Shown here: positions 1 to 64,000 of the stretch, one piece after another
Layout: every line of letters begins with the position of its first letter
Numbering within the stretch: position 1 is the first letter of the stretch
IMG/VR virus record: IMGVR_UViG_3300046522_000316
Location: 64,001-128,000 of that record
From: a virus
Lineage: Duplodnaviria > Caudoviricetes
Length of the DNA: 64,000 bases
Reading direction: 5' to 3' (one strand)
The notes under the pieces: generated by a model
What the model was told of the DNA's origin: nothing
The model's input: the letters and a program-made list of their open reading frames with translations, nothing else
Database searches by the model: none
Position numbers and translations under genes: made by a program

Positions 1-609
1 ATCAATACCGCCATCAGCAGCACCGACGTTGATGTAATAGGCGAGTTCGTCTTCTGCTTCGTCGCCTTCAGCACGATTTTCAACGTGCGTTTTTTCCATG
101 CCGTCGAAATACTTCTGAATGCGCTTGAACAGATCGCCAACTTCGTCAGGCATTACGTTGTCGGACATTTCCGACATTGCGTGCAGCGCTTCGGCGTAAA
201 CTTCAGCCAGTGCGTTGCGGTTTTTGATCATGTCTTTGACTAGCGCTTTCATGCCTTCGTTTTCGGTGGCACTGCACTTGTCGATAATGGCGTCGAGTTC
301 GTCAATCGCGCCGCGCATTTCGAGGGCGTCGATATTCTTTTGCAGCTGACGCGGGCCGGGCATCTTGATCTTTTGAACGGTCAGGCCGTAACCGCCCGCG
401 CCACCTTTGCTATCGGAACCGCCGCGAACTTCGCGAACCTTTACCGAACTTGCAGTGGCTACTTTCGAGCGGAAAGCTTTACCGAAAAAGATACGCAACA
501 GGCTGGTGAATTTCGACAACAGACGGCGGTACGAAGACTTCCGTTTGCTGTAGTATTTTGCAGCCTGTTCCGGCGTCATACGCTGGATGAAACTCAGGTC
601 TTGTTTCAT
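1..609 (-). CDS. Hypothetical protein, runs off the window edge (possibly virion-associated)
   Basis: ATG at 609 directly after the stop of the upstream ORF; frame open to position 1 (MKQDLSFIQRMTPEQAAKYYSKRK...). Not in the ORF track. Confidence 0.75.
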   Translation of the reverse strand, partial: MKQDLSFIQRMTPEQAAKYYSKRKSSYRRLLSKFTSLLRIFFGKAFRSKVATASSVKVREVRGGSDSKGGAGGYGLTVQKIKMPGPRQLQKNIDALEMRGAIDELDAIIDKCSATENEGMKALVKDMIKNRNALAEVYAEALHAMSEMSDNVMPDEVGDLFKRIQKYFDGMEKTHVENRAEGDEAEDELAYYINVGAADGGID

Positions 610-1608
610 TTAGGATTCCATGATTGTGTTGAGTTTGTCTTTTTCTGTTTTGCCGACGTTGAGTAACTTCGTCAGCTTATTCAGGGATCGCACATCGTAG
701 ATTTTCCGACGGCCCACGATGAAGGAAATCATGAAATTGTTTCCATATTGCGACACGCGATGGATGATATCGGTGTTCGGCAAATTCACAGCCCGGCGCA
801 GATACGGCAATACGCGGGTCAGGAACTTATTGATATCTTCCGGCTTCACAAACGGTTTCAACACAACGTTTAGGCGGTCGTCAGTTACATCGACGCTTTT
901 CACCAGTTTGGAAGCGAGCAATTTATCGTCTTTCGGCACCGGTTTGTCGATGTAATCGAAATCGGAAAGATTGCCCATGATGTAGGTCTGCACGTCCTTT
1001 GCCGAATCAACGCCGGTTTCTTCTGACAATACAAACGGGGAATCAGGAATTGCGATGCGGTATTGCCCGCCGTACAGCGTGAGCTTAACGGTGATTGGCC
1101 CGCTAACGAATCCGTTTTTATCCTGCACACCATTGTCTGTCCGGAAACAAATCATTTGGTATTCAGGCAAACGAATATGCAATTGCGTTGTGTGGCTGAT
1201 CTTCGAAAGGAAACGATATACAATTTCCGACAGATAATTGAGGTGCTTGTCCATTCGACTGGAACAAACGCTATCAATCAAATCCATCAAAGTCTTTTGG
1301 AATGCACGAATGTTCTGTTGCTGTGCGGCAATCATTTGGAAACAGCGATCACGTTTGGAATCGCTAAAGTCTTGAGCGACGGTGCGCGCACAACGAAGTT
1401 CCACCAATGAATCGACGCAGAATGTCAGAGCTTCCACACCATCGGATACCTTGAGGAATGGCAGCTTCTTTTGGTTGAATTTCGAAACCAAAACGCTGGT
1501 AGCCGTGTTGATCCGGGTTAATACCGTTACGACTTCGTTTGCGTTTCGGGCATTTTTAAGATCAATGATATTGGGGTTATCATCAATGTATTTTGATTGT
1601 ATTTGCAA
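610..1608 (-). CDS. Hypothetical phage protein (332 aa)
   Basis: Long ORF with phage-like codon usage and an AT-rich upstream region. Confidence 0.8.
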   Translation of the reverse strand: MQIQSKYIDDNPNIIDLKNARNANEVVTVLTRINTATSVLVSKFNQKKLPFLKVSDGVEALTFCVDSLVELRCARTVAQDFSDSKRDRCFQMIAAQQQNIRAFQKTLMDLIDSVCSSRMDKHLNYLSEIVYRFLSKISHTTQLHIRLPEYQMICFRTDNGVQDKNGFVSGPITVKLTLYGGQYRIAIPDSPFVLSEETGVDSAKDVQTYIMGNLSDFDYIDKPVPKDDKLLASKLVKSVDVTDDRLNVVLKPFVKPEDINKFLTRVLPYLRRAVNLPNTDIIHRVSQYGNNFMISFIVGRRKIYDVRSLNKLTKLLNVGKTEKDKLNTIMES

Positions 1609-1660
1609 TGCACGTACACCCGAATATGTGGATATACAATTAAATTATGGTCTAGATAGC

Positions 1661-1700
1661 AAAAAACCCGCCTCCCCTTTTACAGAGAGACGGGTTTTTT
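1661..1700. terminator. Rho-independent terminator (bidirectional form) ending the histone-like gene
   Basis: AAAAAACCCG...CGGGTTTTTT inverted repeat with A/T tracts on both sides. Confidence 0.85.
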
Positions 1701-1726
1701 GTTTGAATCAAACTACGAATCGCGTA

Positions 1727-3130
1727 TTAGGCGAAACGAGCTTTTGGAACGGCACCACCGGATTTCTTACCAGCTGCTGCTTTGGCCGGTGCGGCTTTGG
1801 CGCTAGGCGCTTTAGCTGCTGGCTTTTTCGCGGCGGCTTTTTTGGTTGGTGCTTTGGCTGCTTTGGCCGGGGCCTTAGCTGCTTTGGCTGGTGCCTTGGC
1901 GGATTTCTTTTCAGCGGCTTTGGCCGGAGCTTTTGCAGCGGCTTTCACCGGTGCTTTGGCTTCAGTTTCTTTCGCTTTGTTTTTCGAACCAGCCGGACGG
2001 CCACGCTTTTTCGCAGGAGCTTCAGCGGCTGGCGCTTTGGCTGCTGGCTTTTTAGCGGCGGCTTTTTTGGTTGGTGCTTTTGCTGCTGGCTTTGCAGCCG
2101 GTGCAGCTTCAGCTTTCGGTTTGTTTTTGGTGCCAGCCGGGCGACCGCGTTTCTTGGCTGCTGGTGCAGCTGGAGCGGCGGCAGTTTCTTTCGGCTTGTT
2201 TTTGGTGCCAGCTGGACGACCGCGTTTTTTCGCAGGTGCTGCTTCAGCGGCTGGCGCTTTTGCGGCTGGTGCTTTTTTCGCGGCTTTCGCGGCTGGTGCC
2301 GGTGCAGCAGTTTCTTTCGGCTTGTTCTTCACGCCAGCAGGACGACCGCGTTTCTTGGCCGGTGCAGCGGCGGCAGGAGCCGGGGCGTTCGAAGCGGCTG
2401 GTTTAGCAGCTGCTTTAGGCGCCTTTTTGGTCACGCCACCAGCGGCTTTTTTGGCTGCTGGTTTTTTGGTGCCGAAGTGTTTTGCAGCAATGCGTGCAAC
2501 GCCGTCTTTCGCAGCTTTCGCGCCGATATCAACCAGACGTTTGCCTGCGGACGAAATCGGTTTGGCTTTGAAATTGCTGATCAGGGACTTCAGGGAGAAT
2601 TTACCCTTCGGTTTGATTTTCGCCATTGCCTGACGGTGGCTGGCGGCAGCTTTGGTACGCTCGGCGGCGAGGTTTTTACGCTCGTTCGCGTAGCGGGATT
2701 TTTCGGCTTGACGCATCGCGGCGCGTTTGGCTGGAGCGACTTTCGCAGAACGGATCTTGCTCAGTGCTTTCTGGTGAGCGCTTTGCAGGCCCAGCGATTT
2801 TTTCCGGATTTGTTCACGGATTTGACGCTGTGCAGCAGTCACTTCACGCTTTTGACCAGCGGCGTGCGAACCAGCGGCGCGGTGCTTACGGCGTTTTTTC
2901 CACGCGGCAACCACTTTCTTCGCTTCGGCTTCGGTGGCACCGTGGCGCATGGCCTTGGTGAACACTTGGCGAGCGTGGAACTTCAGCTTTTCAGCAGGAG
3001 TCATGGTTTTGTAGCGTTGTTTGGCAAGCTTGTTCAGCTTGTTTTTGTTTTTCCGGCGGTAGACTTTGCCTTTCTTGGCCTCTTTAATGGCCTCGGCTCC
3101 CTTCCGCTTTTGTACGACTTTCATAACCAT
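1727..3130 (-). CDS. Histone H1/AlgP-like Lys/Ala/Pro-rich DNA-binding protein with four AT-hook motifs
   Basis: PAKKAA-type repeats; four KKRGRPAG motifs with the AT-hook RGRP core. Confidence 0.8.
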   Translation of the reverse strand: MVMKVVQKRKGAEAIKEAKKGKVYRRKNKNKLNKLAKQRYKTMTPAEKLKFHARQVFTKAMRHGATEAEAKKVVAAWKKRRKHRAAGSHAAGQKREVTAAQRQIREQIRKKSLGLQSAHQKALSKIRSAKVAPAKRAAMRQAEKSRYANERKNLAAERTKAAASHRQAMAKIKPKGKFSLKSLISNFKAKPISSAGKRLVDIGAKAAKDGVARIAAKHFGTKKPAAKKAAGGVTKKAPKAAAKPAASNAPAPAAAAPAKKRGRPAGVKNKPKETAAPAPAAKAAKKAPAAKAPAAEAAPAKKRGRPAGTKNKPKETAAAPAAPAAKKRGRPAGTKNKPKAEAAPAAKPAAKAPTKKAAAKKPAAKAPAAEAPAKKRGRPAGSKNKAKETEAKAPVKAAAKAPAKAAEKKSAKAPAKAAKAPAKAAKAPTKKAAAKKPAAKAPSAKAAPAKAAAGKKSGGAVPKARFA

Positions 3131-3240
3131 CGTGCGAATCCTCGATTAAGGGTGTGTAGTTGGCTTAATCGTAGCGCCACGATGCGTACCAACTAATAAT
3201 AAATTAGTATTATCCGAATTAATTAAAAGTTCCGGTACGG

Positions 3241-4290
3241 TCAGGAAAAGCCGAGGGCGTTGCGGGCTTTATTCGCCTCCTTTAACGTCAATTTTATTTC
3301 CTTTTGATCCAGCCCTTCGGCCCCAAGGAATGCTTCCAAACCGAATAGCGGATCAATGTCGGCTCGTTCGATTTTAATCGTTTCAATATCCGTATTATCT
3401 ACGGATTTATTTCCCGTCCAATGAATGCCCCCGGTAATATTCGGATATTGCAGCATTAAATCGGCAGGCATTGGCACTTCAGGATTGAAATGCAGTTTAT
3501 AACGGATATTCGAATCGTGCTTCAGTTTCTTCAGATCATTGAGGTCATCAATAACCAGATTAATCAGCGTGAAGCCCGGTTTATTCTCGACGAATTTGTG
3601 TTCGAATTCAATCTTGTTATCGACCAACGTCGCCCGGAAATGAATGAACCCTTTAGGCAACGCTTCACCGAAATTCTTTTGGAACGGATTACCGCAATAA
3701 ACCGCACGCTTCGATTTCATGTACTGGTATTGATGGATATGACCGCTGATTGTGAAATCGTTTTTGTGCGCTTGCAGTTCGTGCTTCGTTTTCAATGCCC
3801 GGCCATTGTCACCAATCGCCCCGGTATATTCCACGTGTGCGATATTCAACGCGCCTTCTTTTTTCGACAACGATTTCAGGCACGGATAAGGCAGCAGGTT
3901 GACCGGCACGCCGTCGATTTCTACGCGCTCAGGTTTCAATACGATTTTGAGATTTTTGAATGCACGCGTCTTGCTCAAACGGTACATGAAATTCATCGAC
4001 ATTTTCTCGACGTTTTCAAAGTCGTGATTGCCTGCCACGTAAATGATGGTCAGCAGCTTGTCGTATTTGTAGAACAGGTTAAACAGTTTGGTGTAAGTGT
4101 CGAACGGCAGGTTCGGTGTATCGGTAATGTCGCCGGGAAACAGCACGTATTTAATGCCGTTATTCAGCGCGTATTGAAAAATCTTTTCACCCTCGGCCAG
4201 AATGCGATCATCGCCGTCCGAGAAATGTTTATTCAAACCGGTCAGGTGCCAGTCACTGGTGGAAATGCCTTCAAACGATGGGTTCGACAC
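3241..4290 (-). CDS. sbcD: SbcD/Mre11-family metallophosphoesterase nuclease
   Basis: Motifs SDWH, GD, GNHD and GHIH; SbcC partner at 9604-11907. Confidence 0.9.
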   Translation of the reverse strand: MSNPSFEGISTSDWHLTGLNKHFSDGDDRILAEGEKIFQYALNNGIKYVLFPGDITDTPNLPFDTYTKLFNLFYKYDKLLTIIYVAGNHDFENVEKMSMNFMYRLSKTRAFKNLKIVLKPERVEIDGVPVNLLPYPCLKSLSKKEGALNIAHVEYTGAIGDNGRALKTKHELQAHKNDFTISGHIHQYQYMKSKRAVYCGNPFQKNFGEALPKGFIHFRATLVDNKIEFEHKFVENKPGFTLINLVIDDLNDLKKLKHDSNIRYKLHFNPEVPMPADLMLQYPNITGGIHWTGNKSVDNTDIETIKIERADIDPLFGLEAFLGAEGLDQKEIKLTLKEANKARNALGFS

Positions 4291-4299
4291 TGGTTGTTC

Positions 4300-4605
4300 C
4301 TATTTACGAGTCCATGAGAGTTCCAAATCGTAACCGAGTTTGGTGGCGATCACGATTAACACATCGAGGTCGGCATGCACCAATTTCTCATGGTCATTTT
4401 CTGGAACTTCGTCATAGAAATACGGAGTGAGTTCGCGATTCAGCGGCCCGCCCATGACAAGGTATTTACTGCGCACAAATTCACGAAAAAGGCGGTCATG
4501 GTCGAGACGCGGTTTGCCCTTGAGTGAGGGCCGGGATTGACGATCCAATTCGTTGATGATCAGAGCGTAAAGTTCCCGCTTCATTTTATTTACAGTATGG
4601 TTCAT
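4300..4605 (-). CDS. Hypothetical protein
   Basis: ATG at 4605 overlaps the upstream stop (ATGA), so it is preferred over the 4653 start. Confidence 0.7.
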   Translation of the reverse strand: MNHTVNKMKRELYALIINELDRQSRPSLKGKPRLDHDRLFREFVRSKYLVMGGPLNRELTPYFYDEVPENDHEKLVHADLDVLIVIATKLGYDLELSWTRK

Positions 4606-4994
4606 TCGCGATTTACCGTGACCGTGAAGTGGATGCGTTTGAGGGGCTGGCACAACTGGAATTCGGTGTAGACAGTGCCGAGTTGCTTGCGCCCTACTTT
4701 GTGCGCGTGGCGGCGACCGTACAGCGTGAGGTCAAGGATTTTCTTTCCGTCCGTATCGTTGAGGCGAACAACGCAGCGATTTTTAATATCGTGGATTGAG
4801 TAGGCCGCAACCTGTGCCGAAAACGGATCGTAAATGGCGCCACTCGTTTTGAGGTCTTCCATGAATTCGCTAATGTGTTTGCCGAATTCTTCGCGCTCAC
4901 GTTTTTCGTCACGCGGTGCCGTTACGATTTCTTCAACCTGTTGCTGGATGTGAGCCAACAGGCGGCGCGCATTGATCTTTTCGAGCGGAGTCAT
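4602..4994 (-). CDS. Hypothetical protein
   Basis: Translationally coupled ORF in the - strand operon. Confidence 0.7.
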   Translation of the reverse strand: MTPLEKINARRLLAHIQQQVEEIVTAPRDEKREREEFGKHISEFMEDLKTSGAIYDPFSAQVAAYSIHDIKNRCVVRLNDTDGKKILDLTLYGRRHAHKVGRKQLGTVYTEFQLCQPLKRIHFTVTVNRE

Positions 4995-5308
4995 GCGAGA
5001 TTCCTGTGACGAAGGCGCAGGCAGGAGCCGGGATAAAGAACTTTCGGATCAAACAGATTATTGATGAACGCCACACGGTCGGCGTCCACTTCAAAACGCT
5101 GTGCAATCTCCACCAATTTGTCGTTGGTTTTGATGTGGTAAATGTTGTAGCGGTCGCCCAGTTCACGTTCGTACTGAACATCGCTGAAACATTCGGCGGG
5201 CGGCGTGTAAACGCAACGTGTGCGAAAGATCGGAACGTCCAGCGGATTCAATTGCGCGGCCAGCATTTCGATTTGTTCTTCGCGGTCTAGCTCGACAACT
5301 GCATTCAT
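4991..5308 (-). CDS. LysM-domain protein
   Basis: YHIKTNDKLVEIAQRFEVDADRVAFINNLFDPKVLYPGSCLRL fits the LysM consensus. Confidence 0.75.
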   Translation of the reverse strand: MNAVVELDREEQIEMLAAQLNPLDVPIFRTRCVYTPPAECFSDVQYERELGDRYNIYHIKTNDKLVEIAQRFEVDADRVAFINNLFDPKVLYPGSCLRLRHRNLA

Positions 5309-5715
5309 TGGGCGTCCTCAACGGATTTATAACGATCTTCCCACTCAACAGCCGGGGGATTTTCTGGATCGAATTCGTACAGGCCTTCGTGGCCCGTGAT
5401 TTCCGAAATGGTGATGCGACGATTACCGCCACGGCTCCCGGCTTCCCACACTTCACAATCGAAGAAAGCAACGAGAACATCACGCAGCGTAGGGAACAAT
5501 TCTTTGATTCGTTCCCAACTTTCGTTTTCAAGCATTTCGGTGACGTAAACCCACGACGCATCCTCTTCCGCACGCAGCACGCAGTGGATTGGTTCCTGCC
5601 CACGAATACGGATTTCTTCAAACGTGAGTTTCAGTTTCAGAAGTTCATGCATCGCCATCGTCGTCACCGGGTTTTTCGTTGATAAGGGCCAGACCTTTTT
5701 TGGTGGCCCAACCAC
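5305..5715 (-). CDS. Hypothetical protein (true start probably an internal Met near 5655)
   Basis: Coupled ORF in the operon. Confidence 0.65.
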   Translation of the reverse strand: MVGPPKKVWPLSTKNPVTTMAMHELLKLKLTFEEIRIRGQEPIHCVLRAEEDASWVYVTEMLENESWERIKELFPTLRDVLVAFFDCEVWEAGSRGGNRRITISEITGHEGLYEFDPENPPAVEWEDRYKSVEDAQ

Positions 5716-5896
5716 TGTTCAGGCTCACACCGTAGTCGATGTATCCGCGATCCGCTGCACGCTCCATTGCGCGCCAGCAAACTTTTTCGGATTCACCGGT
5801 TGTTTCAATCAATACGGCGAGCGGAGATAACGCGAATTCTTGCCGCCAGACATAAGCATCAACCACCATGCGATCGGTTACGTCTTTCCGGGCCAT
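5645..5896 (-). CDS. Small phage protein, possibly winged-helix
   Basis: EKVCWRAMERAADRGYIDYGVS..GW.T.KG pattern resembles a small phage protein family. Confidence 0.7.
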   Translation of the reverse strand: MARKDVTDRMVVDAYVWRQEFALSPLAVLIETTGESEKVCWRAMERAADRGYIDYGVSLNSGWATKKGLALINEKPGDDDGDA

Positions 5897-5899
5897 TTT

Positions 5900-6247
5900 T
5901 TAATCCCCTGTAATTGGTTTCCAAAGTTTCGCGTATTTCAAAACATTCGGAAGGTTGTCACTCTGCACGGGCAGCACCACAAGGCACGACGGTTCCCCGT
6001 TGCAGATTGTGTTTTCGTGGCCTTGGTGACATGCCAAAGTTTCACGGATTTTATCGAACTCACGGCGAGTAACACGCACCGTTACTTTGCGGAAAGAGTG
6101 AATAAACCATTCGATGTATTCGGGATATTTTGGATCGTCGAAAATCGTATGGGCAGTCAGGATGGAATGCGCAACCAATGTCGGCACCATGTAATCAGGT
6201 GCTTCGTCGAGAACTGCGATGTACATTTTGCTGTAGCGTTCGTTCAT
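5900..6247 (-). CDS. Peptidyl-tRNA hydrolase type 2 (Pth2)-like protein
   Basis: KMYIAV...VAHS...W...FRKVTVRV...SCLVVLP follows the Pth2 motif order. Confidence 0.6.
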   Translation of the reverse strand: MNERYSKMYIAVLDEAPDYMVPTLVAHSILTAHTIFDDPKYPEYIEWFIHSFRKVTVRVTRREFDKIRETLACHQGHENTICNGEPSCLVVLPVQSDNLPNVLKYAKLWKPITGD

Positions 6248-6645
6248 GCTTCTACCGTTTCAATTTGCCAGTCGATGCTGTAGGTTTTCGCGAACACTTG
6301 CGCCAGACGCAGTGAACGGAATTTGATTTTGAAACAGGGCCAACTGTACTCAACAACCGCACCGCCCGGCACGCCGTAAACGACGTAAGGTTTTACAACC
6401 GGCTGGGGTTCGGCTGCTTTCATCCAGTCACGCACGAATTTCGTCACAGGGCTGTGCGAATTATCCACGACTTCGCAATGGTGCGTCAGCTTGGGCGGTT
6501 TCACCAGACAACCGGAAGGTTTATTCGTGAGTTCGAATCCTTGCAGGCCTTCGACAAAGGCGCCGGTAGCTTCCAGAGACAGCGGAATATTTTCGAAAGT
6601 TACCTGATATTTGCGCAGGTCTTCCGGGCAAATGTTCCCGATCAT
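6244..6645 (-). CDS. Hypothetical protein
   Basis: Coupled ORF. Confidence 0.7.
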   Translation of the reverse strand: MIGNICPEDLRKYQVTFENIPLSLEATGAFVEGLQGFELTNKPSGCLVKPPKLTHHCEVVDNSHSPVTKFVRDWMKAAEPQPVVKPYVVYGVPGGAVVEYSWPCFKIKFRSLRLAQVFAKTYSIDWQIETVEA

Positions 6646-7037
6646 TCCAGCACTTCCATCATGAGGCGATCAACGCTCAGGCCGATACGCTGGCACATGC
6701 CGGTCAACTGGTCACGGCTCAGACGATCAATGCGGCCCTGCAAAATATCGTCAAGGCGATTGTTGGAAATGTTCAACTGCTGACAAATCACTTCGGGGTT
6801 TTGGCCGAGACGTTTGATTTCACGACCGAGGGCGCGCAGCAGGTAGCTACGAATTTTCATGGCGAGCGATTCTTCAGGGTTTTCGCAGATCGCATCCCAC
6901 ACGCTTTCGTAACACTGGCGTTTGGTTTCTTCGTCCACGGAACTTTTGACGATATCGACCACCAGCACATTTTGGTCAATGGCTTCAGGCGGGTTGTTGG
7001 TGTGGTCGCAGATAACCGTATATTCGTGTCGGCTCAT
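6642..7037 (-). CDS. XRE-family HTH protein (HigA2/HTH_37-like C-terminus)
   Basis: EVICQQLNISNNRLDDILQGRIDRLSRDQL. Confidence 0.7.
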   Translation of the reverse strand: MSRHEYTVICDHTNNPPEAIDQNVLVVDIVKSSVDEETKRQCYESVWDAICENPEESLAMKIRSYLLRALGREIKRLGQNPEVICQQLNISNNRLDDILQGRIDRLSRDQLTGMCQRIGLSVDRLMMEVLE

Positions 7038-7537
7038 TTTCTTTTTGTCCAGTGGTTGTATTCAGGAATGCGGCACCCCTTCATTTCGACGCGAGCCAAA
7101 CGGGCCGAGCGGTATTTGAAGACGTAGTGCTGGTTTTCTACGCCACGCTCACGCACATAAACTTCAACGCCACGCGTCGTGTGCTTGAGAACGAAATAGT
7201 ATTTGGATTGTGGCTGAACTTCGCGGAAAGGATCGCAGTGGATTTCCATTCCGTGGATATGGCCGATTTTCCCGGTGAACACGGCTTCCAGTTCGACCGG
7301 CTGTTTCTCGATGATTGTTTCACCACCGTCAGAAACTTTCACGCATTTACGTTGCGGCAAATCAATCGGGAACGATGCCGGAAAACTCCACATTGTCCAC
7401 CGGCCCTTTTTAGGCAAACGACCGCCGAACGGACACGGCTCTGTCGGTTTGCACGGCGTGGAAATGGAAAGCAATTTCGCGCTGTCAGCCATTGACCAAC
7501 CGCGTTGCACTTCGGAACCGAATACATTTACATGCAT
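7034..7537 (-). CDS. Hypothetical protein
   Basis: Coupled ORF. Confidence 0.65.
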   Translation of the reverse strand: MHVNVFGSEVQRGWSMADSAKLLSISTPCKPTEPCPFGGRLPKKGRWTMWSFPASFPIDLPQRKCVKVSDGGETIIEKQPVELEAVFTGKIGHIHGMEIHCDPFREVQPQSKYYFVLKHTTRGVEVYVRERGVENQHYVFKYRSARLARVEMKGCRIPEYNHWTKRK

Positions 7538-7932
7538 GGATCAATCACCCGTTCCGCTTTTTTAAATTTCAGGTTTTTCATGTGGGTTTTGAATGCCACA
7601 CGGGCCAGACGCAGCGAGCGGAAAGACTTACCGAACATCACAGCACCTTTCCGAGTAGCACGACAGAACAGGCGTGGCGACATGATGCGGCGGTATGTGC
7701 GTTCGAACACTTTGCGCATGGCTTCCGAATGCAAATTCGATACACGCATGCGATTGTTCATCGACGCTTCGAAAAACGAAACGCTGGTATCACATCCGCT
7801 AGTCAGGAATTCTTCGGAAATTCCGAGTGCAGCCATTCGCAGTTTTGTCAGTTGTTCAATTTCTTCACTGATCGGCAAACGCCAATCCGAGATTTGAATG
7901 CTTTCAGATTTGTCAGGCTGGATAATGGTCAT
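7528..7932 (-). CDS. Hypothetical protein with a possible portal-like segment
   Basis: ATG at 7932 overlaps the stop of 7929-8078 and follows an AGGAGG RBS; contains KLRMAALGISEEFL. Confidence 0.65.
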   Translation of the reverse strand: MTIIQPDKSESIQISDWRLPISEEIEQLTKLRMAALGISEEFLTSGCDTSVSFFEASMNNRMRVSNLHSEAMRKVFERTYRRIMSPRLFCRATRKGAVMFGKSFRSLRLARVAFKTHMKNLKFKKAERVIDPCM

Positions 7933-8078
7933 GGTACACCTCCTAACACGTGAATGATTTTGTTGCAGCGCTTGCACCGCCAGCATGCCCACCGACAGTT
8001 ATCGGACGAATTACGCCAACGGTGTTTAAATAGGCACAGCAACTTGAATTTTTGTGGTTCGCCATCAACGTTTTTCAT
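7929..8078 (-). CDS. 49-aa Cys-rich protein (DUF1660-like)
   Basis: MKNVDGEPQKFKLLCLFKHRWRNSSDNCRWACWRCKRCNKIIHVLGGVP; ATGA overlaps at both ends; below the ORF track cutoff. Confidence 0.7.
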   Translation of the reverse strand: MKNVDGEPQKFKLLCLFKHRWRNSSDNCRWACWRCKRCNKIIHVLGGVP

Positions 8079-8800
8079 GGGTCAATTAGCGCATCCGCTG
8101 CGCCCCGGTTGATTGCACGGATATAACGCATTTCGTATGCGCTGATTTTAAGTTTCATTGCCACGTCGTCTTCGTCGCCGTCCATTTGCAGACCTTCGCG
8201 GTAAATTGCAACCACGTCAGAACTCAGCAGGGCGACCAAACGTTCCACTTGTTTGTCGGACATGTGTACGCTTTTACGAAGCTTCTCAATTCGGTTATTG
8301 AGTTGGCGATATGTTTCGGTTGAGGCCAGCCATTTGCACGCCATTTGCCGCACAGGAAGTTGGTGCGAATCTTTTGGCATGCTGTAGATAAACGTCATGA
8401 AATTTGTGAAGAACGTTTGCTGACTTGAGGCGTGTTTCTTGGCGGCTTGGATCATGTCGAATTTACGACGGCCACCAGTGGTGTTCTTTGCAGGCGGCAA
8501 GCCTTTGAATTCCAGCAGCGTGTATCCGTCCACGTGGAAGTCTTCGGCCTGTTTGTAATCAACGGGCACAATATCAAACGGTGCCAAAGAAATCGGGTCA
8601 TCGCAGACGTAACAAATGCAATCCGTTTTGTCTGCGAGGGCACGATGGGTTTCGAAGCTCACAGCGTCGATAAAAATCAAATGCTTCCGAGCTTCGAAGT
8701 CAGCGCCAAGCATGGCGATTTGTGCGCGGGGCACTCCGAGTCCACGAAGATGCACCAAAACTTTATCCGGCGCTGTGTGCGCAAAACCGTAGGCGATCAT
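8075..8800 (-). CDS. Hypothetical protein with a possible C-terminal HTH
   Basis: 241-aa ORF ending ...DDVAMKLKISAYEMRYI. Confidence 0.75.
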   Translation of the reverse strand: MIAYGFAHTAPDKVLVHLRGLGVPRAQIAMLGADFEARKHLIFIDAVSFETHRALADKTDCICYVCDDPISLAPFDIVPVDYKQAEDFHVDGYTLLEFKGLPPAKNTTGGRRKFDMIQAAKKHASSQQTFFTNFMTFIYSMPKDSHQLPVRQMACKWLASTETYRQLNNRIEKLRKSVHMSDKQVERLVALLSSDVVAIYREGLQMDGDEDDVAMKLKISAYEMRYIRAINRGAADALIDP

Positions 8801-8934
8801 TTGCTATTTTTTACCTTCAGCTTTTTGTGCATGGCGCGGCACAGGGTCAGCGCGTCCGAATGGAACTTGGCGGCTGCACCGTGAAAGGTAAGGGTGTTCT
8901 GGAATTTCAGAATACGCAGGTCAGTATTGTTCAT
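8797..8934 (-). CDS. 45-aa hypothetical protein
   Basis: MNNTDLRILKFQNTLTFHGAAAKFHSDALTLCRAMHKKLKVKNSK; ATGA overlaps at both ends. Confidence 0.65.
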   Translation of the reverse strand: MNNTDLRILKFQNTLTFHGAAAKFHSDALTLCRAMHKKLKVKNSK

Positions 8935-9032
8935 TTGATTTTCCCGGCCATTGGCCCTGTGTGTTCGATGGTTTTTCCGATTTCAATCATTGTCGCAAAT
9001 TGATCCCGGTTTTCTTCGATGTATTTCTGCAT
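8931..9032 (-). CDS. 33-aa hypothetical protein
   Basis: MQKYIEENRDQF...; its stop overlaps the next ATG. Confidence 0.45.
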   Translation of the reverse strand: MQKYIEENRDQFATMIEIGKTIEHTGPMAGKIK

Positions 9033-9036
9033 CCGT

Positions 9037-9330
9037 TCAATGCCGCGTTGGAGCTTGTGTTCCTTTTTCGACTGCAACTTCGGTTTGTTCTTCGAGCGCA
9101 TCTTTGTGGTTCCGTTCGATCCATTCAAGTACGCGCACCTTTTCAACCGCGATGGCGTCGGTCATCTGCTCAAACATATCTGGCAGCAGCTGCATTGCAA
9201 GTGGCTGGCGAGGCAATTCCACTTCACAGCGAACGCCGATACCGTGAACCATTTGCAGCGCTTTGATCATCCAGAATTCCGAATGCGGCGTACAAGTCCA
9301 CTGCGTTTTGTTATTGCGTTGGTCGATCAT
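9037..9330 (-). CDS. Hypothetical protein
   Basis: Coupled ORF. Confidence 0.65.
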   Translation of the reverse strand: MIDQRNNKTQWTCTPHSEFWMIKALQMVHGIGVRCEVELPRQPLAMQLLPDMFEQMTDAIAVEKVRVLEWIERNHKDALEEQTEVAVEKGTQAPTRH

Positions 9331-9623
9331 ATTTTGTTCCCCAGTAGCGCCCCTTTTTTAACGAGGGCGTAGGTCATGCCGGATACAACGTGGATATCGA
9401 ATACGAACATGATTTCCACGCTGGCGTTGCCTGTCCAACGCAGACCGACGATGCACGGGAATACTGTCGGCTCTACGTCTGGATTATTTACAGTAGGCAT
9501 CCAGCCCCAGTGGTCGAGGGCATTGATATCGTTTTCGATAAAGAATTCGCGAAGGAATTCACGGTACTCGCTTTCGTCACGAAGTGTTTTGGCTTCGAAG
9601 CCTTCACGCATCATAGCGAACAT
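9327..9623 (-). CDS. Hypothetical protein
   Basis: Start reassigned to MFAMMREG..., which overlaps the sbcC 3' end. Confidence 0.65.
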   Translation of the reverse strand: MFAMMREGFEAKTLRDESEYREFLREFFIENDINALDHWGWMPTVNNPDVEPTVFPCIVGLRWTGNASVEIMFVFDIHVVSGMTYALVKKGALLGNKI

Positions 9624-11907
9624 TGGAAACCCCCTTATATTTCTCAACCGTAACGTAGGAACATTCCGGGTGCAGATGCTTGCCCTTCTGCGTGATGATG
9701 AACACGTGCTGCACCAGCTTACGCAGGAACGGAACGTAGCGTTCAACAAACAGGCCGGTGGTCGCTAAGTCCATGTGGGCATCAGGTTCGTCGAGGATTG
9801 CCAGATTCACCCGGCGACTGTCTTTCGCCATGATTACGCACGCAAGGAAATGCAGCAGACGGAAACTATCCGATTCAGCACCGGACAATTCACGCACGTC
9901 AGAAACGTTACCTTGTCCCCGGTCAACTGTGATATGTACGCCGTCTTCTTTGGCTTCCACTTTGAACTGGAAATTCTCCGCGAAAATCAGCTGCGCATAT
10001 TTGTTGTAGTTCTGTTCTAGGCCGTAAACGATTTCGTGCATCGCGTGCAGCTTCAGCCCTTTGTTGCTGTAGGCCTTCGCCAATATCTTGAAGCGCTTCA
10101 GTTTCCGGATCAGAGGTTTGTATTCCTCGACCTTGAGACTGGCTTCCTCACGTTGCTTTTTCAGCAGTTTCCATTCGGCACGCAGCGAGCTATACCGCAC
10201 GGTGATTTTGTGAGCTTTGCTGTATTTCTTTTCGACCTTTTCCAGCTTGGCTTCGACTTCCGCCAGACGCTTCAGGATATTGTCGTCGGCAGGCACTTCG
10301 TCGAACTCGGCCAGTCGCGCTTTGAGGCGTTTAACTTCGTCCAGCATTTCGAGTTGCTGTTCGATTTTCTCCAGCGACACAACCGGTTGACGCTTCGGCT
10401 GCTTCGGCTTTTCCAGTTCAGACATTTGCTTCGTGATTTCGTCGAAGCGCACTGCGTTTTCGCGCAGGTCTTCGAGTTTTTCCAGTTCAGCACGCAGCGC
10501 CTTGATCTTTTTGCGAGCGCCGTAGAAAGCGCGTTCGTCAAACTTCAGGGCCTTGATGATTTCCGTGTTTTCCTGCTTCGTGATTCGCAGTTCCAACGCG
10601 TGAATCATCGAGTGCGCTTTGCCTTTGCGTTTCTTCGCCTGTGCAATCGTGCGCTCAAGGTCTTTGATGTTGATTTTCTGCATACACGTCGGACACGCGC
10701 CGTCGTCATGATCGTGCAGCAGGTCGGCCAACTTCATTGTCGTTTTGGCGGTGCTGTATTCCTCTTTCAGCGCCTCCATTGGATCGACTTTTTCTTTGTT
10801 GCACTGCGTCAGGAATTTACGCAGATCCGGATCAACATGGTCGTCCAAGTTTTCCAGTTCACGATTGGCTGCGTCGTGCTTGTCCCGAACTTTCTCAAGG
10901 CGTTTATCTTCCGCTTCGAGAACGTCCAGTTCTTCCCGAATTTCTTTGATGCGTTTGCGCAGAGTTTTACTGTCGCCACCGTCGCCCAGTTCTTCGAGTT
11001 GCTTCACCAGTTTTTTCGACCGGCGTGCGTACTTCTCGTTTTCCTCTTCGAACTTTTCCAGCGATTCGTGCAGCTTGCGTTGCTCTTTCAAATCTGCACG
11101 ATCAAAACGGATTTTACCTTGCAGCTTTTTCAGACGTTCGCTGGTGGTCGTGTAGAACTCAACCTGCTTCGACAGGCTTTTCAGTTCCTGACGTTTCGCC
11201 TGCAACTTGTTCACTTTTTTGGACTGGGTGTTGACGATTTCTTTCGCCGCTTCCAGTTCCTTTTCCAGCGTCTTGTTCCAGCCGTTTTTATTCAGCGCAT
11301 CGTTGATGTTCATCAGCTGGTGCGTGAAGGCATCCGACTTGTTCTGCGCGACTTTTACTTCGTCGATTTTCTTTTCGAAATGACGACGCAGCACGTCGAA
11401 CTGATCCAGACGCCACACTTCGCTGATATAGGTCATCCGCGCACGGGGAGTACCGTACAGGAATTCCATTTTCTTCTGCGATTGCAAATGCACATACGAG
11501 TACCATTCATCTGAGGTCAGCGGAATGATTTGTTCGATTTGCGCACGCTGATTGGCTTGGCCCCGCACTTGCAGGTCTTCACCATCGCGCCAGATTTGAT
11601 ACCCGCCCGCCTGTTGTCGAATCCTCCACTTGTGCCCGAGGTTATTCACATCGAATTCAATGAACGATCCTTTCGAGTGGATACGATTTTTCTTTCGGGT
11701 ATCTGCCAACGGCGTCTGTTCAAAACGCACGTTAGGCAGCATCGAGAACAGCAAGGATTTACCGGCGCCGTTGTTTTGGTCTTTGGAGATTTGCGAGTCG
11801 CGGTTGTGCCCGCTAACCGTGGTCAAACCACAGTTGTTAGTGAAATCGAATTCACCCTTTTTGTACGAAACGATACCGCTAAAACGGCTGCCGGTAATCT
11901 CGATCAT
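9604..11907 (-). CDS. sbcC: SbcC/Rad50-family SMC-like ATPase
   Basis: Walker A NGAGKS, coiled coil with CPTC zinc hook, LSGAE signature, Walker B ILDEPD. Confidence 0.92.
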   Translation of the reverse strand: MIEITGSRFSGIVSYKKGEFDFTNNCGLTTVSGHNRDSQISKDQNNGAGKSLLFSMLPNVRFEQTPLADTRKKNRIHSKGSFIEFDVNNLGHKWRIRQQAGGYQIWRDGEDLQVRGQANQRAQIEQIIPLTSDEWYSYVHLQSQKKMEFLYGTPRARMTYISEVWRLDQFDVLRRHFEKKIDEVKVAQNKSDAFTHQLMNINDALNKNGWNKTLEKELEAAKEIVNTQSKKVNKLQAKRQELKSLSKQVEFYTTTSERLKKLQGKIRFDRADLKEQRKLHESLEKFEEENEKYARRSKKLVKQLEELGDGGDSKTLRKRIKEIREELDVLEAEDKRLEKVRDKHDAANRELENLDDHVDPDLRKFLTQCNKEKVDPMEALKEEYSTAKTTMKLADLLHDHDDGACPTCMQKINIKDLERTIAQAKKRKGKAHSMIHALELRITKQENTEIIKALKFDERAFYGARKKIKALRAELEKLEDLRENAVRFDEITKQMSELEKPKQPKRQPVVSLEKIEQQLEMLDEVKRLKARLAEFDEVPADDNILKRLAEVEAKLEKVEKKYSKAHKITVRYSSLRAEWKLLKKQREEASLKVEEYKPLIRKLKRFKILAKAYSNKGLKLHAMHEIVYGLEQNYNKYAQLIFAENFQFKVEAKEDGVHITVDRGQGNVSDVRELSGAESDSFRLLHFLACVIMAKDSRRVNLAILDEPDAHMDLATTGLFVERYVPFLRKLVQHVFIITQKGKHLHPECSYVTVEKYKGVSNVRYDA

Positions 11908-13979
11908 TACGGTTCCAGATATTTTCGGATTTCATTGAGTTGGTCGGCGGCGCTGCCTTGGTGTTCAAAGCGCAGACGTTCTTCCAACATTTTCAAGGTC
12001 AGCGACCATTGTTCATTCGGTCTGTGTGCTTTACAGAATGCTTTGTAGCACATACCCATTGCGTAATAGCCGGGCGGGCCAGTGCGACCGGTAGGGCCGT
12101 CCTCGTTGGGGCCACACGGGCCGGTAATCCCTTCGGGGCCTGTCGTGATTTCAACCTGTTCGCAAAGCAGACCGTTTTCCAGTTCCGCCACCGGGCAATT
12201 GTCTTCGTGCAATTCGTTGCCGAAAGTACGATGTTCACAAATGCATTCGGTAACAGGCACGCCGAGTTCATCAGCCAGTTCACGGCTCATGAAAACAGTC
12301 TCCGGCGTCAGAGTCGATTCGAGAATTGCATCGCGCAATTTGTCGATCTTGACCGTTGCAACTTCTGCGATTTCGTCCAATGCAGCTTCTGCGGCCTGCA
12401 TCAGCAGCGAGATATCACCGGATGTTGAGACAGATCCGATTTTTTCTTCGCCGTGATAAACAGCTGCTTCGTCCTCGACTTCTTCCGCACTTTCTACCGT
12501 GTCGGCACAGCCTGTGAGGAACAACCAATCCACACCATCGACCGATGTAACTTCTGCAACGTTGGTCAACGTCAGAACTTCAACGATGTGTTTTTCATCG
12601 TCCGGATGCAGATTGAATTTCCGGATGAAAACACTGACCTTCACACCACCGTCGAGGAAGTCGGTGATATCTTTCGGGTTGAGACTTTCGATCATCGCGT
12701 AACTGATCAGCGGAACATCGCGATCCGATTTCGGTTTGAACGGTTTGTATTCTTTGCCCTGATAACCAGTTTTCACCGGGAAGGTTTTCGGCGGGAAAGT
12801 CCCGGCCTTCGGGCTGGCGCTGACGGCGGTCTTCTGCGCGTACTGCACGTTCGAAGTGTGTGGCCCTTTCACGATGCTGTCGGGATTGCTCACGTCGTAA
12901 TCGAAATCGACCAGATAACGCGTCACATCGCTGTGATGAATTCGCGTTGTTTCCACGATATCGAAAAGGCGGTAAGGCTCACGGATATTTTCGCAATATT
13001 CGTCCATGATTGCGATTGCATCACTTGGGTCAGTGGTACGGTGCGCAATGTACATGGAACCCGGCACATATTCCAACGTCGGGTCGATAAACTCGGTGCC
13101 ATCCCAACCCATCAACACGCCGCTGCTCGCCACGTCTTCAAAGATTTCCAAGAAACGATCTTTGTCGATGAAATGTTTTTCGCTGATTTCTGCGTACAGC
13201 GAATCACTGGTGAATGCGCCGCGATAGTTCAGCATCCGTGCGCGCAGATCGTCAGAGAAAAGTGTCGGCAAATTGCGGATCTTTTCTGCGTGTGCCAGCG
13301 CCGCTTCGTGATCCTCGGCCAGCGTTTTGTTGTGGTATTCCACCAGCGTTTCCGGAACAGCTTTTTCCAGAACCTGAATCAGGCGCGCAGCCAGATCATC
13401 GTCGGATTCTTCCACAACAGGTTCCGTGATTTCTTGCGCGATTTCTGCAACTGCTTCGACAACGGTTTCAATCGTTTCGTTGAGTAGCGAATAAACCGTG
13501 AGGTTTTTACTCAACAGGCCGTCAGTAACCAGCTTGCGCAGCGGGTTGATCAGCGACGTTCCTTTTGCGAGGCCAAAGTTTTGTGCGATAACGGCGGCGG
13601 TGCGAGGCACACCATCTGCCATGTATTCCGCGATCATTTCAGGCGTGACTTTCATGGCCGTTCCATCGAGTGTTTCATTCGAAGTTTCCGGCACCGACTC
13701 CACAACTGGCACCGGGTCAGGTTTGGTTTCTACCACAGGCGCCAACGCGGCTTCCGCCTGTTGACGTTCCTGTTGACGCTTTTTGAATTCATCGGAAATG
13801 GACAGGCGATTATTTTCCGTCGCCTGCACATAACCCGCCTGTTTCAGACGCTCAAGTGCCCGCGTCAATTGGCTGTGATGCTTTCGCAGTTCATCCCCGT
13901 AATAAGTCAGGGTGCGTCCTTGGTCATTCTTGATTGCGTACAGCAGTTCTACCTCAATCGCGGACAGGTCTGTCATCAC
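11907..13979 (-). CDS. Large acidic protein with N-terminal winged-helix domains
   Basis: MarR-like N-terminal HTH (HSQLTRALERLKQAGYV) and a second wHTH-like segment. Confidence 0.7.
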   Translation of the reverse strand: MMTDLSAIEVELLYAIKNDQGRTLTYYGDELRKHHSQLTRALERLKQAGYVQATENNRLSISDEFKKRQQERQQAEAALAPVVETKPDPVPVVESVPETSNETLDGTAMKVTPEMIAEYMADGVPRTAAVIAQNFGLAKGTSLINPLRKLVTDGLLSKNLTVYSLLNETIETVVEAVAEIAQEITEPVVEESDDDLAARLIQVLEKAVPETLVEYHNKTLAEDHEAALAHAEKIRNLPTLFSDDLRARMLNYRGAFTSDSLYAEISEKHFIDKDRFLEIFEDVASSGVLMGWDGTEFIDPTLEYVPGSMYIAHRTTDPSDAIAIMDEYCENIREPYRLFDIVETTRIHHSDVTRYLVDFDYDVSNPDSIVKGPHTSNVQYAQKTAVSASPKAGTFPPKTFPVKTGYQGKEYKPFKPKSDRDVPLISYAMIESLNPKDITDFLDGGVKVSVFIRKFNLHPDDEKHIVEVLTLTNVAEVTSVDGVDWLFLTGCADTVESAEEVEDEAAVYHGEEKIGSVSTSGDISLLMQAAEAALDEIAEVATVKIDKLRDAILESTLTPETVFMSRELADELGVPVTECICEHRTFGNELHEDNCPVAELENGLLCEQVEITTGPEGITGPCGPNEDGPTGRTGPPGYYAMGMCYKAFCKAHRPNEQWSLTLKMLEERLRFEHQGSAADQLNEIRKYLEP

Positions 13980-15166
13980 TCTTTCTCGGCTAAAAACGCA
14001 CCAACACTGGAATAGAACACGACCGTTTCATCAAGGGTCGCGGTGTTCAGTTTGAGTTCGATTTCACACAGCAAATTTTGCAGTTGGATCAGACTTTTGA
14101 TTCCAGTCTTGACCTTTTCTTTTTTCGCCAGCGCATCGAACAGCTTGCCGTTATACGGCGTGTACTTGTTCATGCCGGTATGCTCGCCAATTCGATATTC
14201 GATCAGCCAGCGGACTTTGTTCAACAGCCCGCGCACACCGCCACAGATTTTGGCAGCTTGCACAACCTTGACATAATCTTTCTGGAAAACTGCCGCAAGG
14301 AAATGCGCAGAAGTTTCGTCCAGATCCGCTTCGATATCCACGAACGACGCGAGGTCGTCAGGATTGTATTTCTTGCCCGAAGCGAGGATAGAAAGAAAAA
14401 TATCCAGCTTCGACACTGCTTCACGCAAAGAGCCGTTACTGGATTCTGCAATTGTGGTCAGGGCCTTTTTCGCTTCCTTCTTGATCGTGTGACCTTCGGC
14501 TTCCGCGATCACAGACATGCGATCAACCAGCGTTGGAATGTCGATTTGCTTCAGACGGAAATGCGTGCAGCGACTGACCAAAGTTTTGTGTACTGCTTCC
14601 GGGTTCGTCGTGCAGAGAATCCAGATTGTGTTCGGTGGTGGATTTTCAGTTGCGGTCAACAACGCTTTTTCAGACGGGCCGCGCAGGGCGTGAACTTCGT
14701 CGAGAATGAAAACGCGTTTGCGGGTGTTCGGCGCGTTGTTCGCGGCGGCGATCAGATTACGGATGCTGGCAATGGAACCATCGACCGCGCAATCGTAATA
14801 GGAAACGTCCGGGTGTTTCTTGAACTGGCAGCTGTAGCACTTGCCGCACAGGTTCAGTTTTTCGCAGTTCACTTGCCGACTGAAGATCAGGGCGAACGTG
14901 GTTTTGCCGCAACCGTAATGCCCGGAGAACATCAACGACGACGGAACTTTTTGACGCTTGAACATGCCTTCGATTGCCGACGTTGCATGATCCTGACCAA
15001 CCACATCTGCCAGTTTGCGCGGGCGATATTCGTTTGCCAGTTGCGAAGTTTCCAGCGTCAGTTTCTCGCCGGATTTTTCACTGGCTTTTTTCTTCGCCTT
15101 TTTCACATTGGCTTCGGTATCAGATTTGAACGTCTTGACTTTCTTTTTTACTTTATCGGTTGCCAT
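13976..15166 (-). CDS. dnaX: DNA polymerase III gamma/tau-like clamp-loader ATPase
   Basis: YRPRKLADVVGQ, GHYGCGKTT, zinc module CxxxxxCxxCxxC, ILDEVH, SRC motif. Confidence 0.92.
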   Translation of the reverse strand: MATDKVKKKVKTFKSDTEANVKKAKKKASEKSGEKLTLETSQLANEYRPRKLADVVGQDHATSAIEGMFKRQKVPSSLMFSGHYGCGKTTFALIFSRQVNCEKLNLCGKCYSCQFKKHPDVSYYDCAVDGSIASIRNLIAAANNAPNTRKRVFILDEVHALRGPSEKALLTATENPPPNTIWILCTTNPEAVHKTLVSRCTHFRLKQIDIPTLVDRMSVIAEAEGHTIKKEAKKALTTIAESSNGSLREAVSKLDIFLSILASGKKYNPDDLASFVDIEADLDETSAHFLAAVFQKDYVKVVQAAKICGGVRGLLNKVRWLIEYRIGEHTGMNKYTPYNGKLFDALAKKEKVKTGIKSLIQLQNLLCEIELKLNTATLDETVVFYSSVGAFLAEKE

Positions 15167-15197
15167 GTCACAGCCTACGTTAGAGGGTATAGGTTAT

Positions 15198-15206
15198 ATT
15201 TACAGT
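15198..15206 (-). promoter_or_regulatory. ACTGTAAAT motif upstream of dnaX
   Basis: Exact motif about 30 bp before the ATG. Confidence 0.7.
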
Positions 15207-15472
15207 ATGGTGGCGTTAAGCTCTTTCTTCGCTGCGTAGATACGCACGGCTTTGCGTGCCTCGGCCTCAGATGCCCCCGCATCAATTGCCCGGCGATAAA
15301 TCTCACGCTCCATACGGCGCTGGCTACGGCTTTTGTGTGGCCGCTTGGCCCGTGGCTTTTTCACAGGCTTTTTCGGTTGCACCATGTAAGCCAACAAGCC
15401 GATGGAAAGCCCGATACCAACAGCCCAATAAAAAACATTGATCCAGTCGTCAACTGTCATGAGTATTTCCAT
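15200..15472 (-). CDS. Small membrane protein with a basic C-terminus
   Basis: One hydrophobic helix (VFYWAVGIGLSIGLLAYMV). Confidence 0.65.
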   Translation of the reverse strand: MEILMTVDDWINVFYWAVGIGLSIGLLAYMVQPKKPVKKPRAKRPHKSRSQRRMEREIYRRAIDAGASEAEARKAVRIYAAKKELNATIL

Positions 15473-15696
15473 CGCCCAAGCATGATTCGCACAGGATCAA
15501 TATTCCCGTACACAAAAACAGAATGCTTGCGATCATGCGTGCTGTTGATTACGAGCCGGTTATAGGCCCACGCATTTTGTGCCAATGGATCAGCGAGTGG
15601 TAAGGTGCGCACCAATACCTGCGGCGCACCTACCAATACTTCTCGCCATTCACCGTCAGCAGGCCCACCAAAAAATAAACAATTTTCGGTTTCCAT
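15457..15696 (-). CDS. Hypothetical protein
   Basis: FFGGPADGEWR motif typical of small phage proteins. Confidence 0.65.
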   Translation of the reverse strand: METENCLFFGGPADGEWREVLVGAPQVLVRTLPLADPLAQNAWAYNRLVINSTHDRKHSVFVYGNIDPVRIMLGRWKYS

Positions 15697-15705
15697 GCTT
15701 AACCT

Positions 15706-16947
15706 TTATTCGGCAATAGCTGCCTTCAGAGTTTTATCCAGAAGTTTCTGAACAGTTTTCGGAATGGATTTGCCGGTCAGAGAAAGCGCGAAGGCCTCGG
15801 CAAACATTTCTTGCACGTTGGTGCCTGCGTATTCGCCCATCAGCGCAGTTACCGAATCGGTGTTGGAGAACGAAGCCGAAGTCGGCCAGATTTCCGCCAG
15901 CACTTTGCTGTTTTGGTTCAGCAAAACGTTCGCGTCTTCCGGCGTCATTTTGTGAACTTTCTTCAGGTACGAAAGCGCTTCTTTGAACAGGGCCAGTTCG
16001 TCTTCTTCGAGGTCGCGTTGGAATTCGCGAATGCTCATTTGAGAATTGACCAGCGACTGACACAACGATTCCATGTCCGATTTCTTGGCCTTGGAAACTT
16101 TAGTCATCGTGTTGTACTGTTCCAGCCACAGCGCACGGATTTTTTCAGGCACGAAGCGATACCACACAGCGTGGCCGATTTCGTGAATGAAAATGTACTG
16201 GTTGTAGATTTGATCTTCCACGATTTTCGGGAAGAGTTTAATCAGGTCAACCGCTTCGCCGGTCTTGAAGCTGACCGAGTAGGTGCCCGCCCACTTGCCT
16301 TTCGGATTGTGAACTTCGATACGGCTGATCGGGAAAACTTTTTCCAGATCGAGGTCAACGATTTTCTTGTGCGCTTTTTTCACACCGATGCGGATCGCTT
16401 CTTTCTCGGCGTCGGAACACTTGCGGTAGAAGTGCATCGGGCCAATCGGCGTGTCGATTTCGCCAAGGTGCGGCATGATTTCCACACCGAAAACTTTACC
16501 CGGCTTCGGATCTTTGCCGAGGTTGGCAATCAGCGTGTTCGCGTCGTATTCGATGGCGACCGGCTCATTGGTATTCAGCGATTCTTCCAGATACGCAGTG
16601 TTGCGTTTCGGGCTGTGCGCGAATGCCAGTTTATTTTTCTTGCCGATTTGGACAATGATGTAGTCGTCCTGTTCGACCGGCAGTTGGACTTTGGCGTCGG
16701 CTGCTGCCACTTCGGTTTTCTTTTTCTTTTTCACCTTGCCGTCGCCAGCTTTGGTGCCGCTCACGTCACGACCGAGGTCTTTCATTTTCGGCTTGAGGTC
16801 GAGGCCTTCCGACTTCACCAAACCTTTTTTCTTTTTCTTTTTCGGCGCGTCGTCTTCTACAACGACTTTCTTTTTCTTTTTCGGTGCAACGTCTTCGCTG
16901 CTACTCTTCTTCTTTTTCTTCTTTTTCTTCAGGTCATCATCAGCCAT
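15706..16947 (-). CDS. Zincin-like metallopeptidase with a poly-Lys N-terminus
   Basis: HEIGH (HExxH) and downstream Y..TN..EMFAEAF third-ligand motif. Confidence 0.7.
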   Translation of the reverse strand: MADDDLKKKKKKKKSSSEDVAPKKKKKVVVEDDAPKKKKKKGLVKSEGLDLKPKMKDLGRDVSGTKAGDGKVKKKKKTEVAAADAKVQLPVEQDDYIIVQIGKKNKLAFAHSPKRNTAYLEESLNTNEPVAIEYDANTLIANLGKDPKPGKVFGVEIMPHLGEIDTPIGPMHFYRKCSDAEKEAIRIGVKKAHKKIVDLDLEKVFPISRIEVHNPKGKWAGTYSVSFKTGEAVDLIKLFPKIVEDQIYNQYIFIHEIGHAVWYRFVPEKIRALWLEQYNTMTKVSKAKKSDMESLCQSLVNSQMSIREFQRDLEEDELALFKEALSYLKKVHKMTPEDANVLLNQNSKVLAEIWPTSASFSNTDSVTALMGEYAGTNVQEMFAEAFALSLTGKSIPKTVQKLLDKTLKAAIAE

Positions 16948-16948
16948 T

Positions 16949-17233
16949 TCATTCTCCAGAATTTACGATGGGGTCGTAGGGCAACCCTGTTTTAGCGTGA
17001 AAGAATTTCGCGTTTGGATCGGGCTTGTTAAGCAGCCGGTGGTTGTAGAAAACATCACCGCCTGAAATAGGTTGGGAAATAATACCGCCCTCGAATTCCA
17101 GTTCACGGACTTCGATAATCGCATGCGGGTTGTTTTTCCACACGGTGGTTTTCCAGCGCTCGCCCATGATCCAACCGCCTGCGAATTTCACAGGTTCATT
17201 TTGCGCGTTGTACGAATTGCGCCAGACCTTCAC
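16949..17233 (-). CDS. Hypothetical protein, paralog of 17498-17845
   Basis: Shared F.GGW..G..WK and FF.A.T..PYD motifs. Confidence 0.7.
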   Translation of the reverse strand: MKVWRNSYNAQNEPVKFAGGWIMGERWKTTVWKNNPHAIIEVRELEFEGGIISQPISGGDVFYNHRLLNKPDPNAKFFHAKTGLPYDPIVNSGE

Positions 17234-17532
17234 GGCATAAGCCAGTGTTTAGGTTGGTTCACGGCGAACCACTTTTCGTCGCGTTCTTCGCTGACAGAAA
17301 AAAGTTGCGAACCATCTGCCATGTCAGTCATGGTAATCAGATGGCCGAATTGTTCGCTGTTCAAGACTTCGTTGTGCGTCGGCACCAGATCAAACGGCTG
17401 CATGTTTTTATGCTTGAACATAAACGCGATATCTTCCGAATCCGTGTAAACGGCAACGGAACGAAAACCGTATTGACTCAGGATTCCAGAATCACGCTCA
17501 AGCAGTTTGATCAGGGGTTTCGTCGGAGTCAT
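17230..17532 (-). CDS. Hypothetical protein
   Basis: Coupled ORF. Confidence 0.65.
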   Translation of the reverse strand: MTPTKPLIKLLERDSGILSQYGFRSVAVYTDSEDIAFMFKHKNMQPFDLVPTHNEVLNSEQFGHLITMTDMADGSQLFSVSEERDEKWFAVNQPKHWLMP

Positions 17533-17845
17533 CGCGGGCTTCCTCAGTGTAATTGACCGGGCCGTCGTAGGGTTCGTGGGTGACAGCGTTGAAGAACGCA
17601 GAACTTTTGCGAGATTTCAACGTAGACAACCGATGTGCTTCGATCATCACATCACCATTCACAAACGCGGCGCTGTGCAGGGCGCTAAATGGAACGGTGC
17701 GACGTTCGATAATCGTATCGCGGCTGGCCCATTTCTTTTTCTTCCAGTCGTTGCCCAACATCCAGCCACCGGAAAACGTAGGCTCTTTGTCGGGCGAATG
17801 AAACGAATGACGCCACACGTGAACAGTCGAAAATGAACGGCTCAT
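17498..17845 (-). CDS. Hypothetical protein, paralog of 16949-17233
   Basis: Shared motifs as above. Confidence 0.7.
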   Translation of the reverse strand: MSRSFSTVHVWRHSFHSPDKEPTFSGGWMLGNDWKKKKWASRDTIIERRTVPFSALHSAAFVNGDVMIEAHRLSTLKSRKSSAFFNAVTHEPYDGPVNYTEEARDDSDETPDQTA

Positions 17846-18393
17846 ACTTTCGGTTCCATATCGAAATAATCCGGATGGTAATCGAAAGCCTGCTGCATCC
17901 TGCCGTCGAGCATGTAATCGTACAGGGTGCCCATGTGTTCCTGCGCCGTCACGTGGTACGAAAATCCGCTAGTGTCCGGCCAGTTGCGATTGGTGCCGTT
18001 TTCGAACACTTTGGAACTGGTGCGAATCCACGGCGACAGCGTGCCGTCTGGCAGCGGATGTTTTGCCAGATAAATCGTTTTACGGTCACGGTTGCCCAAG
18101 TGCTTGCGTTCTATTGCAGCGTTGTGCATTTGTTTTGCAATCCACTGGCGAGGATCGAATGCATCATCTTCCTGCACTTCGCACAAAATCTTCTGCGCCT
18201 GATAATGGCACGGGTGCTTGCCTTCGAGGTACGTCATGATTTCGTTGTATTTCTGTTCGCTAATGGTTTCCCATTCGCCCCAGCCCGCCGCGAGTTCTTC
18301 GGCTGTGAAATCACGGTTGCGTGTGCCGTAGTAAACGTTGGCGTCCCACGAACGATAACGATACGAATAAAAGACTTCAGTTTTTTGCGTCAT
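17842..18393 (-). CDS. Hypothetical protein
   Basis: Coupled ORF. Confidence 0.7.
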   Translation of the reverse strand: MTQKTEVFYSYRYRSWDANVYYGTRNRDFTAEELAAGWGEWETISEQKYNEIMTYLEGKHPCHYQAQKILCEVQEDDAFDPRQWIAKQMHNAAIERKHLGNRDRKTIYLAKHPLPDGTLSPWIRTSSKVFENGTNRNWPDTSGFSYHVTAQEHMGTLYDYMLDGRMQQAFDYHPDYFDMEPKV

Positions 18394-19060
18394 TGCCGAT
18401 TTCCTTAACAGGGTTGGCTTGGGAAATCATTTCGCCAAGTTCTTTGGTCATCCAACCATTTGCAATCTGGTCGTTTTCGATGATGCCCATGTATTTGAAA
18501 CCGGCGTCAGTGTTGAATTGGAAGGCGCCGCCCGCGTTCATGGTTTCGTTGAAACGCTTCACGGTTTTCGCCCAAACTTTCCCGTTCTGGCCGACGTAGA
18601 AAACGAACACCGGATATTCTTCGCGCTTGTCTTCGCGTGCGCCTTCGTTGGCGAATCCGAGAACCAGATACGGGATGCTGTTCGTGTGGTGCGTGTAGAT
18701 CGAACCGAGGCCCGGCAGAATGTCGTCGCCCACAATCGTGGTGCCGAACGCAGGCACAGGGGATTCGATGCGTACAGGCGGTTTGTTGATGATCGACAGG
18801 CTACCGATTTCGTGCGGGTAGAAAAGTTTCGTGATGCCCGTCGAAATATGCACGCCAACCATAACCGAATCATCGGCGGCGGTTACGTCGTAAGTTTCTT
18901 TGTGGTGGTCAACGATTTGGTGCTGACCGGGAATGCACGAACGATAACGCAGCACGCCGTTTTTTACCGTGACATTGTAAACGGGGCCGCTATTGCGCAG
19001 GGCCAGCAGCTGGTCAAGCAGTTCGTTTACTTGCGATTCAGAATAACTCATTATTTTCAC
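18377..19060 (-). CDS. Protein with a DUF1653-like C-terminal domain
   Basis: GSIYTHH...YLVLGFAN...VFYVGQNGKVWAKTVKRF. Confidence 0.6.
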   Translation of the reverse strand: MKIMSYSESQVNELLDQLLALRNSGPVYNVTVKNGVLRYRSCIPGQHQIVDHHKETYDVTAADDSVMVGVHISTGITKLFYPHEIGSLSIINKPPVRIESPVPAFGTTIVGDDILPGLGSIYTHHTNSIPYLVLGFANEGAREDKREEYPVFVFYVGQNGKVWAKTVKRFNETMNAGGAFQFNTDAGFKYMGIIENDQIANGWMTKELGEMISQANPVKEIGNDAKN

Positions 19061-19683
19061 ATACCTTGAATTTTGTTTTGCAGTAGGAGAACCATCGCGT
19101 ATCCGTGGGCCGCTACGTGCTGGCCGGAATCGCAGGTTCCACGATACGCATTGCTGATTACTGCTACCGGGTCAAAGTCGAGTGGCAATTCTGCCGCATC
19201 GCAAATTCCCAAAAGCTTTTCGATTAATTCAGGCATCACCGTAATCGGCAATGGCTGCATTTGTGTTTGCAGGCGAAGCGTCGAATCTTTCAAACTAATA
19301 CGACCGCGCACGTCCGAGAATTGAACGTAGACCCGATCATTGGCTACCAGCACCCGGACTTTTTTCCAGATATCGCTGGTGTCGCCGGAAAGCATCACCG
19401 ATTCAACGAAGTTATCGAAATTGTTGCGCACGAAATTAATCAATGTGCTTTCGACGTTCACCCGATCCAATTCCGCCTGAAGATCCCGACAGGCTTTGGC
19501 TTTGGTGCCGCTCGGTCGCCAGTATCCCAAACCGTTTGGAATCGTGTACGGGCGCTTTTCTTTAAAGCCGACTGCGGTGCCATTTTCGAAATAGTAGAGA
19601 CTGTTATCGTGAAGGCAAAACCCATCGGCAATAGCGCGGCACGAATTTACAAACGGTCTATCAAAGATACTGACCTCAAGCAT
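19057..19683 (-). CDS. Hypothetical protein
   Basis: Coupled ORF. Confidence 0.7.
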   Translation of the reverse strand: MLEVSIFDRPFVNSCRAIADGFCLHDNSLYYFENGTAVGFKEKRPYTIPNGLGYWRPSGTKAKACRDLQAELDRVNVESTLINFVRNNFDNFVESVMLSGDTSDIWKKVRVLVANDRVYVQFSDVRGRISLKDSTLRLQTQMQPLPITVMPELIEKLLGICDAAELPLDFDPVAVISNAYRGTCDSGQHVAAHGYAMVLLLQNKIQGM

Positions 19684-19703
19684 AAGCGGTTCCTAGAAAT
19701 GGT

Positions 19704-20687
19704 TTACTTCTTAATAGATTTTACAGTATTTGCCTTCGTTGATTTGGCGACCGGGGCTTTCCGTGGTTTCTTCGGCGGTTCGAAATGGGCAGTCGTCAAA
19801 AAGGCTGCGATTTCCGCACTGACTTTATTTCCTTCGCATTTCTCGGCCAATCCATAGGTCGTGGTTTCTGTGAGAAACGGACGCTTATCGGCTTCCATGT
19901 GGCGCAATTGTGCCACGGCGATTTCCATATTGTGCATAAGATCATTTACACCGATCCGCTGGTGCATAGTCAGGTCGCCGCGTGTGTAAGGTTTTTGGTA
20001 AATGATTTGACGGGCCAACTGCAAGGCCTCTACGGCACACAACGTCACGGCCCGCGAGCGTTCCGCCATATTGAACAGGTCAAATTTGCTGTAGATTTTC
20101 AGCAGATTCAATTTGGCTTCTACGCGATCCTGTTCGGCATAAGCTTTCAGGTTTTTTCCTACTTCCATTTTCATGCGGCTGGTGTTGCGGTGCATGATCG
20201 TGCCATATTTCAGCATTTTAAATTCGGTGCCGCCACCGGCAATCGCAATGCCGGAATCGCCTTTCGTGTTATCCAGATAAAGCAGCACACCATATTCGTG
20301 CTTAGGCTTTTTGACCACATGCTTTACCCATTCGCGGCTGTACCAGCGATCCCCGTCCGGCACGTATTCGGTTCCGTTGATAAACGATACCTGCGCGTAC
20401 AGGTGTTTCAACAGGGGCCGGATTTCCAGATAATCAGCGTAGCTTTTGATGGAGAAACGTTCGACGATTTCCTGCGCTGCTGCAAAGCACGGCTCAATGT
20501 ATTTATCAGGAATATTCTTGGTGGTTTCAGGCGGCAACTGATTCATTTTCCCGTTGCCGTTTGTAATCGTGATCAGTTCCAGACACTGCATAACGAGAAT
20601 GGAATGCAGGCCCATTAATTGAACGGCATCGCACAGCCCGCGTCTCGAATCGGACAGGCCAAATTCGGGTAGGTAAACGGTAGGCAT
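19704..20687 (-). CDS. Hypothetical protein (327 aa) with a basic C-terminal tail
   Basis: Long ORF with an AAGGA RBS upstream. Confidence 0.8.
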   Translation of the reverse strand: MPTVYLPEFGLSDSRRGLCDAVQLMGLHSILVMQCLELITITNGNGKMNQLPPETTKNIPDKYIEPCFAAAQEIVERFSIKSYADYLEIRPLLKHLYAQVSFINGTEYVPDGDRWYSREWVKHVVKKPKHEYGVLLYLDNTKGDSGIAIAGGGTEFKMLKYGTIMHRNTSRMKMEVGKNLKAYAEQDRVEAKLNLLKIYSKFDLFNMAERSRAVTLCAVEALQLARQIIYQKPYTRGDLTMHQRIGVNDLMHNMEIAVAQLRHMEADKRPFLTETTTYGLAEKCEGNKVSAEIAAFLTTAHFEPPKKPRKAPVAKSTKANTVKSIKK

Positions 20688-20820
20688 TTGGGTTTCCTTT
20701 TAACGGTTTGTTTCGAATGGCAGGCCGGGCGGCGGCTGGCGGGAAGGGGGGCTGCGGAACTGGGGGATGGGCGCCTTCGGCGCAGTTACCATAGGTAACG
20801 AGCATTAAACCGAAGGCCTA

Positions 20821-20845
20821 TTGTATTGTCGCAAGATCAATACAA
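20821..20845. promoter_or_regulatory. Operator-like inverted repeat
   Basis: TTGTATTG-N9-CAATACAA; a second palindrome GTTACC-ata-GGTAAC lies at about 20785-20799. Confidence 0.45.
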
Positions 20846-21255
20846 CGCAGGCAGAGCTATCCTTAAAAGTTCAAGCATTCATGCAACGCTTCCGCCTTGC
20901 TTTCTGCACCGACGCTGGGTGTGGGGATTTGCCGGACGCTTTTCTATTACGGGGAACCTTCGGTTCCCGCTCCTAACGCTCCGCGTTAGTCGCTATCGTT
21001 CTCGCTTCGCTCAACTGTCTGGCTTTCTCGCACGTTCAGTGCGATTCTGCCTGTTCCTGTGACTCAAGCGGTTCGATTTGCAGGCTCACTGTGTTCGCAA
21101 CGTTCCAAACGATTTCTCGTTCTGTCACTCAATTGTTCAGCATCCATACTCAATCCACTATTTACAGTTTTCGGATTCATGTTTTTTGGTCGGATTCCCT
21201 GTACCCATTGGGCCAAACGCCGGGTTGCCATTCGAATCATTTGAATAAAAAGGCA

Positions 21256-21286
21256 ATAAAAAAGGGGAACCTTTCGGCTCCCCTTT
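21256..21286 (-). terminator. Rho-independent terminator
   Basis: Minus strand reads AAAGGGGAGCC-GAAA-GGTTCCCCTTTTTT, just downstream of 21304-22221. Confidence 0.85.
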
Positions 21287-21303
21287 GGGTGGTTTGAATC
21301 GTT

Positions 21304-22221
21304 TTAAATGCTCGAAGCAGTCAGCTTGTCGTAGAGTTCAAGGATGTTTGCGCTGAAATCAAACCCTTTCAAGTTGTGCAAACAAACTTTGCAATCCGGG
21401 TAATCGTGGGCCGCACAATTGGTTGGCATTGCCATCATGCGCGCAGGCAGTGGGCACGGGTCTGCATCCATTAGCAAACGTTCGCAAACCAGTTTCACAA
21501 CCTTGACCATTTGTTCACCGGTCAACACAAAGTTTTCACCGGTTTGACCGTTGTTGATTTGCACGGTTGCCATTGGTTCTTCAACCACACCGCATTCGGC
21601 ACCAACAGGATCTACCGCAACTGCTGCGTCACACGTCGCCGGATCAATCGGGCATTCTTCGACAGGAATTGCTTCACCCTTTTCAACAGCAGGCGGAACC
21701 GGGCGATCAGCATTCGAGATTTCGTTGATGGTATTCCCATTCAAAGAAATACGAATTTTCCGAGGGCCGTAAGTCTGAATGCAAACCGCTGTTTCACCGT
21801 CGCGCTGGAAAGTCGTAACGTCCGCGTAACTCGGTTCCGGTGTGTATGGATTCGAACACACGACCTCAGTTTTGTGAAGCAAAGGAGACGCAGCACCAGC
21901 AGAACCGGGGCCGTGCATGGCTTCCCATTCAGCCGGGGAAATGTCGCCCATGCTGGCGATTGCCATATTCTTTTCGTTTGGAATCCAATCCGGTTTGTCG
22001 CGTTTCTGTTCCAGCGTAGCGGCCAGTTCTGGTTTCAAACTCTGCCACAAATTGCTGAATTCACGCGAGTTGTGGGTTTCAATGCAGTCCGCCAGTTTAT
22101 CCGCCGACGCTTTGGAAAACAGCGGCATGATCATGCGCAACATGAGGCTGCGTTTCTGCTTCAAAGTTGTCGCATTCCGAGCCATGACGATCATGTTGGA
22201 TGCAATCGCTAATTCTTTCAT
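21304..22221 (-). CDS. Hypothetical protein (305 aa)
   Basis: Long ORF followed by a terminator. Confidence 0.8.
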   Translation of the reverse strand: MKELAIASNMIVMARNATTLKQKRSLMLRMIMPLFSKASADKLADCIETHNSREFSNLWQSLKPELAATLEQKRDKPDWIPNEKNMAIASMGDISPAEWEAMHGPGSAGAASPLLHKTEVVCSNPYTPEPSYADVTTFQRDGETAVCIQTYGPRKIRISLNGNTINEISNADRPVPPAVEKGEAIPVEECPIDPATCDAAVAVDPVGAECGVVEEPMATVQINNGQTGENFVLTGEQMVKVVKLVCERLLMDADPCPLPARMMAMPTNCAAHDYPDCKVCLHNLKGFDFSANILELYDKLTASSI

Positions 22222-22769
22222 TAATCCTCCTGCGGAATTGTACGCACGACAGTGATTTCGAAATCCTCGGTGCGCAGAACCTTTTCGACCGTGGAATCAA
22301 TCCACTGATTTGTCACGATAATTCCACCTTCCGGATCTTTCTGCGCTTCCATGAACATGTCGAGAATTGCCTGCATGTCTTCGATTGTCGGTTCCCAATT
22401 TTCAGAACCGGCTTTGATGTGCAGAATGCGTTTCATGGTCTGCTGCGTGTAGCCGTCAACGAACGCGTCTTCCGGGCTGAACGATTCGTGGCCGTTTTGG
22501 TAACGCACGAAATAACCGCCAGTGTGAACAAGGTTGCGTTCCATGTAATCGTCGCCAACTACCGCAACAAATTCGCCGGTTTTATCAACCAAAACGTATT
22601 CGGTGTGGGAAGCAATCGGCAGCAAATCAACAGTGCCGTCTTCGTGTGGAATTTCTGCGTATTGCTGGGCAGGCACCGTGTCGTCGTGTGTGCCTTTCGC
22701 CTGCGCCGTGATGTGCGCGATTTGAAATGCTTCGACTTGTTTGTGGCAATTGTAGATTGGAAAATTCAT
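22221..22769 (-). CDS. Two-domain hypothetical protein (phage N-terminal domain plus a possible portal-like C-terminal segment)
   Basis: Y.CHKQVEA...GGYFVRYQNGHESFSPEDAF..GY, then ILHIKAGSENWEPTIED...DPEGGIIVT. Confidence 0.7.
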   Translation of the reverse strand: MNFPIYNCHKQVEAFQIAHITAQAKGTHDDTVPAQQYAEIPHEDGTVDLLPIASHTEYVLVDKTGEFVAVVGDDYMERNLVHTGGYFVRYQNGHESFSPEDAFVDGYTQQTMKRILHIKAGSENWEPTIEDMQAILDMFMEAQKDPEGGIIVTNQWIDSTVEKVLRTEDFEITVVRTIPQED

Positions 22770-22933
22770 TCATAAACCTCGACAGTTGGAGTCCCGCGAC
22801 AGCCCATGTGTGGACGCTGCCCATTTGAAGAATCGTGGTGATACCAATCGGAATACATCGGCTCATGCATCCAGTATTCCCACCGGCCACCGATCAGGCG
22901 GCGATACCATTTGAACATCCGAAAGATATTCAT
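22766..22933 (-). CDS. 55-aa Trp-rich hypothetical protein
   Basis: ATG at 22933 overlaps the upstream stop. Confidence 0.6.
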   Translation of the reverse strand: MNIFRMFKWYRRLIGGRWEYWMHEPMYSDWYHHDSSNGQRPHMGCRGTPTVEVYE

Positions 22934-23403
22934 TTGAGTTTGTACCCGTAGTGGATCGAACCACCGTTTGGGCCACCGTTGGAAACGTAACCGCCACGCA
23001 GTTCGAAAATGTCCTGCGCTTTGTTGATAATCTGCGTCCACTCTTCCGCGATTTGCGCATTGGTGAAAGTCAGGCGTGCGCAATTGTCCGGGCGATCAAA
23101 GATCAGGAACACCGAATCGGAGGCCAGCGCAATTTTCAGCAGGTTCGGGAAAACAGTCCACGGTTTCCACGCACTCAACGAAAGGAATTGCTTGTGGATT
23201 TCTGCGCGGACGCTGGCAGTCGCTACCATCAACGCCGATTCCAATTCCGGTTCGAAAAAGTTATTCGAATTGTTGGTGATTTGCCCGATGGAATGGCCGC
23301 GCAACGCGTAGTGCGCATCGTCGTCGTTTTTGACGATCAGCTGGCCGTCGATTGGCGTCACGTTGGTATCGTCGTCGGTGATAATCAGGTGAACGTATTT
23401 CAT
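22930..23403 (-). CDS. Hypothetical protein
   Basis: Coupled ORF. Confidence 0.7.
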   Translation of the reverse strand: MKYVHLIITDDDTNVTPIDGQLIVKNDDDAHYALRGHSIGQITNNSNNFFEPELESALMVATASVRAEIHKQFLSLSAWKPWTVFPNLLKIALASDSVFLIFDRPDNCARLTFTNAQIAEEWTQIINKAQDIFELRGGYVSNGGPNGGSIHYGYKLK

Positions 23404-24482
23404 CGCAGTTTGTATCCTTTCGAGATTGTCCGGAGTGGTTCAGTCGGTTGCAATACACGCGCAGAGCAAACCCATTCCAGCCGGGCCTGATCCTGCATAA
23501 TCTTCCGTTCCTTGTCGCGAATTTTCAGATAGAGATTTCGTTCTGGAATGCAGACGATATCGCCTTCGTTCACGTCGCTGACTTCTGGCCCCATCACGAT
23601 TGGAATATCGCTCATGGTTTGCAGGCGGTCGTAATCGAGTACGGTAGTTTCGCCGCCGATGTTCGCGTTAATCCGCTCGATGCCCATATCGAATTCAATT
23701 GCGAAATGAGTGAAGCGCTCGACCTTCACATACAGGTCAATCGTGCGGCCTTCGAAGCGGCGCAAATCTGCAATCGTGATTTGTTTTCCGTCTTTACGCA
23801 ACGGACGTTCACGCAGCACGAACAAATCTTCGCGGATGCTGTAGGTTGCAGAAACGAAATACTTCGGCACCAGCACTTGGAACATCACGTAACCGTTTTG
23901 TTCTTCGCGCACAAATGCATGCGGGCTGCTGGTCGAATCCAAATGCACGCCTTCGAGTCCGGCCACATCGTAATGCGTGTAGACCTTGCGCTGGGCACCG
24001 TAGGATTTATAACCGGGCTGGCGCAGTGAGCGATAGCAGATACCGCAATTGACAGAGCCTTGGTTTACCGAGTCTTCGAATTGTTCCGTTTCGATTCCAC
24101 GCAGGCCGTCGTTTGCCTCTTCCTGAATACCGGAAACGTCGCGGACTTCCACGTCGTTAAACATGCGATCCATTTCCGTACCGAAAATATCTTCGTCTTG
24201 GAATTCGATCCCGATATTTTCCGAGGAACGATCACGCTGGGGAATTGTTGGCGTTACGTTTGAGGTGGGCGGAATTTCGACGTTGGTACGGCAGCAGGAA
24301 CAGGGGCGCCCGACTTGCCGATCAATCTGATACAGAACGATTTTAACCGCGTTAACGGCCAACGAATTCGAAACCTGATGGTTGTAAGCTGTAACCGTTT
24401 CATCCAAACGGGCTTGGGCCTGTTTCTGAATGAAATTTCGTGCGTGGTTACGACGCACATTAGCGGGGCCGCGTTTGATCAT
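23400..24482 (-). CDS. Putative virion (neck/head-closure-like) protein with Cys motifs
   Basis: CSCC and CGICY..GY motifs, GGAGG RBS; the function is inferred. Confidence 0.45.
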   Translation of the reverse strand: MIKRGPANVRRNHARNFIQKQAQARLDETVTAYNHQVSNSLAVNAVKIVLYQIDRQVGRPCSCCRTNVEIPPTSNVTPTIPQRDRSSENIGIEFQDEDIFGTEMDRMFNDVEVRDVSGIQEEANDGLRGIETEQFEDSVNQGSVNCGICYRSLRQPGYKSYGAQRKVYTHYDVAGLEGVHLDSTSSPHAFVREEQNGYVMFQVLVPKYFVSATYSIREDLFVLRERPLRKDGKQITIADLRRFEGRTIDLYVKVERFTHFAIEFDMGIERINANIGGETTVLDYDRLQTMSDIPIVMGPEVSDVNEGDIVCIPERNLYLKIRDKERKIMQDQARLEWVCSARVLQPTEPLRTISKGYKLR

Positions 24483-24569
24483 AGATGATCCTCCATTCCC
24501 TATAAATTACTGGCTTGAAAACCGAGGATGCGAATTGTAATTCAGTAGTATGAGTTAAGGAGCAACACC

Positions 24570-25205
24570 ATGGCCCGTAAGCGTAAAGCAAAACCGAAGC
24601 CGATCAAGATTGAATTGCCTGTGCCAACGAAGAAACGTATTCGCGTAATGGGCGAAGACATGGGCACAAAGAATTACGCCGTAACGCAAATCGAAGCGTG
24701 GGTGAAAGAGGAAGACGGCAAACGCCGCATGTGCTTTAAAATCATCGGTACAAAGATGATGGAACACATGATTCACGACGTAAAGATTGCACAGCTTGAA
24801 TGCCGTGCGTTTGTCGATGAATACAACCAATTGCCAGCCGTTGATTACATTGCAGCCGAACGCTTTCAGGCCCGGCCCGGTCGCGGTGCTGGAACCACGG
24901 TTGAAGCCATTTCCATGATGCTTGGCGTAATGATGATCCTGCGCCCGGATATTCCAACCGAGTTCTATACGGCTGCAACGTGGAAGAACGAATTCAATCG
25001 GACGCCTGCCGATTTGAAAGAGATGTACGAAGACCTGAAAGTGAAATACAAAGGCAAAGGAATCGTGATTCACCAACTGGATTCGTTCCTTATCGCGCTT
25101 TATCACGCAGCGAAACTATTGCGTGTTCCGGCCTATGATTTCATTCATTCGCATACCGACGAAGAACGACTTTTCAATGTCCTTTCCAAAGCCCCAACCC
25201 TTTAA
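24570..25205 (+). CDS. ruvC: RuvC-like Holliday junction resolvase
   Basis: RNase H-fold motifs MGEDMGTKNYA, IAAERFQ and HQLDS. Confidence 0.8.
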   Translation: MARKRKAKPKPIKIELPVPTKKRIRVMGEDMGTKNYAVTQIEAWVKEEDGKRRMCFKIIGTKMMEHMIHDVKIAQLECRAFVDEYNQLPAVDYIAAERFQARPGRGAGTTVEAISMMLGVMMILRPDIPTEFYTAATWKNEFNRTPADLKEMYEDLKVKYKGKGIVIHQLDSFLIALYHAAKLLRVPAYDFIHSHTDEERLFNVLSKAPTL

Positions 25206-25253
25206 ATAATGTAAATACAGACTAATAATCTGGCATTAAAAAGGGCGGGAAAA

Positions 25254-25688
25254 ATGAAGGATATCAAAAACGTTTCGATTGATTTTAAACTGTTTCGGGC
25301 GGGCTTTAGCATCGGCCACAACGACCCGAAAAACCCGTTCCCCGAATCCTTTTTGGAGAACGTGGTGTATGCGCATTTGGATATCGACCGCCTGCGCGAA
25401 GACGATCAGACCCGGCCACACCAGCTGGCGCTGGGCATCGCAGAACGCATGACCAACGTGAAATATATTTACGAATTGTCGGTGGGGAAAATCGAACCGC
25501 CGCAAGAAATCTGGCTGTACAGCGAAATGCTTTCGAAGCATGTTGTGGCGAAACGCATCCTGACCGATATCAAAATGCGCGCAAGTTCGAGCAGCTATTC
25601 GAAATTGCCGGGCGGTGACAAAGAAATGTTGGTGCATCGCATGGTTTTCAATTGCTTCCTCGACGATATCGAGTTTCCGGGTCAGTAA
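25254..25688 (+). CDS. Hypothetical protein
   Basis: ORF in the + operon. Confidence 0.7.
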   Translation: MKDIKNVSIDFKLFRAGFSIGHNDPKNPFPESFLENVVYAHLDIDRLREDDQTRPHQLALGIAERMTNVKYIYELSVGKIEPPQEIWLYSEMLSKHVVAKRILTDIKMRASSSSYSKLPGGDKEMLVHRMVFNCFLDDIEFPGQ

Positions 25689-26227
25689 TGGCGCACGAAT
25701 GCCCACTGAGCCACTATGCGTTTAAAACGAAATGCCGTGTGACCACTTGTAAATATTACACGGAACAAACGCAACGTCGCTGTATGGCCCTCGATGCTGT
25801 GTTCGCCTCAACGAAAGGCGATCAGGAACAAGGTAAGAAAAAGAAAAAGAAAGACCAGCCAAAAGGTCTGACGGATGTGGAATTGCGATTGCTGAAATTG
25901 CCACACCTGACAAAGCGTGATGTGTTGATTGCCCGCAAAGCTTCGTGCGAACGCGTGTGGGCCGTCGTCGCCTTGTATCACGCGGCCCTCGAAGCAGCCA
26001 GCTATCAAAGTGACGACTTCGCGGAAGAAACACCGATCACCAGAAAAATTGCGGCGCATCCACTTTTTCAAGATCCGGAATTGAAATTGGAACCGTGGAT
26101 GATTCCGATGCTGTTAGACAAAGAGCATATGTCGAAATACGGCAGTCCAAAAATTCACCTACTGTTCGATGTGACCGACAAGGAACTAGAACAGACCTAC
26201 CCTAGCGACGGAGAAACACCTACATGA
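25688..26227 (+). CDS. Hypothetical protein with N-terminal Cys cluster and a Lys tract
   Basis: ATG at 25688 overlaps the upstream TAA. Confidence 0.7.
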   Translation: MAHECPLSHYAFKTKCRVTTCKYYTEQTQRRCMALDAVFASTKGDQEQGKKKKKKDQPKGLTDVELRLLKLPHLTKRDVLIARKASCERVWAVVALYHAALEAASYQSDDFAEETPITRKIAAHPLFQDPELKLEPWMIPMLLDKEHMSKYGSPKIHLLFDVTDKELEQTYPSDGETPT

Positions 26228-26865
26228 GCGCCAAGCCACAATCGAAAGCCCTGATGCGTCCCCTTACCGTTACTCAAGCGCTGGTCGATCACAAAGACGA
26301 TCTGGCCCTTTACGTGATGAACCGCACCAAACCAGCAGGCAATATCAACCTGACCGTTTTGGGCGAAGACGGCACGCAACAATCCATCGTGATTCCGAAA
26401 ACTTTCGTGCCTATCGACATGACGCTTTTCGCACCGCGTTCGAACCTGCTGAAAAACAAACATTTCCGTCAGCTGTGCCAGCTGGGCGAAATCGCAATCG
26501 CGCACCCGGACGACGCTGAAGCAGCAATTCAGAACAGCCCGAAAGCGAAGCAGGAAATCCAACGCGTTCTGACCATGAACGCCGGTTCCGATTCTTCGGC
26601 AATGCCGGAAATGTTGGAAATGCGTACCGACGTGGCGCCGCCTGTTCAACAACAAGCGCCGATCCACAACGAAGAATCGTACAGCCCGACGCCGTTTGTT
26701 GCTGGCATCGTGAACCGTGCGCTTCTGGAAGGCGAAGACATGGCCGACCTGATGGACGACATTTCGATGCGCGGCGACGAACTGAGCTTCGACGACCTGA
26801 CCTACATCGCGAACAACGTTGAAGATCAGACGCTGAAAATGTTCATCGCTGACATGATTCCGTAA
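26224..26865 (+). CDS. Hypothetical protein
   Basis: 213-aa ORF with strong codon bias, followed by a terminator. Confidence 0.8.
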   Translation: MSAKPQSKALMRPLTVTQALVDHKDDLALYVMNRTKPAGNINLTVLGEDGTQQSIVIPKTFVPIDMTLFAPRSNLLKNKHFRQLCQLGEIAIAHPDDAEAAIQNSPKAKQEIQRVLTMNAGSDSSAMPEMLEMRTDVAPPVQQQAPIHNEESYSPTPFVAGIVNRALLEGEDMADLMDDISMRGDELSFDDLTYIANNVEDQTLKMFIADMIP

Positions 26866-26885
26866 TTTTACGGAATTTAGGCAAT

Positions 26886-26925
26886 AAAAAAGGCCGCTCT
26901 CCTAAATGGATTGCGGCCTTTTTTT
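26886..26925. terminator. Bidirectional terminator between convergent genes
   Basis: AAAAAAGGCCGC...GCGGCCTTTTTT. Confidence 0.9.
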
Positions 26926-26940
26926 GGTTCTGGAACAGGG

Positions 26941-27243
26941 TTACTCGGGGATTTTAATGTCGCGGATTTGTTGGCAGATATCCAACACTGTATTTGGAAG
27001 CGAACCGTTGCGCAGCGCAATCAGCAACGTGACGTTGCGTTTGATCCCTTCGTGAATTCCGGTAATCATGTCGAACGCGAAAGCTTCGGTTACATCCTCA
27101 TGGAAACCAACGAACTGTGCGGGCGCGTGGCCGTAGTTGAATTCGTCGTAAAGTTTACGCATGACTTCCATGTGTTTTTCCATGGCAAGCACCAGCTGCC
27201 GTTTCGTGGCGTCGGTGACAAGCCGTTGTTTTGCTTCGCTCAT
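26941..27243 (-). CDS. Hypothetical protein, paralog of 27253-27570
   Basis: N..LL..LR.GS..N.VL...I motif shared. Confidence 0.7.
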   Translation of the reverse strand: MSEAKQRLVTDATKRQLVLAMEKHMEVMRKLYDEFNYGHAPAQFVGFHEDVTEAFAFDMITGIHEGIKRNVTLLIALRNGSLPNTVLDICQQIRDIKIPE

Positions 27244-27252
27244 AAATCCCCC

Positions 27253-27570
27253 TTAAACAATTCCGATACGGTATTCGATACGCTTGGCGCAGGTCAGCAC
27301 ACGGTTTTTGAAACTGCCGTGGCGCAACGTCTGGAGCAATTCGAAATTCGCGTTGATAGATTTTTCCAACGCAATCACGCTGACCAGCGCGTCGGCCTCG
27401 GTCATGTCGCCTTCGAAGCCCGACACACCACGCAGCGAACTCCAATCACCTACGCCGAATTCTTCCATTAAGGCGCGTTCGATTTCATCATCCTTGCGCG
27501 ACAGCTTGTTCAGCGCTTCCATGATTTCGTTGTCAGCCAGCGGGATTTGATTCAGTGGGCCAAAATTCAT
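27253..27570 (-). CDS. Hypothetical protein, paralog of 26941-27243
   Basis: Shared C-terminal motif. Confidence 0.7.
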   Translation of the reverse strand: MNFGPLNQIPLADNEIMEALNKLSRKDDEIERALMEEFGVGDWSSLRGVSGFEGDMTEADALVSVIALEKSINANFELLQTLRHGSFKNRVLTCAKRIEYRIGIV

Positions 27571-28691
27571 TTCTGTTTAATCCTCTTCGGTTTCTTTTCC
27601 ATGGACAGCTTCGGGAATTCCTTGCTGGTTTTCTCGATAGCCTTCACTTTCTTTTTCTTGGCCGGTGCCGAGGCTTCGACCTTTTTCACTTTCTTTTTCT
27701 TCGGCTTTTCTTCTTGACCGTAGGCGTAGACAATATCCTTCACCTTGTCGATCAGCTTCTGCGGTGCGGCGTCCGGGTCAAGCTTGATCAGATTGCCTTC
27801 GTCGTCATACTTGCACGGCAATTTCAGTTCTTCGAAATCCAGTTGGCCGTCACAGAAACTTTCGACCAGACGCGCCATCTGCTTACCGGCTTTGTCGTTA
27901 TCCGTCAGCGTGTAAACCTTCGTGATGCCAAGGCCTTGCAGCAGCATCAATTTACGCGGGCCGAACATTTTCGAACCGAGAATTGCACAGGCCGGGATTT
28001 TATTCAGCACCAGACGCAGCCAGTCACGCGGGCCTTCACACAGCACCACCGCTTTGCATCCGAACAAATCATGCTTGCGAATAAAATCGTAACCGAGCAA
28101 ACCGTAGTCCATTACCCAATCACCTTTGGTGTTGATATAGGACAATCCGGTTTCCTGTTTTTCCATCAACGCTTTAACGCCGCCCTTGTACCGGCCATTA
28201 ATGTAAATAGGAAGAGCAAGCAGAACGTCTTCGCGTTGATCCTCACTGAACATGTGACCATTCACGCGTTCAATCATTGTGCCGGGATATCCGCGCCAAT
28301 CTTTTTCCTTGGGCCACGGAATTACCGCGCCGCCCAATTCTTCGTAGAGTCGCCCGATGGAACGGTTATTCGTATTTTCTCTTTCTTTCTTTTTCCGGTT
28401 GTATCGTGCCCGGTCGCCAGCAGTTGATCCGTTGAAGAATTGCCATTTTTTCAGCTGCTGTAAATCAAGCTTAGCCGCCAGCTTGTTCCACGGCCCCGAT
28501 TCACCACACGACCAACAGTTAAACGTTCCTACAGGCACCCGCGCTTCTAGGCTGATGTTAATGCCGAGCGATGGGTTACTGTCTTCGTGGAACGGACAAA
28601 CGATTTCGAACGTGGTTGTTTTGAATCTGGTTGGGCCTTGGATTTTTTCTAGTTCGGCCATGATGACCGTGAAGGCATCATCAAGTTTCAT
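27567..28691 (-). CDS. dnaG: DnaG-like DNA primase (CHC2 zinc finger plus TOPRIM) with a poly-Lys tail
   Basis: CPFHEDSNPS...CWSC, VLCEGPRD and DNDKAG. Confidence 0.88.
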   Translation of the reverse strand: MKLDDAFTVIMAELEKIQGPTRFKTTTFEIVCPFHEDSNPSLGINISLEARVPVGTFNCWSCGESGPWNKLAAKLDLQQLKKWQFFNGSTAGDRARYNRKKKERENTNNRSIGRLYEELGGAVIPWPKEKDWRGYPGTMIERVNGHMFSEDQREDVLLALPIYINGRYKGGVKALMEKQETGLSYINTKGDWVMDYGLLGYDFIRKHDLFGCKAVVLCEGPRDWLRLVLNKIPACAILGSKMFGPRKLMLLQGLGITKVYTLTDNDKAGKQMARLVESFCDGQLDFEELKLPCKYDDEGNLIKLDPDAAPQKLIDKVKDIVYAYGQEEKPKKKKVKKVEASAPAKKKKVKAIEKTSKEFPKLSMEKKPKRIKQK

Positions 28692-28726
28692 TTAATCGAC
28701 CTCAAGAATACCAATTTAATAGTATC

Positions 28727-28735
28727 ATTTACAGT
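28727..28735 (-). promoter_or_regulatory. ACTGTAAAT motif upstream of the primase gene
   Basis: Exact motif about 35 bp before the ATG. Confidence 0.7.
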
Positions 28736-28748
28736 TACTGGGGCGCCT

Positions 28749-29915
28749 GTGTTTAAGGATATTGCGAGCCGTATAAAAAAGGAAAGACGGTCAGTGCATA
28801 TCGAATCGCACTTAGGCCAAGTCTATGCGCAGATAATGGATAGCAACATTATCACGCCGAATGGTCGCGGGCCGGAATACCGCCCGTCCTCCTTTCCAAT
28901 TTGTCCAATCCTCGTTCACATGCAGTTTTTGCAAGCGGCGGAAAACGGATTCTATCAATCGAACATGACAGCAGGCGGCGGGTATTTCACAACCGTCGGA
29001 ACTGCTGCGCACGAAAACATTCAGTATTACATGGGGCAGACACGGAAAGTTTTCGGTGATTGGAAATGCCGGAACAGCAAGTGTCAGAAGCACCACGACG
29101 CCCGCGATCTTTACGACGAAAAAGGCGTGATGTACCGCAAAGGGAAGCTGACGACAAAAAACACCACGAACAACCTGTGCCCGGATTGCGGCATCGCTTG
29201 TGAGTATGTGGAAAAATGCATTGATTACTTCGGCCTGAAAGGTCACATCGACTGCATTTATGAAATGCCCGATGGCACGTACTGGGTTCTCGACTACAAG
29301 ACGACCACCAAAGGTCTGATGGAAGGGAACAAACTTCCGAAGCGTGAACACTTGATGCAGGTTCCGACGTACTGCTACGTGTTGGAAAAGAAATACAAAA
29401 TGAAAATCTCCGGATTCTCATTGCTGTACCTCAGTCGCGACAACCCGTATCAGTTCAAAGAGAAAGCCGAACGCTGGGGCGAGCGCCGTCGCAACGAAAC
29501 GAAAAAACTGATCATCCAGCAGAAGAAAATCTACCGGTCTGCTGTGAACAGTTTTATTCAGAACAAACCGGAACTCGCGATCAAGTGCAAACCGTGCAAA
29601 GCGCCAGACGATTACGAACGTTTGATGCCTGCGTATGAGGCGTGCCCGATGGAAAAGGTCTGCTTTAATAAACGCAGCCTGACCGACAACATGCTGCACG
29701 CACTGCAACCGGAAAAACTGATCAAAGTTCTGAACATCACCAACAACATGGAAAACTATGTTGAGCCTGAAGTGCTGTCGGTGCTGAAGAAACTTTGCGA
29801 CAAGCCGAAGAAATTGAAAAAGAAATCTAGCGCGTCTGACACCGACCTCAAACTGCCGTCGGCCAAGGCGAAAAAGAAAAAGCCTTCTAAACCTTTGAGG
29901 TTGACCAAGAAATGA
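28749..29915 (+). CDS. Cas4/RecB-like PD-(D/E)xK exonuclease with probable Fe-S cysteines
   Basis: GHID...VLDYKT...Q..TY; N-terminal CP and C-terminal CxxC...C...C. Confidence 0.8.
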   Translation: MFKDIASRIKKERRSVHIESHLGQVYAQIMDSNIITPNGRGPEYRPSSFPICPILVHMQFLQAAENGFYQSNMTAGGGYFTTVGTAAHENIQYYMGQTRKVFGDWKCRNSKCQKHHDARDLYDEKGVMYRKGKLTTKNTTNNLCPDCGIACEYVEKCIDYFGLKGHIDCIYEMPDGTYWVLDYKTTTKGLMEGNKLPKREHLMQVPTYCYVLEKKYKMKISGFSLLYLSRDNPYQFKEKAERWGERRRNETKKLIIQQKKIYRSAVNSFIQNKPELAIKCKPCKAPDDYERLMPAYEACPMEKVCFNKRSLTDNMLHALQPEKLIKVLNITNNMENYVEPEVLSVLKKLCDKPKKLKKKSSASDTDLKLPSAKAKKKKPSKPLRLTKK

Positions 29916-30619
29916 AAATCACCATTAGCGTGAAACCGAAAGTGGTTGCGACCGCTGGCACGTACAGCGCACCCGATATGGGCGCCGCCGAACAGATGCA
30001 ATACTCTGACGAAGAACTGGCCGAGCGTGACCGCGAAGAAAAAGCGCGTGAGGAAGTAGCGGCGGAAGAGGAACGGAAAAAAGCTGCCGAGAAACAGAAA
30101 AAAGACGCAGCAAAAGCTCCGCAAACTCCGAAAGAATCTGGCGAGTCCGGCACCGATGGCGACAAATCGGATGATGATTCTGAAGAGGAAGAGGACGAAG
30201 AATCTGACGACGATGATTCTGAAGACGATGATTCTGAAGACGACGACTCCGAAGAAAGCGACGATGACGACTCCGAGGATGATGATTCCGAAGAGGAAGA
30301 GGACGACGATGACGACGGCGACGAAGAGGCCACCGCAGCGAGCAAGCTGCCTTATCCGGAAGCACAAACGAATCGTAAAGTTCCTGATTTGATTCCGGCA
30401 GAAACAGCGGAAAAAGTCGTTGATCCTGAAGTGCAAAAGGAACAGGACGAAATCCGCGAAAGTGAAGCAGCGAAAAGCCGTCCGCTTTCCAAAGACGATC
30501 CGAACAACAAAGCGGCACAAGGTAAAAAGCTGGATAAAGACAACGGGAATACTTTGGTTGCTACGGCATCCTCGGAATTCGGCCTGCCTTATCCAGATGT
30601 GAAGATGCGCAATCGTTAA
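29912..30619 (+). CDS. Highly acidic, low-complexity protein
   Basis: Central DDDSE(E/D) repeats. Confidence 0.75.
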   Translation: MKITISVKPKVVATAGTYSAPDMGAAEQMQYSDEELAERDREEKAREEVAAEEERKKAAEKQKKDAAKAPQTPKESGESGTDGDKSDDDSEEEEDEESDDDDSEDDDSEDDDSEESDDDDSEDDDSEEEEDDDDDGDEEATAASKLPYPEAQTNRKVPDLIPAETAEKVVDPEVQKEQDEIRESEAAKSRPLSKDDPNNKAAQGKKLDKDNGNTLVATASSEFGLPYPDVKMRNR

Positions 30620-30627
30620 ACGAATAG

Positions 30628-30661
30628 GCCGTGATTAGGGATTCCCTTTTCGCGGCTTTTT
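30628..30661 (+). terminator. Probable terminator
   Basis: GCCGTGA...TCGCGGC stem followed by TTTTT. Confidence 0.55.
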
Positions 30662-30675
30662 CGTTTCCGGGCAAT

Positions 30676-30684
30676 ACTGTAAAT
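30676..30684 (+). promoter_or_regulatory. ACTGTAAAT motif heading the operon leading to gyrB/gyrA
   Basis: Exact motif right after a terminator. Confidence 0.7.
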
Positions 30685-30710
30685 AACAGATATACCTATA
30701 AGCTCATGGT

Positions 30711-31235
30711 GTGTGCATGCCTTACTTCACCGAATACCATTTGATTAAAGATCATTACGGCGACCGCGTAGCCGAACGCAGCGGCGTGCCACTGATGCAA
30801 CACATTGACGAAGGCCTTTTGATTCTGAATTGGTTGGGCGCAGCGGATTACATTAAGGGCGCGTACTGCCTGCATCCGCTGATTCAAAACGACAACGATT
30901 ATCGCAAAAACCTTGATGCCCTTATGTCTAACGAACGTATGGGCATTTCTGCGTTTCAGCTGGCTTTGGCCTACCGTAGACAGGCGAACGCCTACCTGTG
31001 CAAACCGGCTACTGACGATTGGACGCAGGACGAAATCAGCGAAGCGGTTGGAATCCTTTTGGAAGACATGCGCTTTATGCTGATCGCAGACAAAGTGCAG
31101 AACAAAAAAGATTTCATGCTTCACCACCACGGTTCCCATGCGCGCTCTGATCAGTTGCTGCGTTACTTCGACCAGTGGATGGAATATCTCAATTTCGATT
31201 ATGAAGTGGGCAAGGAGATTATCTATGCTGGCTGA
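30711..31235 (+). CDS. HD-domain-like (SpoT/Mesh1-fold) protein with degenerate motifs
   Basis: RSGVPLMQH...AYCLHP..Q.D...MLIADKVQN; canonical LHD appears as LHP. Confidence 0.55.
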   Translation: MCMPYFTEYHLIKDHYGDRVAERSGVPLMQHIDEGLLILNWLGAADYIKGAYCLHPLIQNDNDYRKNLDALMSNERMGISAFQLALAYRRQANAYLCKPATDDWTQDEISEAVGILLEDMRFMLIADKVQNKKDFMLHHHGSHARSDQLLRYFDQWMEYLNFDYEVGKEIIYAG

Positions 31236-31602
31236 TTTGATTAGCGGTGACGATTTGCTGGGCAACAATCACACCCGCCGCAAATTCCAAAGCACGGTCG
31301 CAGAATTCAAACGCGACGAACGCAAAGCAACGGTTTCCGGTTTTCATTTCCACCACCACCACGTCGTTGAACTGCACGGCGGGCGCTGGCTGATCTGCGT
31401 TAAAAACGAAGCCGGTGAAGCCTTGCTTTTCGAAGCAGAAGCAGACGGCACGAAACAGGTTGTGTTGGCCGATGGTAATTACACAGATTATCAGGGCATG
31501 TTGAACGAAGCGCGGGCGCATCTGCGTTGCCACATTGCTGCAAAGGCCACACGCAAACGTGCAGCAGCCGAGCGGAAACCCCGAGTAAAGAAAAATGCGT
31601 AA
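31225..31602 (+). CDS. Hypothetical protein
   Basis: ATG at 31225 with an AAGGAG RBS. Confidence 0.7.
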   Translation: MLADLISGDDLLGNNHTRRKFQSTVAEFKRDERKATVSGFHFHHHHVVELHGGRWLICVKNEAGEALLFEAEADGTKQVVLADGNYTDYQGMLNEARAHLRCHIAAKATRKRAAAERKPRVKKNA

Positions 31603-32035
31603 GCCCGGAAAGTTGCGTTGGTATCAGGCGACGTATCTAGGAAGCGATGATGTTTTTGAGGTTCATCGTTTCCCTGCTGAAAAAGATCCGCAGCGCAGCC
31701 CGTACCCGGCCATCACCAGCATGAACTGGTTTCGGGAACGTGAATACACGGAAAACATTTTCGTGGATATCGAACCGCTGCTGTGCGTGCTGAAAATGGA
31801 AGCTGTGCGAAAAGTCCGTGCGCCTGACTACGTGTATTCGTACCATGCTGATCCGCATTTCTTTCACGAATCTTTGTGGGCGTTTTATGATGCCATCGGC
31901 TACGACCGCAAGAAAAAGAAATGGGGCGTTCGTCCGATCCCCGGCCCTGCACTGACGCCAGCACAGCTGGATGAAATCTGCACCAATTTGGATGCTGATT
32001 ATGCAAACTATCCTGAAATCCCCGTGCGGTCGTGA
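31595..32035 (+). CDS. Hypothetical protein
   Basis: Coupled ORF. Confidence 0.7.
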   Translation: MRKPGKLRWYQATYLGSDDVFEVHRFPAEKDPQRSPYPAITSMNWFREREYTENIFVDIEPLLCVLKMEAVRKVRAPDYVYSYHADPHFFHESLWAFYDAIGYDRKKKKWGVRPIPGPALTPAQLDEICTNLDADYANYPEIPVRS

Positions 32036-32279
32036 CTTTGAAATTGCGCCGAAATCCCGCGAGCAATTTAACAAAGAATATATCGACGCCACCGAAATAG
32101 AGCGCGAAAAGCTGTCGCCCAACGCCCCGGCGTTCCACGCGATGACTGTAGCGCCACGCTCCGCTTACGACCATTACAAAAGCTCGAACAATTATCACGA
32201 ATGGAAAGACTTCAGCGTCGAGTGGCTGAACGTTTGCCAAATCGTGATCATCGGTTCCGAAGAAGAATTTCTCAATTAG
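31971..32279 (+). CDS. Hypothetical protein (start probably the internal Met at 32001)
   Basis: Fills the gap before the topoisomerase gene. Confidence 0.55.
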   Translation: MKSAPIWMLIMQTILKSPCGRDFEIAPKSREQFNKEYIDATEIEREKLSPNAPAFHAMTVAPRSAYDHYKSSNNYHEWKDFSVEWLNVCQIVIIGSEEEFLN

Positions 32280-32292
32280 GTAGCAATCCCCA

Positions 32293-34398
32293 ATGGCTGA
32301 AAAGAAAGTGAAACCCAAGGCGAAGGCTGATCCAGCCGTCGAAGGGAAAAAGCTCAAGAAAACGAAAGTCGCTGAAGGCGTGGAAAAAACCACCAAAAAG
32401 AAATCAGCATCGCAGGAAGATTTCACGATCCACGAAGGGCTGGCCGGTATCCGTGCGAAACCTTCCATGTACCTTGGCGAGCAAGGCGCACCGATGGCGT
32501 ACCGCTGCCTGAAAGAAGGCGTGGATAACTGCTACGACGAACACATTGCCGGTCGCAACAAAGTAATCGAAGTTATTCTGGATTACGACACCGGTTGTTA
32601 CATCGTGGCCGACCAAGCGGGCGGCATTCCTACCGATTTCATGAAGCTGAAATCTGGTGAGAAAATTTCGATCATGACTGCCGCGTATACCAAAACGCAC
32701 GCAGGCGCAAAATTCAACGACAAGGCCTACAAAACTTCGGCAGGTACTCACGGTATCGGTATGTCCGCAGTTAACGCCGTGTCTGAGCGCATGCGTGTGT
32801 GGACAACGTACAACGGCAAGCTGGCGACACAAACGTACAGCAAAGGCGAAATCGTTCCGGGGCCGAAAAAAGATTTGCATCCGTACATCGTCAAGGCGGT
32901 GGACAAGGATGTAATGGGCCACCTGAAAGACAAGCTGCAAAAATACGGAACGATTGTCGCAATCGAACTGGATCAGACCGTCGTTTCTATCAACGCGAAA
33001 GCCGGTAAACTTCCGAAGACTTTCGAAGCGGCAGAACCGAACGCAACTGAAGTTGGCGTGTGGCTGAACAACGTCGCGATGCTCAACCCCGGTCTGGAAA
33101 TTCGTTTCTCCACGATCCGCAAGGGCAAGCGCAAAGACGAACTTTTCCTGAACAAAAAGGATTTGGCGTTCGTACCGAAAAACATGTGCGAATTGCGCGA
33201 CCTCACACCGCAGGGCAAGACGTTCATTTTCAAAAGCGACAACATCACTTGCGCGCTGGTTTGGTCTGACCACACCGACGCCGATAACTTCCTGACATTC
33301 GTGAACACTTCGCCAACCGTAGACGGTGGCTGGCACGTAACGGGTTTCACCGCTGCACTTTCCAAAGCCGTGAAAAAACACGTGCCGGAAAAGAAACCAG
33401 CGAAAGGAAAAGGCAAGTCGCAAGGTTACACCGGTTCCGACCTGCTGATCGGCCTGACGGGCATGTTCGACTGGCGTATGCACGGCGCTGCGTACACGTC
33501 GCAGGTAAAAGACAAACTCAGTTCGAAAGTGGACAAAGAAGTCGAAGACATTATGTTCCCGGCTTTCGATAAATACTTCACGGATAACCCGAAGGTCGCG
33601 AAAGACATTATCAAGCGCGCCTTGATCATGAACAAAGGCCGTGAAGAATTGGCCGCTGTCGTGAAATCCATGGCCGACGTGAAGAAACAAGGCAAGGGCA
33701 CACTGCCTGTCAAACTCGCACAGTCGCCACACTGCAAAGCGTGGGAACGTGAATTGTTTGTGGTGGAAGGGGATTCTGCAAAAGGCCCATCGGTTGACGC
33801 CCGCGACACGCACTATCAGGAAGTTTTGGCAGCTGGTGGTAAACCACTCAACGCCCTGAAAGCACCGATTGCGAAAATCATCACGCACAAAGATATTTCG
33901 GCATTCCTGATTGCCATCGGCGTTGATTTGAAATCGCTTGACCCGAAAGCAGAACGCCCGAAACTCAGCACCGAAAAATTGCGGATCAAATCCGTTCTGT
34001 TGCTGGTTGACCCTGACCCGGACGGCGGTCACATTGCGGTTCTTTATCTGGCCGTGATTTATCGTTTGCTTCCGGATCTGTTCAAAGAAGGCCGCGTGTT
34101 CTGCGTACAGGCGCCGCTTTATGCCGCGCTGGATTCGAAAGGTGCGCTTTACGGTGGTATGACCCACGCCGAGTGCCGTGGTGCTGCGCCGAAATCTGTA
34201 AAGGATCAGGACATTGTGCGTATCAAAGGTTGGGGGGAAGTTGGCCCGGAATATATCGGCCCGATTGCTTTCGATCCAAAATATCGCAAGCTGATTCAAA
34301 TCAACCCGTTCGCATCTGCTGCTGATGAACAGTGGTTCCGCGCCGTGGTTTCTGAAGACGCTGTGAACCGCCGTAAACTTCTCGGCCTTGAGGATTAA
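32293..34398 (+). CDS. gyrB: Type IIA topoisomerase B subunit (GyrB/ParE-like)
   Basis: GHKL ATPase motifs EGVDN and GTHGIGMSAVNA; TOPRIM VEGDSA and DPDPDGGHI. Confidence 0.93.
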   Translation: MAEKKVKPKAKADPAVEGKKLKKTKVAEGVEKTTKKKSASQEDFTIHEGLAGIRAKPSMYLGEQGAPMAYRCLKEGVDNCYDEHIAGRNKVIEVILDYDTGCYIVADQAGGIPTDFMKLKSGEKISIMTAAYTKTHAGAKFNDKAYKTSAGTHGIGMSAVNAVSERMRVWTTYNGKLATQTYSKGEIVPGPKKDLHPYIVKAVDKDVMGHLKDKLQKYGTIVAIELDQTVVSINAKAGKLPKTFEAAEPNATEVGVWLNNVAMLNPGLEIRFSTIRKGKRKDELFLNKKDLAFVPKNMCELRDLTPQGKTFIFKSDNITCALVWSDHTDADNFLTFVNTSPTVDGGWHVTGFTAALSKAVKKHVPEKKPAKGKGKSQGYTGSDLLIGLTGMFDWRMHGAAYTSQVKDKLSSKVDKEVEDIMFPAFDKYFTDNPKVAKDIIKRALIMNKGREELAAVVKSMADVKKQGKGTLPVKLAQSPHCKAWERELFVVEGDSAKGPSVDARDTHYQEVLAAGGKPLNALKAPIAKIITHKDISAFLIAIGVDLKSLDPKAERPKLSTEKLRIKSVLLLVDPDPDGGHIAVLYLAVIYRLLPDLFKEGRVFCVQAPLYAALDSKGALYGGMTHAECRGAAPKSVKDQDIVRIKGWGEVGPEYIGPIAFDPKYRKLIQINPFASAADEQWFRAVVSEDAVNRRKLLGLED

Positions 34399-34401
34399 AA
34401 A

Positions 34402-34704
34402 ATGCAAACCGAAATTACTTTGCAGCGCCTGCAACAAATGGTTGTGGACGCGCAACGCAACATCGAACAAAACCTGATGCCAGAAGTACGCATGCGCAGC
34501 ACTGACCCACGCGGCCCGCTGCCATCGTTCCCGAACCACACCGCAAGCGCCTGTCTGGAATCGCTGGAAAAACTCGCAGAGATTCACAAAGGCTACGTGA
34601 AATTCCTCGAAGAAAATCACGTGATGTTTGGCGAAGAACAGTGGAAACGCCTCGAAGCCGCGATGGATGAACTCGGCCTCGAATACCCGGAGGCGCAAGC
34701 TTAA
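34402..34704 (+). CDS. Hypothetical protein between the topoisomerase subunits
   Basis: 100-aa ORF, tightly spaced. Confidence 0.7.
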   Translation: MQTEITLQRLQQMVVDAQRNIEQNLMPEVRMRSTDPRGPLPSFPNHTASACLESLEKLAEIHKGYVKFLEENHVMFGEEQWKRLEAAMDELGLEYPEAQA

Positions 34705-36297
34705 ATGGCAAAGGTGAAAACGAAAGAAGTAGCGAAGGTTAAAAAATCTTCGCTCACGAAAATGAGCAAGACGGAAGTAGCGAAATCGCCGGTGATTAAA
34801 TTCGTCACCGTCGCACGCGAAACCAAAATGCAAACCATCAACGAATTTTCTGATGGCGCCCTGCATATCTACGGTTCCTACGTGGTGGAAGATCGGGCCG
34901 TTCCCGACTTCCGCGATGGTCTGAAACCAGTTCACCGCGCCGTGTTGTGGGCACTCGATGGCCTCGGCCTGCATCACCACAAAGGTTTCAAGAAATCGGC
35001 GCGTACAGTCGGTGACGCAATCGGTAAATATCACCCGCACGGTGACAGCGCTTGTTATGGCGCAATGGTGACGATTGCAAATAGCAACCCGCCGCTGGTG
35101 TGGGGCCAAGGTGGCTGGGGCAAACCGGATGGCACGACCGCATCCGCATATCGTTACACCGAAGCGAAGAAATCGAAATTTGCTGATACCTTTTTGCTCG
35201 ATCAGCAATATCTGAAAGTTGTTCCGATGGAAAACAACTTTTCGAACGATGAAAAACTTCCGCTGTATCTGCCTGCGCTGCTGCCTACGCTTTTGTTCCT
35301 CACATCGACGCCGCCCCCGGCCTACGGTGTGAAAGTCGGCAACCCTGCGTTCTCGGTCGCCACGGTTTCGAAAGTCGTGGTCGATATGCTCAACGGCAAA
35401 ACGTACACCGCGAAGAAATTGGCGGAAACGTTGAAAATTGTTCACCCGTTCGGCTGCATCGACGTTTCGTCTGACGCGGCAATCGAAGACCTCATGGCGA
35501 CCGGTAAAGGTTCCGTGCAGTACATGCCGCTGATTGATTACGATATCGAAAAGCGCATCATTCGAATTCGTTCGTTCTGTCCGGGCACGCTGACCGGCGA
35601 AGAGGGTTTGGACAAAGCTCTGCAAAAGCTGGCGAATATCGACGGCGTGAAAAACGCGTCGAATACTTCCGGCAAAAAGAACAAACACGCTGGCCCATAC
35701 GGCGCGCATCTGGAAGTAGCTTGTCCGAAAAACATGGACGAAGAATCTTTCGATGAAGTATGCGCGAAAGTAGACAAAGCGGTGAAAAGTTCCGTCGCTT
35801 ATCGACTGGGTATCACGATCCGGAAATCCGGTGAAGAAACCAACCGCTTCAAATACGTGAACTACGTCGAATATTTCACGGCGTGGATCAAGTACCGGGT
35901 CAAGCTCGAAGAACGCCTGATCGACTTCCTGCTGGCGAAGGCTGCGCGTGAATTGCACTTGAACGAAGTGTATTTGTACGCGGTGCAGAATCGTGAAAAA
36001 TTGCTGAAAGCGTTGCCGAAAGTTCTGGCGTCGAAAACCCCGGCTGAAGTGCTGGCGAAGACTCTGAAAATGCCGGTGCCTGATGCGGAAATCATCCTTG
36101 AACGGAAAGTGCGCCAATTGGCAGCGCTGGAAGAATCCGATCTGAAGGCCAAGATCAAAAACATCAAGGGCGAAATCAAGGATTTGAAATCCGACCAGAA
36201 AGAACCGGGCAAGCGTGCTGCGCGTGACACAACCGAGCGCGTGAAAAACTACCTGAAGAAACCTGACCCGACTGTTTCGGGCATCAAGGTTGAGTGA
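34705..36297 (+). CDS. gyrA: Type IIA topoisomerase A subunit (GyrA/ParC-like) lacking the C-terminal pinwheel
   Basis: RAVPDFRDGLKPVHR, YHPHGD and catalytic RYTE. Confidence 0.93.
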   Translation: MAKVKTKEVAKVKKSSLTKMSKTEVAKSPVIKFVTVARETKMQTINEFSDGALHIYGSYVVEDRAVPDFRDGLKPVHRAVLWALDGLGLHHHKGFKKSARTVGDAIGKYHPHGDSACYGAMVTIANSNPPLVWGQGGWGKPDGTTASAYRYTEAKKSKFADTFLLDQQYLKVVPMENNFSNDEKLPLYLPALLPTLLFLTSTPPPAYGVKVGNPAFSVATVSKVVVDMLNGKTYTAKKLAETLKIVHPFGCIDVSSDAAIEDLMATGKGSVQYMPLIDYDIEKRIIRIRSFCPGTLTGEEGLDKALQKLANIDGVKNASNTSGKKNKHAGPYGAHLEVACPKNMDEESFDEVCAKVDKAVKSSVAYRLGITIRKSGEETNRFKYVNYVEYFTAWIKYRVKLEERLIDFLLAKAARELHLNEVYLYAVQNREKLLKALPKVLASKTPAEVLAKTLKMPVPDAEIILERKVRQLAALEESDLKAKIKNIKGEIKDLKSDQKEPGKRAARDTTERVKNYLKKPDPTVSGIKVE

Positions 36298-36304
36298 GGT
36301 CAAC

Positions 36305-36820
36305 ATGAGCAAAGAAAAAATCTACGTGCATGATTCGTCGATTGATTTCAACCTGATCGTGTACTGTTTCATGCGTGCGTATCACCTGCCGCAAATCGAA
36401 GGGCAGGAATTCCCGTTGAAAGATACGTGGTTCGCAATTCCTGCTGTGAAGCACGGCCCGATTGTCAGTCTGGTGAATCCGAATATCGAACTGACGGCGC
36501 TGATGATGATCGACGAAGAGGGCCGCGTGGTGAAAGCTGCGCGGGTAAACCCCAACATCGCGCCAACCCTGAGCGAATTCGAACTGAACGAAATTCGCAA
36601 AGAAATGTTCGACATTCCGATGTGGGAAAAGACGCAGCAGAAATCTTTCCCTTACGACACGATGTTCGACAAAGCTTTGGTGGCGACTCGCTTCAAAGAA
36701 TCCGGCGCTACACAAGCGACCGCGATGAACATTGATTCGAGCAACATCACCTATCAAGAAATTCGCAAGAAAGTGCAGCCGCGTCCGTGTACGACGTGTG
36801 GCGGGAGCAAGAAACGATGA
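36305..36820 (+). CDS. Hypothetical protein with a C-terminal CxxC
   Basis: ATG at 36305 with a GAGG RBS. Confidence 0.7.
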   Translation: MSKEKIYVHDSSIDFNLIVYCFMRAYHLPQIEGQEFPLKDTWFAIPAVKHGPIVSLVNPNIELTALMMIDEEGRVVKAARVNPNIAPTLSEFELNEIRKEMFDIPMWEKTQQKSFPYDTMFDKALVATRFKESGATQATAMNIDSSNITYQEIRKKVQPRPCTTCGGSKKR

Positions 36821-37299
36821 ACACCGATTTCAACCCGGCTTCGAATTTGTACGATGAACTACGCCGGGTTTTGGGGATTGCAGCCGATCAAGAAATTCCG
36901 TTCGCTGCAATCCGTGAACGTTTCGCGAAAAAGAACGTGCCTGAATTGCCGGTGGCCTATATCGCACTGGCACTTCAAACGTATCCGAGCATGTATCAAG
37001 ACGGGATGATTTCGCCGGGCCAAGCGGACGCGATGTTTGCGCAAGGCTCTGCGATTTCGAATTACATCGACAACGTTCTGTCACAGGAACATCCGATGGA
37101 TAAACGTTTCCTGTTGCGCTACATGGAACAGGTCTGCATGCAGCTGGGCAACACCCGGCAAACAAGCGTCGGGTTCGGCCACGTAATCGTTTATAATCGC
37201 GAACCGTTTGTTGGTGAAGGATTCGAAACGTTCGACAATTCCCTGTACGTTCCGCCGCTGACCGGGTACTGGGCAATCGTCAAGCGAAAGGAAAACTAA
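36817..37299 (+). CDS. Hypothetical protein
   Basis: ATGA overlap with the upstream gene. Confidence 0.7.
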   Translation: MNTDFNPASNLYDELRRVLGIAADQEIPFAAIRERFAKKNVPELPVAYIALALQTYPSMYQDGMISPGQADAMFAQGSAISNYIDNVLSQEHPMDKRFLLRYMEQVCMQLGNTRQTSVGFGHVIVYNREPFVGEGFETFDNSLYVPPLTGYWAIVKRKEN

Positions 37300-37345
37300 A
37301 CTGTAAATATATGGCAGGACAACGAATAATTGACTGCCATATTCC

Positions 37346-37615
37346 GTGAGGTGTGCGGTGAATACATACAGCTTGCGTCGATTGCTGGTTCAAGTAGAAC
37401 TCGCCATGGAAATGGGAAAAGCTTACGGCGAATCCGAAGAGGTAATCGCGGATAAAATGCGACACGCCGCGAAGTGTTCCATTGTGAACGGCCATATCCC
37501 ACGCGAAACGTTTGCTTATGCAGAAATGTTTATGCAGGCCAGTGACCCGGCTGCGTGTTTGCGTGGTGCCCGCCGATTGTTTAATCCGAATCCGTTTTAC
37601 GCGGGCCTCGTATGA
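37346..37615 (+). CDS. Hypothetical protein
   Basis: ORF downstream of an ACTGTAAAT motif. Confidence 0.6.
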   Translation: MRCAVNTYSLRRLLVQVELAMEMGKAYGESEEVIADKMRHAAKCSIVNGHIPRETFAYAEMFMQASDPAACLRGARRLFNPNPFYAGLV

Positions 37616-38022
37616 AAATCATTCTGGCGACGGTTAATCGAGTTCGTAAAGGGGAAACCTTTTTGGAATCGGTGAACATGGAAGGCCCCGGCGCACAGCC
37701 TTTGTTGATCCAGCTGTTTCAGGATCGCGGCCACATGCTGATCACACACCACAAAGGGAAAACTGTTTTTCATAATTCAGAACTACTCGACGTTATGCCC
37801 GAGGTTGCCGACCGCGTACCGAAAGGGAAAGCCGCTGTCGGTTCTGTCGGAACGCACACGTTTGTTGTGGTGCCTTACGCAAAAGAACGGTTGGTTACTG
37901 CGTTAATTCGCAGCGCCCGCGCCTTCCGTATGGTGCGCAAGCCTGTACGGATAATCGACAACGTTGGCGACTTGCTGAATACACACGCGGAATTGCCAAG
38001 CGATCCCCGCTTCAAGGATTAA
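37612..38022 (+). CDS. Hypothetical protein
   Basis: Coupled ORF. Confidence 0.65.
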   Translation: MKIILATVNRVRKGETFLESVNMEGPGAQPLLIQLFQDRGHMLITHHKGKTVFHNSELLDVMPEVADRVPKGKAAVGSVGTHTFVVVPYAKERLVTALIRSARAFRMVRKPVRIIDNVGDLLNTHAELPSDPRFKD

Positions 38023-38024
38023 CC

Positions 38025-38861
38025 ATGACTCTTTTATCAGTGGATGGCACGAACACAATGCACCGGGCGTATCACGCTATTCGCCCGTTGAGTTACCGGG
38101 GATTTCCCACGCACGTGATTAGCGGGTATTTTTCGATCCTGCGTTCCAATCTGAAAATCACGGGTGCGAAATTCTGCCTGAACTCGTTTGACCGCCCCGG
38201 TAGAAATTTCCGGCATGAATTGCTGGATAACTACAAAGGCGACCGTCCAAAAGACGAAGAGAAAAGTAAATCCATTGCAAAACAGTTGCCGGTGATTGTG
38301 GAACTGCTGGACGCGATGGGGTTTGCGATATTCGGGCGCGTCGGCGTAGAAGCTGACGACGTGATTGGTTCGACTGCTGCGAATTACACGGGCGGTCTGG
38401 CCTATATCCTTTCCAGCGACAAAGATTTCGCGCAGGAATTGATTCACAAACACGTTCGCCTGATCAATCCGAACAAACAGATGACCATTAGCCGTAAAAA
38501 CTGTAAAGAAATATACGGGGTTGAAGCAAAACGAATGATCGACTTCCTAATGCTGGATGGGGATAAGGTCGATTGCATTCCGGGTATTCCCGGCGTTGGC
38601 GGCAAAACCGCAATCAAGCTGATTGAGGAATTCGGAAAGGCGGAAAACATTCCCCATGACCGGTTTCCAAAGAAGGCGCGAGAAACTGTAAATACAAAGA
38701 AGATTCTGAAACTCAATCGACAGCTTGTAACCATACGGCACGACCTGTACGATGCGAATAAGGAATTGGATTTATCAATTTCTAAAGTGAACGTGAAAGC
38801 ATTCACGCGCATTTGCGATAAATATGGATTGGACTCGTTGAAAAAGTCCGTCCTGAAGTAA
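38025..38861 (+). CDS. 5'-3' exonuclease / flap endonuclease (PolA N-terminal/Xni-like)
   Basis: DGTN...RAYHA, EADDVIG, SSDKD and GDKVDCIPGIPGVGGKTA. Confidence 0.92.
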   Translation: MTLLSVDGTNTMHRAYHAIRPLSYRGFPTHVISGYFSILRSNLKITGAKFCLNSFDRPGRNFRHELLDNYKGDRPKDEEKSKSIAKQLPVIVELLDAMGFAIFGRVGVEADDVIGSTAANYTGGLAYILSSDKDFAQELIHKHVRLINPNKQMTISRKNCKEIYGVEAKRMIDFLMLDGDKVDCIPGIPGVGGKTAIKLIEEFGKAENIPHDRFPKKARETVNTKKILKLNRQLVTIRHDLYDANKELDLSISKVNVKAFTRICDKYGLDSLKKSVLK

Positions 38862-38931
38862 ACGCGGGAACCATACCTGCAAACCACCCGGCAATAACGC
38901 CGACCATGCTGGAAAGTAAAGAGAGAAAATC

Positions 38932-39513
38932 ATGACCGAAGTAGCCGTAGTAAAACTGTCGAAGAACGAAACCGCCGCTGTCAAAGCCGTTGCCGCTGCT
39001 GCCAAAACTCTGGAAGGCCTGAAAGCCGACCTGAAAACCGCGCAGACCGTTGTTCGCTCGAACGCCAAGCTGGCTCTGACCACCGCGCCGAAAGTCGTGA
39101 GCAATCTGCAAAAGAACGTCGGTTCCGTCGTTGAAACTCTGCAACAGGCCGTACTGGCCGCGACCACCGAACTGAACGACGCGAAAACCGCGCTGACCAA
39201 CGTTCGTTCGACCGAAAAAGCAGAAGCCGCGCAGAAAGCAAAAGACGCCAAAGCCAAACAACGCGAAGCCGACAAAGCAGCCGCTGCCAAAAACAAAGCC
39301 GCCAATGCCAAGCCTGCTGCCGCCGCTGTCGTTGCCGCACCGGTCGTGAAAGCTCCGAAAGCAAAAGCTGTTGCTGCCCCGGCTGCTGCCAAAGCTCCGA
39401 AAGCAAAAGCTGCTGCCCCGGTTGCCAAAGCTCCGAAAGTTGCCAAGGCGCCGAAAGCTGCCGCTGTTGTTGCTGCGCCGAAAGCCAAAGCTGCGAAAGC
39501 TGCAAAGGCATAA
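38932..39513 (+). CDS. Histone-like Lys/Ala-rich protein
   Basis: Coiled-coil N-terminus; C-terminal AKAPKA repeats. Confidence 0.75.
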   Translation: MTEVAVVKLSKNETAAVKAVAAAAKTLEGLKADLKTAQTVVRSNAKLALTTAPKVVSNLQKNVGSVVETLQQAVLAATTELNDAKTALTNVRSTEKAEAAQKAKDAKAKQREADKAAAAKNKAANAKPAAAAVVAAPVVKAPKAKAVAAPAAAKAPKAKAAAPVAKAPKVAKAPKAAAVVAAPKAKAAKAAKA

Positions 39514-39547
39514 GCCTTAGATCCGTAGCGGGTCTGTAGCAAAACCG

Positions 39548-39577
39548 AAAGCGGCCTAGAAATAGGTCGCTTTTTTT
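39548..39577 (+). terminator. Rho-independent terminator
   Basis: AAAGCGGCCTA-GAAA-TAGGTCGCTTTTTTT. Confidence 0.85.
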
Positions 39578-39596
39578 ATTTCTGCGGGAGAAAAAC

Positions 39597-40397
39597 ATGT
39601 TCAACGCTAGCGGAATTGTTCAAAACATTCTGAGTGGCAGCGTCACCTATTCTGAATTGCTGCGCGATATCGCCACTGTGCAGCAAATGAGTTCCAACGC
39701 CATCGGTGCAGATTACATTGTCAACATGCTGGCCGCTCTCGGTTGCCGTCTTTCTCTCGACGGTGAAAAACTTATCACCGTTCCTTTTGATGCCAGCGTT
39801 ACCGTTACAACTCCGAATCACATGCGTGCGGCTGGGAATGATCTTCCATTCATCAAATCCGAACCGTTCGTGTTGCTGCCAAACTGGCAGGATCTTTATG
39901 CACGCGTCGAAGTTATGCTGCCCGGCAAAACCGAATCGCTGTTGGTAATCGCCTATCGCGAAACCCTGAACATGCAAAACACGTTCGCCGCGCAAGGTCG
40001 CCGCGTTCCATCGCAAATGGTTTGCTTCCCTGTCATGTCGTTGAATGACGGCAAGGTCAAACTAGCGCGCATGTCGCTTTTCAGTTTCATGAAAGGTTCT
40101 GCGGCCTTCTTGAATGGTGGCGCCTGCACCATCGTCGGCCATCACGCACGCAAACGCATTCAAGCGTGCGCCGCGCAACTGAATCACAGCCATGACCCGG
40201 TTAAAGCAATGGCCGAGGCCGAACAGGCGTTGAATGCATTGCGCGCCGACTACCAACAGCCGAACACCCTTACATATGAACAGGGCTGCATGCTGCGTAC
40301 CTTGCTGGACACGCGCAAACGCAATGCAAAGGCCATTCAGGCGGGTATGGGCACCATTCATAACGAACCAAAGGGGCAAGGCGCTAATGGCGCTTGA
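39597..40397 (+). CDS. Hypothetical protein
   Basis: 266-aa ORF with a GGAG RBS. Confidence 0.75.
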   Translation: MFNASGIVQNILSGSVTYSELLRDIATVQQMSSNAIGADYIVNMLAALGCRLSLDGEKLITVPFDASVTVTTPNHMRAAGNDLPFIKSEPFVLLPNWQDLYARVEVMLPGKTESLLVIAYRETLNMQNTFAAQGRRVPSQMVCFPVMSLNDGKVKLARMSLFSFMKGSAAFLNGGACTIVGHHARKRIQACAAQLNHSHDPVKAMAEAEQALNALRADYQQPNTLTYEQGCMLRTLLDTRKRNAKAIQAGMGTIHNEPKGQGANGA

Positions 40398-40422
40398 CCC
40401 TATGAAGGCCCTTTGATACCTT
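40394..40422 (+). promoter_or_regulatory. Sigma70-like promoter overlapped by a hairpin
   Basis: TTGACC-17 bp-TACCTT; overlapping GAAGGCC...GGCCTTC inverted repeat. Confidence 0.45.
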
Positions 40423-40614
40423 AAAGGCCTTCCGTAACGTTTTGTGCCTGATGCATTAGCGCTCACGGAATAAGGGAAGTTTGTAGTTGCTGCCTTATAT
40501 AGGCATGCGCCACCGCCTGTTCTGCGATGTGCGTTTGCCGTTGGTAGTTCGCCGCCCTCGGCAAAAAATGCACAGTCGATAAACGACACTAACGAAATTT
40601 GGAAAGTTGGAGAT

Positions 40615-42531
40615 TTGGAAATGACTATTCTTAAAGGCCAGACCGTAAACGTTAACCACGGCAAGAAAGGCGTATTCAAAGAGACGGTGAAAATCGTCCT
40701 GAAGAACGGCACCGTTCGCACCGAGGAAGGTTCCGAGTTCAACACCGCCGACATGTACAACAAAGGCAAAGGCAAATTCGTTGACCTGAAAGGCGGCGTC
40801 GTGAAGAAAACCGCCGCTGCTGCCGCTGCCCCAGCTGCAAAAGCTGAACGCCCTGCACCGCCGACCATCACTTTCAAAGAACTGGAAGAGAAAGCGCGCA
40901 AAATCAACGGCATCGAAATCGAAAGCCTGAAGCGCAAAGACGGCATTGTCATTCTGGCCGATGGTTCGTCGGTTGCAATCGGTGACATTTCCCGCAAGGG
41001 CAAAGGTTACGGCGCTGACGTTGTGACCCCTGCGCCGAAAGCTGGCAAGAAACCTGCCGCTGTTAAAGCTGCGACCGAAAAAGCCCCGGTGAAAACTTCC
41101 GGCGTTAAGCCAGCTGCAAAAACTGCTGCCCCGGCAAAAACTGGCGGCGCAGTGAAGAAAGTAAAAGCGGCCCCGGCTGACGAAAACGCATTTGACGAAG
41201 GCGCGCTGTATGGCCCGGCTGGTCAATACGAAACTTCCGACGTTCGCGGCAAGACCATCGACTTCAACGGCGACGACGTGAAAGTGGTTAAAACCTTTTC
41301 GTCCGGTCGTTGCGTTCTGGAAAACGGCGAAGAATTCCAAGCCGACGAAATCCGCAAACGTCACGATGGCCGTTTCTGCGTGTATTCCGATGAATACATC
41401 GACGAACTGAAAGAACTGCACGAACAAGCCAACACCCGTGCGAAGGCAATTCAAAAGGCCAAAGACACGCCGAAGCCTGTAACGTCGCGCAGCTTCAAAA
41501 AGAACGTGACTCAAGTTCTGGTCGGCAAGAAAATGCAAATTGTTGAACGTATCCTGACCACTGGCGTAATCGTCATGGATTCCGGGTTGCGTATTGCAAT
41601 TGCTGACGTTGAACAGCAAGGCGCAAAACTGGTTTACGTCGGTGCTGCATCGACCAACCAGAAAGCCGGTGGCGCATTGCCGAAAACCCGCGAAGTTCCG
41701 CCGTTCGAGAAAAAGATCGTTCGCGTTTCTGAATTCGACGACGACACCGCGCAAGACATTTGCGATTTGCTCGAAGAAAACGTGCGCAAAATCATGGCGG
41801 GCGAATATGACGTTCAACTGGTTTCGTCGTTCGCCGGTCGCGGCACCGAATTCTGCACCGTTGCATTCAGCTTCGCGATTGCCGACGCTGACCCGGCGCG
41901 CATTCAGGAAATGGTTGCACGTCAACGCGCTGAAAACTTCGCGGACGACGAAGGCAGCGACCTCGACCCGCACCAGCTGACTCCGAACGCCGACGACATT
42001 CCTGAAGAGGAAGAGGAAGAGCAGGAAGAGGAAGAAGAACAGGAAGAAGAGGAAGAGCAGGAAGAGGAAGAAGAACAGGAAGAAGAGGAAGAGCAGGAGG
42101 AAGAAGAGGAACAGGAAGAAGAGGAAGAGCAGGAGGAAGAGGAAGAGGAACAAGAAGAATTGGAAGAGGAAGAGCAAGCCGACTTCCCTGAAAACCAAAC
42201 CTTCGCCGCTGCCGAAACTTCTTTCCCTATCGACACCTCGGAACTGGTCGGTGACGCTTCGGCCCGTATGGCGAAAATCGTTCCTACTGCCAAGTATCAA
42301 GGCGCAATGCGCAAAGCCGCTGCTGCGTGGTACGAATCGCAAGATGCGTACACCAATTTCGGTTATGCCATTGAACCGGGTTCGACTATCGAAGACGCAG
42401 GTCAAACCTACCTGTTCATCGGCCTGCGCGGCGATGCGGTCGGCCTGATCAACGTTGCGAGTGAAACCGTTCGTTCGGTGGACTTCGAAAAATTCGTTGA
42501 GATTTGCGAAGCCAACGGCATCGAAATCTAA
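40615..42531 (+). CDS. Multidomain protein with internal ~35-aa repeats, a K/A-rich linker and an (EEEEEQ)n tract
   Basis: 638-aa ORF; repeats visible in the translation. Confidence 0.85.
   Translation: MEMTILKGQTVNVNHGKKGVFKETVKIVLKNGTVRTEEGSEFNTADMYNKGKGKFVDLKGGVVKKTAAAAAAPAAKAERPAPPTITFKELEEKARKINGIEIESLKRKDGIVILADGSSVAIGDISRKGKGYGADVVTPAPKAGKKPAAVKAATEKAPVKTSGVKPAAKTAAPAKTGGAVKKVKAAPADENAFDEGALYGPAGQYETSDVRGKTIDFNGDDVKVVKTFSSGRCVLENGEEFQADEIRKRHDGRFCVYSDEYIDELKELHEQANTRAKAIQKAKDTPKPVTSRSFKKNVTQVLVGKKMQIVERILTTGVIVMDSGLRIAIADVEQQGAKLVYVGAASTNQKAGGALPKTREVPPFEKKIVRVSEFDDDTAQDICDLLEENVRKIMAGEYDVQLVSSFAGRGTEFCTVAFSFAIADADPARIQEMVARQRAENFADDEGSDLDPHQLTPNADDIPEEEEEEQEEEEEQEEEEEQEEEEEQEEEEEQEEEEEQEEEEEQEEEEEEQEELEEEEQADFPENQTFAAAETSFPIDTSELVGDASARMAKIVPTAKYQGAMRKAAAAWYESQDAYTNFGYAIEPGSTIEDAGQTYLFIGLRGDAVGLINVASETVRSVDFEKFVEICEANGIEI
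42004..42175 (+). repeat. Coding tandem repeat of about 18 bp (EEEEEQ, about 8 units)
   Basis: GARGARGARGARGARCAG units. Confidence 0.9.
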
Positions 42532-42598
42532 TCGCGCCTGTTCCCACGCGGGGGAGCAATAAGAATCCCCCGCAAATTTAATTCCGAGGTAAAAGATC

Positions 42599-43735
42599 AT
42601 GAACGAATTTTTCAGCCGCTTGGTAGGATCTGCACACGTTGCAATCGCTGCCTTTTATCAGAGCCTGTTTTCGCAAGCTCTCAGTACCTCCGCCGATGAA
42701 TTGGCAGACTGGTACAAACTCGATCCGACCGAAGTCGATCTGGAAGACGGCGCAGAAATTTACGCCAAACGTATTTCGCTGCCGATTTGGGATTTGGTGA
42801 ATCCTGATCATGCGGCGGAAATTGCCAGTGACATGATGCTGGAACTCGAAGCCAAGCACGATATGCATTTGTGCAGTTACACCGGCGACGGCGAATTCAT
42901 CGTTTACATCACCAACGAAGAAATCGAACTCGACGCTTTGCGTTTGGCTTTCGACGACCTCGAAGAACTGGAAGAGGAAGAGGAAGAACTCGAAGAACTC
43001 GACGGTTCCGAACTTCAGCAACAACCGGAAAGCGGTCGCGTTCTTTCCATGGTTCCGCGCATCGACCAATCGGCCCCGGCCCATGCTGCGCCAGCCGTTG
43101 AAATCGAAGCGGATTTCCCCGAGGAAGATTTCCCCGAGGAACCGTTGATCGAAGAACCGGCCCCGGTCGCCGCTGTAGCCGCGCCAGCCGAGATTGCAGA
43201 CGCCGATCTGGTAGAGGAAGAACCTTTGCCCGAGGAAACGCCTGTAAACGAAGCACAGGCCGTTGCAGCGCCAACCGAAACCAACGCGCAAGCCGAAGCA
43301 CTGGCGAACGCATTGAATGGCGAACCAGCACAGGCCGTTGAACAGCCCGCGCCAGCACCAGCAGAAACCGAAGCCTCGGCACCGGTTGCAGAAGCCGCAC
43401 CAATCGACGACGTTGTTGATACCGGCCCGGTAAAAGAATCGCCGGAAATCATCGCGGCAATTCACGCGGAAAAAATGCAGCAACTGATGGGCATGTTGCC
43501 GTCTGACACCATGTCTGAAGTTGATGACAATACCGGCGTGCTGTCCCTGATGTACAGTCGTGACGTGAACGGCGAAAATGTGGATTACATCCGCAACATT
43601 CGCCTTGTAAATGAAAACTTCCAAAACATTCGTTATGTGGACGTTTTCTATGTCGAAGACGAAGCGGGTAAAGTGCTGCACCGCACGTCGAGCGTACAGA
43701 GCATTATCCAGCACTTGGATCATCTGAACGCGTAA
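42599..43735 (+). CDS. Acidic, Ala/Pro/Glu-rich protein
   Basis: 378-aa ORF with a central low-complexity region. Confidence 0.8.
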   Translation: MNEFFSRLVGSAHVAIAAFYQSLFSQALSTSADELADWYKLDPTEVDLEDGAEIYAKRISLPIWDLVNPDHAAEIASDMMLELEAKHDMHLCSYTGDGEFIVYITNEEIELDALRLAFDDLEELEEEEEELEELDGSELQQQPESGRVLSMVPRIDQSAPAHAAPAVEIEADFPEEDFPEEPLIEEPAPVAAVAAPAEIADADLVEEEPLPEETPVNEAQAVAAPTETNAQAEALANALNGEPAQAVEQPAPAPAETEASAPVAEAAPIDDVVDTGPVKESPEIIAAIHAEKMQQLMGMLPSDTMSEVDDNTGVLSLMYSRDVNGENVDYIRNIRLVNENFQNIRYVDVFYVEDEAGKVLHRTSSVQSIIQHLDHLNA

Positions 43736-43757
43736 CGCGAAACTGTAAATCAGAATG

Positions 43758-43787
43758 GAAGGGCTACCCTGTGGCCCTTCCTTTTTT
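43758..43787 (+). terminator. Probable terminator
   Basis: GAAGGGC...GCCCTTC followed by CTTTTTT. Confidence 0.65.
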
Positions 43788-43801
43788 CATTTCTGGAGCC
43801 T

Positions 43802-44263
43802 GTGCATATGATTCACCGCAAACGCAGCGAAAAAATCGAAAACATTTACATGGCGTTGGGCATGCTGGAAAAAGATCCGCGCCGTGAAAAATTCGAAATG
43901 GACATGACCCTCACTTCCCTAATCGGCCCGAACATCGCGTTGAAAACTTCGCACTACGAAGCGGTTATCACCGTTCCGTTCGAAGGGCAGATTGTCATTC
44001 TCGAAATCGACGGGGCCAAACAGCGCTTCGCTGATTACGCCGCGTTCCTCGAATTCTTCCTGCGCTCTTTGGAGCCTGCCCGCCCGGCTACCCTTGCCCT
44101 TGCTGCTGTAATGCCCGATGGCGTCCGCTTGGGCAACTCGGTGGCGTTTGAGCGCAACGGCGTGCGCTACCTGTGCGTTGAAAAAGACGGCCAGTTCGAA
44201 GTGCGTTACAACAGTCAAATGATGGTAATGCCGCACGACGACATTGCCGCCGTTTTCGGTTGA
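43802..44263 (+). CDS. Hypothetical protein
   Basis: ORF with a GGAG RBS. Confidence 0.7.
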   Translation: MHMIHRKRSEKIENIYMALGMLEKDPRREKFEMDMTLTSLIGPNIALKTSHYEAVITVPFEGQIVILEIDGAKQRFADYAAFLEFFLRSLEPARPATLALAAVMPDGVRLGNSVAFERNGVRYLCVEKDGQFEVRYNSQMMVMPHDDIAAVFG

Positions 44264-44583
44264 TCATCCGAGGGATAAAGATGGAACTGGCAGAATTTGT
44301 TTCGCACGTTTTGCAATTTGCAGAACATGACGAAATTGCAATTACGAACCATCCCCTTGATATGCATCCTTTCGAGGCTGCTATCGCCCTCAACAGCGCG
44401 TTGGCCCTTGTGCCCGATGGTGAAGCCGTAAAAGTTTTCGGCACCACTGGCGACACACTTATTATCGTGCGCGTGTCGGCCATTCCTGAATATCGTGAAG
44501 CCATTGAATTCGGTTGCGATAAACGACACGCTGAAGAAATCAAACAAATTTGCGAGCGCCCGAACAATGCAGCTACTGACTAG
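44260..44583 (+). CDS. Hypothetical protein
   Basis: Coupled ORF. Confidence 0.65.
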   Translation: MIIRGIKMELAEFVSHVLQFAEHDEIAITNHPLDMHPFEAAIALNSALALVPDGEAVKVFGTTGDTLIIVRVSAIPEYREAIEFGCDKRHAEEIKQICERPNNAATD

Positions 44584-45853
44584 CACTCTCCATCACCTGT
44601 ACGAAAAAGGAATTCTCAAAACGTGCGAACCAACGCATGATTTCGAGTCGTATTCGTATGAGTACATGGGCCGACTGGTTAAGCAGCCCGTTACGGTTGG
44701 TACGCGTATGAAAAAATCAGACCTGTTGAATATCGTGCGCAGTGCGTGCGATGGAAACCTCGAAGACATGGCAACCGTCGCCATGCTTTACAACGTAGGC
44801 TTTGGCCTGCCGTTTGATCGTGAACGCGCCGTAGCGTGGATGCAATATTCGTTGGTGAATCCATCGAGCCAGTTCGACGCCGAATGTGAGTACGCGATTA
44901 AATGCGCAGAGGAAGCGCCGGACGTTTCCTATCCGGACTCGCTGATTTATCCGTGTCTGGATATCGTGCGCAAAATTCACGATCATAAAAACACTGGCAC
45001 CATTCGCAAAGGCTGTTCGGTTCTGCCGCGCTTTAAAGGCGTGCGCGTGTATTTGATTTATCGCACGCAGCCCGGCGTAACGCCGCATCTGTACGCAGGC
45101 TTTTATCATGACAAGGAGAATTATTTCCTTGCGCTGGATAAACTGGTTGCGTTGGGTGCGCCGCGCTATTTCGGTGAACTCCGGGGCCGCGTAACGATTC
45201 CGGAATACACGCCGTTCGGCCACAATGCGATGTATGTAATTGCTGGCACCGTTTACATTCCCGAATCGAAACGGAATGGCGACAAGATCAGCAAAGTGTT
45301 CAAAGAATTCCTGACGGATGAAACGCCGCAGCTGACACCGCAACACTTCAGCGTTGACGACACTGTTGCCATGCTGGAAGAGGCGCAGAAAACTGTAAAT
45401 ACTATTACACGGTCACAGAGCCGATTGGCGGAACAAGGTAAGGCCATTCCTTTGGAGTCGCTGCAACAATTGCAGAAGGCAAACAAACGAGTAGAACAGC
45501 TTACGGCACAGGTAAAGAACGCCAACCCGGAAGCCGAGTATCAGGCCTATCTCAAATCGCGCCCTGAAGCCCGTCTGCGCTTCGTTGCGACTGAAATGTA
45601 CCGCTGGAACCGGGACGGACTTAAAACCGTTCCAATGGGACGCCAGCAGCACCAGCAAATGCAATCGTTAGGGTTTCACAGCCTCACGCATCCAGCCCTC
45701 GAATTCGTTGGTCATGTCGCAGACACAACCGACGTGCGTGAAACTGTAAATAAATTCGAGAAGGCTATGGACGCAAAGGTATCTGCCTTAATCATTCAAC
45801 CCGGCCCCGAATCGACGGTTCGGTTTGTAGACGTTACGAGGATTGATCTGTGA
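44567..45853 (+). CDS. Degenerate NAD-dependent DNA ligase adenylation-domain-like protein with a Sel1-like repeat
   Basis: PRFKGVRVYLIY (cf. KxDG motif I), IAGTVYIP, LRFVATE, MQSLGF and SALIIQP in LigA motif order. Confidence 0.55.
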   Translation: MQLLTSTLHHLYEKGILKTCEPTHDFESYSYEYMGRLVKQPVTVGTRMKKSDLLNIVRSACDGNLEDMATVAMLYNVGFGLPFDRERAVAWMQYSLVNPSSQFDAECEYAIKCAEEAPDVSYPDSLIYPCLDIVRKIHDHKNTGTIRKGCSVLPRFKGVRVYLIYRTQPGVTPHLYAGFYHDKENYFLALDKLVALGAPRYFGELRGRVTIPEYTPFGHNAMYVIAGTVYIPESKRNGDKISKVFKEFLTDETPQLTPQHFSVDDTVAMLEEAQKTVNTITRSQSRLAEQGKAIPLESLQQLQKANKRVEQLTAQVKNANPEAEYQAYLKSRPEARLRFVATEMYRWNRDGLKTVPMGRQQHQQMQSLGFHSLTHPALEFVGHVADTTDVRETVNKFEKAMDAKVSALIIQPGPESTVRFVDVTRIDL

Positions 45854-46788
45854 GCAATGACATTTCGTACAACGAAGCACATGAGCAACAATTGAAATCG
45901 AGCGAGCGCCAATTGGGCACCGCTACCGAACCGGAAAACGTTACACGTTACAAAGAAAATATTCCGGTTAAAGTTGCCGGTGAATTCCCGGTGCGAATTG
46001 TGCCGCGTGTTGAAGTGGTATTCGGCGCCGTGCTGAATACTGTAAATGAAGTAATAGAACAGCACAAAACGCTGACGCCTTTGATCGGCCACGACAACGG
46101 CGTAGTGGAAGAGGAAGACAATTCGGTTTCCCTCTACAGTCCGCTTTCGCGCAAATACAACGGCGCAGCATTGCAGCCGCTGGAATCGCTTTACGAATTC
46201 CTTGCAGCCCTTGAGCTTGAGCAATATTTGATTGTCTGCGAAGACTCGGTATTGCAGCAGCGCATTCAAGGTCTGATCGACACCCTGCATTCGCAATTGC
46301 AGGATACGTTCGGTGGCCCGGCCTTCGAACAACACGGCCTCGATTTTTCCGTGGCCCGCAGTGATTATTTCTCTACCAGCGTCACGCAGTACACGGTGGA
46401 AGAGAAAACTGTAAATAATATTCATCTGGTGATTCGTGTGTACATTCACGCGGCCAGCTTGACGAATACCCCTGACGATCCTGTCGAAGCTATTAACAGC
46501 GCATTCGGTGCGCCTTACCGGCAAGTGATCAAAAACTTCGCGACTGCAACCAAGATCAAAACGCAGATTGCAGTTGCATTTGATGTTTCTAATTTCACTG
46601 TACGGCCTAACCTTCTGACTCTGTTCACCGCGCTTTGCGCAGAACCGGGCGCACAAGCGGACGCTGTAAACAAAGACGATCATATCGACGCAAACGTAAT
46701 TGTTTCCGTCGCGCTGACAAACCCAAACGCCAAGGTGAAGACTGCCCCGAAAAAGGGTGTGGCACCGGCAAAACGCAAAGGTAGTTAA
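45850..46788 (+). CDS. Hypothetical protein with a basic C-terminus
   Basis: 312-aa ORF. Confidence 0.75.
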   Translation: MSNDISYNEAHEQQLKSSERQLGTATEPENVTRYKENIPVKVAGEFPVRIVPRVEVVFGAVLNTVNEVIEQHKTLTPLIGHDNGVVEEEDNSVSLYSPLSRKYNGAALQPLESLYEFLAALELEQYLIVCEDSVLQQRIQGLIDTLHSQLQDTFGGPAFEQHGLDFSVARSDYFSTSVTQYTVEEKTVNNIHLVIRVYIHAASLTNTPDDPVEAINSAFGAPYRQVIKNFATATKIKTQIAVAFDVSNFTVRPNLLTLFTALCAEPGAQADAVNKDDHIDANVIVSVALTNPNAKVKTAPKKGVAPAKRKGS

Positions 46789-46793
46789 ATCTC

Positions 46794-47351
46794 ATGGCAA
46801 AGCCAGAAAAAACCGTTAAAGCAAAAGCACGCACCAAAGTTTCCCGTCTCGACAAAGCCCTGCGCAAGCTGACCGGCACCAGCGCCAAAACCCCGTTCAG
46901 CATGAAATCCGGCGTGTTCACCGTGACCGGCTTCAGCGTTGTTCCTGCCGAAGTTCCGGGCTACCTGATCGACCGCACCGCGACCCACACCATCTATCGC
47001 CACAAGGCCACCAGCGCCTCGAAGAAAATGGTTGTGTCCGTGTTCGCAAACTCCGACGTTCTGCAACTGCTGGGCGGCAAGGAAGGCGGTAGCGTTACCG
47101 TTCGCCGTCGTTCCGCTTTCACCAGCGCAACCGGCACCCTGAAATTCGACGGCACTTCGGTTATCGTTACCGACACTGACGGCGGTGTTGCCGTGTTCGA
47201 TCTGGCCGCTGGCGATTACGAAATCAAAGCAGCCGATACCGAAGGTTCGCAAACTTCCGGTCGTGGCGTGAAATCGTCTTCCGACGAAGGCAAGAAGAAA
47301 AAGAAAGTCGTCGATATCAAAGAAGGCGGCAAGAAAAAAGCAAAAAAGTAA
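46794..47351 (+). CDS. Basic protein with a poly-Lys tail
   Basis: Strong codon bias; ends GKKKKKVVDIKEGGKKKAKK. Confidence 0.8.
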   Translation: MAKPEKTVKAKARTKVSRLDKALRKLTGTSAKTPFSMKSGVFTVTGFSVVPAEVPGYLIDRTATHTIYRHKATSASKKMVVSVFANSDVLQLLGGKEGGSVTVRRRSAFTSATGTLKFDGTSVIVTDTDGGVAVFDLAAGDYEIKAADTEGSQTSGRGVKSSSDEGKKKKKVVDIKEGGKKKAKK

Positions 47352-47409
47352 CTAACACCCGGTACATGGGCGACCTCGACTGAGCGCGCCCGTGACCACC
47401 TCGCAGTAA

Positions 47410-47455
47410 ACTGTAAATACACTGTACAAGATGTGCAGTGCAGAAAACTGTAAAT
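47410..47455 (+). promoter_or_regulatory. Tandem ACTGTAAAT motifs upstream of the poly-Glu gene
   Basis: Exact copies at 47410 and 47447, plus an ACTGTACAA variant at 47421. Confidence 0.7.
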
Positions 47456-47494
47456 CTCTTTCAGCAACATCAATCAATATATCTGGAGTTATTC

Positions 47495-48001
47495 ATGGCT
47501 AAGCCAGCACCAAAGAAATCCGCCGCCAAATCCAAGCCAGCCCCGAAGAAAGCCGGCAAGAAAAAATCGGCTCCGGAAATCACCGCTGACGATCTGAACC
47601 TGATCAACATGGATGTGCTGTCGCAAATCCTGATCGCGTTCCAAGACAAAGGCTTCGAAACCATCGAAGACGTGATCGGCGCCGTGCAGCAACTGATCGA
47701 AAGCGAAGAGGAAGAGGAAGAAGAGGAAGAAGAGGAAGAAGAGGAAGAGGAAGAAGAGGAAGAGGAAGAGGAAGAGGAAGAGGAAGAAGAGGAAGAGGAA
47801 GAGGAAGAAGAGGAAGAGGAAGAGGAAGAGGAAGAAGAGGAAGAGGAAGAAGAGGAAGAGGAAGAGGAAGAGGAAGAGGAAGAAGAGGAAGAGGAAGAAG
47901 AGGAAGAAGAGGAAGAGGAAGAGGAAGAGGAAGAGGAAGAGGAAGAGGAAGAGGAAGAGGAAGAGGAAGAGGAAGAAGAGGAAGAGGAAGACGACGAATA
48001 A
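47495..48001 (+). CDS. Bipolar protein with a basic N-terminus and a 95-residue poly-Glu tract
   Basis: ATG at 47495 after a GGAG RBS; MAKPAPKK...IES-E95-DDE. Confidence 0.85.
   Translation: MAKPAPKKSAAKSKPAPKKAGKKKSAPEITADDLNLINMDVLSQILIAFQDKGFETIEDVIGAVQQLIESEEEEEEEEEEEEEEEEEEEEEEEEEEEEEEEEEEEEEEEEEEEEEEEEEEEEEEEEEEEEEEEEEEEEEEEEEEEEEEEEEEEEEEEEEEEEEEEDDE
47705..47989 (+). repeat. 285-bp pure-purine (GAA/GAG)n tract
   Basis: 95 consecutive GAR codons. Confidence 0.95.
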
Positions 48002-48065
48002 TCGTCTCTGATCTTCTGATCTGAACCGCTTCGAAATTCTCCGACTTCTTTCGATCTGAGAATTC

Positions 48066-48098
48066 AAGAAACCCGGTAAAATCGCCGGGTTTCTTTTC
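48066..48098 (+). terminator. Rho-independent terminator
   Basis: AAGAAACCCGG...CCGGGTTTCTTTT. Confidence 0.85.
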
Positions 48099-48141
48099 GC
48101 CTAAAATCGGCATTCTGAAAATTTAAGGGAACACGAACATC

Positions 48142-48747
48142 ATGGCTAAGAACGATCTGACCATTAACGGCAAATCCGAAATCGGTCGTCTGCGCAAGCA
48201 GCAGCGCGCTCTGGAACAATCCAGCAAAGCGCAAGAAAAAGCACTGGAAGTAACCAACGGCCAAGCAACCGAAGTTGCTGAGCAAATCGCTACCCTCGAA
48301 GCTCAACTGAGCGGCGAGCCGGTCAAAGCTGCCAAAGGCGGCAAGAAAGCCAAGGGCGACGACAAGCCAGCCAAAGGCGGCAAGAAAGCCAAGGCCGAAG
48401 AAAAGCCTGCCAAGAAATCCAAAAAAGACGCCGAAGAAAAACCGGCCAAAGGCGGCAAGAAAGCCAAAGCTGAAGACGTGAAGCCTGCCAAGAAGTCGAA
48501 GAAAGCTGACAAGGAAGACGCGGCCCCGGCCAAGAAATCCAAGAAAGCCGACAAAGACGAAGCTCCGGCCAAGAAGTCCAAAAAGGCTTCGAAAGAAGTA
48601 GAAGCGCCGAAGAAAAAGAAAAAATCCAAGGACGTTGAAACCGACGCTCCGAAGAAAAAGAAAAAGTCGAAAGACGCTGACGCCAAGAAAGTGAAAAAAG
48701 GCGACAAGAAAAAGAAATCCAAAGACTTCGACGAATTCGAAGACTAA
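48142..48747 (+). CDS. Lys-rich histone-like protein
   Basis: N-terminal coiled coil, then AKGGKKAK (3 copies) and PAKKSKK/PKKKKK repeats. Confidence 0.8.
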   Translation: MAKNDLTINGKSEIGRLRKQQRALEQSSKAQEKALEVTNGQATEVAEQIATLEAQLSGEPVKAAKGGKKAKGDDKPAKGGKKAKAEEKPAKKSKKDAEEKPAKGGKKAKAEDVKPAKKSKKADKEDAAPAKKSKKADKDEAPAKKSKKASKEVEAPKKKKKSKDVETDAPKKKKKSKDADAKKVKKGDKKKKSKDFDEFED

Positions 48748-48775
48748 TCTGGATCGCCGTCTAGGCTAACAGAAC

Positions 48776-48795
48776 GGGGGCCATTGGCCCCTTTT
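48776..48795 (+). terminator. Rho-independent terminator
   Basis: GGGGCC-ATT-GGCCCC-TTTT. Confidence 0.75.
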
Positions 48796-48800
48796 CTCGT

Positions 48801-49559
48801 ATGCACTGGCTGCACTCGTTAGACCACATCGTTTATCGCTTAGGGGCCGCATGCTTCACACAAACGGAATTCGCACGCGTACTATACGAACTTCGCGAAG
48901 ACCGTAAGCATGCCATGGCAATCGCCTTTGCAGAATCCCATCGCAGCGCCTTCCGTCAAACAGTCGCTAACTTGTCGCTGGATGACAAAGAAGAAACGAA
49001 GGCAAACAGGCTGCGCGCTCAAGCTACGATTATGGAAGACGGCGCACGTTCGTTGATCGCTCGCCCGGCTTTCGTTGCCGCACAAATCGAACTCAAGGCA
49101 ATCGAATATATCCTGAGTCTCGTTGAACCAAATGTGGCAAACATCCCCTACGATTTCATCGCCGTTCAGCGCACAGAAAACACCCTCGCGCTCTACTGGA
49201 AAGCATTTGTCGAAATGCGATCCTACAACGGCCAAATCAATTTCGATACCCGCTCGGAAATTCTCGGACGTGGCCTCACTCTGCCCAAATTCGATGGAAT
49301 CGAAACCCGCGACAACTTCCTGCACGAATTCAACCGGGGCGACCACAAAGCGCTGACGCTGCGTGACCTCGAATTTTTCTACATCACGGCATTGCAACAA
49401 ATCGAAAAATCGCCGCTCGTAAATTCCTACATGGAAGCGCTGACCGATGCCAACAACGATCCCGCTTTTCTCGGAAGTCTTCCGGAAAGCATCCGAACTC
49501 TTGAGCCAGTTGCAGACTGTAAAAGACTCAATAGTGACGTACCAAACTCTCGGGTATGA
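48801..49559 (+). CDS. Hypothetical protein
   Basis: 252-aa ORF. Confidence 0.7.
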   Translation: MHWLHSLDHIVYRLGAACFTQTEFARVLYELREDRKHAMAIAFAESHRSAFRQTVANLSLDDKEETKANRLRAQATIMEDGARSLIARPAFVAAQIELKAIEYILSLVEPNVANIPYDFIAVQRTENTLALYWKAFVEMRSYNGQINFDTRSEILGRGLTLPKFDGIETRDNFLHEFNRGDHKALTLRDLEFFYITALQQIEKSPLVNSYMEALTDANNDPAFLGSLPESIRTLEPVADCKRLNSDVPNSRV

Positions 49560-49767
49560 CGAACAGATTTTTACGTTCGTTGCCAGCCTCGATACCTCGA
49601 ACAATTCTGTGCGTCTCATTTATGACGTGACCCTGAATAACGAACCTGTCCGCTTGCTGGCCGAATTGCCGCCCACGGTGTTAGCGGACTACGGAATTTT
49701 TATCAGCCGCGTTCAACATTGGGAAAACGGCGGTGAAATGCATGAGTCACTTAGACACGATGATTAA
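49447..49767 (+). CDS. Hypothetical protein (start uncertain)
   Basis: Fills the gap; its 5' part overlaps the upstream ORF. Confidence 0.4.
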   Translation: MPTTIPLFSEVFRKASELLSQLQTVKDSIVTYQTLGYDEQIFTFVASLDTSNNSVRLIYDVTLNNEPVRLLAELPPTVLADYGIFISRVQHWENGGEMHESLRHDD

Positions 49768-50422
49768 CCATTTTAATTGTGGCTGCGTAGTGGTCGGGGA
49801 TATCCCTTCAATCACACGGTGCGAAGAGCATGGCGGTTGCATTGTCGCCTTCCACAATCAGAATGTGCCTGCACGCCGCTGGAGTAATGAGGCACAAGAC
49901 CTCAACGTGTGGCAGGGAACACTGCTGCACAATCTCCGCAAAATCAAAGACGAATGTTTTTCCTACATTTTCGCATACCCGGAACTCAACGCGCTCGGCC
50001 CCATGAATTTTCTACGGCCCGAAGCTTGGCGGAATGCGGATATGGAAATGATGCGCCACCTGAAACGCATTTTAAAACCGGGCGGCTACATTTCCTTTGT
50101 CGTTGATCCAAGCGTGCTGCATACAGTGACCTATCAAGTCAGCAAATTGAAAATGAAAATCGACGTGCGCGGTTGCATTCTTGATCGCTTCGACGCTTCC
50201 CCATCTTCGACGCTGGCCTACTCGGTCGCAGATGCCAAAGTGCATCTAATCGTGTACAACGAATATCGGGATAAAATCCCAAAATCGGGTAGCCGCATTC
50301 TGGATCTTAGCGGGCTGAAACTATCCTACGTTTTGAAACGGAAAAGGAAAAACAAATTACTGGTTCTAGCAGGACACCCGTACCACTTTGATAAAGTGAC
50401 GGCGCGTCTAGAGGACGCCTAA
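49733..50422 (+). CDS. DNA N6A/N4C methyltransferase-like protein, degenerate, with an N-terminal Cys/His cluster
   Basis: LRKIKDECFSYIFAYPE (cf. DPPY), RILKPGG and RILDLSG (cf. FxGxG). Confidence 0.6.
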   Translation: MKCMSHLDTMINHFNCGCVVVGDIPSITRCEEHGGCIVAFHNQNVPARRWSNEAQDLNVWQGTLLHNLRKIKDECFSYIFAYPELNALGPMNFLRPEAWRNADMEMMRHLKRILKPGGYISFVVDPSVLHTVTYQVSKLKMKIDVRGCILDRFDASPSSTLAYSVADAKVHLIVYNEYRDKIPKSGSRILDLSGLKLSYVLKRKRKNKLLVLAGHPYHFDKVTARLEDA

Positions 50423-51084
50423 TGGCAGTCAAGACGAAAAAGGTGAAGGTACAGTCGGTTAAGAAATCGAAAATCATCACCAAACCGAAAAAGACACAGG
50501 CCACACGCGAAGCAGAAAAGACCAAAGAGCGAAAGCGTAAATCGACAGCGGCCCCGGTGCGCTCTGCCGGTCGAATTAAAGTGGCGGGCATTCCGTACAA
50601 GCTGCGTAAGTTCGAAAACTTGGGCGCTCGCCCGATGCCCGAAACGTTCTTCACACGACAGGGCAAAAGTCTCAAGGATCTAATCCGAAATACGTTCCGC
50701 ATTTGCATCAACAATGCCGTGGACGTTGAGGCGCACCGTTACCAAAGCACCACGACGAAAGCCGGGCGCAAAGCCGTCAAAGGGATCATGTGGACGAATG
50801 ACCCGTTCCGCCCTGACCGCGTGCGTCGATACCACGAAACGTACATCGTGGGTCTGGATAAAAACGGCGAAAATAAACCACTGATGAAACACAAGCGGGT
50901 GCTTGTGCAATGCACGTGTGAAAACTACGTGTACTGGTGGGAATATGCGAACGCCCGTTGCGGTGCTGCGTACCTGATTTATTCCAACGGTGAACCGCCC
51001 GTGTGGACAAACCCCGGCATGTCGGTAGGCCTGTGCAAACATCTTGTGGCCCTGTCGAAAATTGTCATTGAAGAAAACCTCTGA
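50422..51084 (+). CDS. SWIM zinc-finger protein with a basic N-terminus
   Basis: VQCTCENY...GLCKHLVAL (CxCx(n)CxH). Confidence 0.8.
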   Translation: MAVKTKKVKVQSVKKSKIITKPKKTQATREAEKTKERKRKSTAAPVRSAGRIKVAGIPYKLRKFENLGARPMPETFFTRQGKSLKDLIRNTFRICINNAVDVEAHRYQSTTTKAGRKAVKGIMWTNDPFRPDRVRRYHETYIVGLDKNGENKPLMKHKRVLVQCTCENYVYWWEYANARCGAAYLIYSNGEPPVWTNPGMSVGLCKHLVALSKIVIEENL

Positions 51085-51091
51085 GGTATTC

Positions 51092-51514
51092 ATGAGCGAA
51101 ATTCAAAAAGAACTCGACGCAAAAGTCGCGGCACTTCCTGCAATGATCCGCAGTGTGTTCGGTCGCGACGGCGGCGTACAGTGGCCCATCATCGACACGC
51201 AGGCGCTTTCGTTTGATCTGGTCAACGAATTGCGCAACAAAACCCACGGCGATTTGTTTCTGATCGGCGTCGAAGTTGCTGACCACATTCGCTACACCAA
51301 CAGCGAAGCATATTTCACCGAGAACGATGGCAAGGAAGGCGCGCTGTATCCTTTCTTCGACGTTTCGTTTTCTGCATCGGGCCGTGAATCCGGCTTTGTC
51401 GGCACCCTGTTCGGCATGGACGTTTTCACGCATCCCGATATCGTGCCGAATGTTTTCGCGTGCGTGAAACAGGGCAACAAACCAATGGCCGTTATCGGTT
51501 ATGTGAAACTCTGA
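51092..51514 (+). CDS. Hypothetical protein
   Basis: ATG at 51092 with a GAGG RBS. Confidence 0.7.
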   Translation: MSEIQKELDAKVAALPAMIRSVFGRDGGVQWPIIDTQALSFDLVNELRNKTHGDLFLIGVEVADHIRYTNSEAYFTENDGKEGALYPFFDVSFSASGRESGFVGTLFGMDVFTHPDIVPNVFACVKQGNKPMAVIGYVKL

Positions 51515-51528
51515 AAAAGGAAACAGAA

Positions 51529-52020
51529 ATGACGCAAACAATTCTGGCGCAACTCACGACTGATCGTGACACCGCCCGCCTGCAAAGCCCGAAAGAAACT
51601 TACCCGATTCTGACTCGCGTACTGGGCGATTACGAACTCGGCGCCAAGGCCAAGAAACCACGCACGGGCGACGACGCTCTGCTGCTGATCATCAAAGGCC
51701 TGATCGCTGGCAACACCGAAACCATCGGCCTGCTGAAAAAGTCGCAGGGCGGCGAAAGCGAACACTCGGCTGAAATCCTGCGTCTGGAAAATCAAAGCCG
51801 TCTGCTGGCGAAATACATTCCGGCCAAGGCTGAAAAAGAAGTGTCCGACAACCCGGACATTCTGACCGAAGAGCAGTATCGTGAAATTCTCGCGAACAAC
51901 ACTTTCGCCGCGCTCGGCCAGTTCCACAAATTCCTGAAAGACAACTTCGCCGGTCGCACTGAAGGCGCTGTCGCTACCCGCGTTTTCAACGCTGTGCAAA
52001 AAGAAAAGGCTGGTGCGTAA
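51529..52020 (+). CDS. YqeY/GatB-like protein
   Basis: DDALLLIIK...E..LLAKYIP...LTEE...LGQ..K.LK..F.GR.EG. Confidence 0.7.
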   Translation: MTQTILAQLTTDRDTARLQSPKETYPILTRVLGDYELGAKAKKPRTGDDALLLIIKGLIAGNTETIGLLKKSQGGESEHSAEILRLENQSRLLAKYIPAKAEKEVSDNPDILTEEQYREILANNTFAALGQFHKFLKDNFAGRTEGAVATRVFNAVQKEKAGA

Positions 52021-52508
52021 TGGGCATGCCAACGCTTGCCGAAATTTACGCAATGCCGGAACCGATGCTGAGCGACAATTTCGACCTGCACGCAATCGGC
52101 GGTTGTCCGGAAGCGCTGGTCGCGTTGCCTAAATTCTTTCTGGATAACCACAAAGCATTTTCGCATCTGCATCGTACCTGCATCCGTGCCGAATGGCGCA
52201 AAGCCGCTGAAGGCGACCGCAGTGCGTTGACGCTGGTGTTCTTCGATATTCAAGGTGATCAAGAATATCTGGATACTCACGAAGCGTTCTGCGCTGACAT
52301 GGGCCAGCTGACTCTTCAGCAGTACGACCAAAAAGGCGAAGCAATTCGTCAGGTTATTTTCTCTGACCTGAAGTTTTCCGACGCTGTACAAAAACGCGAT
52401 GCTTCCGAAGGCCGTACCGGTGAACGCGCTGTAACGTTCAAGTACACGTCTGAACGAGTCGTCACGTTTGAATTCGCCACCGTCAAAGAAATTGCTTTGG
52501 ACAAGTGA
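52020..52508 (+). CDS. Possible tail-tube-like protein
   Basis: LAEIYAMPEPMLSDNFDL N-terminus and VTFKY C-terminus recall myovirus tube proteins. Confidence 0.45.
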   Translation: MGMPTLAEIYAMPEPMLSDNFDLHAIGGCPEALVALPKFFLDNHKAFSHLHRTCIRAEWRKAAEGDRSALTLVFFDIQGDQEYLDTHEAFCADMGQLTLQQYDQKGEAIRQVIFSDLKFSDAVQKRDASEGRTGERAVTFKYTSERVVTFEFATVKEIALDK

Positions 52509-52711
52509 GCGTAACCCGTCCGCGTAGCACTCCTTGCATTGGCAAATGTTCTCACAACGTTGGGGACGCCATTTGCAAGGGGTGCAAACGCACCATCGCA
52601 GAAGTCAGGGATTGGAATCGGTTTTCTCCCGACGAAAAAGTGCAAAGGATGGAAGAATTAAAGGTGCGCGACATTACGACATTCGTGATACCTGTGGAAC
52701 AACTCGACTAG
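52505..52711 (+). CDS. DUF1289-family Cys protein
   Basis: TPCIGKCS...CKGCKRTIAEVRDW. Confidence 0.8.
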   Translation: MSVTRPRSTPCIGKCSHNVGDAICKGCKRTIAEVRDWNRFSPDEKVQRMEELKVRDITTFVIPVEQLD

Positions 52712-52723
52712 CGAGAAAAATTC

Positions 52724-52984
52724 ATGAATCACCTGCAAATCGTGCTGGATGAATTCAACAATTTGGGGCGTGTTGCTGAAGCAGCTGGTAGCTCCACTGG
52801 CAACGGCGGTGATTTCCTCGGCCCTATTTCGGTTAGCGAATACGACGCCTGTGTAAGTGCAGCGCAAGTATTTTCCGGGCAGGTAGATGCAGACGTTATT
52901 CATCTGCTTGACGTTCGTGTGACCGAGGCTTCACCGGGTGTATACATTGCTCGCCTGACGGTTGTGTTAACCAAGGAGGCATAA
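52724..52984 (+). CDS. Hypothetical protein
   Basis: ORF in the operon. Confidence 0.65.
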   Translation: MNHLQIVLDEFNNLGRVAEAAGSSTGNGGDFLGPISVSEYDACVSAAQVFSGQVDADVIHLLDVRVTEASPGVYIARLTVVLTKEA

Positions 52985-52988
52985 AAAT

Positions 52989-53153
52989 ATGTTCCGAAAT
53001 AAACAACGTGGCTACATCGACTTCAGTGGTATCGGTACATTTCTGATTTGCGTGGGCGTCGTCGGTGGCATTTTGATCGGCGGCATTATTTTCAAAGTCA
53101 TTCCGTGGCTGTGGGATCTTTCGAAACCGTGGCTGCACCAAATCACAGGGTGA
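52989..53153 (+). CDS. 54-aa single-pass membrane protein with a prepilin-like leader
   Basis: MFRNKQRGYIDFSGIGTFLICVGVVGGILIGGIIFKVIPWLWDLSKPWLHQITG; AGGAGG RBS; absent from the ORF track. Confidence 0.7.
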   Translation: MFRNKQRGYIDFSGIGTFLICVGVVGGILIGGIIFKVIPWLWDLSKPWLHQITG

Positions 53154-53158
53154 AGACT

Positions 53159-53668
53159 ATGCAACATCGCAGTATTACCGATGAAGACTTGCGCGACTTT
53201 CTGGAAGACGAAAACATCACCGACATTTCTTTCGTGGCGCAGGGCCAAGTCCCGTACCACAACGGTGTGCAGCTTTTCGAAAAAGAATACGTCGGTCAAG
53301 GCCCTGACGTAGATTCCGCAATTGAAGGCGCCATGGCTACGTTCAGTGCTGAATATCGCGGCGAACGCGTCTACACTCGCGGCGTTCAGTTGTCCTCTAC
53401 TGACTCCGGCATTCTCGCTGTGTTCGTCGCGGCGATTCGTCCGGCTCCGAAAAACTTCAGCCAAATCCTCAACGATTTGAAGAAAGGCGCACAAGCCCGC
53501 CGCGCTGGCTGGAACGGTGCAGGCCAGTGTGTTTATCTGGAACGCTTCGCAGATTTCGACGTGAGTTTCGAACCGTGTTTCGTTCTGCATAACGCGCAAG
53601 GCAAATTGCAACCGGGTTGGATTCCGTCCATGGGTGATCTGCTGGCCGAAGACTGGGAAATCGCGTAA
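53159..53668 (+). CDS. tad2: DUF2829 / Tad2-like anti-defence sponge domain fused to an N-terminal domain
   Basis: NFSQILNDLKKGAQARRAGWNG...VYL...PGWIPSMGDLLAEDW. Confidence 0.8.
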   Translation: MQHRSITDEDLRDFLEDENITDISFVAQGQVPYHNGVQLFEKEYVGQGPDVDSAIEGAMATFSAEYRGERVYTRGVQLSSTDSGILAVFVAAIRPAPKNFSQILNDLKKGAQARRAGWNGAGQCVYLERFADFDVSFEPCFVLHNAQGKLQPGWIPSMGDLLAEDWEIA

Positions 53669-53910
53669 TGATCAAAATCACCAGCGTTGCCGCCTCGGAA
53701 TTGAATGCACACATTGAAAAAATGAATGCCGCAACCCGTGACTGGACAGACCGGGCGGCACGCGGTGAATGCAGTTGGATTTGTGCCGACTGCTGCTGTA
53801 CTTTTCCAAATGGTATGCCTGACGATTGCGCACACGGGCACGACTTCTGCACACAGATAATCCAACGCGACAAACAGCGCGCCATGCGTGACGGTAATGA
53901 ACCATCTTAA
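53668..53910 (+). CDS. Cys/His-rich small protein
   Basis: CSWICADCCC...CAHGHDFC. Confidence 0.65.
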   Translation: MIKITSVAASELNAHIEKMNAATRDWTDRAARGECSWICADCCCTFPNGMPDDCAHGHDFCTQIIQRDKQRAMRDGNEPS

Positions 53911-53921
53911 CGGAGGAAAAA

Positions 53922-54935
53922 ATGTCTGCTGATAAAAATATGACCGGCGAACAAATTCAGCAGATTATGGATATGTTTCTGTACAAGGCACTCGAACCAC
54001 TTGTCCTGTACACGAATATTTTCGATCCGCAAGTTGAGTATCTGTTGCTGCTGGTAGCGACCAACCGTAAACGCAAGCTGAGTTCGTTGGATCGTGGTGA
54101 AGCCGTGGAAAAGCTCGCGGCCTATCTCAGTGTTCAGGATCGCAAGCAGAAATTCGAGTTCATTCGTGCGGCTCGCGTGGAAAGATTTTTCATCCACAAG
54201 TTTCTGATTTCGTTCACTGAACAAAACATGGGCTACGTGAAACGCTACAAGGAATTCTTGCTGAATCCTACCAAGGAAAAGAAGATTGCCCTTGACCGTG
54301 ACGCGGTGCTGATCGGGATGTGTGAGCGCTCGGCACTCTACAACACCCTGCAAATTTGCAACGCGTACCTGAAACGTTTTTACGTGTACCGAAATTCTGT
54401 CGTTGACCTGTACGTGAAGAACGCCAACAAGTGGGCGAAGGCTCACGTGATCGGTGCGCAAGGCCGGTCGAGTTTCAAAGACCTTGTGCAGTCGATTATC
54501 AAGGCTGTAATCACGGCGATGGATAAATACGACAGTCGAAAAGGTGCCTTAACTTCCTACGTCACGTTCTGGACAAAAAACGCGATGAAGGCGAGTAAAG
54601 AACACGAATATGGCGTGGCTTACACTGTGCCGCAAGCGCAGAAGAAAAAGCTTTTCGAGGGGACTAGCCACCACGTCAATTTCAGTGTGAGCCTCGACAC
54701 GATTTACGGCGACGATGACGACGAAGGTTCAAGCATGGCCCTGCATTCTGTTCTGGCGCCGGGCCACACGCTGGAAAAAGGAATCGAAGTCGAACAAAGT
54801 CGCTCGCTTGTGCAGATGCTTGCGAAAAAAGTAGATCCGATGGGCATCGCTCGGTTGAGTCTGGATATTGGCGAGCATTTTACGCCAGAAGAACAGGCAA
54901 TTATGCGCCAGCACATGCTCGAAGAAAAACTGTAA
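53922..54935 (+). CDS. Phage RNA polymerase sigma70-family factor (regions 2-3; region 4 apparently truncated)
   Basis: DLVQ...AMDKYDSRKG.LTSYVTFW.KN (region 2); VSLDTIYGDDD (region 3.2). Confidence 0.82.
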   Translation: MSADKNMTGEQIQQIMDMFLYKALEPLVLYTNIFDPQVEYLLLLVATNRKRKLSSLDRGEAVEKLAAYLSVQDRKQKFEFIRAARVERFFIHKFLISFTEQNMGYVKRYKEFLLNPTKEKKIALDRDAVLIGMCERSALYNTLQICNAYLKRFYVYRNSVVDLYVKNANKWAKAHVIGAQGRSSFKDLVQSIIKAVITAMDKYDSRKGALTSYVTFWTKNAMKASKEHEYGVAYTVPQAQKKKLFEGTSHHVNFSVSLDTIYGDDDDEGSSMALHSVLAPGHTLEKGIEVEQSRSLVQMLAKKVDPMGIARLSLDIGEHFTPEEQAIMRQHMLEEKL

Positions 54936-54944
54936 ATAAACTGA

Positions 54945-55139
54945 GTGATGTTCATGAAAGAAAAAAGCAAAGTCGCAGTTGTCGATTTCCAAAATCCGCG
55001 TGACGCACAGGGCAACATCGTGCTTTTCCTGACGACTGAAGAACGCGCCCAACAGATTGCAGCAGAGGCCTACGAAAAGGCACTTAAAAACGTACTGGAA
55101 CGCGCAGCCTCTGTCTACTGGCCGGGCGATCCGACATAA
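54945..55139 (+). CDS. Hypothetical protein
   Basis: 64-aa ORF. Confidence 0.55.
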   Translation: MMFMKEKSKVAVVDFQNPRDAQGNIVLFLTTEERAQQIAAEAYEKALKNVLERAASVYWPGDPT

Positions 55140-55151
55140 AGGGATTACACC

Positions 55152-55778
55152 ATGAGCAATTTGCTTGCACACGCTGACCGTGAATTCGCAATCACCATGC
55201 GGAACATGCGGGCCAATCCGGAAAACGACGAAAGCGATTTGACGATGCAGGAACACATGCATCAAAACGTGCGTGAAATTCTGGAAGTAGTTTCCCGTCA
55301 GGGGCACACCGGTTTCAGCATCAATTTTCTGTTCCAGATGGTTCAGAAAGTTGGAATGTTTGAACCGCTTTCTCCGATCCTCGGCACCGACGACGAATGG
55401 GTTGACGTTGCCAATATCAGCGGCGGGCAACCGATGTTGCAGAACGCTCGCTGTGGTCACATTTTCCGTGATGGTGATTCAGGGGCTTACGATTCCACCG
55501 GTCGCATTGTCGTTTGTGAAGACGGCCAGACCGTGACGAATTATCAGAGCCGGGTTTACATCGAATTTCCGTATGTGCCGACTCGGGTTTACGCCCCGCA
55601 TGGTGAAGACCTAGAACGTTTCACCCGCGCCGGTATTGTGGTTGGTGACGACTACAAAACTGCCGACGAAGTTCGCGAACTTTACAAGGTTCTGAAACGC
55701 ACGGAAGAATTGCGCGAAGCTGGGCAAGCATTTGTTGCAGAAGTAGCGGCAACCGGCCTACCCAACGTAGACGAATAA
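55152..55778 (+). CDS. Hypothetical phage protein
   Basis: HADRE...QGHTGFS...FEPLSPILGTDDEW...QNARC...FPY pattern. Confidence 0.75.
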   Translation: MSNLLAHADREFAITMRNMRANPENDESDLTMQEHMHQNVREILEVVSRQGHTGFSINFLFQMVQKVGMFEPLSPILGTDDEWVDVANISGGQPMLQNARCGHIFRDGDSGAYDSTGRIVVCEDGQTVTNYQSRVYIEFPYVPTRVYAPHGEDLERFTRAGIVVGDDYKTADEVRELYKVLKRTEELREAGQAFVAEVAATGLPNVDE

Positions 55779-55779
55779 A

Positions 55780-55788
55780 ACTGTAAAT
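55780..55788 (+). promoter_or_regulatory. ACTGTAAAT motif upstream of the ssb-like/recA operon
   Basis: Exact intergenic motif. Confidence 0.7.
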
Positions 55789-55846
55789 AATACTCAGGAG
55801 AGAAAAGCTTTCCGGGTATTCGACTTGAATCTAGAGGAACAACCGC

Positions 55847-57097
55847 ATGGCGACCGCCGTTTTTAAAGGCATGGGCAGCATCCGCACCAACAGTGGCAAG
55901 GGTGATTCGCTCCGCTTGGACGAAGTTGTTGATATCATCCAGTGGCCGAAAAACAAATATTTCCTGTTCCGCATTTTGCCGATCATGCCGCTGCAAGTGC
56001 GTCAGGTCTGGATCAAACTGTGGGCCGGTGGCAAGGGCAAAGAAAAACGCGAAGTGAACATTCCGCGTTACGCTATCGACTTCGATCCGAACGATCCGGA
56101 AACCCCGAAAAAAGGCGTGAAGTGCCCGTACATGGCGCTGGCCGACAAGTTCAAAGGCCAGAAAGAAAAGCCGGTGCGTGCGTCCGACTTCTGGTTGTTC
56201 AACGTGATCGACCGCGACATGCAGGAAGAAGGCCCGCCGCGTAAAGCGTCGAAGCCAACCAAGGAAGAAAAGAATTCCGGTTTCAAGGATATCAATTCTG
56301 AAACTTGGACTCCGGTTCGCGTTGCGCGTCTGACCATGACTTCGATCAACCGACTGCAAGAACTGTCGGAAGAAAACAAAATCAAGTCGAAGAAATCCGG
56401 CAAAACCGCGCAGTACGACGTATCCGATGCGAAGTATGGTTTCGACACCAAACTGAAATTCAAACCGGACGCAGCGGGCACCGACAAATACACCATCGAC
56501 AAAGCGGACGGCCCTACCCCGCTGAGCGACGAAGAGCAAGGCTATCTGACGTGGAACCTCACTGAAGAACTTCTGGACGCCACCGGTCGCATGACCGAAA
56601 AGGCTGCGAAGGAAGACGTTAAGCGTATGGAAATCATCGGCGGCGAAGAACTCGACGATGATGACGAAGACGAAGACGAAAAGCCGAAGAAAAAGAAAGG
56701 CAAATCCACTTCGCTCGACGACGATGACGACGAAGACGAAAAGCCGAAGAAAAAGAAAAAGAAATCTTCCATCGACGATGACGATGATGAAGACGAAAAA
56801 CCGAAAAAGAAAAAGAAGTCCAAGTCCATCGACGACGATGACGACGAAGACGAAAAGCCGAAGAAAAAGAAAAAGTCTTCGGACAAAGACGCCAAGTCTT
56901 CCAAGGTGAAAAAGAAGTCGAAGTCGGACGACGATGACGACGAAAAGCCGAAGAAGAAAAAGAAGGCCAAGGAAGAAGAAGCTCCGAAGAAAAAGAAAAA
57001 ATCTTCGGACAAGGACGAGAAAGGCGGCGCCAAAAAGAAAGTGAAGAAAGACGCCAAGAAAGGCAGCGGCAAGAAAAAGAACGCGTGGGATGACTAA
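55847..57097 (+). CDS. Putative T4 gp32-like ssDNA-binding protein with an alternating acidic/basic tail
   Basis: FRILP...CPY...WLFNVIDR core; position directly upstream of recA. Confidence 0.55.
   Translation: MATAVFKGMGSIRTNSGKGDSLRLDEVVDIIQWPKNKYFLFRILPIMPLQVRQVWIKLWAGGKGKEKREVNIPRYAIDFDPNDPETPKKGVKCPYMALADKFKGQKEKPVRASDFWLFNVIDRDMQEEGPPRKASKPTKEEKNSGFKDINSETWTPVRVARLTMTSINRLQELSEENKIKSKKSGKTAQYDVSDAKYGFDTKLKFKPDAAGTDKYTIDKADGPTPLSDEEQGYLTWNLTEELLDATGRMTEKAAKEDVKRMEIIGGEELDDDDEDEDEKPKKKKGKSTSLDDDDDEDEKPKKKKKKSSIDDDDDEDEKPKKKKKSKSIDDDDDEDEKPKKKKKSSDKDAKSSKVKKKSKSDDDDDEKPKKKKKAKEEEAPKKKKKSSDKDEKGGAKKKVKKDAKKGSGKKKNAWDD
56655..56960 (+). repeat. Coding tandem repeat DDDDDEDEKPKKKK(K) (about 5 units)
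   Basis: GACGATGACGACGAAGACGAAAAGCCGAAGAAAAAG-like units; bounds approximate. Confidence 0.85.
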
Positions 57098-57113
57098 TCG
57101 GTAACTGCCGACC

Positions 57114-57133
57114 GGGCCTAGATTCTTAGGCCC
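57114..57133 (+). terminator. Hairpin between the ssb-like gene and recA (attenuator or weak terminator)
   Basis: GGGCCTA-GATTCT-TAGGCCC with no clear U tract. Confidence 0.45.
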
Positions 57134-57164
57134 ACTTCCCTGATCTACCTGCTGTGGAGAATGC

Positions 57165-58724
57165 ATGGCAAAAACCGCCGTAAAGACCAAAAAGCTCGAC
57201 CTTTCCGAAAAGGTTCTGAAGACTTCCAAGTCGAAAGTTCCAGCCGTCGTTGAGAAAAAGACTTCCAAGTCGAAAGCTCCGGCAGTGAAAGGCTCTAAGA
57301 GCAAGGATGTAGCCGTCGCGGCCAAGCCCGACAAATTTGTCTTCAACCCTTACGCATCATTCGAAGACGAAATTGATAACATGGAAAAAAAGGTCGGTCT
57401 GACCTCCATGTCTGTCAACGAAAAAGAAGACCGGTTGGGAACAGGCAGTCTCTGTCTCGATCTGCAAATGGCCGGTGGCCTTCTGGCCGGTGGTTGGTAC
57501 ACCTTCTACGGTGCGGAACAGTCGTGTAAAACCACGCTCGCCACAACCGTGATGGGTTCCATTGTTCGCAAAGCATCTTTCCTCGGTAAAGCGTTTTTCT
57601 TCGACTACGAAGGTTCGTTCTCCGCTGAATATGCGAACGCGATGTGGAAATACAACGGCGGCGGAAGTGCCGGTACTGTTGAGCAAGTTTTCGGTCTGGC
57701 TGGGAAAGACGGCGACTGGATTATTCGCCCACGTATCCGCAACTATGCGCCAGCAGTTGGCGAAGACTTTTTCGATGCGTTGGCTAGCACACTGAAAAAG
57801 CTTCCGTCTGTTCTGAAACTCGATGGTGATTTCTTCTACATTTACGAAAACACCAAAGCGAATCAGAAGCTGTGCAAAGGTCATTACGACGTTAAATATT
57901 TCAAGAAGACCAACAAGTTCAAAGTCCCGGCGCCACACGGCTTGCCGCAGGCTGTGTTCCTTGTGGACTCTTACCCGGCAATGCTTTCGCGTCGTGCAGA
58001 CGATAGCGAAGAGGGTAAAGACGGTCTGGCCTCGCAAGCGCGTATGTTCTCTGACGGGATCAAACGTGTTAAAGGCCGCATGAAAGAAAAACGCGTTCTG
58101 GTTCTCGGCATCAACCAATTGCGTTCTGTTCCGATGGCGATGTACGGCCCGACCGAACAGGAACCTTGCGGCCAAGCGCTGAAGTATTTCTCTGACGCTC
58201 GTTTCCGTATGTCTCCGATTGCGATTCCGCACGCGAAAGGCATGATGGAAGAAGAGCCGTCGATTAGCGGCGTCGGTGTTGATACCTACCGTTACATCAA
58301 GTGCCACGCTTTCAAAAATAAACTCGGTGGCCCGCAAAAATCCAACATGATCATGCGTCTGTATGTGTCGAACGAAAACGGCGAAGGCCTCGGTTTCGAC
58401 CGCGTGTGGGATACGTGGATGTATCTGAAAGAAACTGGCCAAATTTCCGGCCAGCGCAACAAAATGAAATTCGCAGAAGGTACACCGTTCGCAGGTCACA
58501 CCCTGTCGTACATGGATCTGAAGAAATTGGTCGATGGCAAAAAAGAATTGATCAAATCTTGCTGCGAAAAAATGAAGGTCAAGCCGCTGCGTATTTACGA
58601 GTGGTGCCGCAAGCAAATCGAATCCGGCAAGGGTTACGATTTGTACCTTGATCAAATCAAAGCAACCCACACCAAAAAGGCAGCGAAAGCCGCAGCCAAA
58701 GGTGACGGAGAGGACGAAGAATGA
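57165..58724 (+). CDS. recA: RecA/UvsX-family recombinase with a Lys-rich N-terminal extension
   Basis: GAEQSCKTT (Walker A), FFDYEGS, VFLVDS (Walker B) and GINQLR. Confidence 0.92.
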   Translation: MAKTAVKTKKLDLSEKVLKTSKSKVPAVVEKKTSKSKAPAVKGSKSKDVAVAAKPDKFVFNPYASFEDEIDNMEKKVGLTSMSVNEKEDRLGTGSLCLDLQMAGGLLAGGWYTFYGAEQSCKTTLATTVMGSIVRKASFLGKAFFFDYEGSFSAEYANAMWKYNGGGSAGTVEQVFGLAGKDGDWIIRPRIRNYAPAVGEDFFDALASTLKKLPSVLKLDGDFFYIYENTKANQKLCKGHYDVKYFKKTNKFKVPAPHGLPQAVFLVDSYPAMLSRRADDSEEGKDGLASQARMFSDGIKRVKGRMKEKRVLVLGINQLRSVPMAMYGPTEQEPCGQALKYFSDARFRMSPIAIPHAKGMMEEEPSISGVGVDTYRYIKCHAFKNKLGGPQKSNMIMRLYVSNENGEGLGFDRVWDTWMYLKETGQISGQRNKMKFAEGTPFAGHTLSYMDLKKLVDGKKELIKSCCEKMKVKPLRIYEWCRKQIESGKGYDLYLDQIKATHTKKAAKAAAKGDGEDEE

Positions 58725-58939
58725 AACCCGACGACGTAGTAACAGAAAACACGGCAGCGCACGCGGCAGGTATGACGGCTGCGTCGTTGGAATTCCTCAA
58801 GACCAATCTGGAAGCGCTCATGAAATTGCAGGCATATTTGCAGGCAAATAAATTGGGCGGCGGTCGGGAAGTCGCATTGTCGATTACCAACCTGCAACAA
58901 AGCATCTTCTGGCTGACTGAAGCCAAAATCAAAATCTGA
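58721..58939 (+). CDS. Acb2/Tad1-like helical-hairpin protein (candidate nucleotide sponge)
   Basis: GREVALSITNLQQSIFWL resembles the RE.(A/S)LAITKLEEA..W motif. Confidence 0.55.
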   Translation: MKPDDVVTENTAAHAAGMTAASLEFLKTNLEALMKLQAYLQANKLGGGREVALSITNLQQSIFWLTEAKIKI

Positions 58940-58953
58940 TGCGGTAAAAGAGA

Positions 58954-58975
58954 CGGGGGCCTTTTGGCCCCTTTC
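58954..58975 (+). terminator. Probable terminator
   Basis: GGGGCC-TTTT-GGCCCC-TTTCT. Confidence 0.65.
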
Positions 58976-59024
58976 TCCATTCTTGGGCCTGCAAATCAAT
59001 CCGATTTTAATCGTGGAGTAGACC

Positions 59025-59510
59025 GTGGAACAAAAAGCTAAATCCAAAGAAGTCCTGATCGTGCTGCGCAACATGGCGGGCTTTGTGCTGAAAGCTTATC
59101 GCGTGATGGTGCCGCAATTTGGCGAACCAGATTTCAACAAAGAGATTCGCACGCGCACAGGTTTTACGAATCGCGAACACAAACGCCGGGAACAGAAAAA
59201 GGCGAGCGCAATTTTTATCGTGCATCACGACCTGCGCGACTACGAATCTTTTCAAGGTGGATGGGAACGCACCTGCGCAATTCTCGACGGCAGTGTTCCA
59301 CAACGTAGTACCAACCCAAATTTTATTCGGATTCACAACGCGCTGATTCCGTACCCAACTTTCCAAGGCATGTTTGAGTTCTACAAAGAAATCGGCTTCG
59401 ACCACAAGCGCAATAAATTCGATCCCGATAGCTACGCGATGAAACTGGAAAACGACGTAGAATTTCAGCGCACGGAATTTCATCGTGCGTCATTTAATGC
59501 GCGTGCATAA
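59025..59510 (+). CDS. Hypothetical protein
   Basis: GTG start with a GGAG RBS. Confidence 0.65.
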   Translation: MEQKAKSKEVLIVLRNMAGFVLKAYRVMVPQFGEPDFNKEIRTRTGFTNREHKRREQKKASAIFIVHHDLRDYESFQGGWERTCAILDGSVPQRSTNPNFIRIHNALIPYPTFQGMFEFYKEIGFDHKRNKFDPDSYAMKLENDVEFQRTEFHRASFNARA

Positions 59511-59651
59511 CCCCGTGACGCTCGTCGGATGCCGGGGCAACCTAGCGGTCGGGTAGTTGACAGTCGCGGCCCCAGTGTGCTAGGCCCCAGCCCTGCCCAA
59601 GCCCCGCAGCCCGTGGGCGTCTCCGGGCATAACTTCCGATATCGCGTGAGC

Positions 59652-59680
59652 TTGCCTAAGTGCTTGATTTTCGGTAGAAT
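59652..59680 (+). promoter_or_regulatory. Host sigma70-type (early) promoter
   Basis: TTGCCT-17 bp-TAGAAT. Confidence 0.65.
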
Positions 59681-59784
59681 TGACGGGTTCAGCGCGGTCG
59701 TGCTGAGCAACACACTAACGGAATATGGGAAGTTTCATTTCCCTGAATGCCATGCATACAACCAGCAGTTTGAAGGATCGGTAT

Positions 59785-60258
59785 ATGGATATCGACTATC
59801 AGTCATTCGAGTCCGGGGATTTTTCTTGCCTACTCGTAATGTCTAACGGATGCGCAGATTCAATCGGTTATATTGCAGACCACATCCCGCGCAAAGACAG
59901 CGTGCTTGTGGTGGCGTCTCATAAGAATGTTGAGTCGTCGGAAACGGAAGTGGCCGGGTACATTATGGCTACTGCAAATGATCAGGGCATTTATATTCAC
60001 AATGTTCTGGTGCTGGACAATTTCCAACGCAAAGGCATCGCTACAAAGATGCTGATGGAAATCGAAAAACTGATTTGGGAAGGCACTGCGTCATACCCGA
60101 TTATGCTTTTTACAGGCGAAGAAAATAAAGCGGCAATGAATTGTTATGCGGGCGCTGGTTATACCGTTGCGTTACGCATTCCGAATTGTCGCGACTCAGG
60201 CGAAGCACGAATAGCACTGCGTAAAGACAGTGGCGTCGGCTATCATCTGGCCTCATAA
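59785..60258 (+). CDS. GNAT (RimI-like) acetyltransferase
   Basis: IHNVLV...QRKGIATKML (acetyl-CoA motif A) and N.AAMNCY...GY; GAAGGA RBS before 59785. Confidence 0.85.
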   Translation: MDIDYQSFESGDFSCLLVMSNGCADSIGYIADHIPRKDSVLVVASHKNVESSETEVAGYIMATANDQGIYIHNVLVLDNFQRKGIATKMLMEIEKLIWEGTASYPIMLFTGEENKAAMNCYAGAGYTVALRIPNCRDSGEARIALRKDSGVGYHLAS

Positions 60259-60341
60259 AAAGCAGTAGGAGCGAATGGTAATTTTATATTACCGGGGCAG
60301 CATTTAGGCCCTTGCTACGTCTATAATCGGGGATTTACATA

Positions 60342-61592
60342 GTGGCTCATTCTAAATTTGACGACCTGATCAAAGCGCTCAATGCCTTTGAATCCGGTAT
60401 GGCAGAAAATACGCTCACGCGTAAAAGCGACATTATCAAACGGCTTGATGAAATTTCTAACCAAGCCACTATCCTGTTGAATCAGGGTAGCCTCCCAACG
60501 GGTAGCAAATCGACGCTTCTGAAGATCCGGAAACTGGTCAAAGAAACCGCCGAAGGTTTGCGCACCGACGTGTTCAGTTCCTTGGGGCCGATCCGTCGTA
60601 TTTCTCGCGATCATTTGGGCACGCTTCACTCTGCATTGACTTTGCAGCTTGGCGGCGGTCTGACTGCTGAAGAGAAAACGCAAATCCGCGAAAGCTACGC
60701 CTCCGACGAAGACACCGCCAGCGAAGTCGAACGCCTCATTGAAGCATTCGATCCCGGCTCGTTGACCATCGGCGGCACGAAAGTCGATCTGCAATTGGCG
60801 CTGAATCATGTTCGCCAATTTCTGGATCAGAATTTCACGCTCTCGCAATTGCGCTCGATCCAGCCTTACAAATCCGGCGAATTGACTCCGGGCGGAAAGC
60901 CAGTCAAAAATCCTGACTCTGTTTGGAATGACCTCACGTACAGCGAAGTGCTGGCCGCGTCCGAGGAAACCCCAAAAGGCAAAACCCGTCTGGCCGCTCT
61001 CAAGCGCGAACTGGTCAAAAAACACGATGATGATTTGGCGACTCTTTCCGAGTCCTACAAAGAATTGTCGCGTCGTATGCCGCGAACCCTGAAACATCCC
61101 TTTGCCCCAATCTATTATCCTGTTGTTCCGATTTTCCAAGACATTGGCGTTTACAAAAATCCAACCCGTTTGGAAAACGCTGGCCTCAAGGTGACTCGCA
61201 TTGGCGACCACTTTATCGTTCTGGAAAACCAACTGCTGCTGTGCATTGATCTTGATCGCATCGGCATTAAAGACGGCATTCGTTTGACCAAAGACGGCCA
61301 GCGGATGAAAACTGTAAATAATAACAGTGCGTTGGAAACCGAAGTACACAAGATCGTTGGTCACATCAACGAAACGGCTCGCCACTCCGGCACTTCGTTT
61401 GCTGTTGCATCCGATACCATTGTGCGCAATCCGAACAACCCGCGAATCGCTCTCGTCTGGTTGATTGAAGAAAAAGTTCGTAAGAAACTTGCCAACACGT
61501 TGACCAACACAAAAGTTCAGTGGGATATTCCGCGCCATCAAATGGAACCCACGCGCCTTAGCAAACGCCCTGCGCCAGCACGGACGAAGTGA
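60342..61592 (+). CDS. Hypothetical protein (416 aa)
   Basis: Long ORF. Confidence 0.8.
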   Translation: MAHSKFDDLIKALNAFESGMAENTLTRKSDIIKRLDEISNQATILLNQGSLPTGSKSTLLKIRKLVKETAEGLRTDVFSSLGPIRRISRDHLGTLHSALTLQLGGGLTAEEKTQIRESYASDEDTASEVERLIEAFDPGSLTIGGTKVDLQLALNHVRQFLDQNFTLSQLRSIQPYKSGELTPGGKPVKNPDSVWNDLTYSEVLAASEETPKGKTRLAALKRELVKKHDDDLATLSESYKELSRRMPRTLKHPFAPIYYPVVPIFQDIGVYKNPTRLENAGLKVTRIGDHFIVLENQLLLCIDLDRIGIKDGIRLTKDGQRMKTVNNNSALETEVHKIVGHINETARHSGTSFAVASDTIVRNPNNPRIALVWLIEEKVRKKLANTLTNTKVQWDIPRHQMEPTRLSKRPAPARTK

Positions 61593-62098
61593 CAGAAAAG
61601 TACAATGAGGGAGACTGCACGATTTGCGAAAAGTATCAGTCGCTTTTGCACTGGCACCACACAATTCCGCAATCGCTTGGCGGTAAAAACAGCCTGCAAA
61701 TCCCTCTTTGCGCTCAGTGTCATAACCTTCTGCATGCACATGCGTTGGCTATTTACGCTAGAACTAAAACAGGCCGAGCAATCCAGAAAAAATACTGGGC
61801 GACTCCGGCCATGGAACACAATGCAGGCCAGTGGTTAAAAATACTGGTAGAGGCAATTTTGTCTGACGAAGCTGTTGTGGGTAAACAGTACGTCATGCAA
61901 TTCAAAGCGTCCCCTGCGTTGCACACAGCACTGCAACTGTTCAAATCGGACAGCAACGTATCGTCGCTAGAGAAAGCGATGATATTAGCAATTAGTGATC
62001 ATTTAAGAAATAGGGGCTACTTGGATAATGAGCGTTCAATCAGGGATCAAAGCACGGGTAACAAAGGCACTCCGCGAAGTAAGCCCAACCTGTGGTGA
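61589..62098 (+). CDS. HNH endonuclease with a possible C-terminal ribbon-helix-helix
   Basis: CTIC...HWHHTIPQSLGG...LCAQCHNLLH. Confidence 0.82.
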   Translation: MTEKYNEGDCTICEKYQSLLHWHHTIPQSLGGKNSLQIPLCAQCHNLLHAHALAIYARTKTGRAIQKKYWATPAMEHNAGQWLKILVEAILSDEAVVGKQYVMQFKASPALHTALQLFKSDSNVSSLEKAMILAISDHLRNRGYLDNERSIRDQSTGNKGTPRSKPNLW

Positions 62099-62993
62099 TT
62101 GCAGCGGCCTACAAGACGACGTACTGGTCGAAGGAAATACGGTTCCATGTGGGGTGGTTCCGAAGGGTAATCTGACCAAGAAAAGTGCGACGGAAAAAGG
62201 TAATGTTTCGGCTAAAGAGTCCGCAAAAAACCGCGAACCAAAAACCGAAGCGTCTAGTATTTGTCCAAAGTTTTCGCCAAACACTCGCCCTGTCGGGGCG
62301 CTAGGCGATAACAAAATTGCTGAACTGGCTGACCTGATCGGCAGCATTGACGCTAAGGCCCTGCGTGCCCTTGGCGTCCTGATGTTTAACGAGCCTGCGA
62401 CACGTGATCAAGGCATGACCTTTATGCAGAAGGTTTATGTTCGTTATCGCGGCGCAGCAAATCGCAATTACATTTCCAATTTCATGCAAGCGTATGTCAT
62501 GTACGCGACTTCACAACAATACAAACTCATGAGCGCCGATGGCCGCTGCGTCCTGACCTACGGGCCGCATTGCCGTCCGGTAATTCACACCGAAGCCGAA
62601 TTTAAACCCATGCATGACAGCATGATGGCGAAAGGTGCATTGCTCGACCCTGATGCAACTACTTTGATTTCCCGGCGCTGGCGCCACGAAGAGGAATTCA
62701 ATCTCGGCATTTCCGACCTTGGCGATAAAATGGCTAAAGACGGAATCGGTGTTTCGACGATTGACGATGTGTTTACCTCAAGTGGTGTTCGGAAAGGTCG
62801 CAAAAAAGGTTTGCCGGATCTTATCAGTCTGGTGGCCGACGCGGCAGCTGGTTACGACGTGGACGGTCAAGCCGCCAACTTTGTGGAACGCGATGTTAAG
62901 CGTGACAAAGGCGACGACGGTGATGATGACGCGCCGAAAAAGAAACGTGGTTCCGGGGTTAAAGTTCGTAACGTTCGTGGGGGTGCAGAATAA
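62028..62993 (+). CDS. Hypothetical protein with Cys clusters and a basic tail
   Basis: 321-aa ORF. Confidence 0.75.
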   Translation: MSVQSGIKARVTKALREVSPTCGDCSGLQDDVLVEGNTVPCGVVPKGNLTKKSATEKGNVSAKESAKNREPKTEASSICPKFSPNTRPVGALGDNKIAELADLIGSIDAKALRALGVLMFNEPATRDQGMTFMQKVYVRYRGAANRNYISNFMQAYVMYATSQQYKLMSADGRCVLTYGPHCRPVIHTEAEFKPMHDSMMAKGALLDPDATTLISRRWRHEEEFNLGISDLGDKMAKDGIGVSTIDDVFTSSGVRKGRKKGLPDLISLVADAAAGYDVDGQAANFVERDVKRDKGDDGDDDAPKKKRGSGVKVRNVRGGAE

Positions 62994-64000
62994 TGCTGGG
63001 TAAATACATCACTCAAATCGGAATTGATCCTCAGTCCCATGATGGGCAACGTTTGGTCGAGGAATGTATTCTCTGTTTGTCCGGCGTAAATTCTGCTTTC
63101 GATTTCCAGCGCAACGTCAAAACCATCGACCTGACCCCTACAGGTATGAGCGGAAAAGATGTGCGACTCGGCCTCATGGAAAAAAGCTATCTCACGGTCA
63201 ACGTGAAGTATGCAGCTTTGTTCCTCGCGCTTGTCCCAAACAATGCAGACGCCTACAACAAGCTCCAAGCGTATTTGAACGCGGAAGACATTGCGATTTT
63301 CCGTCATTACTTTACGCGCCGTTCGTTCAAGGCCAACGTTAAGGCCTACGCCACTGCGCGTGGCCTGTGTGCCCGTGACGTTTCGATTGTGGCAATGCGC
63401 CGGGACAAAAAGGCGTTCGATGAACTGTTGGAAAAAGCGACCCGTCACATTAAATCCCGTGTGCGGAAAAAACTTAGTTTTGTGGTGAAATCTGACAACG
63501 GCACCAACAACGATTTCAACGGCGACCTGACTTGCAAAGTCCTGCGCGCTTACCACTCGCTGATCCCGACAAAGCAGCCTGAAGCCTACATCGTCAATTA
63601 CCTGCGCCGTTCCGCGTCCAACGAGACGACGAACCTGTGCAAGAAGCACACGACCGGCAAGCGGGGCCGTATGGTGGCAACCGGTGACGACGGCTACGGC
63701 GGTCAGAACTATGAGGTTGTTTGCCGTTCGGAAAACCAGACTCACAAAGGCGCAGATGGCGAATCTGAATTCGACATGCTGATGGGTACTCAGATTGAGG
63801 ACTCGACGCCAACAATTGAATCGTCGATTTTAATGAGCCGTTTGTTCGGCAAGTTCAAAGGTCGCAAACTCAAAGTGTTGGAAATTTTGAGTGGGCACAT
63901 CGACGAAGGTTTCACGCGGTTCCTGAAACGCAACAATAAACTTGGCCGGGGCATCGACCATACCGACTACCAACGTCGTGTTCCGCACCAGACCTTTCTG
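62993..64000 (+). CDS. Partial ORF, possibly a second sigma-like factor
   Basis: ATG overlaps the upstream TAA; open to the window end (MLGKYITQIGIDPQ...); DLTCKVLRAY...YIVNYLRRSASNETTNLCKK resembles sigma region 2. Confidence 0.6.
   Translation, partial: MLGKYITQIGIDPQSHDGQRLVEECILCLSGVNSAFDFQRNVKTIDLTPTGMSGKDVRLGLMEKSYLTVNVKYAALFLALVPNNADAYNKLQAYLNAEDIAIFRHYFTRRSFKANVKAYATARGLCARDVSIVAMRRDKKAFDELLEKATRHIKSRVRKKLSFVVKSDNGTNNDFNGDLTCKVLRAYHSLIPTKQPEAYIVNYLRRSASNETTNLCKKHTTGKRGRMVATGDDGYGGQNYEVVCRSENQTHKGADGESEFDMLMGTQIEDSTPTIESSILMSRLFGKFKGRKLKVLEILSGHIDEGFTRFLKRNNKLGRGIDHTDYQRRVPHQTFL

Follow-up and report, generated by a model that had tools for sequence, protein, structure and literature searches.

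A strand-polarised nonamer as the putative core of a phage-specific promoter in a Lu11-like metagenomic jumbo phage

Motif copies and their surroundings

The window, the whole stretch of 64,000 nucleotides analysed here, is part of a ~314-kb metagenomic jumbo phage that is a relative of the Pseudomonas phages HRDY3 and Lu11. Nucleotide identity to Lu11 is about 77% over the alignable parts, and gene order matches that of syntenic Lu11-like genomes, the sigma-ssb-recA synteny being the same in Lu11. Within the window the word ACTGTAAAT occurs in 18 exact copies, 5 on the minus strand and 13 on the plus strand, with the highest density in the replication module. A full recount returned precisely the copies listed in the preliminary description, with every position right and none missed. 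The chance level is far lower, dinucleotide-preserving shuffles of the window giving a mean of 0.25 copies and a maximum of 1, the same order as the 0.5 copies estimated earlier. The copies are the following:

4588..4596, minus strand: between the stop of 4602..4994 and the in-frame ATG 4584
9486..9494, minus strand: downstream of the SbcC-like gene 9604..11907
15198..15206, minus strand: precedes the clamp-loader (dnaX-like) gene 13976..15166 by 31 nt; the upstream ORF ends on the TAA of the motif
21160..21168, minus strand: intergenic, ~90 nt downstream of the strong terminator 21286-21261
28727..28735, minus strand: 35 nt ahead of the primase gene 27567..28691, within an intergenic region of 57 nt between divergent genes
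30676..30684, plus strand: after a T-run terminator, 26 nt before 30711, the first gene of the gyrB/gyrA operon
37300..37308, plus strand: immediately follows a stop codon; gene 37346 begins 37 nt further on
38685..38693, plus strand: within the 5'-3' exonuclease gene 38025..38861; gene 38932 begins 238 nt further on
43742..43750, plus strand: atypical, between the stop of 42599..43735 and the strong terminator hairpin 43757-43781
45392..45400, plus strand: first of four intragenic copies (genes 44495..45853 and 45850..46788), in frame as Thr-Val-Asn
45743..45751, plus strand: second of the four, intragenic, 98 nt before gene 45850
46039..46047, plus strand: third of the four, intragenic
46408..46416, plus strand: fourth of the four, intragenic
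47410..47418, plus strand: first of a tandem pair, upstream of the poly-Glu gene (ATG 47495)
47447..47455, plus strand: second of the tandem pair, 39 nt before ATG 47495
54929..54937, plus strand: overlapping the stop codon of a sigma gene (CTG TAA), with a small ORF and then the Tad3 gene 55152..55778 downstream
55780..55788, plus strand: 58 nt before the ssb gene 55847..57097 (then recA)
61311..61319, plus strand: intragenic, in gene 60342..61592; the nearest copy upstream of a topoisomerase-like gene and a second sigma-like gene

Orientation and placement

All 18 copies point in the direction of the local gene, as had been claimed, and the same holds for 36 of 36 copies in Lu11, 50 of 51 in HRDY3 and 40 of 41 in Erwinia phage Y3. 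The antisense word contains no stop codon in any frame, so that coding bias provides no explanation for this co-orientation. Intergenic DNA is 4- to 5-fold enriched in the motif (P from 7e-4 to 4e-13), and the gap to the next start codon is typically 26-58 nt. The distances given previously hold for the dnaX-like gene (31 nt), the primase gene (35), the gyrB-containing operon (26), ssb (58) and the poly-Glu gene (39 and 76), and so does the association with replication and recombination genes (clamp loader, primase, gyrase, ssb/recA). If each gene is taken as its longest ORF, only 8 of the 18 copies fall wholly between genes; once starts and stops are corrected, about 10 are intergenic or placed on a stop codon, and 6-8 prove truly intragenic. 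The latter stand about 100 nt or more from the next start codon, which counts against a promoter. Across four genomes, an outward-pointing copy is present at 7 of 12 divergent junctions, the 57-nt primase junction included.

An exact, over-represented and strand-polarised word that is densest in the replication module could also be a polar DNA signal unrelated to transcription, such as a Chi-like, packaging, replication-orienting or primase site. However, the polarity tracks single genes and not replication arms. The primase gene is a small minus-strand island with plus-strand genes on both sides, and its lone minus-strand copy is found among plus-strand genes in the window, in Lu11 and in HRDY3. 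Together with the typical gap to start codons and the strong intergenic enrichment, this makes such a signal highly improbable. As for a Chi-like or replication-oriented sequence in particular, the candidate was rejected: the primase-island copies flip with a single gene block in three genomes.

The relation to terminators bears on a further possibility, namely that ACUGUAAAU acts in polycistronic mRNA as a processing or protein-binding site, recognised for example by a phage endoribonuclease or by a regulator of translation. Strict co-orientation and a location both between and inside genes would be expected of an RNA element, as observed, and hairpins directly follow copies 37300, 43742, 47410 and 28727. 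Yet the motif heads transcription units in short divergent junctions, that of the primase having no room for a separate promoter, and it commonly lies 4-24 nt past terminators; the order terminator then motif was found in 13 cases, motif then terminator in 3-4. A conserved A at a fixed distance of 8 nt (see below) likewise suits a start site, and we regard an RNA-level element as improbable. Two copies nonetheless count against the promoter interpretation. At 37300 the hairpin follows at once and would be truncated by the predicted start, while a strong intrinsic terminator follows 7 nt after copy 43742, in HRDY3 as in the window, so that a transcript from there should include most of the terminator hairpin. 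With a third or more of the copies intragenic, and 43742 placed before a terminator, some of the 18 need not be productive promoters.

Conservation and prior annotation in related phages

Motif copies are kept at orthologous positions in HRDY3 for 17 of the 18 and in Lu11 for at least 14, copy 9486 being the sole one conserved in neither. All 14 directly aligned HRDY3 sites keep ACTGTAAA, with flanks 51-86% identical. The exact word is retained in both phages at 38685 and 46039, and the primase copy (28727) is kept in both amid diverged flanks. The HRDY3 counterpart reads ACTGTAAAC at 4588, 21160 and 45392, the last position being kept in Lu11 as well. Copy 15198 has a counterpart in the syntenic neighbourhood of both phages. 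The tandem pair 47410/47447 also occurs in HRDY3, Lu11 and the metagenomic relative L067; copy 54929 is kept in HRDY3, and copy 61311 also in relative L066. Further afield, the copy upstream of ssb is kept as AAACTGT[A/T/C]AA in PaBG, Y3, AD1 and five metagenomic relatives, and the site persists in relatives whose sigma factor is as low as 37% identical.

The Lu11 publication is reportedly that of Adriaenssens et al. in 2012 (J Virol 86:6369). In the GenBank record used for comparison (JQ768459.1 / NC_017972), features named 'putative middle/late promoter' fall on the motif in all five examples examined, among them the Lu11 orthologue of copy 37300 (L001 16640-16655); the site orthologous to 30676 carries a promoter annotation too. 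The core marked by these regulatory features, CTGTAAAT(A), is present in 18 of 18 window copies. The two signals share the identical word, (A)CTGTAAAT(A), the same polarity and orthologous places before the primase gene, the gyrase operon and the exonuclease operon. They differ in that, within the parts of the record examined, features are annotated at intergenic copies only, conserved intragenic Lu11 copies there (e.g. 17954, 24281, 48793) having no promoter feature. The label 'private', attached to the motif in the preliminary description, has therefore to be dropped: the motif is common to an entire family of jumbo phages, and since it is already annotated in Lu11, what the window holds is a further instance of the Lu11-type predicted promoter and not a new element. 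We found no start-site mapping for Lu11-type phages in the literature searched, nor any RNA run containing the window sequence. For annotation, the motif may serve as a reliable marker of transcription-unit starts in the window phage and in related metagenomic genomes.

Element shape and candidate sigma factors

In four genomes, information is confined to aAAACTGTAAATA, the full element, plus one conserved A 8 nt downstream. The profile contains no -35 signal upstream of the motif, which bears out what had been noted by eye. Orientation, intergenic enrichment, conservation islands, operon heads and the conserved +1-like A lend good support to the promoter reading first proposed. We thus put forward that ACTGTAAAT is probably the core of a phage-specific promoter, aAAACTGTAAATA, for middle DNA-metabolism genes (clamp loader, primase, gyrase operon, exonuclease, ssb/recA and the poly-Glu protein), and that it is most likely read by a phage sigma factor. 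A lone -10-like box, TAAATA, spanning roughly -12 to -7, would make up the promoter together with the invariant AACTG just before it; a -35 element would be absent. Initiation at the motif sites would most likely occur at the conserved A, 8 nt past the final T of the motif, which predicts starts at window positions 55796 (ssb), 47463 (second tandem copy), 30692, 15190 and 28719-28720. Copy 4588 most likely serves the downstream metallophosphatase gene 3241..4290. In strictness ACTGTAAAT exceeds most bacterial promoters, and one-mismatch copies stay at chance level (11 found versus ~9 expected), which we count against a promoter; T4 late and T7 promoters are comparably strict in sequence.

In an alternative scenario no phage sigma is involved, and the promoter would be recognised by the primary sigma-70 holoenzyme of the host, which a small phage co-factor might remodel. 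TAAATA has T-12, A-11 and A-9 in common with TATAAT, a TG lies just upstream, and sigma-70 is conserved among the hosts (Pseudomonas, Erwinia, Dickeya), different as they are; moreover, the link of either phage sigma to the motif is a prediction. Against this, the motif copies lack the -35 hexamer that a canonical sigma-70 promoter carries 16-18 bp ahead of its TATAAT-like -10; the TG is shifted by one position from the extended -10 register, and at -7 an A stands in place of T. Judged by established sigma-70 rules, such a site makes a poor promoter. The window shows no enrichment of sigma-70-like sites, whose numbers fall below the shuffle expectation (10 found versus 15, and 8 versus 13), the invariant AACTG is without counterpart in sigma-70 promoters, and sigma genes accompany the motif throughout the phage family. 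We consider this scenario unlikely, if less so than an RNA-level element.

If a phage sigma factor is the reader, it would most likely act with the host core RNA polymerase, and the following two genes are the candidates:

53922..54935, plus strand: sigma-A, a divergent sigma-70-family factor and candidate motif reader
62993..64000, plus strand: sigma-B, a second sigma-like gene that runs past the window end; orthologue of PaBG_00112

The sigma-A product is a genuine divergent sigma factor. It matches Pfam Sigma70_r2 (PF04542) with 27.1 bits against a cut-off of 24 and PHROG 17569, 'RNA polymerase sigma factor', with an E-value of 5e-137, and the profile match covers regions 2.1-2.3 of solved sigma factors. 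Its AlphaFold model (pLDDT 81) has only sigma-70 chains as top PDB fold matches. Sigma70_r4 finds no match in sigma-A, and no region-4 family is on record for its 85 homologues; the C-terminal module comprises only ~50 aa in three predicted helices. These observations may point to a region 4 that is missing or reduced. Sigma-B matches PaBG and HRDY3 in synteny and is found together with sigma-A in 80 of 85 phage records. [quoted passage not shown] In Y3, a copy of the motif lies 41 nt upstream of the sigma-A gene itself. With two sigma-like genes and two motif classes, the assignment is ambiguous.

The second motif class, TAATTTA, has three copies in the window:

24503..24509, minus strand: class 2 motif, at a divergent junction without a copy of the first class
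1641 and 3200, minus strand: the other two class 2 copies, promoter-like

TAATTTA also occurs upstream of Lu11 lysis and tail genes, where it is unannotated. A review (PMC13282480) puts forward that jumbo phages lacking an RNA polymerase use phage sigma factors to redirect that of the host, and the present family, as far as known, has no such polymerase (PMC7412058; PMC13282480). We tentatively suggest, as a possibility somewhat short of even, that the 'Lupandier' jumbo phages (Lu11, HRDY3, PaBG, Erwinia and Dickeya phages and many uncultured relatives) use a phage-sigma cascade in two steps, acting on two classes of single-box promoters without -35. Class 1 (aAAACTGTAAATA) would drive DNA-metabolism genes and class 2 (TAATTTA) lysis and virion genes, with sigma-A and sigma-B each reading one class; conserved intragenic and tandem copies might be additional promoters that raise the already very high expression of the poly-Glu gene. 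The analysis delimits the element, predicts its start nucleotide, follows its conservation down to 37% sigma identity, and shows that there are two candidate sigma factors as well as a second class of motif. The pairing of sigma factors with promoters, and its timing, is directly testable in cultured Lu11, HRDY3 or PaBG.

Known phage systems offer partial parallels. T4 late promoters, TATAAATA, are read by gp55 with gp33 and the gp45 clamp; each is a single nearly invariant 8-bp -10-like box without -35, and many lie at or inside the 3' ends of upstream genes. The window motif resembles them as a lone -10-like 8-mer without -35 in its information profile, in that its TGTAAATA equals TATAAATA at 7 of 8 positions, and in the many copies at or inside 3' ends of upstream genes. 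It differs in the extra invariant AAC upstream and in the genes it would serve, DNA-metabolism genes here and virion genes in T4; in sigma-A, moreover, region 2 of the sigma-70 family can be recognised, and the fold resembles that of sigma-70. No gp55- or gp33-like match was seen in the general profile and fold searches. Like Bacillus phage SPO1 (gp28, then gp33/34) and phiEco32, the window phage encodes sigma-family proteins and has distinct candidate classes of phage-specific promoters for different gene sets. SPO1 promoters are bipartite (-35 and -10), whereas both candidate classes in the window are single boxes.

Occurrence of the motif in the window and in related phages

The preliminary description counted 18 exact copies of the 9-mer ACTGTAAAT (hereafter class 1), and all 18 lie in the 64-kb window where it had placed them (minus strand, five; plus strand, 13), against a mean of 0.25 expected in dinucleotide-preserving shuffles. 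Sites with one mismatch add only 11 more, versus approximately nine expected; this number is at chance level, and the motif is thus all-or-none in the window phage. Maximal-order Markov statistics were unusable, since the motif is predicted by its own sub-words, and a second-order model was used instead. Under this model ACTGTAAATA is the most over-represented 10-mer of the related Pseudomonas phage Lu11, words coding for acidic repeats aside (28 observed vs. 0.27 expected), and its counterpart in Erwinia phage Y3, TCTGTAAATA, is found 22 times versus 0.48 expected. The exact 9-mer is present 36 times in Lu11, where a control word is absent. PaBG, a further relative, has few exact copies and carries the variant ACTGTCAAT at ssb. 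The feature is real and strong.

The window DNA is approximately 77% identical to HRDY3 (313 kb), also a Pseudomonas phage, and to Lu11 (280 kb) over the alignable parts, and shares with its relatives the order primase, nuclease, gyrB/gyrA, exonuclease, sigma, ssb, recA, topoisomerase-like gene and helicase. Phages of the Lu11/HRDY3 type fall into the PaBG-centred "Lupandier" group of jumbo phages (PMC7412058). The sigma protein of the window is also present on a 314-kb metagenomic contig, and the best DNA match to the window stretch comes from a rhizosphere metagenome; among the sequencing runs listed, no RNA run contains more than a small part of it.

The motif had been presented as private to this phage, a description that has to be abandoned, for the same word is already annotated as a putative promoter in Lu11. 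In the GenBank record of that phage, regulatory features 16 nt in length bear the label "putative middle/late promoter", and (A)CTGTAAAT underlies all five of those examined; other sites are marked there as sigma-70-like early promoters. Being annotated and abundant in Lu11, the motif is neither private to the window phage nor new for the lineage: a new relative has the predicted promoter already known from Lu11. What is added here is the delimitation of the element, a predicted +1, the depth of its distribution across the family and the lead towards two sigmas and two promoter classes. Literature searches with the letters of the motif itself returned irrelevant primers only, the Dickeya jumbo-phage paper makes no mention of promoters, and nothing was found on HRDY3 in the literature searched.

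Placement and conservation of the copies

Codon usage outlines minus-strand genes up to approximately 24.5 kb. An island of plus-strand genes occupies 24.6-26.9 kb, one of minus-strand genes follows at 26.9-28.7 kb with the primase gene at its end, and from 28.7 kb onwards the genes are on the plus strand. On this map the claim that the copies follow local transcription holds throughout, all 18 pointing with the local gene, as do 36/36 in Lu11, 50/51 in HRDY3 and 40/41 in Y3. The reverse complement of the motif is open in all frames, which means that pressure from coding would tilt the orientation the other way. Moreover, 45-58% of the copies are intergenic vs. a non-coding share of the DNA of 9-12% (P from 7e-4 to 4e-13), and the short gap of about 25-70 bp noted earlier before several genes is borne out, the motif usually lying 26-58 nt from the next start codon.

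HRDY3 keeps 17 of the 18 window copies. At the 14 sites that align directly ACTGTAAA is preserved without exception, with flanks 51-86% identical; the final base of the motif is often C in HRDY3, and the copy at 9486 is not conserved. Of the 12 divergent junctions in four genomes, seven carry an outward-pointing copy; among them is the 57-nt primase junction, which is conserved in three phages. The order terminator then motif was found in 13 cases, often with 4-24 nt between them, versus three or four cases of motif then terminator. In PaBG, Y3, AD1 (another relative) and five metagenomic relatives, the sequence AAACTGT[A/T/C]AA stands in the gap from the sigma gene to ssb, and this site is kept down to 37% sigma identity and across 38% to 55% G+C. 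Taken as a whole, the motif is most probably a promoter.

Anatomy of the element and its atypical copies

When copies were pooled within each of four genomes, the information in the motif element (written AACTGTAAAT here) proved restricted to aAAACTGTAAATA and a single conserved A exactly 8 nt past the final T. No -35-like signal appears upstream in these profiles, in agreement with the earlier reading of the window. If the conserved A is taken as +1, TAAATA would fall at -12 to -7. The T4 late box is TATAAATA, which differs from the TGTAAATA of the motif at one position.

Of the three frames in which the full motif can be read, two contain a stop codon. For this reason every intragenic copy is read ACT-GTA-AAT, and the sigma gene and ORF 15200..15472 end on its TAA. 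A repeated peptide, suggested by the Thr-Val-Asn common to the intragenic copies, was rejected, since the other two frames hold stops and the flanks show no repeat.

Between six and eight of the window copies are genuinely intragenic. Two genes of unknown function, 44495..45853 and 45850..46788, contain four of these, and Lu11 and HRDY3 have copies at the same positions. With the tandem pair 47410/47447 added, six copies fall within 2 kb (45392-47455) upstream of the poly-Glu gene (47495-48001), which has a very strong codon bias. Both Lu11 and HRDY3 keep this upstream cluster, and the tandem pair is also seen at 3729 and 3769 of L067, a metagenomic relative that resembles PaBG. The copy at 43742 is followed 7 nt on by a strong terminator hairpin (11-bp, GC-rich, then a T-run; region 43742-43790), likewise in HRDY3, an order that is odd for a promoter. 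At 37300, too, a hairpin directly follows the copy.

A second motif class and the candidate sigma factors

A different promoter-like motif, TAATTTA(A) (class 2), is strongly intergenic and co-oriented in Lu11, HRDY3, Y3 and PaBG (intergenic TAATTTA copies 16/20, 16/19, 10/13 and 10/14, respectively; P from 5e-7 to 1e-13). It is not annotated in the examined parts of the Lu11 record, and is not over-represented in the window alone, where the following copies occur:

1641-1647, minus strand, TAATTTA
3200-3206, minus strand, TAATTTA
24503-24509, minus strand, TAATTTA

One of them occupies a divergent junction devoid of a class-1 copy. In Lu11, class-2 copies precede the endolysin (12780) and tail sheath (34700) genes, and class-1 copies the primase, gyrase, dCTP deaminase and ligase genes. 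The genes preceded by each class support an inferred "middle" timing for class 1 (DNA metabolism) and an inferred "late" one for class 2, and TAATTTA is a candidate late-promoter class.

Two sigma-like genes come into consideration as readers:

53922-54935, plus strand, sigma-A
62993-64000, continuing past the window end, plus strand, sigma-B, orthologue of PaBG gene 112 (PaBG_00112)

Sigma-A is a bona fide divergent sigma: its Sigma70_r2 score is above threshold, it matches PHROG 17569, a profile comparison aligns it with regions 2.1-2.3 of sigma factors of solved structure, and the top PDB matches of its AlphaFold model (pLDDT 81) are all sigma-70 chains. No region-4 family is on record for sigma-A or 85 homologues, and its C-terminal module comprises only about 50 residues, which is in keeping with a promoter lacking a -35 box. 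PaBG gene 112 has been flagged as a possible sigma (PMC7412058), and the HRDY3 orthologue of sigma-B gives a Sigma70_r2 match of 20 bits, below threshold. Both genes occur together in 80 of 85 phage records, and their presence and absence thus provide no natural experiment. No decisive promoter lies upstream of either sigma gene, and these upstream regions do not show which sigma is the earlier; in Y3 a class-1 copy lies 41 nt upstream of the sigma-A gene. The assignment of class 1 to sigma-A, as originally proposed, is thus a plausible candidate pairing, and overall it is likely that class 1 is read through a phage sigma, be it sigma-A or sigma-B.

Anti-Thoeris-type genes are found on both sides of the sigma-A gene:

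53048-53668, plus strand, Tad2-like domain (70.3 bits)
55152-55778, plus strand, Tad3 (95.7 bits)

The class-1 copy at 54929 precedes the Tad3 gene, and the same pair of anti-Thoeris-type genes is present in a metagenomic relative (L066). The plus-strand ORF 61589-62098, flanked by gene 60342..61592 and the topoisomerase-like gene, shows weak HNH-endonuclease PHROG matches and may be a mobile insertion. Intein_splicing Pfam matches were found in distant metagenomic relatives (L069, 8041-9168; L070, 20802 onward), the genes bearing them including one gyrA/topoisomerase IV-like gene.

Follow-up and report, generated by a model that had tools for sequence, protein, structure and literature searches.

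Lysine-rich terminal tails on DNA-acting enzymes of a Lu11/HRDY3-like Pseudomonas jumbo phage and its relatives

Lysine-rich tails that tether proteins to DNA are known from several bacterial and phage proteins. In Streptomyces TopA, lysine repeats make the enzyme-DNA complex more stable and the enzyme processive (PMC5714199), and the KPAA peptides of AlgP, from the host genus Pseudomonas, bind DNA (PMC9239181). The N-domain of the phi29 terminal protein binds DNA non-specifically and is required for nucleoid localisation (PMC4357725), while import into the chimallivirus nucleus (Imp1/PicA) relies on surface patches and not on terminal signals (PMC13282480). A preliminary description of the DNA analysed here had taken the basic, low-complexity extensions on many of its DNA-metabolism enzymes as a candidate for an undescribed system, which is too strong a term in view of Streptomyces TopA, AlgP/PhaF and the phi29 terminal protein. 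Coordinated use of Lys tails across one phage lineage was not found in the literature searched.

The window, a stretch of 64,000 nucleotides (positions 64,001 to 128,000 of IMG/VR record IMGVR_UViG_3300046522_000316), corresponds to the replication module of a Pseudomonas jumbo phage of the Lu11/HRDY3 type. It was compared with the relatives Lu11, HRDY3, PaBG, Erwinia phage Alexandra and Dickeya phage JA29, and with phiKZ and Peetri as outgroups. Strict tails were defined by at least 8 Lys per 20 residues, no more than 60 residues from a protein end; a looser threshold of 6 Lys in 15 is passed often even by shuffled proteins, about 20 times per genome, and was never relied on by itself. Strict tails were found in 13 of the 86 window proteins against 2.5 expected (maximum 4) on shuffling each protein, and hence exceed chance. 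Strict tails number 7-19 per clade genome versus shuffle means of 3.2-4.3, and the outgroups, with an overall Lys content equal to that of the clade, have 0/341 (phiKZ) and 2/223 (Peetri). The trait is lineage-specific and common to the Lu11 / HRDY3 / PaBG / Alexandravirus / Salmondvirus clade.

Table 1 Tails and charged companion proteins in the window.
Protein	Segment	Coordinates (strand)	Gene	Composition
DnaX-like clamp loader	N-terminal tail, aa 1-36	15059..15166 (-)	13976-15166	13 K, 0 R, net +8
HEIGH zincin metallopeptidase	N-terminal tail, aa 1-85	16693..16947 (-)	15706-16947	30 K, 1 R, net +16
RuvC-like Holliday junction resolvase	N-terminal basic tail, aa 1-24	24570..24641 (+)	24570-25205	7 K, 3 R
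DnaG-type primase	C-terminal tail, aa 323-374	27570..27725 (-)	27567-28691	20 K, 1 R, net +15
Cas4-like PD-(D/E)XK nuclease	C-terminal tail, aa 322-359	29799..29912 (+)	28836-29915	15 K, 1 R, net +13
GyrB-like topoisomerase II large subunit	N-terminal tail, aa 1-40	32293..32412 (+)	32293-34398	14 K, 0 R
GyrA-like subunit	N-terminal tail, aa 1-40	34705..34824 (+)	34705-36297	10 K, 1 R
Conserved protein, phrog_22271	C-terminal tail, aa 159-185	47268..47348 (+)	46794-47351	12 K, 0 R
Poly-Glu companion protein	Lys-rich N-terminus (aa 1-27), small helical segment, acidic run	47495..48001 (+)		~100 consecutive Glu/Asp
Lys-rich companion protein, phrog_36478	201 aa	48142..48747 (+)		31% Lys, 1% Arg
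SWIM-like protein, 220 aa	N-terminal basic tail, aa 1-50	50422..50571 (+)	50422-51084	14 K, 4 R, net +15
SSB, phrog_15004 (single-strand DNA-binding protein)	C-terminal tail, 144 aa (aa 273-416)	56663..57094 (+)	55847-57097	57 K, 47 D+E
RecA	N-terminal Lys/Ser/Thr-rich tail, aa 1-55	57165..57329 (+)	57165-58724	16 K, 0 R, net +12

Every extension quoted in the preliminary description was found at the gene named, and the ten named proteins, from DnaX to RecA, are extended at one terminus by 24-144 residues. As had been claimed, such tails are missing from the bacterial orthologues that were aligned. The Pfam DNA_pol3_delta2 match of DnaX begins at residue 58, the PHROG peptidase profile of the zincin at residue 90 and the PHROG resolvase profile of RuvC at residue 21, the RecA core is alignable from about residue 89, and residue 43 of GyrB matches residue 10 of E. 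coli GyrB, so that this tail precedes the core. As placed by these alignments the tails are outside the catalytic cores, and disorder is predicted for that of the zincin, the sole protein modelled, with an AlphaFold pLDDT of ~31 for residues 1-85 versus ~90 in the core. An internal basic stretch of GyrB (residues 357-378) was considered as an insertion and rejected, since the equivalent E. coli loop aligns with it.

Two of the enzymes are compact: the primase has a zinc ribbon (26-71) and a Toprim domain (215-296), the helicase-binding C-terminal domain of DnaG not being found by domain search, and GyrA matches a single Pfam family, DNA_topoisoIV (64-500), the beta-pinwheel C-terminal domain being missing. 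The zincin carries its HEIGH motif at residue 255; on comparison with SprT/Wss1 its best fold matches were generic MA-clan peptidases with E values of 0.016 or worse, Wss1 ranking 27th over ~95 residues, and its matches in AlphaFold DB are DUF1570 and peptidase MA-like proteins. The protein previously called SWIM belongs to phrog_18980 and is not matched by the Pfam SWIM model; the label SWIM-like refers to its CxC...CxH motif alone.

The short tails, when pooled, consist of 34% K, 11% A, 9% V and 8% S with net charges of +8 to +16, and have a K/R ratio of 14.6 versus 1.7 in the window proteome. By sequence, this composition resembles the H1 / AlgP / TopA type of DNA-binding tail. Lys-rich tails would equally bind RNA, polyphosphate or acidic proteins. 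KKKK-type basic clusters, as in the classical eukaryotic NLS, occur in every tail; the resemblance to nuclear or nucleolar signals noted earlier is thus real in composition and limited to it, and bacteria are not known to possess an importin-type receptor.

Lys runs alternate AAG and AAA codons (AAG share 0.45 within the tracts vs 0.30 outside, longest A run 7) and no tandem DNA repeats were found within the enzyme tails, which favours selection on the peptide over recent slippage. Neutral low-complexity growth, in which slippage at A-rich codons would have yielded functionless Lys runs tolerated at protein termini, was already disfavoured and is judged very improbable. Tail length varies through indels, some tails are lost, long charged proteins do expand by tandem DNA repeats, and AAGAAA hexamer slippage is possible in principle; however, the enzyme tails are free of repeats and avoid homopolymer A runs, outgroups of equal Lys content are without tails apart from the two Peetri proteins, and neither the distribution over functional classes nor the conservation described below is that of neutral growth.

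Functional classes were taken from the Lu11 GenBank annotation and passed to the other genomes by BLAST. In the five complete genomes tails occur on 33-52% of the DNA-acting proteins (with counts such as 7/21 and 12/27) and on 0-5% of the metabolic plus structural proteins (such as 0/24 and 2/47), Fisher p values ranging from 2.9e-5 to 0.02 in tests that are non-independent because orthologues share ancestry. Among structural proteins the count was 0/119 orthologues, so that the tails are clearly not equally common on structural and DNA-acting proteins, and this restriction speaks against neutral growth. DnaB and Pol I are further DNA-acting tail-bearers of the clade. About half of the DNA-acting proteins are tail-less, including in most genomes the sliding clamp, SbcCD, the sigma factor, TerL and the 5'-3' exonuclease, and no tails were found on nucleotide-supply enzymes. 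Nudix orthologues are tailed in some genomes, and neither these nor the zincin are obvious DNA binders.

Across the five relatives the charge of a tail and the terminus that bears it are conserved, while sequence identity and length drift. A net-positive charge marks the GyrB tail in every one of the 84 homologues that could be scored (pooled K 513, R 34), down to 46% identity, and this retention of charge at the same termini also counts against neutral growth. The GyrA tail was found in 5/5 relatives. The RecA tail is net-positive in 5/5, four of which pass the K-tract threshold, Lu11 lying below it at net +9; the RecA tail of the outgroup Peetri is also above the threshold. HRDY3, Lu11, Alexandra and JA29 retain the DnaX tail, which is short in PaBG, and the RuvC tail is present in HRDY3 and Lu11 and missing from PaBG, Alexandra and JA29. 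Occasional losses, as of the RuvC, primase and Cas4 tails in PaBG, have no obvious replacement.

It seems probable that the tails are selected, disordered polycations, with Lys in large excess over Arg, that serve as non-specific tethers to polyanions and chiefly to DNA. DNA binding and the functional benefit are inferred, with experimental precedent in the systems named above. Each tail would contribute flexible charge of about +8 to +16 and keep its enzyme at or close to the phage DNA, with a gain in local concentration and in dwell time or processivity, and the tails may partly replace DNA-binding or partner-binding domains missing from compact enzymes, such as the GyrA beta-pinwheel and the helicase-binding domain of DnaG. 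All identified tail-bearers but one already act on DNA, so that tethering explains the pattern without a compartment. The shared targeting code proposed in the preliminary description therefore stands as far as it is based on charge, restricted to a functional class and conserved in charge across a deep clade, whereas its second part, recruitment to a compartment or condensate, is unsupported.

The same description had suggested a search for chimallin and PhuZ, and neither gene was found in the four complete relatives HRDY3, Lu11, PaBG and Alexandra. The query phiKZ gp054 recovered itself and gave no ChmA match at E<=1 in these genomes, in a single-sequence search that very remote homologues could escape, and the Pfam Tubulin model matched the PhuZ locus of phiKZ only. 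Within the reach of these searches, the absence of ChmA and tubulin from these relatives excludes a phiKZ-type nucleus.

The tails belong to a wider charge toolkit of the clade, which comprises H1-like Ala/Lys-rich proteins (in the window those at 1727-3130 and 38932-39513), the SSB block tail and a pair formed by a poly-Glu and a 30%-Lys protein. The SSB tail alternates poly-Asp/Glu and Lys blocks, six of the blocks being poly-acidic, and its gene contains a 57-nt tandem repeat at 56652-56875. This block tail is conserved in 5/5 relatives, ending in W-D-D in the window, HRDY3, Lu11 and PaBG and in Lys runs in JA29 and Alexandra. The acidic run of the poly-Glu protein is encoded by ~50 copies of a GAAGAG repeat. 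The 201-aa protein has a helical N-terminal part, Lys-rich repeats at aa 60-193, a region covered by 39-42 nt DNA repeats, and an acidic, Phe-containing C-terminal tip that is retained in 5/5 relatives. Each of the five clade genomes encodes a poly-acidic protein beside a 28-31% Lys protein; in phiKZ neither an Asp/Lys-block SSB tail nor such a pair was found.

These companions could be read as parts of a membraneless coacervate formed by the SSB block tail, the poly-Glu protein, the 30%-Lys protein and phage DNA, with the Lys tails as a shared partition signal for client enzymes. Fluid electrostatic condensates are reported to have a composition with Lys in large excess over Arg, K-blocks and D/E tracts, which the tails and companions match, and both the block tail and the charged pair are found in every clade genome and missing from phiKZ. 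The zincin and some Nudix orthologues are tailed though not obvious DNA binders, and with the proteinaceous nucleus missing from the clade another organisation of replication is conceivable; the Lys-rich tail of AlgP has, moreover, been discussed as a possible partner in polyphosphate coacervation (PMC9239181). We nevertheless regard such client tags as unlikely, since nearly all tail-bearers bind DNA already and need no tag, nucleotide-supply enzymes, which would be plausible recruits to a factory, are tail-less, and individual enzymes lack the tail in some clade members; the reading also overlaps with plain DNA tethering to the extent that computation does not separate the two. A charge-coded compartment in the non-nucleus Lu11/PaBG clade, as a prokaryotic-virus analogue of the nucleolar grammar of K-blocks and D/E tracts, is a similarly tentative proposal.

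Docking between proteins is a further use to which the block tail might be put, the Lys tails binding the acidic blocks of SSB or the poly-Glu protein by fuzzy electrostatics that would replace the contacts between SSB tip and pocket in bacterial replisomes. There is overlap between the classical SSB interactome and the enzymes that bear tails (primase, clamp loader, DnaB, RecA, Pol I, topoisomerases, nucleases), the primase is without the DnaG C-terminal domain, and the SSB tail offers six acidic blocks. Yet the Lys blocks of the same tail would neutralise them intramolecularly, and in JA29 and Alexandra, where the tail ends in Lys runs, there is no acidic tip; docking is accordingly held to be improbable.

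Least weight, together with neutral growth, is given to packaging, in which tailed enzymes would enter the capsid along with the DNA, and to other polyanion targets, namely polyphosphate granules, RNA or anionic membrane. Organisation of polyphosphate granules in Pseudomonas needs the Lys-rich domain of AlgP (PMC9239181), and window gene 42599-43735 has as its Lu11 orthologue gp158, which carries the annotation of a putative polyphosphate kinase, but neither Pfam nor PHROGs support this function for the window product, and the virion proteins are all tail-less.

Tails of this kind bear on the way in which jumbo phages lacking a protein-shelled nucleus arrange the replication of genomes of 250-310 kb, and roughly a dozen enzymes of replication, recombination and DNA topology that share a transferable cationic tail provide a handle that can be read from sequence. 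Tails that act as 'affinity tuners' are familiar in eukaryotic DNA-binding proteins. If the tails here serve DNA tethering only, this would be the first whole phage replisome with such tails, as far as the literature searched shows; if they also sort proteins into condensates, bacterial viruses would have a second, independent means of compartmentalisation. Both Lu11 and PaBG are cultured and their Pseudomonas hosts tractable, so both readings are directly testable, and the tails may serve as portable DNA-tethering tags.

In SSB of the bacterial or T4 type, a disordered linker with an acidic tip is a hub for replisome partners, and condensates have been reported for E. coli SSB. The window SSB is similar in its long disordered C-terminal tail and, in the Pseudomonas phages, its acidic aromatic W-D-D tip, and it would share partner classes with these proteins, namely the enzymes that bear Lys tails; its 144 aa of Asp/Lys blocks are, however, far more charged than known SSB linkers, and recognition of Lys-tailed partners is hypothetical. 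The H1-like Lys/Ala/Pro domains of AlgP/PhaF are disordered, bind RNA and polyphosphate as well as DNA, and act as organisers of subcellular bodies (PMC9239181, PMC12818456), and the two Ala/Lys-rich window proteins are compositionally similar to them. AlgP and PhaF are architectural proteins with long KPAA-type tandem repeats, whereas the enzyme tails are non-repetitive segments of 24-85 aa on catalytic proteins. Terminal proteins of the phi29 type likewise have a basic, NLS-like phage segment that localises the replication machinery and is needed for efficient replication (PMC4357725, PMC3609834), but in a single, partly folded protein of protein-primed replication and not as a multi-enzyme trait. 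Like the tails here, the C-terminal domain of TopA is disordered, Lys-rich, outside the catalytic core and lineage-specific (PMC5714199). TopA is a single enzyme of a bacterial phylum, in contrast to about a dozen unrelated phage enzymes tailed at either terminus, and unlike its repeats the tails have no fixed repeat unit and co-occur with poly-acidic partner proteins. Among both the chimalliviruses and the present clade, Pseudomonas jumbo phages need replication enzymes at the phage DNA; phiKZ has no terminal Lys tails, and the four clade genomes searched have no ChmA or PhuZ homologue.

The 86 genes called in the window with a self-trained codon model switch from the minus to the plus strand at approximately 24.5 kb, in DNA of approximately 50% G+C that includes no tRNA gene in its 64 kb. 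The window is collinear with the replication and recombination modules of the Pseudomonas phages HRDY3 (313 kb) and Lu11 (280 kb), with approximately 77% nucleotide identity to both; Lu11 has been assigned, together with PaBG, to jumbo-phage subgroup 2.2 (Iyer et al. 2021). The complete genomes of Lu11, HRDY3, PaBG, Dickeya phage JA29 and Erwinia phage Alexandra (the clade), and of the outgroups Peetri and phiKZ, were compared using identical gene calling throughout, and genome-wide statistics were drawn from the relatives' complete genomes. Very long antisense ORFs occur at many places in the window (an example is listed in the table) and show no coding signal; they are artefactual, reflecting a sense-strand bias against codons with a stop complement. 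Two neighbouring small paralogues beside the primase gene both match one HRDY3 gene with approximately 35% identity, which points to a local duplication. HRDY3 itself has gyrA annotated as two ORFs, and its gyrB ends early with a C-terminus diverged from that in the window and in Lu11, which could be due to a frameshift, a sequencing error or an intervening element.

Location of Lys-rich tails, charged proteins and other features (window positions unless another genome is named; aa, residues of the protein)
Feature	Position	Strand	Details
DnaX-like clamp loader	aa 1-36		N-terminal tail
HEIGH zincin	15706-16947	-	N-terminal tail, aa 1-85
RuvC-like resolvase	aa 1-24		N-terminal tail
GyrB	aa 1-40		N-terminal tail
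GyrA	aa 1-40		N-terminal tail
SWIM-like protein	aa 1-50		N-terminal tail
RecA	aa 1-55		N-terminal tail
Primase	aa 323-374		C-terminal tail
Cas4-like nuclease	aa 322-359		C-terminal tail
SSB	aa 273-416		C-terminal tail, poly-Asp blocks alternating with Lys blocks
Poly-acidic (poly-Glu) protein	47495-48001	+	Lys-rich N-terminus, ~100 consecutive Glu/Asp, ~50 GAAGAG units
Lys-rich protein	48142-48747	+	31% Lys; acidic, Phe-containing C-terminal tip
Histone-H1/AlgP-like Ala/Lys-rich proteins	1727-3130; 38932-39513	-; +	20-22% Lys, tandem DNA repeats
Conserved protein with acidic tract	40615-42531	+	Tract at aa 460-521; no Pfam or PHROG family
Conserved protein with acidic tract	29912-30619	+	Tract at aa 86-141; no Pfam family
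Orthologue of Lu11 'putative polyphosphate kinase'	42599-43735		
Small paralogues	26941-27243; 27253-27570	-	100 and 105 aa
Antisense ORF opposite gyrB and gyrA	32404-36312	-	1302 aa
HRDY3 gyrA region	HRDY3 (L001) 20006-23976		ORFs 22385-23329 and 23326-23976
PaBG tRNA genes	PaBG (L008) 4743-5291, 7283-7358		

Lys-rich tracts were found in 20 of the 86 window proteins, and all of the tail examples quoted in the preliminary description, which had proposed a charge-based targeting code, were recovered. The tails also lie outside the catalytic cores, as had been claimed: Pfam and PHROG profiles start past them, in agreement with the GyrB and RecA alignments, in which GyrB residue 43 pairs with E. 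coli GyrB residue 10 and the RecA core begins near residue 89, and with the zincin model. The label 'SWIM' given earlier to one tailed protein found no match in a Pfam search even at E≤10. An internal basic segment of GyrB, considered as an insertion, was ruled out as it is homologous to an E. coli loop. Translation of the tails is very probable, as most of the N-tailed genes have a Shine-Dalgarno-like motif upstream of the first ATG and orthologues retain the tail peptides.

Under a strict criterion, at least 8 Lys in 20 residues and no more than 60 residues from a terminus, tails were detected in 13 of the 86 proteins, whereas shuffled versions of the individual proteins gave 2.5 (maximum 4). 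With a loose criterion of 6 Lys in 15 residues there were 28–45 per genome against approximately 20 after within-protein shuffling, and because of this high background it was too permissive alone, so the strict terminal criterion was used. The pooled tails consist of 34% K, 11% A, 9% V and 8% S, with a K/R ratio of 14.6 (1.7 in the window proteome) and a net charge of +8 to +16 per tail.

Slippage was weighed as the origin of the tracts. Tandem Repeats Finder did detect repeats in the window, namely in the H1-like protein, the poly-Glu protein, the 30%-Lys protein, the SSB tail and two acidic tracts, and none in the short enzyme tails. Runs of at least four Lys all combine AAG with AAA, for the most part strictly alternating; the share of AAG is 0.45 within Lys tracts against 0.30 elsewhere, and no A run in the window exceeds 7. 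The mixed codons, short A runs and repeat-free enzyme tails argue for selection, not slippage.

As the window includes just three annotated non-DNA proteins and almost no structural genes, a test of protein classes on it alone had no power, and the relatives' genomes were used. Lu11 has Lys tracts in 14 of the 27 proteins annotated as DNA-acting and, among its 16 metabolic enzymes, in the zincin alone. Of its 32 structural proteins, 2 contain a tract, in neither case a terminal one. Tracts were also present in 18 of 292 unknowns, roughly half of which are encoded within or beside the replication module. Terminal tails were enriched on DNA-acting proteins in five genomes, though these share ancestry and the tests are not independent.

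Terminal tails by protein class (loose criterion; classes from GenBank annotation, moved between genomes by BLAST)
Genome	DNA-acting	Metabolic + structural	Fisher p
Lu11	11/27	1/47	2.9e-5
HRDY3	12/27	2/47	4.3e-5
JA29	11/21	0/24	3.5e-5
PaBG	8/23	1/32	0.0026
Alexandra	7/21	1/22	0.021

Tails are thus not equally common on structural or unrelated proteins, the outcome that the preliminary description had named as refuting its claim: by the same criterion, none of 119 structural orthologues in the five clade genomes has one. This absence, with the enrichment on DNA-acting proteins, favours a class-specific feature. The tailed zincin gene is itself within the replication module, and its product, which has a HEIGH motif, has at 85 aa the longest tail of the enzymes. 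In an AlphaFold model from 34 homologues pLDDT was approximately 31 at residues 1–85 and approximately 90 in the core. Fold searches matched generic MA-clan zincins alone and the core was not assignable to SprT/Wss1; a role as a DNA-dependent protease is possible.

In HRDY3 and Lu11 the tails occupy the same termini as in the window with similar charge; indels distinguish them, and their conservation is mostly lower than that of the cores. Most are kept in PaBG, Alexandra and JA29 (core identity 25–66%) with net charges of +3 to +16. Losses affect the RuvC tail in all three, the primase and Cas4 tails in PaBG and the zincin tail in Alexandra; C-terminal tails occur on DnaB and Pol I in most of the clade. 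Nearly all of the best 120 GyrB homologues, mostly metagenomic (46–97% identity, many on contigs of 200–314 kb), have a short Lys-rich leader ahead of the conserved strap motif, and the tail was net-positive in 84 of 84 automatically scorable homologues (513 K and 34 R in total). Outside the clade GyrB identity is ≤31% and, in the Peetri and phiKZ genomes, the trait is nearly absent: strict tails were found in 2 of 223 proteins of Peetri, a phage of the Lu11 host species, and in none of 341 of phiKZ, though overall Lys content is equal at 6.4–6.5%. The tails are a real, selected, lineage-specific feature.

All clade genomes encode an SSB with an Asp/Lys-block tail and at least one H1-like Ala/Lys-rich protein, and the poly-acidic and Lys-rich (28–31% Lys) genes are adjacent in Lu11, HRDY3, PaBG, JA29 and Alexandra; phiKZ has none of these. 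As these charged companions are kept throughout the clade, the tails are part of a lineage-wide charge toolkit. The adjacent pair could be polyanion/polycation partners, comparable to an acidic chaperone and histone H1. The two H1-like proteins of the window are similar in composition to the KPAA domains of AlgP and PhaF from the host. Two further conserved proteins have long internal acidic tracts encoded by tandem repeats. The charged low-complexity regions are dominated by Lys, Asp and Ala. PaBG is the sole clade member with tRNA genes, specifying two tRNA-Lys(UUU), tRNA-Asp, tRNA-Ala and tRNA-Thr; its host genome is G+C-rich, with AAA codons rare. A link to polyphosphate, via the Lu11 'putative polyphosphate kinase', was dropped as Pfam and PHROGs gave no support.

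A phage nucleus, whose chimallin and PhuZ the preliminary description had suggested looking for, was rejected as the destination of tailed enzymes: a single-sequence search with phiKZ ChmA and the Pfam tubulin model matched phiKZ alone, with no hit in HRDY3, Lu11, PaBG or Alexandra. Import into the chimallivirus nucleus uses surface patches, not terminal signals (PMC13282480).

The best-supported reading is that the tails are disordered, cationic, non-specific polyanion tethers, which would bind chiefly DNA without sequence specificity, as suggested by composition, class restriction, charge conservation and experimental precedent. GyrA lacks the C-terminal domain and primase the helicase-binding domain in profile searches, and the tails may compensate for such DNA- or partner-binding domains of the bacterial counterparts. 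Alternatively, the Lys tails may mark enzymes for admission to a charge-driven replication condensate. The conserved polyanion/polycation proteins and the tail on the zincin keep this second reading alive, but it overlaps with DNA tethering and the two are inseparable by computation. According to a 2026 paper, what phase separation does in phage development has been unclear so far. There is a moderate chance that the tails mark something beyond tethering.

No description of these tails was found in the searched papers, including those on Lu11 and PaBG, Iyer 2021 and a 2026 jumbo-phage review. Precedents for tethering are the lysine repeats of Streptomyces TopA (PMC5714199), the N-domain of the phi29 terminal protein (PMC4357725, PMC3609834) and AlgP/PhaF in Pseudomonas (PMC9239181). 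Cationic DNA-tethering tails are thus already known as a kind, of which those described here are a variant.

Follow-up and report, generated by a model that had tools for sequence, protein, structure and literature searches.

A set of six genes for strongly charged proteins, conserved as a unit in charge rather than in sequence, lies within the replication, recombination and topology region of a giant soil Pseudomonas phage, a Lu11/HRDY3-like jumbo phage analysed here over a 64-kb window (the whole stretch of DNA studied; all coordinates refer to its + strand). Our tentative interpretation, held at somewhat less than even confidence, is that these genes form a conserved, highly expressed "polyelectrolyte cassette" of the Lu11/PaBG/Alexandra-type replication/recombination module, acting through bulk charge and not enzyme activity. 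No paper on this cassette or on its proteins emerged from a literature search, and the words histone, condensate and disordered are absent from a 2026 jumbo-phage review.

The charged proteins

The six charged open reading frames listed in the initial annotation were confirmed in position and composition, with net charges from +28 (48142-48747) to about -96 (47495-48001). Searches of Pfam, NCBIfam and PHROGs returned no informative family for any of them: PHROG matches were only to families of unknown function, and low-complexity matches (CBM77, cobaltochelatase, YSIRK lipase) fell below threshold. Sequence searches against solved structures gave no match, and family and fold searches found no domain of known DNA-binding fold. 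Fold searches used two AlphaFold models against the PDB (Foldseek, VIA-align) together with the ESM Atlas; these produced only weak small-barrel or coiled-coil matches, and real relatives, all uncharacterised, came from a viral structure library alone. The charged families are lineage-restricted orphans with neither a Pfam nor a significant fold match. Paralogy among their N-terminal domains was rejected on comparison. The proteins had also been described as disordered, which holds for the charged tracts only; most of the 185-aa protein is modelled confidently as a beta domain, and parts of the 638-aa protein are also folded (four small beta repeats and two further folded regions).

The K/A-rich protein (38932-39513; 193 aa, net +24) consists of a ~105-aa helical N-domain and an H1-like Lys/Ala/Pro tail. 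Among its orthologues (net +18 to +29) the N-domain is conserved and the tail drifts, and a large database holds only three homologues, all from the same phage lineage. Its nearest Atlas clusters are bacterial "histone H1-like"/HC2 proteins, no more than a lead at scores of 0.84-0.86 (0.84 for an HC2-bearing cluster) and TM 0.56; the likeness to H1 is confined to tail composition. At a Pfam cut-off of E <= 0.01, neither HC2 (PF07382), Linker_histone (PF00538) nor any other family matched this protein or the Lys-rich protein (48142-48747), and no family, Linker_histone PF00538 included, matched the basic 185-aa protein.

The 638-aa protein (40615-42531; net -54) carries four ~45-aa beta repeats with Lys/Ala linkers, an alpha/beta domain, an (E5-6 Q)n tract and a C-terminal domain, as judged by composition and an AlphaFold model of mean pLDDT 62.7. 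Its orthologues have net charges of -44 to -70, and only four homologues occur in the large database. The N-terminus of the open reading frame, MEMTILKG, rests on a doubtful TTG start, and orthologues begin MS..; translation probably starts at the ATG at 40621 instead. The repeats gave weak SH3-like, PRC-barrel or Tudor matches within the chance range (Foldseek E >= 0.3), and the best VIA-align rows for repeat 1 lie at Z 4.8-5.5, with the PRC-barrel row (3htr) at Z 4.8, again in the chance range. The acidic 378-aa protein (42599-43735; net -68, orthologues -59 to -81) has a Glu/Pro/Ala-rich linker between conserved N- and C-terminal domains. Neither this protein nor the 638-aa protein had a usable match in the Atlas. 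Lu11 gp158, an orthologue of the 378-aa protein, is annotated as a polyphosphate kinase; no Pfam, NCBIfam or PHROG match supports this for 42599-43735, and low-complexity sequence seems to have prompted the label. The labels "Utp1-like" (PaBG gp125) and "ATPase" (the HRDY3 acidic head-region protein) likewise look like low-complexity artefacts.

The other three genes form a core triad, the first member of which is the basic 185-aa protein (46794-47351; net +18, phrog_22271). A Lys-rich N-terminus and a Lys-rich C-tail flank its confident beta domain (residues 42-146), and 30 homologues were found, all of this lineage. Yoloswag, AD1 and a Yersinia phage also encode homologues. In the viral structure library, the modelled fold recurs in proteins of PaBG and Erwinia phage Alexandra. 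Foldseek against the PDB returned nothing significant for this protein; Hfq/Lsm rows reached Z 4.2-5.6 over 44-66 aligned residues, within the chance range (as are the Sm/Hfq and SH3-like matches at Z 5-5.6), and the Atlas Hfq row had a TM of 0.27. Gp231 and gp232 of Erwinia phage Y3 were ruled out as counterparts by hhalign; the true homologue sits elsewhere, adjoining topoisomerase II.

The second member, the poly-Glu protein (47495-48001; 168 aa, net about -96), contains 107 acidic and 11 basic residues, arranged as a Lys-rich N-terminus (~27 aa), a small conserved helical domain (~28-70) and a near-pure run of ~100 consecutive Glu. GAA and GAG alternate along the tract, identical codons never occurring more than twice in a row. 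Net charge among orthologues spans -56 to -107, the tract being a mix of Asp and Glu in Lu11, PaBG, Yoloswag, AD1 and the Yersinia phage, and one distant relative was found among 1.84 billion representatives. Neither HARE-HTH PF05066 nor any other Pfam family matched the protein, and phmmer against the PDB found nothing. The third member, the Lys-rich protein (48142-48747; 201 aa, 62 Lys, net +28, phrog_36478; orthologues +19 to +31), begins with a ~58-aa helical region predicted to form a coiled coil and ends in a conserved acidic-aromatic tip (DFDEFED); between these lie PAKKSKK-type repeats with acidic spacers (charge blockiness z 2.6). The tip, as [DE][FY][DE]F, is kept in all clades examined.

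Conservation, context and expression signals

The initial annotation treated the charged genes as a module and proposed synteny across related phages as a check. Orthologues of every charged gene occupy the corresponding positions in HRDY3, Lu11 and seven IMG/VR relatives, in the same order and with a near-constant net charge at each position, and the genes form a conserved unit within the replication/recombination/topology region. The order of the triad (basic beta protein, poly-D/E protein, Lys-rich protein with acidic-aromatic tip) is also kept in PaBG, Yoloswag, Dickeya AD1 and Yersinia fHe-Yen9-02, where only the beta domain can be aligned (~30% identity). Glu tracts vary from 59 to 112 residues, other clades have D/E mixtures, and the Lys repeat units differ; the cassette thus conserves charge rather than sequence. 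[quoted passage not shown] Three tightly packed, overlapping uncharged genes (107 aa, 428 aa and 312 aa; 44260-46788) lie directly 5' of the basic-protein gene, the 428-aa product belonging to phrog_35683, of unknown function.

The clustering described for this 10-kb region is statistically significant across a relative's genome but not within the window. Clustering is not significant in the 64-kb window (p ~0.1-0.2; 6 of 15 extreme genes among 11 consecutive genes, p ~0.10, or among 13 genes, p ~0.22) because such proteins abound throughout the replication region. It is significant when tested over the full genome of HRDY3, a close relative that served as background for genome-wide statistics (p = 0.002-0.006; 5 of 19 extreme genes within a stretch of 11, p = 0.006; 6 within a stretch of 15, p = 0.0016).

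The same charge theme extends to neighbouring genes. The SSB gene (55847-57097, with a promoter core at 55780-55788) matches the gp32-type phrog_15004 over its full length (residues 4-416, E 1e-117), and its product has a 160-aa C-tail of DDDDDEDEKPKKKKK-type blocks, encoded by a 57-nt tandem repeat, that holds 60 positive and 55 negative charges and is far blockier than shuffled sequences (z 10.8). The SSB of Erwinia phage Y3 has a like tail. Terminal Lys tails occur in HRDY3 in 11 of 111 DNA-region genes vs 8 of 326 elsewhere (OR 4.4, p 0.002) and in 0 of 59 structural genes.

Codon bias, noted earlier as strong, is real at synonymous sites as a shift to C-ending codons (fractions for ACC 0.74 vs 0.36, GGC 0.75 vs 0.51, CTG 0.65 vs 0.46, GAC 0.75 vs 0.54). 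Together with terminators and promoters of the phage middle/late class that also serves the SSB gene, it agrees with the proposed design for high expression. Within the window, 18 copies of the promoter core were counted vs 0.25 expected, always co-oriented with genes, and conserved phage promoters serve three of the charged genes. One core (ACTGTAAAT, 38685-38693) sits inside the 5'-3' exonuclease gene, in its 3' part, and precedes the K/A-rich gene by ~240 nt; HRDY3, Lu11, L007 and L011 (the latter two being further relatives) share this intragenic placement (+657 to +666). The core at 43742-43750 is conserved in HRDY3, L007 and L011; four in-frame intragenic cores (45392, 45743, 46039 and 46408) within the three uncharged genes are conserved in position in Lu11, L007 and L011; and two tandem cores (47410-47418 and 47447-47455) precede the poly-Glu gene at a site where Lu11 has two annotated middle/late promoters.

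Several of the genes had been credited with terminators of their own. Four strong hairpin and U-run sites bear this out (folding z -3.2 to -5.1): after the K/A-rich gene (39547-39574; 12-bp stem, -17.9 kcal/mol, z -3.2), directly after the 43742-43750 promoter core (43757-43781; z -4.5), after the poly-Glu gene (48068-48093; -19.9 kcal/mol, z -5.1) and after the Lys-rich gene (48776-48791; z -4.2). A fifth hairpin (42548-42573) is weak. A weak hint of transcription comes from RNA-library data of relatives, available as contigs only and with DNA carry-over possible: the contigs cover parts of five of the six charged coding regions, the SSB gene, and the promoter together with the 5' end of the poly-Glu gene. 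Several uncharged genes are not covered, so these contigs are unusable for ranking expression.

Candidate functions

An abundant, DNA-associated, intracellular role is favoured because the genes form a unit in the replication region, show an expression design and conserve their charge, and because their products are not among the abundant PaBG virion proteins and have no head-loading tag. The explanation we prefer, though still short of probable, is that abundant intracellular polyelectrolyte proteins coat phage DNA and are buffered by polyanionic partners. DNA binding, acidic-basic pairing and condensate formation are inferred here from protein anatomy, conservation, expression signals and context. 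The K/A-rich, basic beta-domain and Lys-rich coiled-coil proteins would bind phage DNA non-specifically through their Lys-rich tails, and the poly-Glu protein, the 378-aa acidic protein and the acidic tract of the 638-aa protein would form fuzzy electrostatic complexes with them and with other Lys-tailed proteins. Such polyanion complexes may maintain the basic proteins in a soluble, exchangeable state, much as H1 is handled by acidic histone chaperones. The complex of H1 with prothymosin-alpha is very tight although fully disordered (PMC7661507), and acidic disordered regions of histone chaperones act as DNA mimics (PMC10987829). The cassette and the blocky polyampholyte tail of the SSB could then gather phage DNA undergoing replication and recombination, along with Lys-tailed enzymes, into a charge-driven cytoplasmic assembly; the E. 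coli SSB condenses via its disordered linker (PMC7584906). The phage "chromatin" of the initial annotation fits at most the basic half of the cassette because half of the members are polyanions unable to bind DNA, and the acidic half needs another role as chaperone, competitor or DNA mimic. The Lys-rich tails are also compatible with RNA binding or with packaging alongside DNA.

A more specific extension of the preferred explanation, which we regard as improbable in this full form, is that phages of the Lu11/PaBG/Alexandra group replicate in a complex coacervate of poly-Glu and Lys-rich proteins and the SSB tail, without a protein-shelled nucleus. Terminal Lys tracts would serve as address tags drawing in topoisomerase, primase, nuclease, clamp loader and other enzymes, and the Lys-rich protein would tether the assembly to a replisome component through its acidic-aromatic tip.

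Among the alternatives, a packaging or capsid-content role is unlikely; in such a role the basic proteins would be counter-ions packaged with the genome, in the manner of T4 internal proteins or adenovirus protein VII, and the polyanions would be cytoplasmic chaperones escorting them, or the H1-like protein (+113; 1727-3130), to the prohead, or would themselves be packaged or scaffold-like. Extreme charge and a high-copy design with middle/late promoters suit this role, the PaBG virion proteins (Table 1 of that study) include gp202 and several "unknown" proteins, and another acidic protein of HRDY3 (-60) adjoins its head protease and capsid genes. However, PaBG gp124-gp136 (numbering checked against the paper's supplement) are absent from the 14 virion bands of a Coomassie gel, a method poor for proteins of extreme charge. 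The head-loading tag ME[LM]x[LI]A[LIV]A[AGS], derived from the HRDY3 cargo cluster and the mark of neighbouring cargo genes, is absent from all six N-termini, and in every clade its linkage is with topoisomerase II, SSB and UvsX, not with head genes. An anti-host function, in which the polyanions would be DNA mimics soaking up MvaT/MvaU, HU, restriction enzymes or other DNA-binding defences and the polycations would coat or condense host DNA for shutdown, has a rather low probability. Highly acidic phage proteins that mimic DNA are known (Ocr, Arn and Gam), and the acidic members, at net -54 to about -96, are designed for abundance. Against this, the promoters are of the phage sigma-type class common to the SSB gene, not the early class; the pure poly-Glu tract would seem to lack the shaped charge pattern of known mimics; and phages infecting Pseudomonas, Erwinia, Dickeya and Yersinia share the same build, an indication that the partner is phage-internal.

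Least probable, in our estimate, is the absence of any common function, with unrelated proteins (e.g. RNA-binding Sm-like, multi-SH3 adaptor and coiled-coil proteins) each gaining charged low-complexity tails. The N-domains are indeed not paralogous, charged tails are widespread in the region and clustering in the window is not significant; but triad order, charge signs and the acidic-aromatic tip are kept in five clades with almost no sequence similarity there, and genome-wide clustering in HRDY3 is significant. The question is directly testable because the cassette occurs in isolated, culturable phages (Lu11, PaBG, HRDY3, Yoloswag and AD1).

Comparison with known systems

Like the T4 internal proteins IPI-III and adenovirus core protein VII, which accompany DNA, the basic members are small, basic and, by design, probably abundant; unlike them, the cassette has no head-loading tag, is not among the abundant PaBG virion proteins and lies in a replication module. 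The Lys-rich protein shares an acidic C-terminal tip (acidic-aromatic and conserved in this case) with E. coli SSB, T7 gp2.5 and T4 gp32, but has no OB fold, and its tip differs from DDDIPF. Compared with the E. coli SSB linker, the giant disordered tail of the phage SSB is a blocky polyampholyte and far more charged. The K/A-rich protein resembles Pseudomonas AlgP/PhaF (C-terminal AAKP repeats) and Chlamydia Hc1/Hc2 in joining a helical or coiled-coil N-part to a Lys/Ala/Pro repeat tail, whereas it has no Pfam or NCBIfam match and its N-domain is confined to the phage lineage.

The delta subunit of Gram-positive RNA polymerase, RpoE, is a protein of ~170 aa in which a small N-terminal domain precedes a Lys tract and a ~90-residue poly-Asp/Glu tail. 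The poly-Glu protein is similar in overall build, and its gene lies near that of the phage sigma factor; in contrast, it has no detected HARE-HTH, its helical domain is only ~45 aa and its hosts are Gram-negative.

A parallel in the proposed charge-based function is H1/prothymosin-alpha, and the acidic disordered regions of nucleoplasmin/Nap1, in which a disordered Lys/Ala polycation is partnered by a long, uninterrupted Glu/Asp polyanion (PMC7661507, PMC10987829). The phage cassette differs in having no sequence or domain homology to this system, no H1 globular domain and no nucleosomes, and its polyanion has a Lys-rich N-terminus and a small helical domain of its own. Its polycation and polyanion, a putative pair, are encoded by adjacent genes with conserved charge. 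A natural protein with a run of ~100 Glu, kept in phages that infect four host genera, offers an unusually clean polyelectrolyte model. If the preferred explanation is correct, charge-driven pairs of phage-encoded polycations and polyanions would be a second route to DNA compartments in giant phages, besides the phiKZ-like chimallin nucleus, and the cassette would offer a genetically tractable counterpart, in minimal form, to the H1/acidic-chaperone system.

The charged genes and their proteins

All six charged ORFs described in the initial annotation were confirmed in the window, with the composition claimed for each: a K/A-rich protein (38932-39513), a 638-aa protein (40615-42531), an acidic 378-aa protein (42599-43735), a basic 185-aa protein (46794-47351), a poly-Glu protein (47495-48001) and a Lys-rich protein (48142-48747). 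They are among 15 genes of extreme charge in the 83 called with a codon model. The poly-Glu protein contains a nearly pure Glu run of about 100 residues, encoded by alternating GAA and GAG so that at most two identical codons are consecutive. Synonymous usage is clearly shifted (ACC, GGC, CTG, GAC), as claimed, and the genes' own terminators were recovered as a strong hairpin with a U-run at four genes and a weak hairpin at a fifth. The description of the proteins as disordered holds for the charged tracts and fails for the remainder, since in AlphaFold models the 185-aa protein contains a confidently predicted beta domain, and the 638-aa protein four copies of a beta domain of about 45 aa and two more folded regions, with low-confidence linkers.

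The cassette families are orphans. Pfam and NCBIfam hold no family for any charged protein, PHROGs matches are to families of unknown function, and matches in very large protein sets are confined to this phage lineage (4 for the 638-aa, 30 for the 185-aa, 3 for the K/A-rich and 1 for the poly-Glu protein). Fold searches gave weak Sm/Hfq and SH3-like barrel matches for the 185-aa protein and weak PRC-barrel/Tudor-like barrel matches for the 638-aa repeats, all within chance range. Common descent of the N-domains was rejected, as they are mutually unrelated. The database labels "putative polyphosphate kinase" (Lu11 gp158), "similar to Utp1" (PaBG gp125) and "ATPase" (HRDY3 226749-227717, an acidic protein of charge -60) look like low-complexity artefacts; the last of these, whose gene lies next to those for head protease and capsid, is possibly scaffold-like.

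Conservation and clustering

The window derives from a jumbo phage whose DNA-level match to Pseudomonas phages HRDY3 (74%) and Lu11 is weak and whose gene order is identical to theirs; PaBG is a remoter relative. Metagenomes of soil, rhizosphere, plant and food origin, from 13 studies, contain near-identical DNA. Synteny bore out the cluster: for every charged gene, orthologues occupy the corresponding position in HRDY3, in Lu11 and in seven IMG/VR contigs, and across these genomes net charge is near-constant for the K/A-rich (+18 to +29), 638-aa (-44 to -70), acidic 378-aa (-59 to -81), basic 185-aa (+14 to +19), poly-Glu (-56 to -107) and Lys-rich (+19 to +26) proteins. Folded parts align well; tracts vary in their length (59 to 112 Glu) and in their unit, the Lu11 tract consisting of D/E mixtures instead of pure Glu. 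PaBG gp136, gp131, gp126, gp125 and gp124 repeat the charge pattern.

By structure comparison, PaBG and Erwinia phage Alexandra also have proteins with the structure of the 185-aa protein. These matches led to further genomes that carry the window's triad of basic, poly-acidic and Lys-rich proteins in unchanged order: Erwinia phage Yoloswag, Dickeya phage AD1 and Yersinia phage fHe-Yen9-02. In these phages the triad consists of a basic protein with the beta domain (+13 to +16), a poly-D/E protein of charge -89 to -105 and a Lys/Ala-rich coiled-coil protein (+27 to +28) with an acidic-aromatic C-terminal tip (DEDFDFEVA, EEDFDFEME and DDEFEFDV); after the triad comes topoisomerase II. The tip, [DE][FY][DE]F, likewise occurs in the window's Lys-rich protein (DFDEFED) and in PaBG. 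The strongest sign that the charged genes form a functional unit is this retention of order and charge across clades in which one domain alone is still alignable.

Two genes 5' of the triad lie giant acidic proteins of about 1,000 aa (-174 to -186), at 2965-5946 of the Yoloswag locus L020 (gp318), 1-2391 of the AD1 locus L021 and 1-2464 of the fHe-Yen9-02 locus L022; no similarity to the window's 638-aa and 378-aa acidic proteins was detectable.

Clustering of extreme-charge genes, implied by the term cluster, was not significant inside the window (p about 0.10 to 0.22) but was significant in the complete HRDY3 genome, where 19 of 437 called genes are strictly extreme in charge. Five fall within 11 consecutive genes (p = 0.006) and six within 15 (p = 0.0016). 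The 33-kb SSB-to-primase block accounts for eight of the 19, the tail/baseplate block for none.

Genomic setting and promoters

The cassette is preceded by two topoisomerase II subunits and a 5'-3' exonuclease, and followed by a conserved SWIM-like basic protein, a phage sigma factor, SSB and a UvsX-like recombinase. The SWIM-like protein (50422-51084; +28; phrog_18980) has a CxC...CxH motif and a Lys-rich N-terminus; its gene is the best conserved of the block, with tblastn matches in 84 phage records, among them phages of Burkholderia, Vibrio, Ralstonia and Achromobacter. In locus L006 it is contained in an ORF of 563 aa. The SSB (55847-57097) ends in a 160-residue tail of poly-Asp/Glu blocks alternating with poly-Lys (60 positive and 55 negative charges; blockiness z = 10.8 versus shuffles), whose DNA is a 57-nt tandem repeat of 3.8 copies (56652-56875) encoding DDDDDEDEKPKKKKK blocks. 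An analogous tail, assembled from other repeats, is present on the SSB of Erwinia phage Y3. In HRDY3, terminal Lys tails occur in 11 of 111 DNA-region genes versus 8 of 326 elsewhere (OR 4.4, p = 0.002) and in 0 of 59 structural genes; carriers include a topoisomerase subunit, nuclease, primase, metallopeptidase and clamp loader (examples of Lys-tract genes: 152726-153670, 158453-159589, 159603-160721, 170552-171790 and 172592-173776).

The window contains 18 copies of ACTGTAAAT, the core of the middle/late promoter annotated in Lu11, for an expectation of 0.25, and each is co-oriented with the genes. Two stand in tandem 5' of the poly-Glu gene, an arrangement shared with Lu11; a further copy is found 5' of the SSB gene, and one lies within the exonuclease gene, 5' of the K/A-rich gene. 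Four more (45392, 45743, 46039 and 46408) are intragenic, in the two genes preceding the basic protein gene, in frame and each reading Thr-Val-Asn. Intragenic positions are kept in Lu11 and the IMG/VR relatives, though the Lu11 record annotates intergenic promoters only; these cores look like a promoter ladder that would boost expression of the downstream basic gene. Another core lies, unusually, 6 nt 5' of a strong terminator hairpin (43742-43781), so transcripts from it would start with the terminator stem-loop. In RNA libraries, contigs from relatives span portions of five of the six coding regions, together with the poly-Glu promoter and 5' end, and the SSB gene; such contigs neither permit a ranking of expression nor rule out DNA carry-over.

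Possible roles and known systems

The cassette, read in the initial annotation as a phage chromatin/nucleoid module, may be an electrostatic DNA-organising system, the favoured though tentative reading, in which abundant basic proteins would coat phage DNA and polyanionic partners would buffer them. A role in packaging or capsid content is doubtful: PaBG gp124-136 are not among the 14 abundant PaBG virion proteins (PMC7412058; numbering checked against the supplement), and the head-loading tag ME[LM]x[LI]A[LIV]A[AGS], derived from HRDY3's neighbouring cargo cluster, was found in none of the six charged proteins. The 638-aa ORF as called from TTG (40615-40623) begins MEMTI..., superficially like the tag; this is probably an ORF-calling artefact, because its orthologues begin at the equivalent of ATG 40621. 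Together, the absence from PaBG virions and the lack of a tag weakly favour an intracellular role.

An anti-host DNA-mimic role for the charged proteins is conceivable but unlikely. That they share no common function would suit their unrelated N-domains and is quite improbable given the conserved order and charge.

For the DNA-organising reading, H1 with prothymosin-alpha is a model of a basic protein with a polyanionic partner (PMC7661507), and acidic chaperone IDRs that act as DNA mimics are a second parallel (PMC10987829). E. coli SSB assembles via its linker (PMC7584906), and the cassette proteins may likewise assemble with the SSB tail, driven by charge; a very recent report describes phage LLPS for SPO1 (PMC13401047). 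No conserved phage cassette pairing poly-Glu with Lys-rich proteins in a replication module turned up in the literature searched. The separate parts resemble known kinds, namely H1-like tails, acidic chaperones and SSB-type tips, and we propose the phage basic proteins and polyanions as a possible analogue of H1 and prothymosin-alpha.
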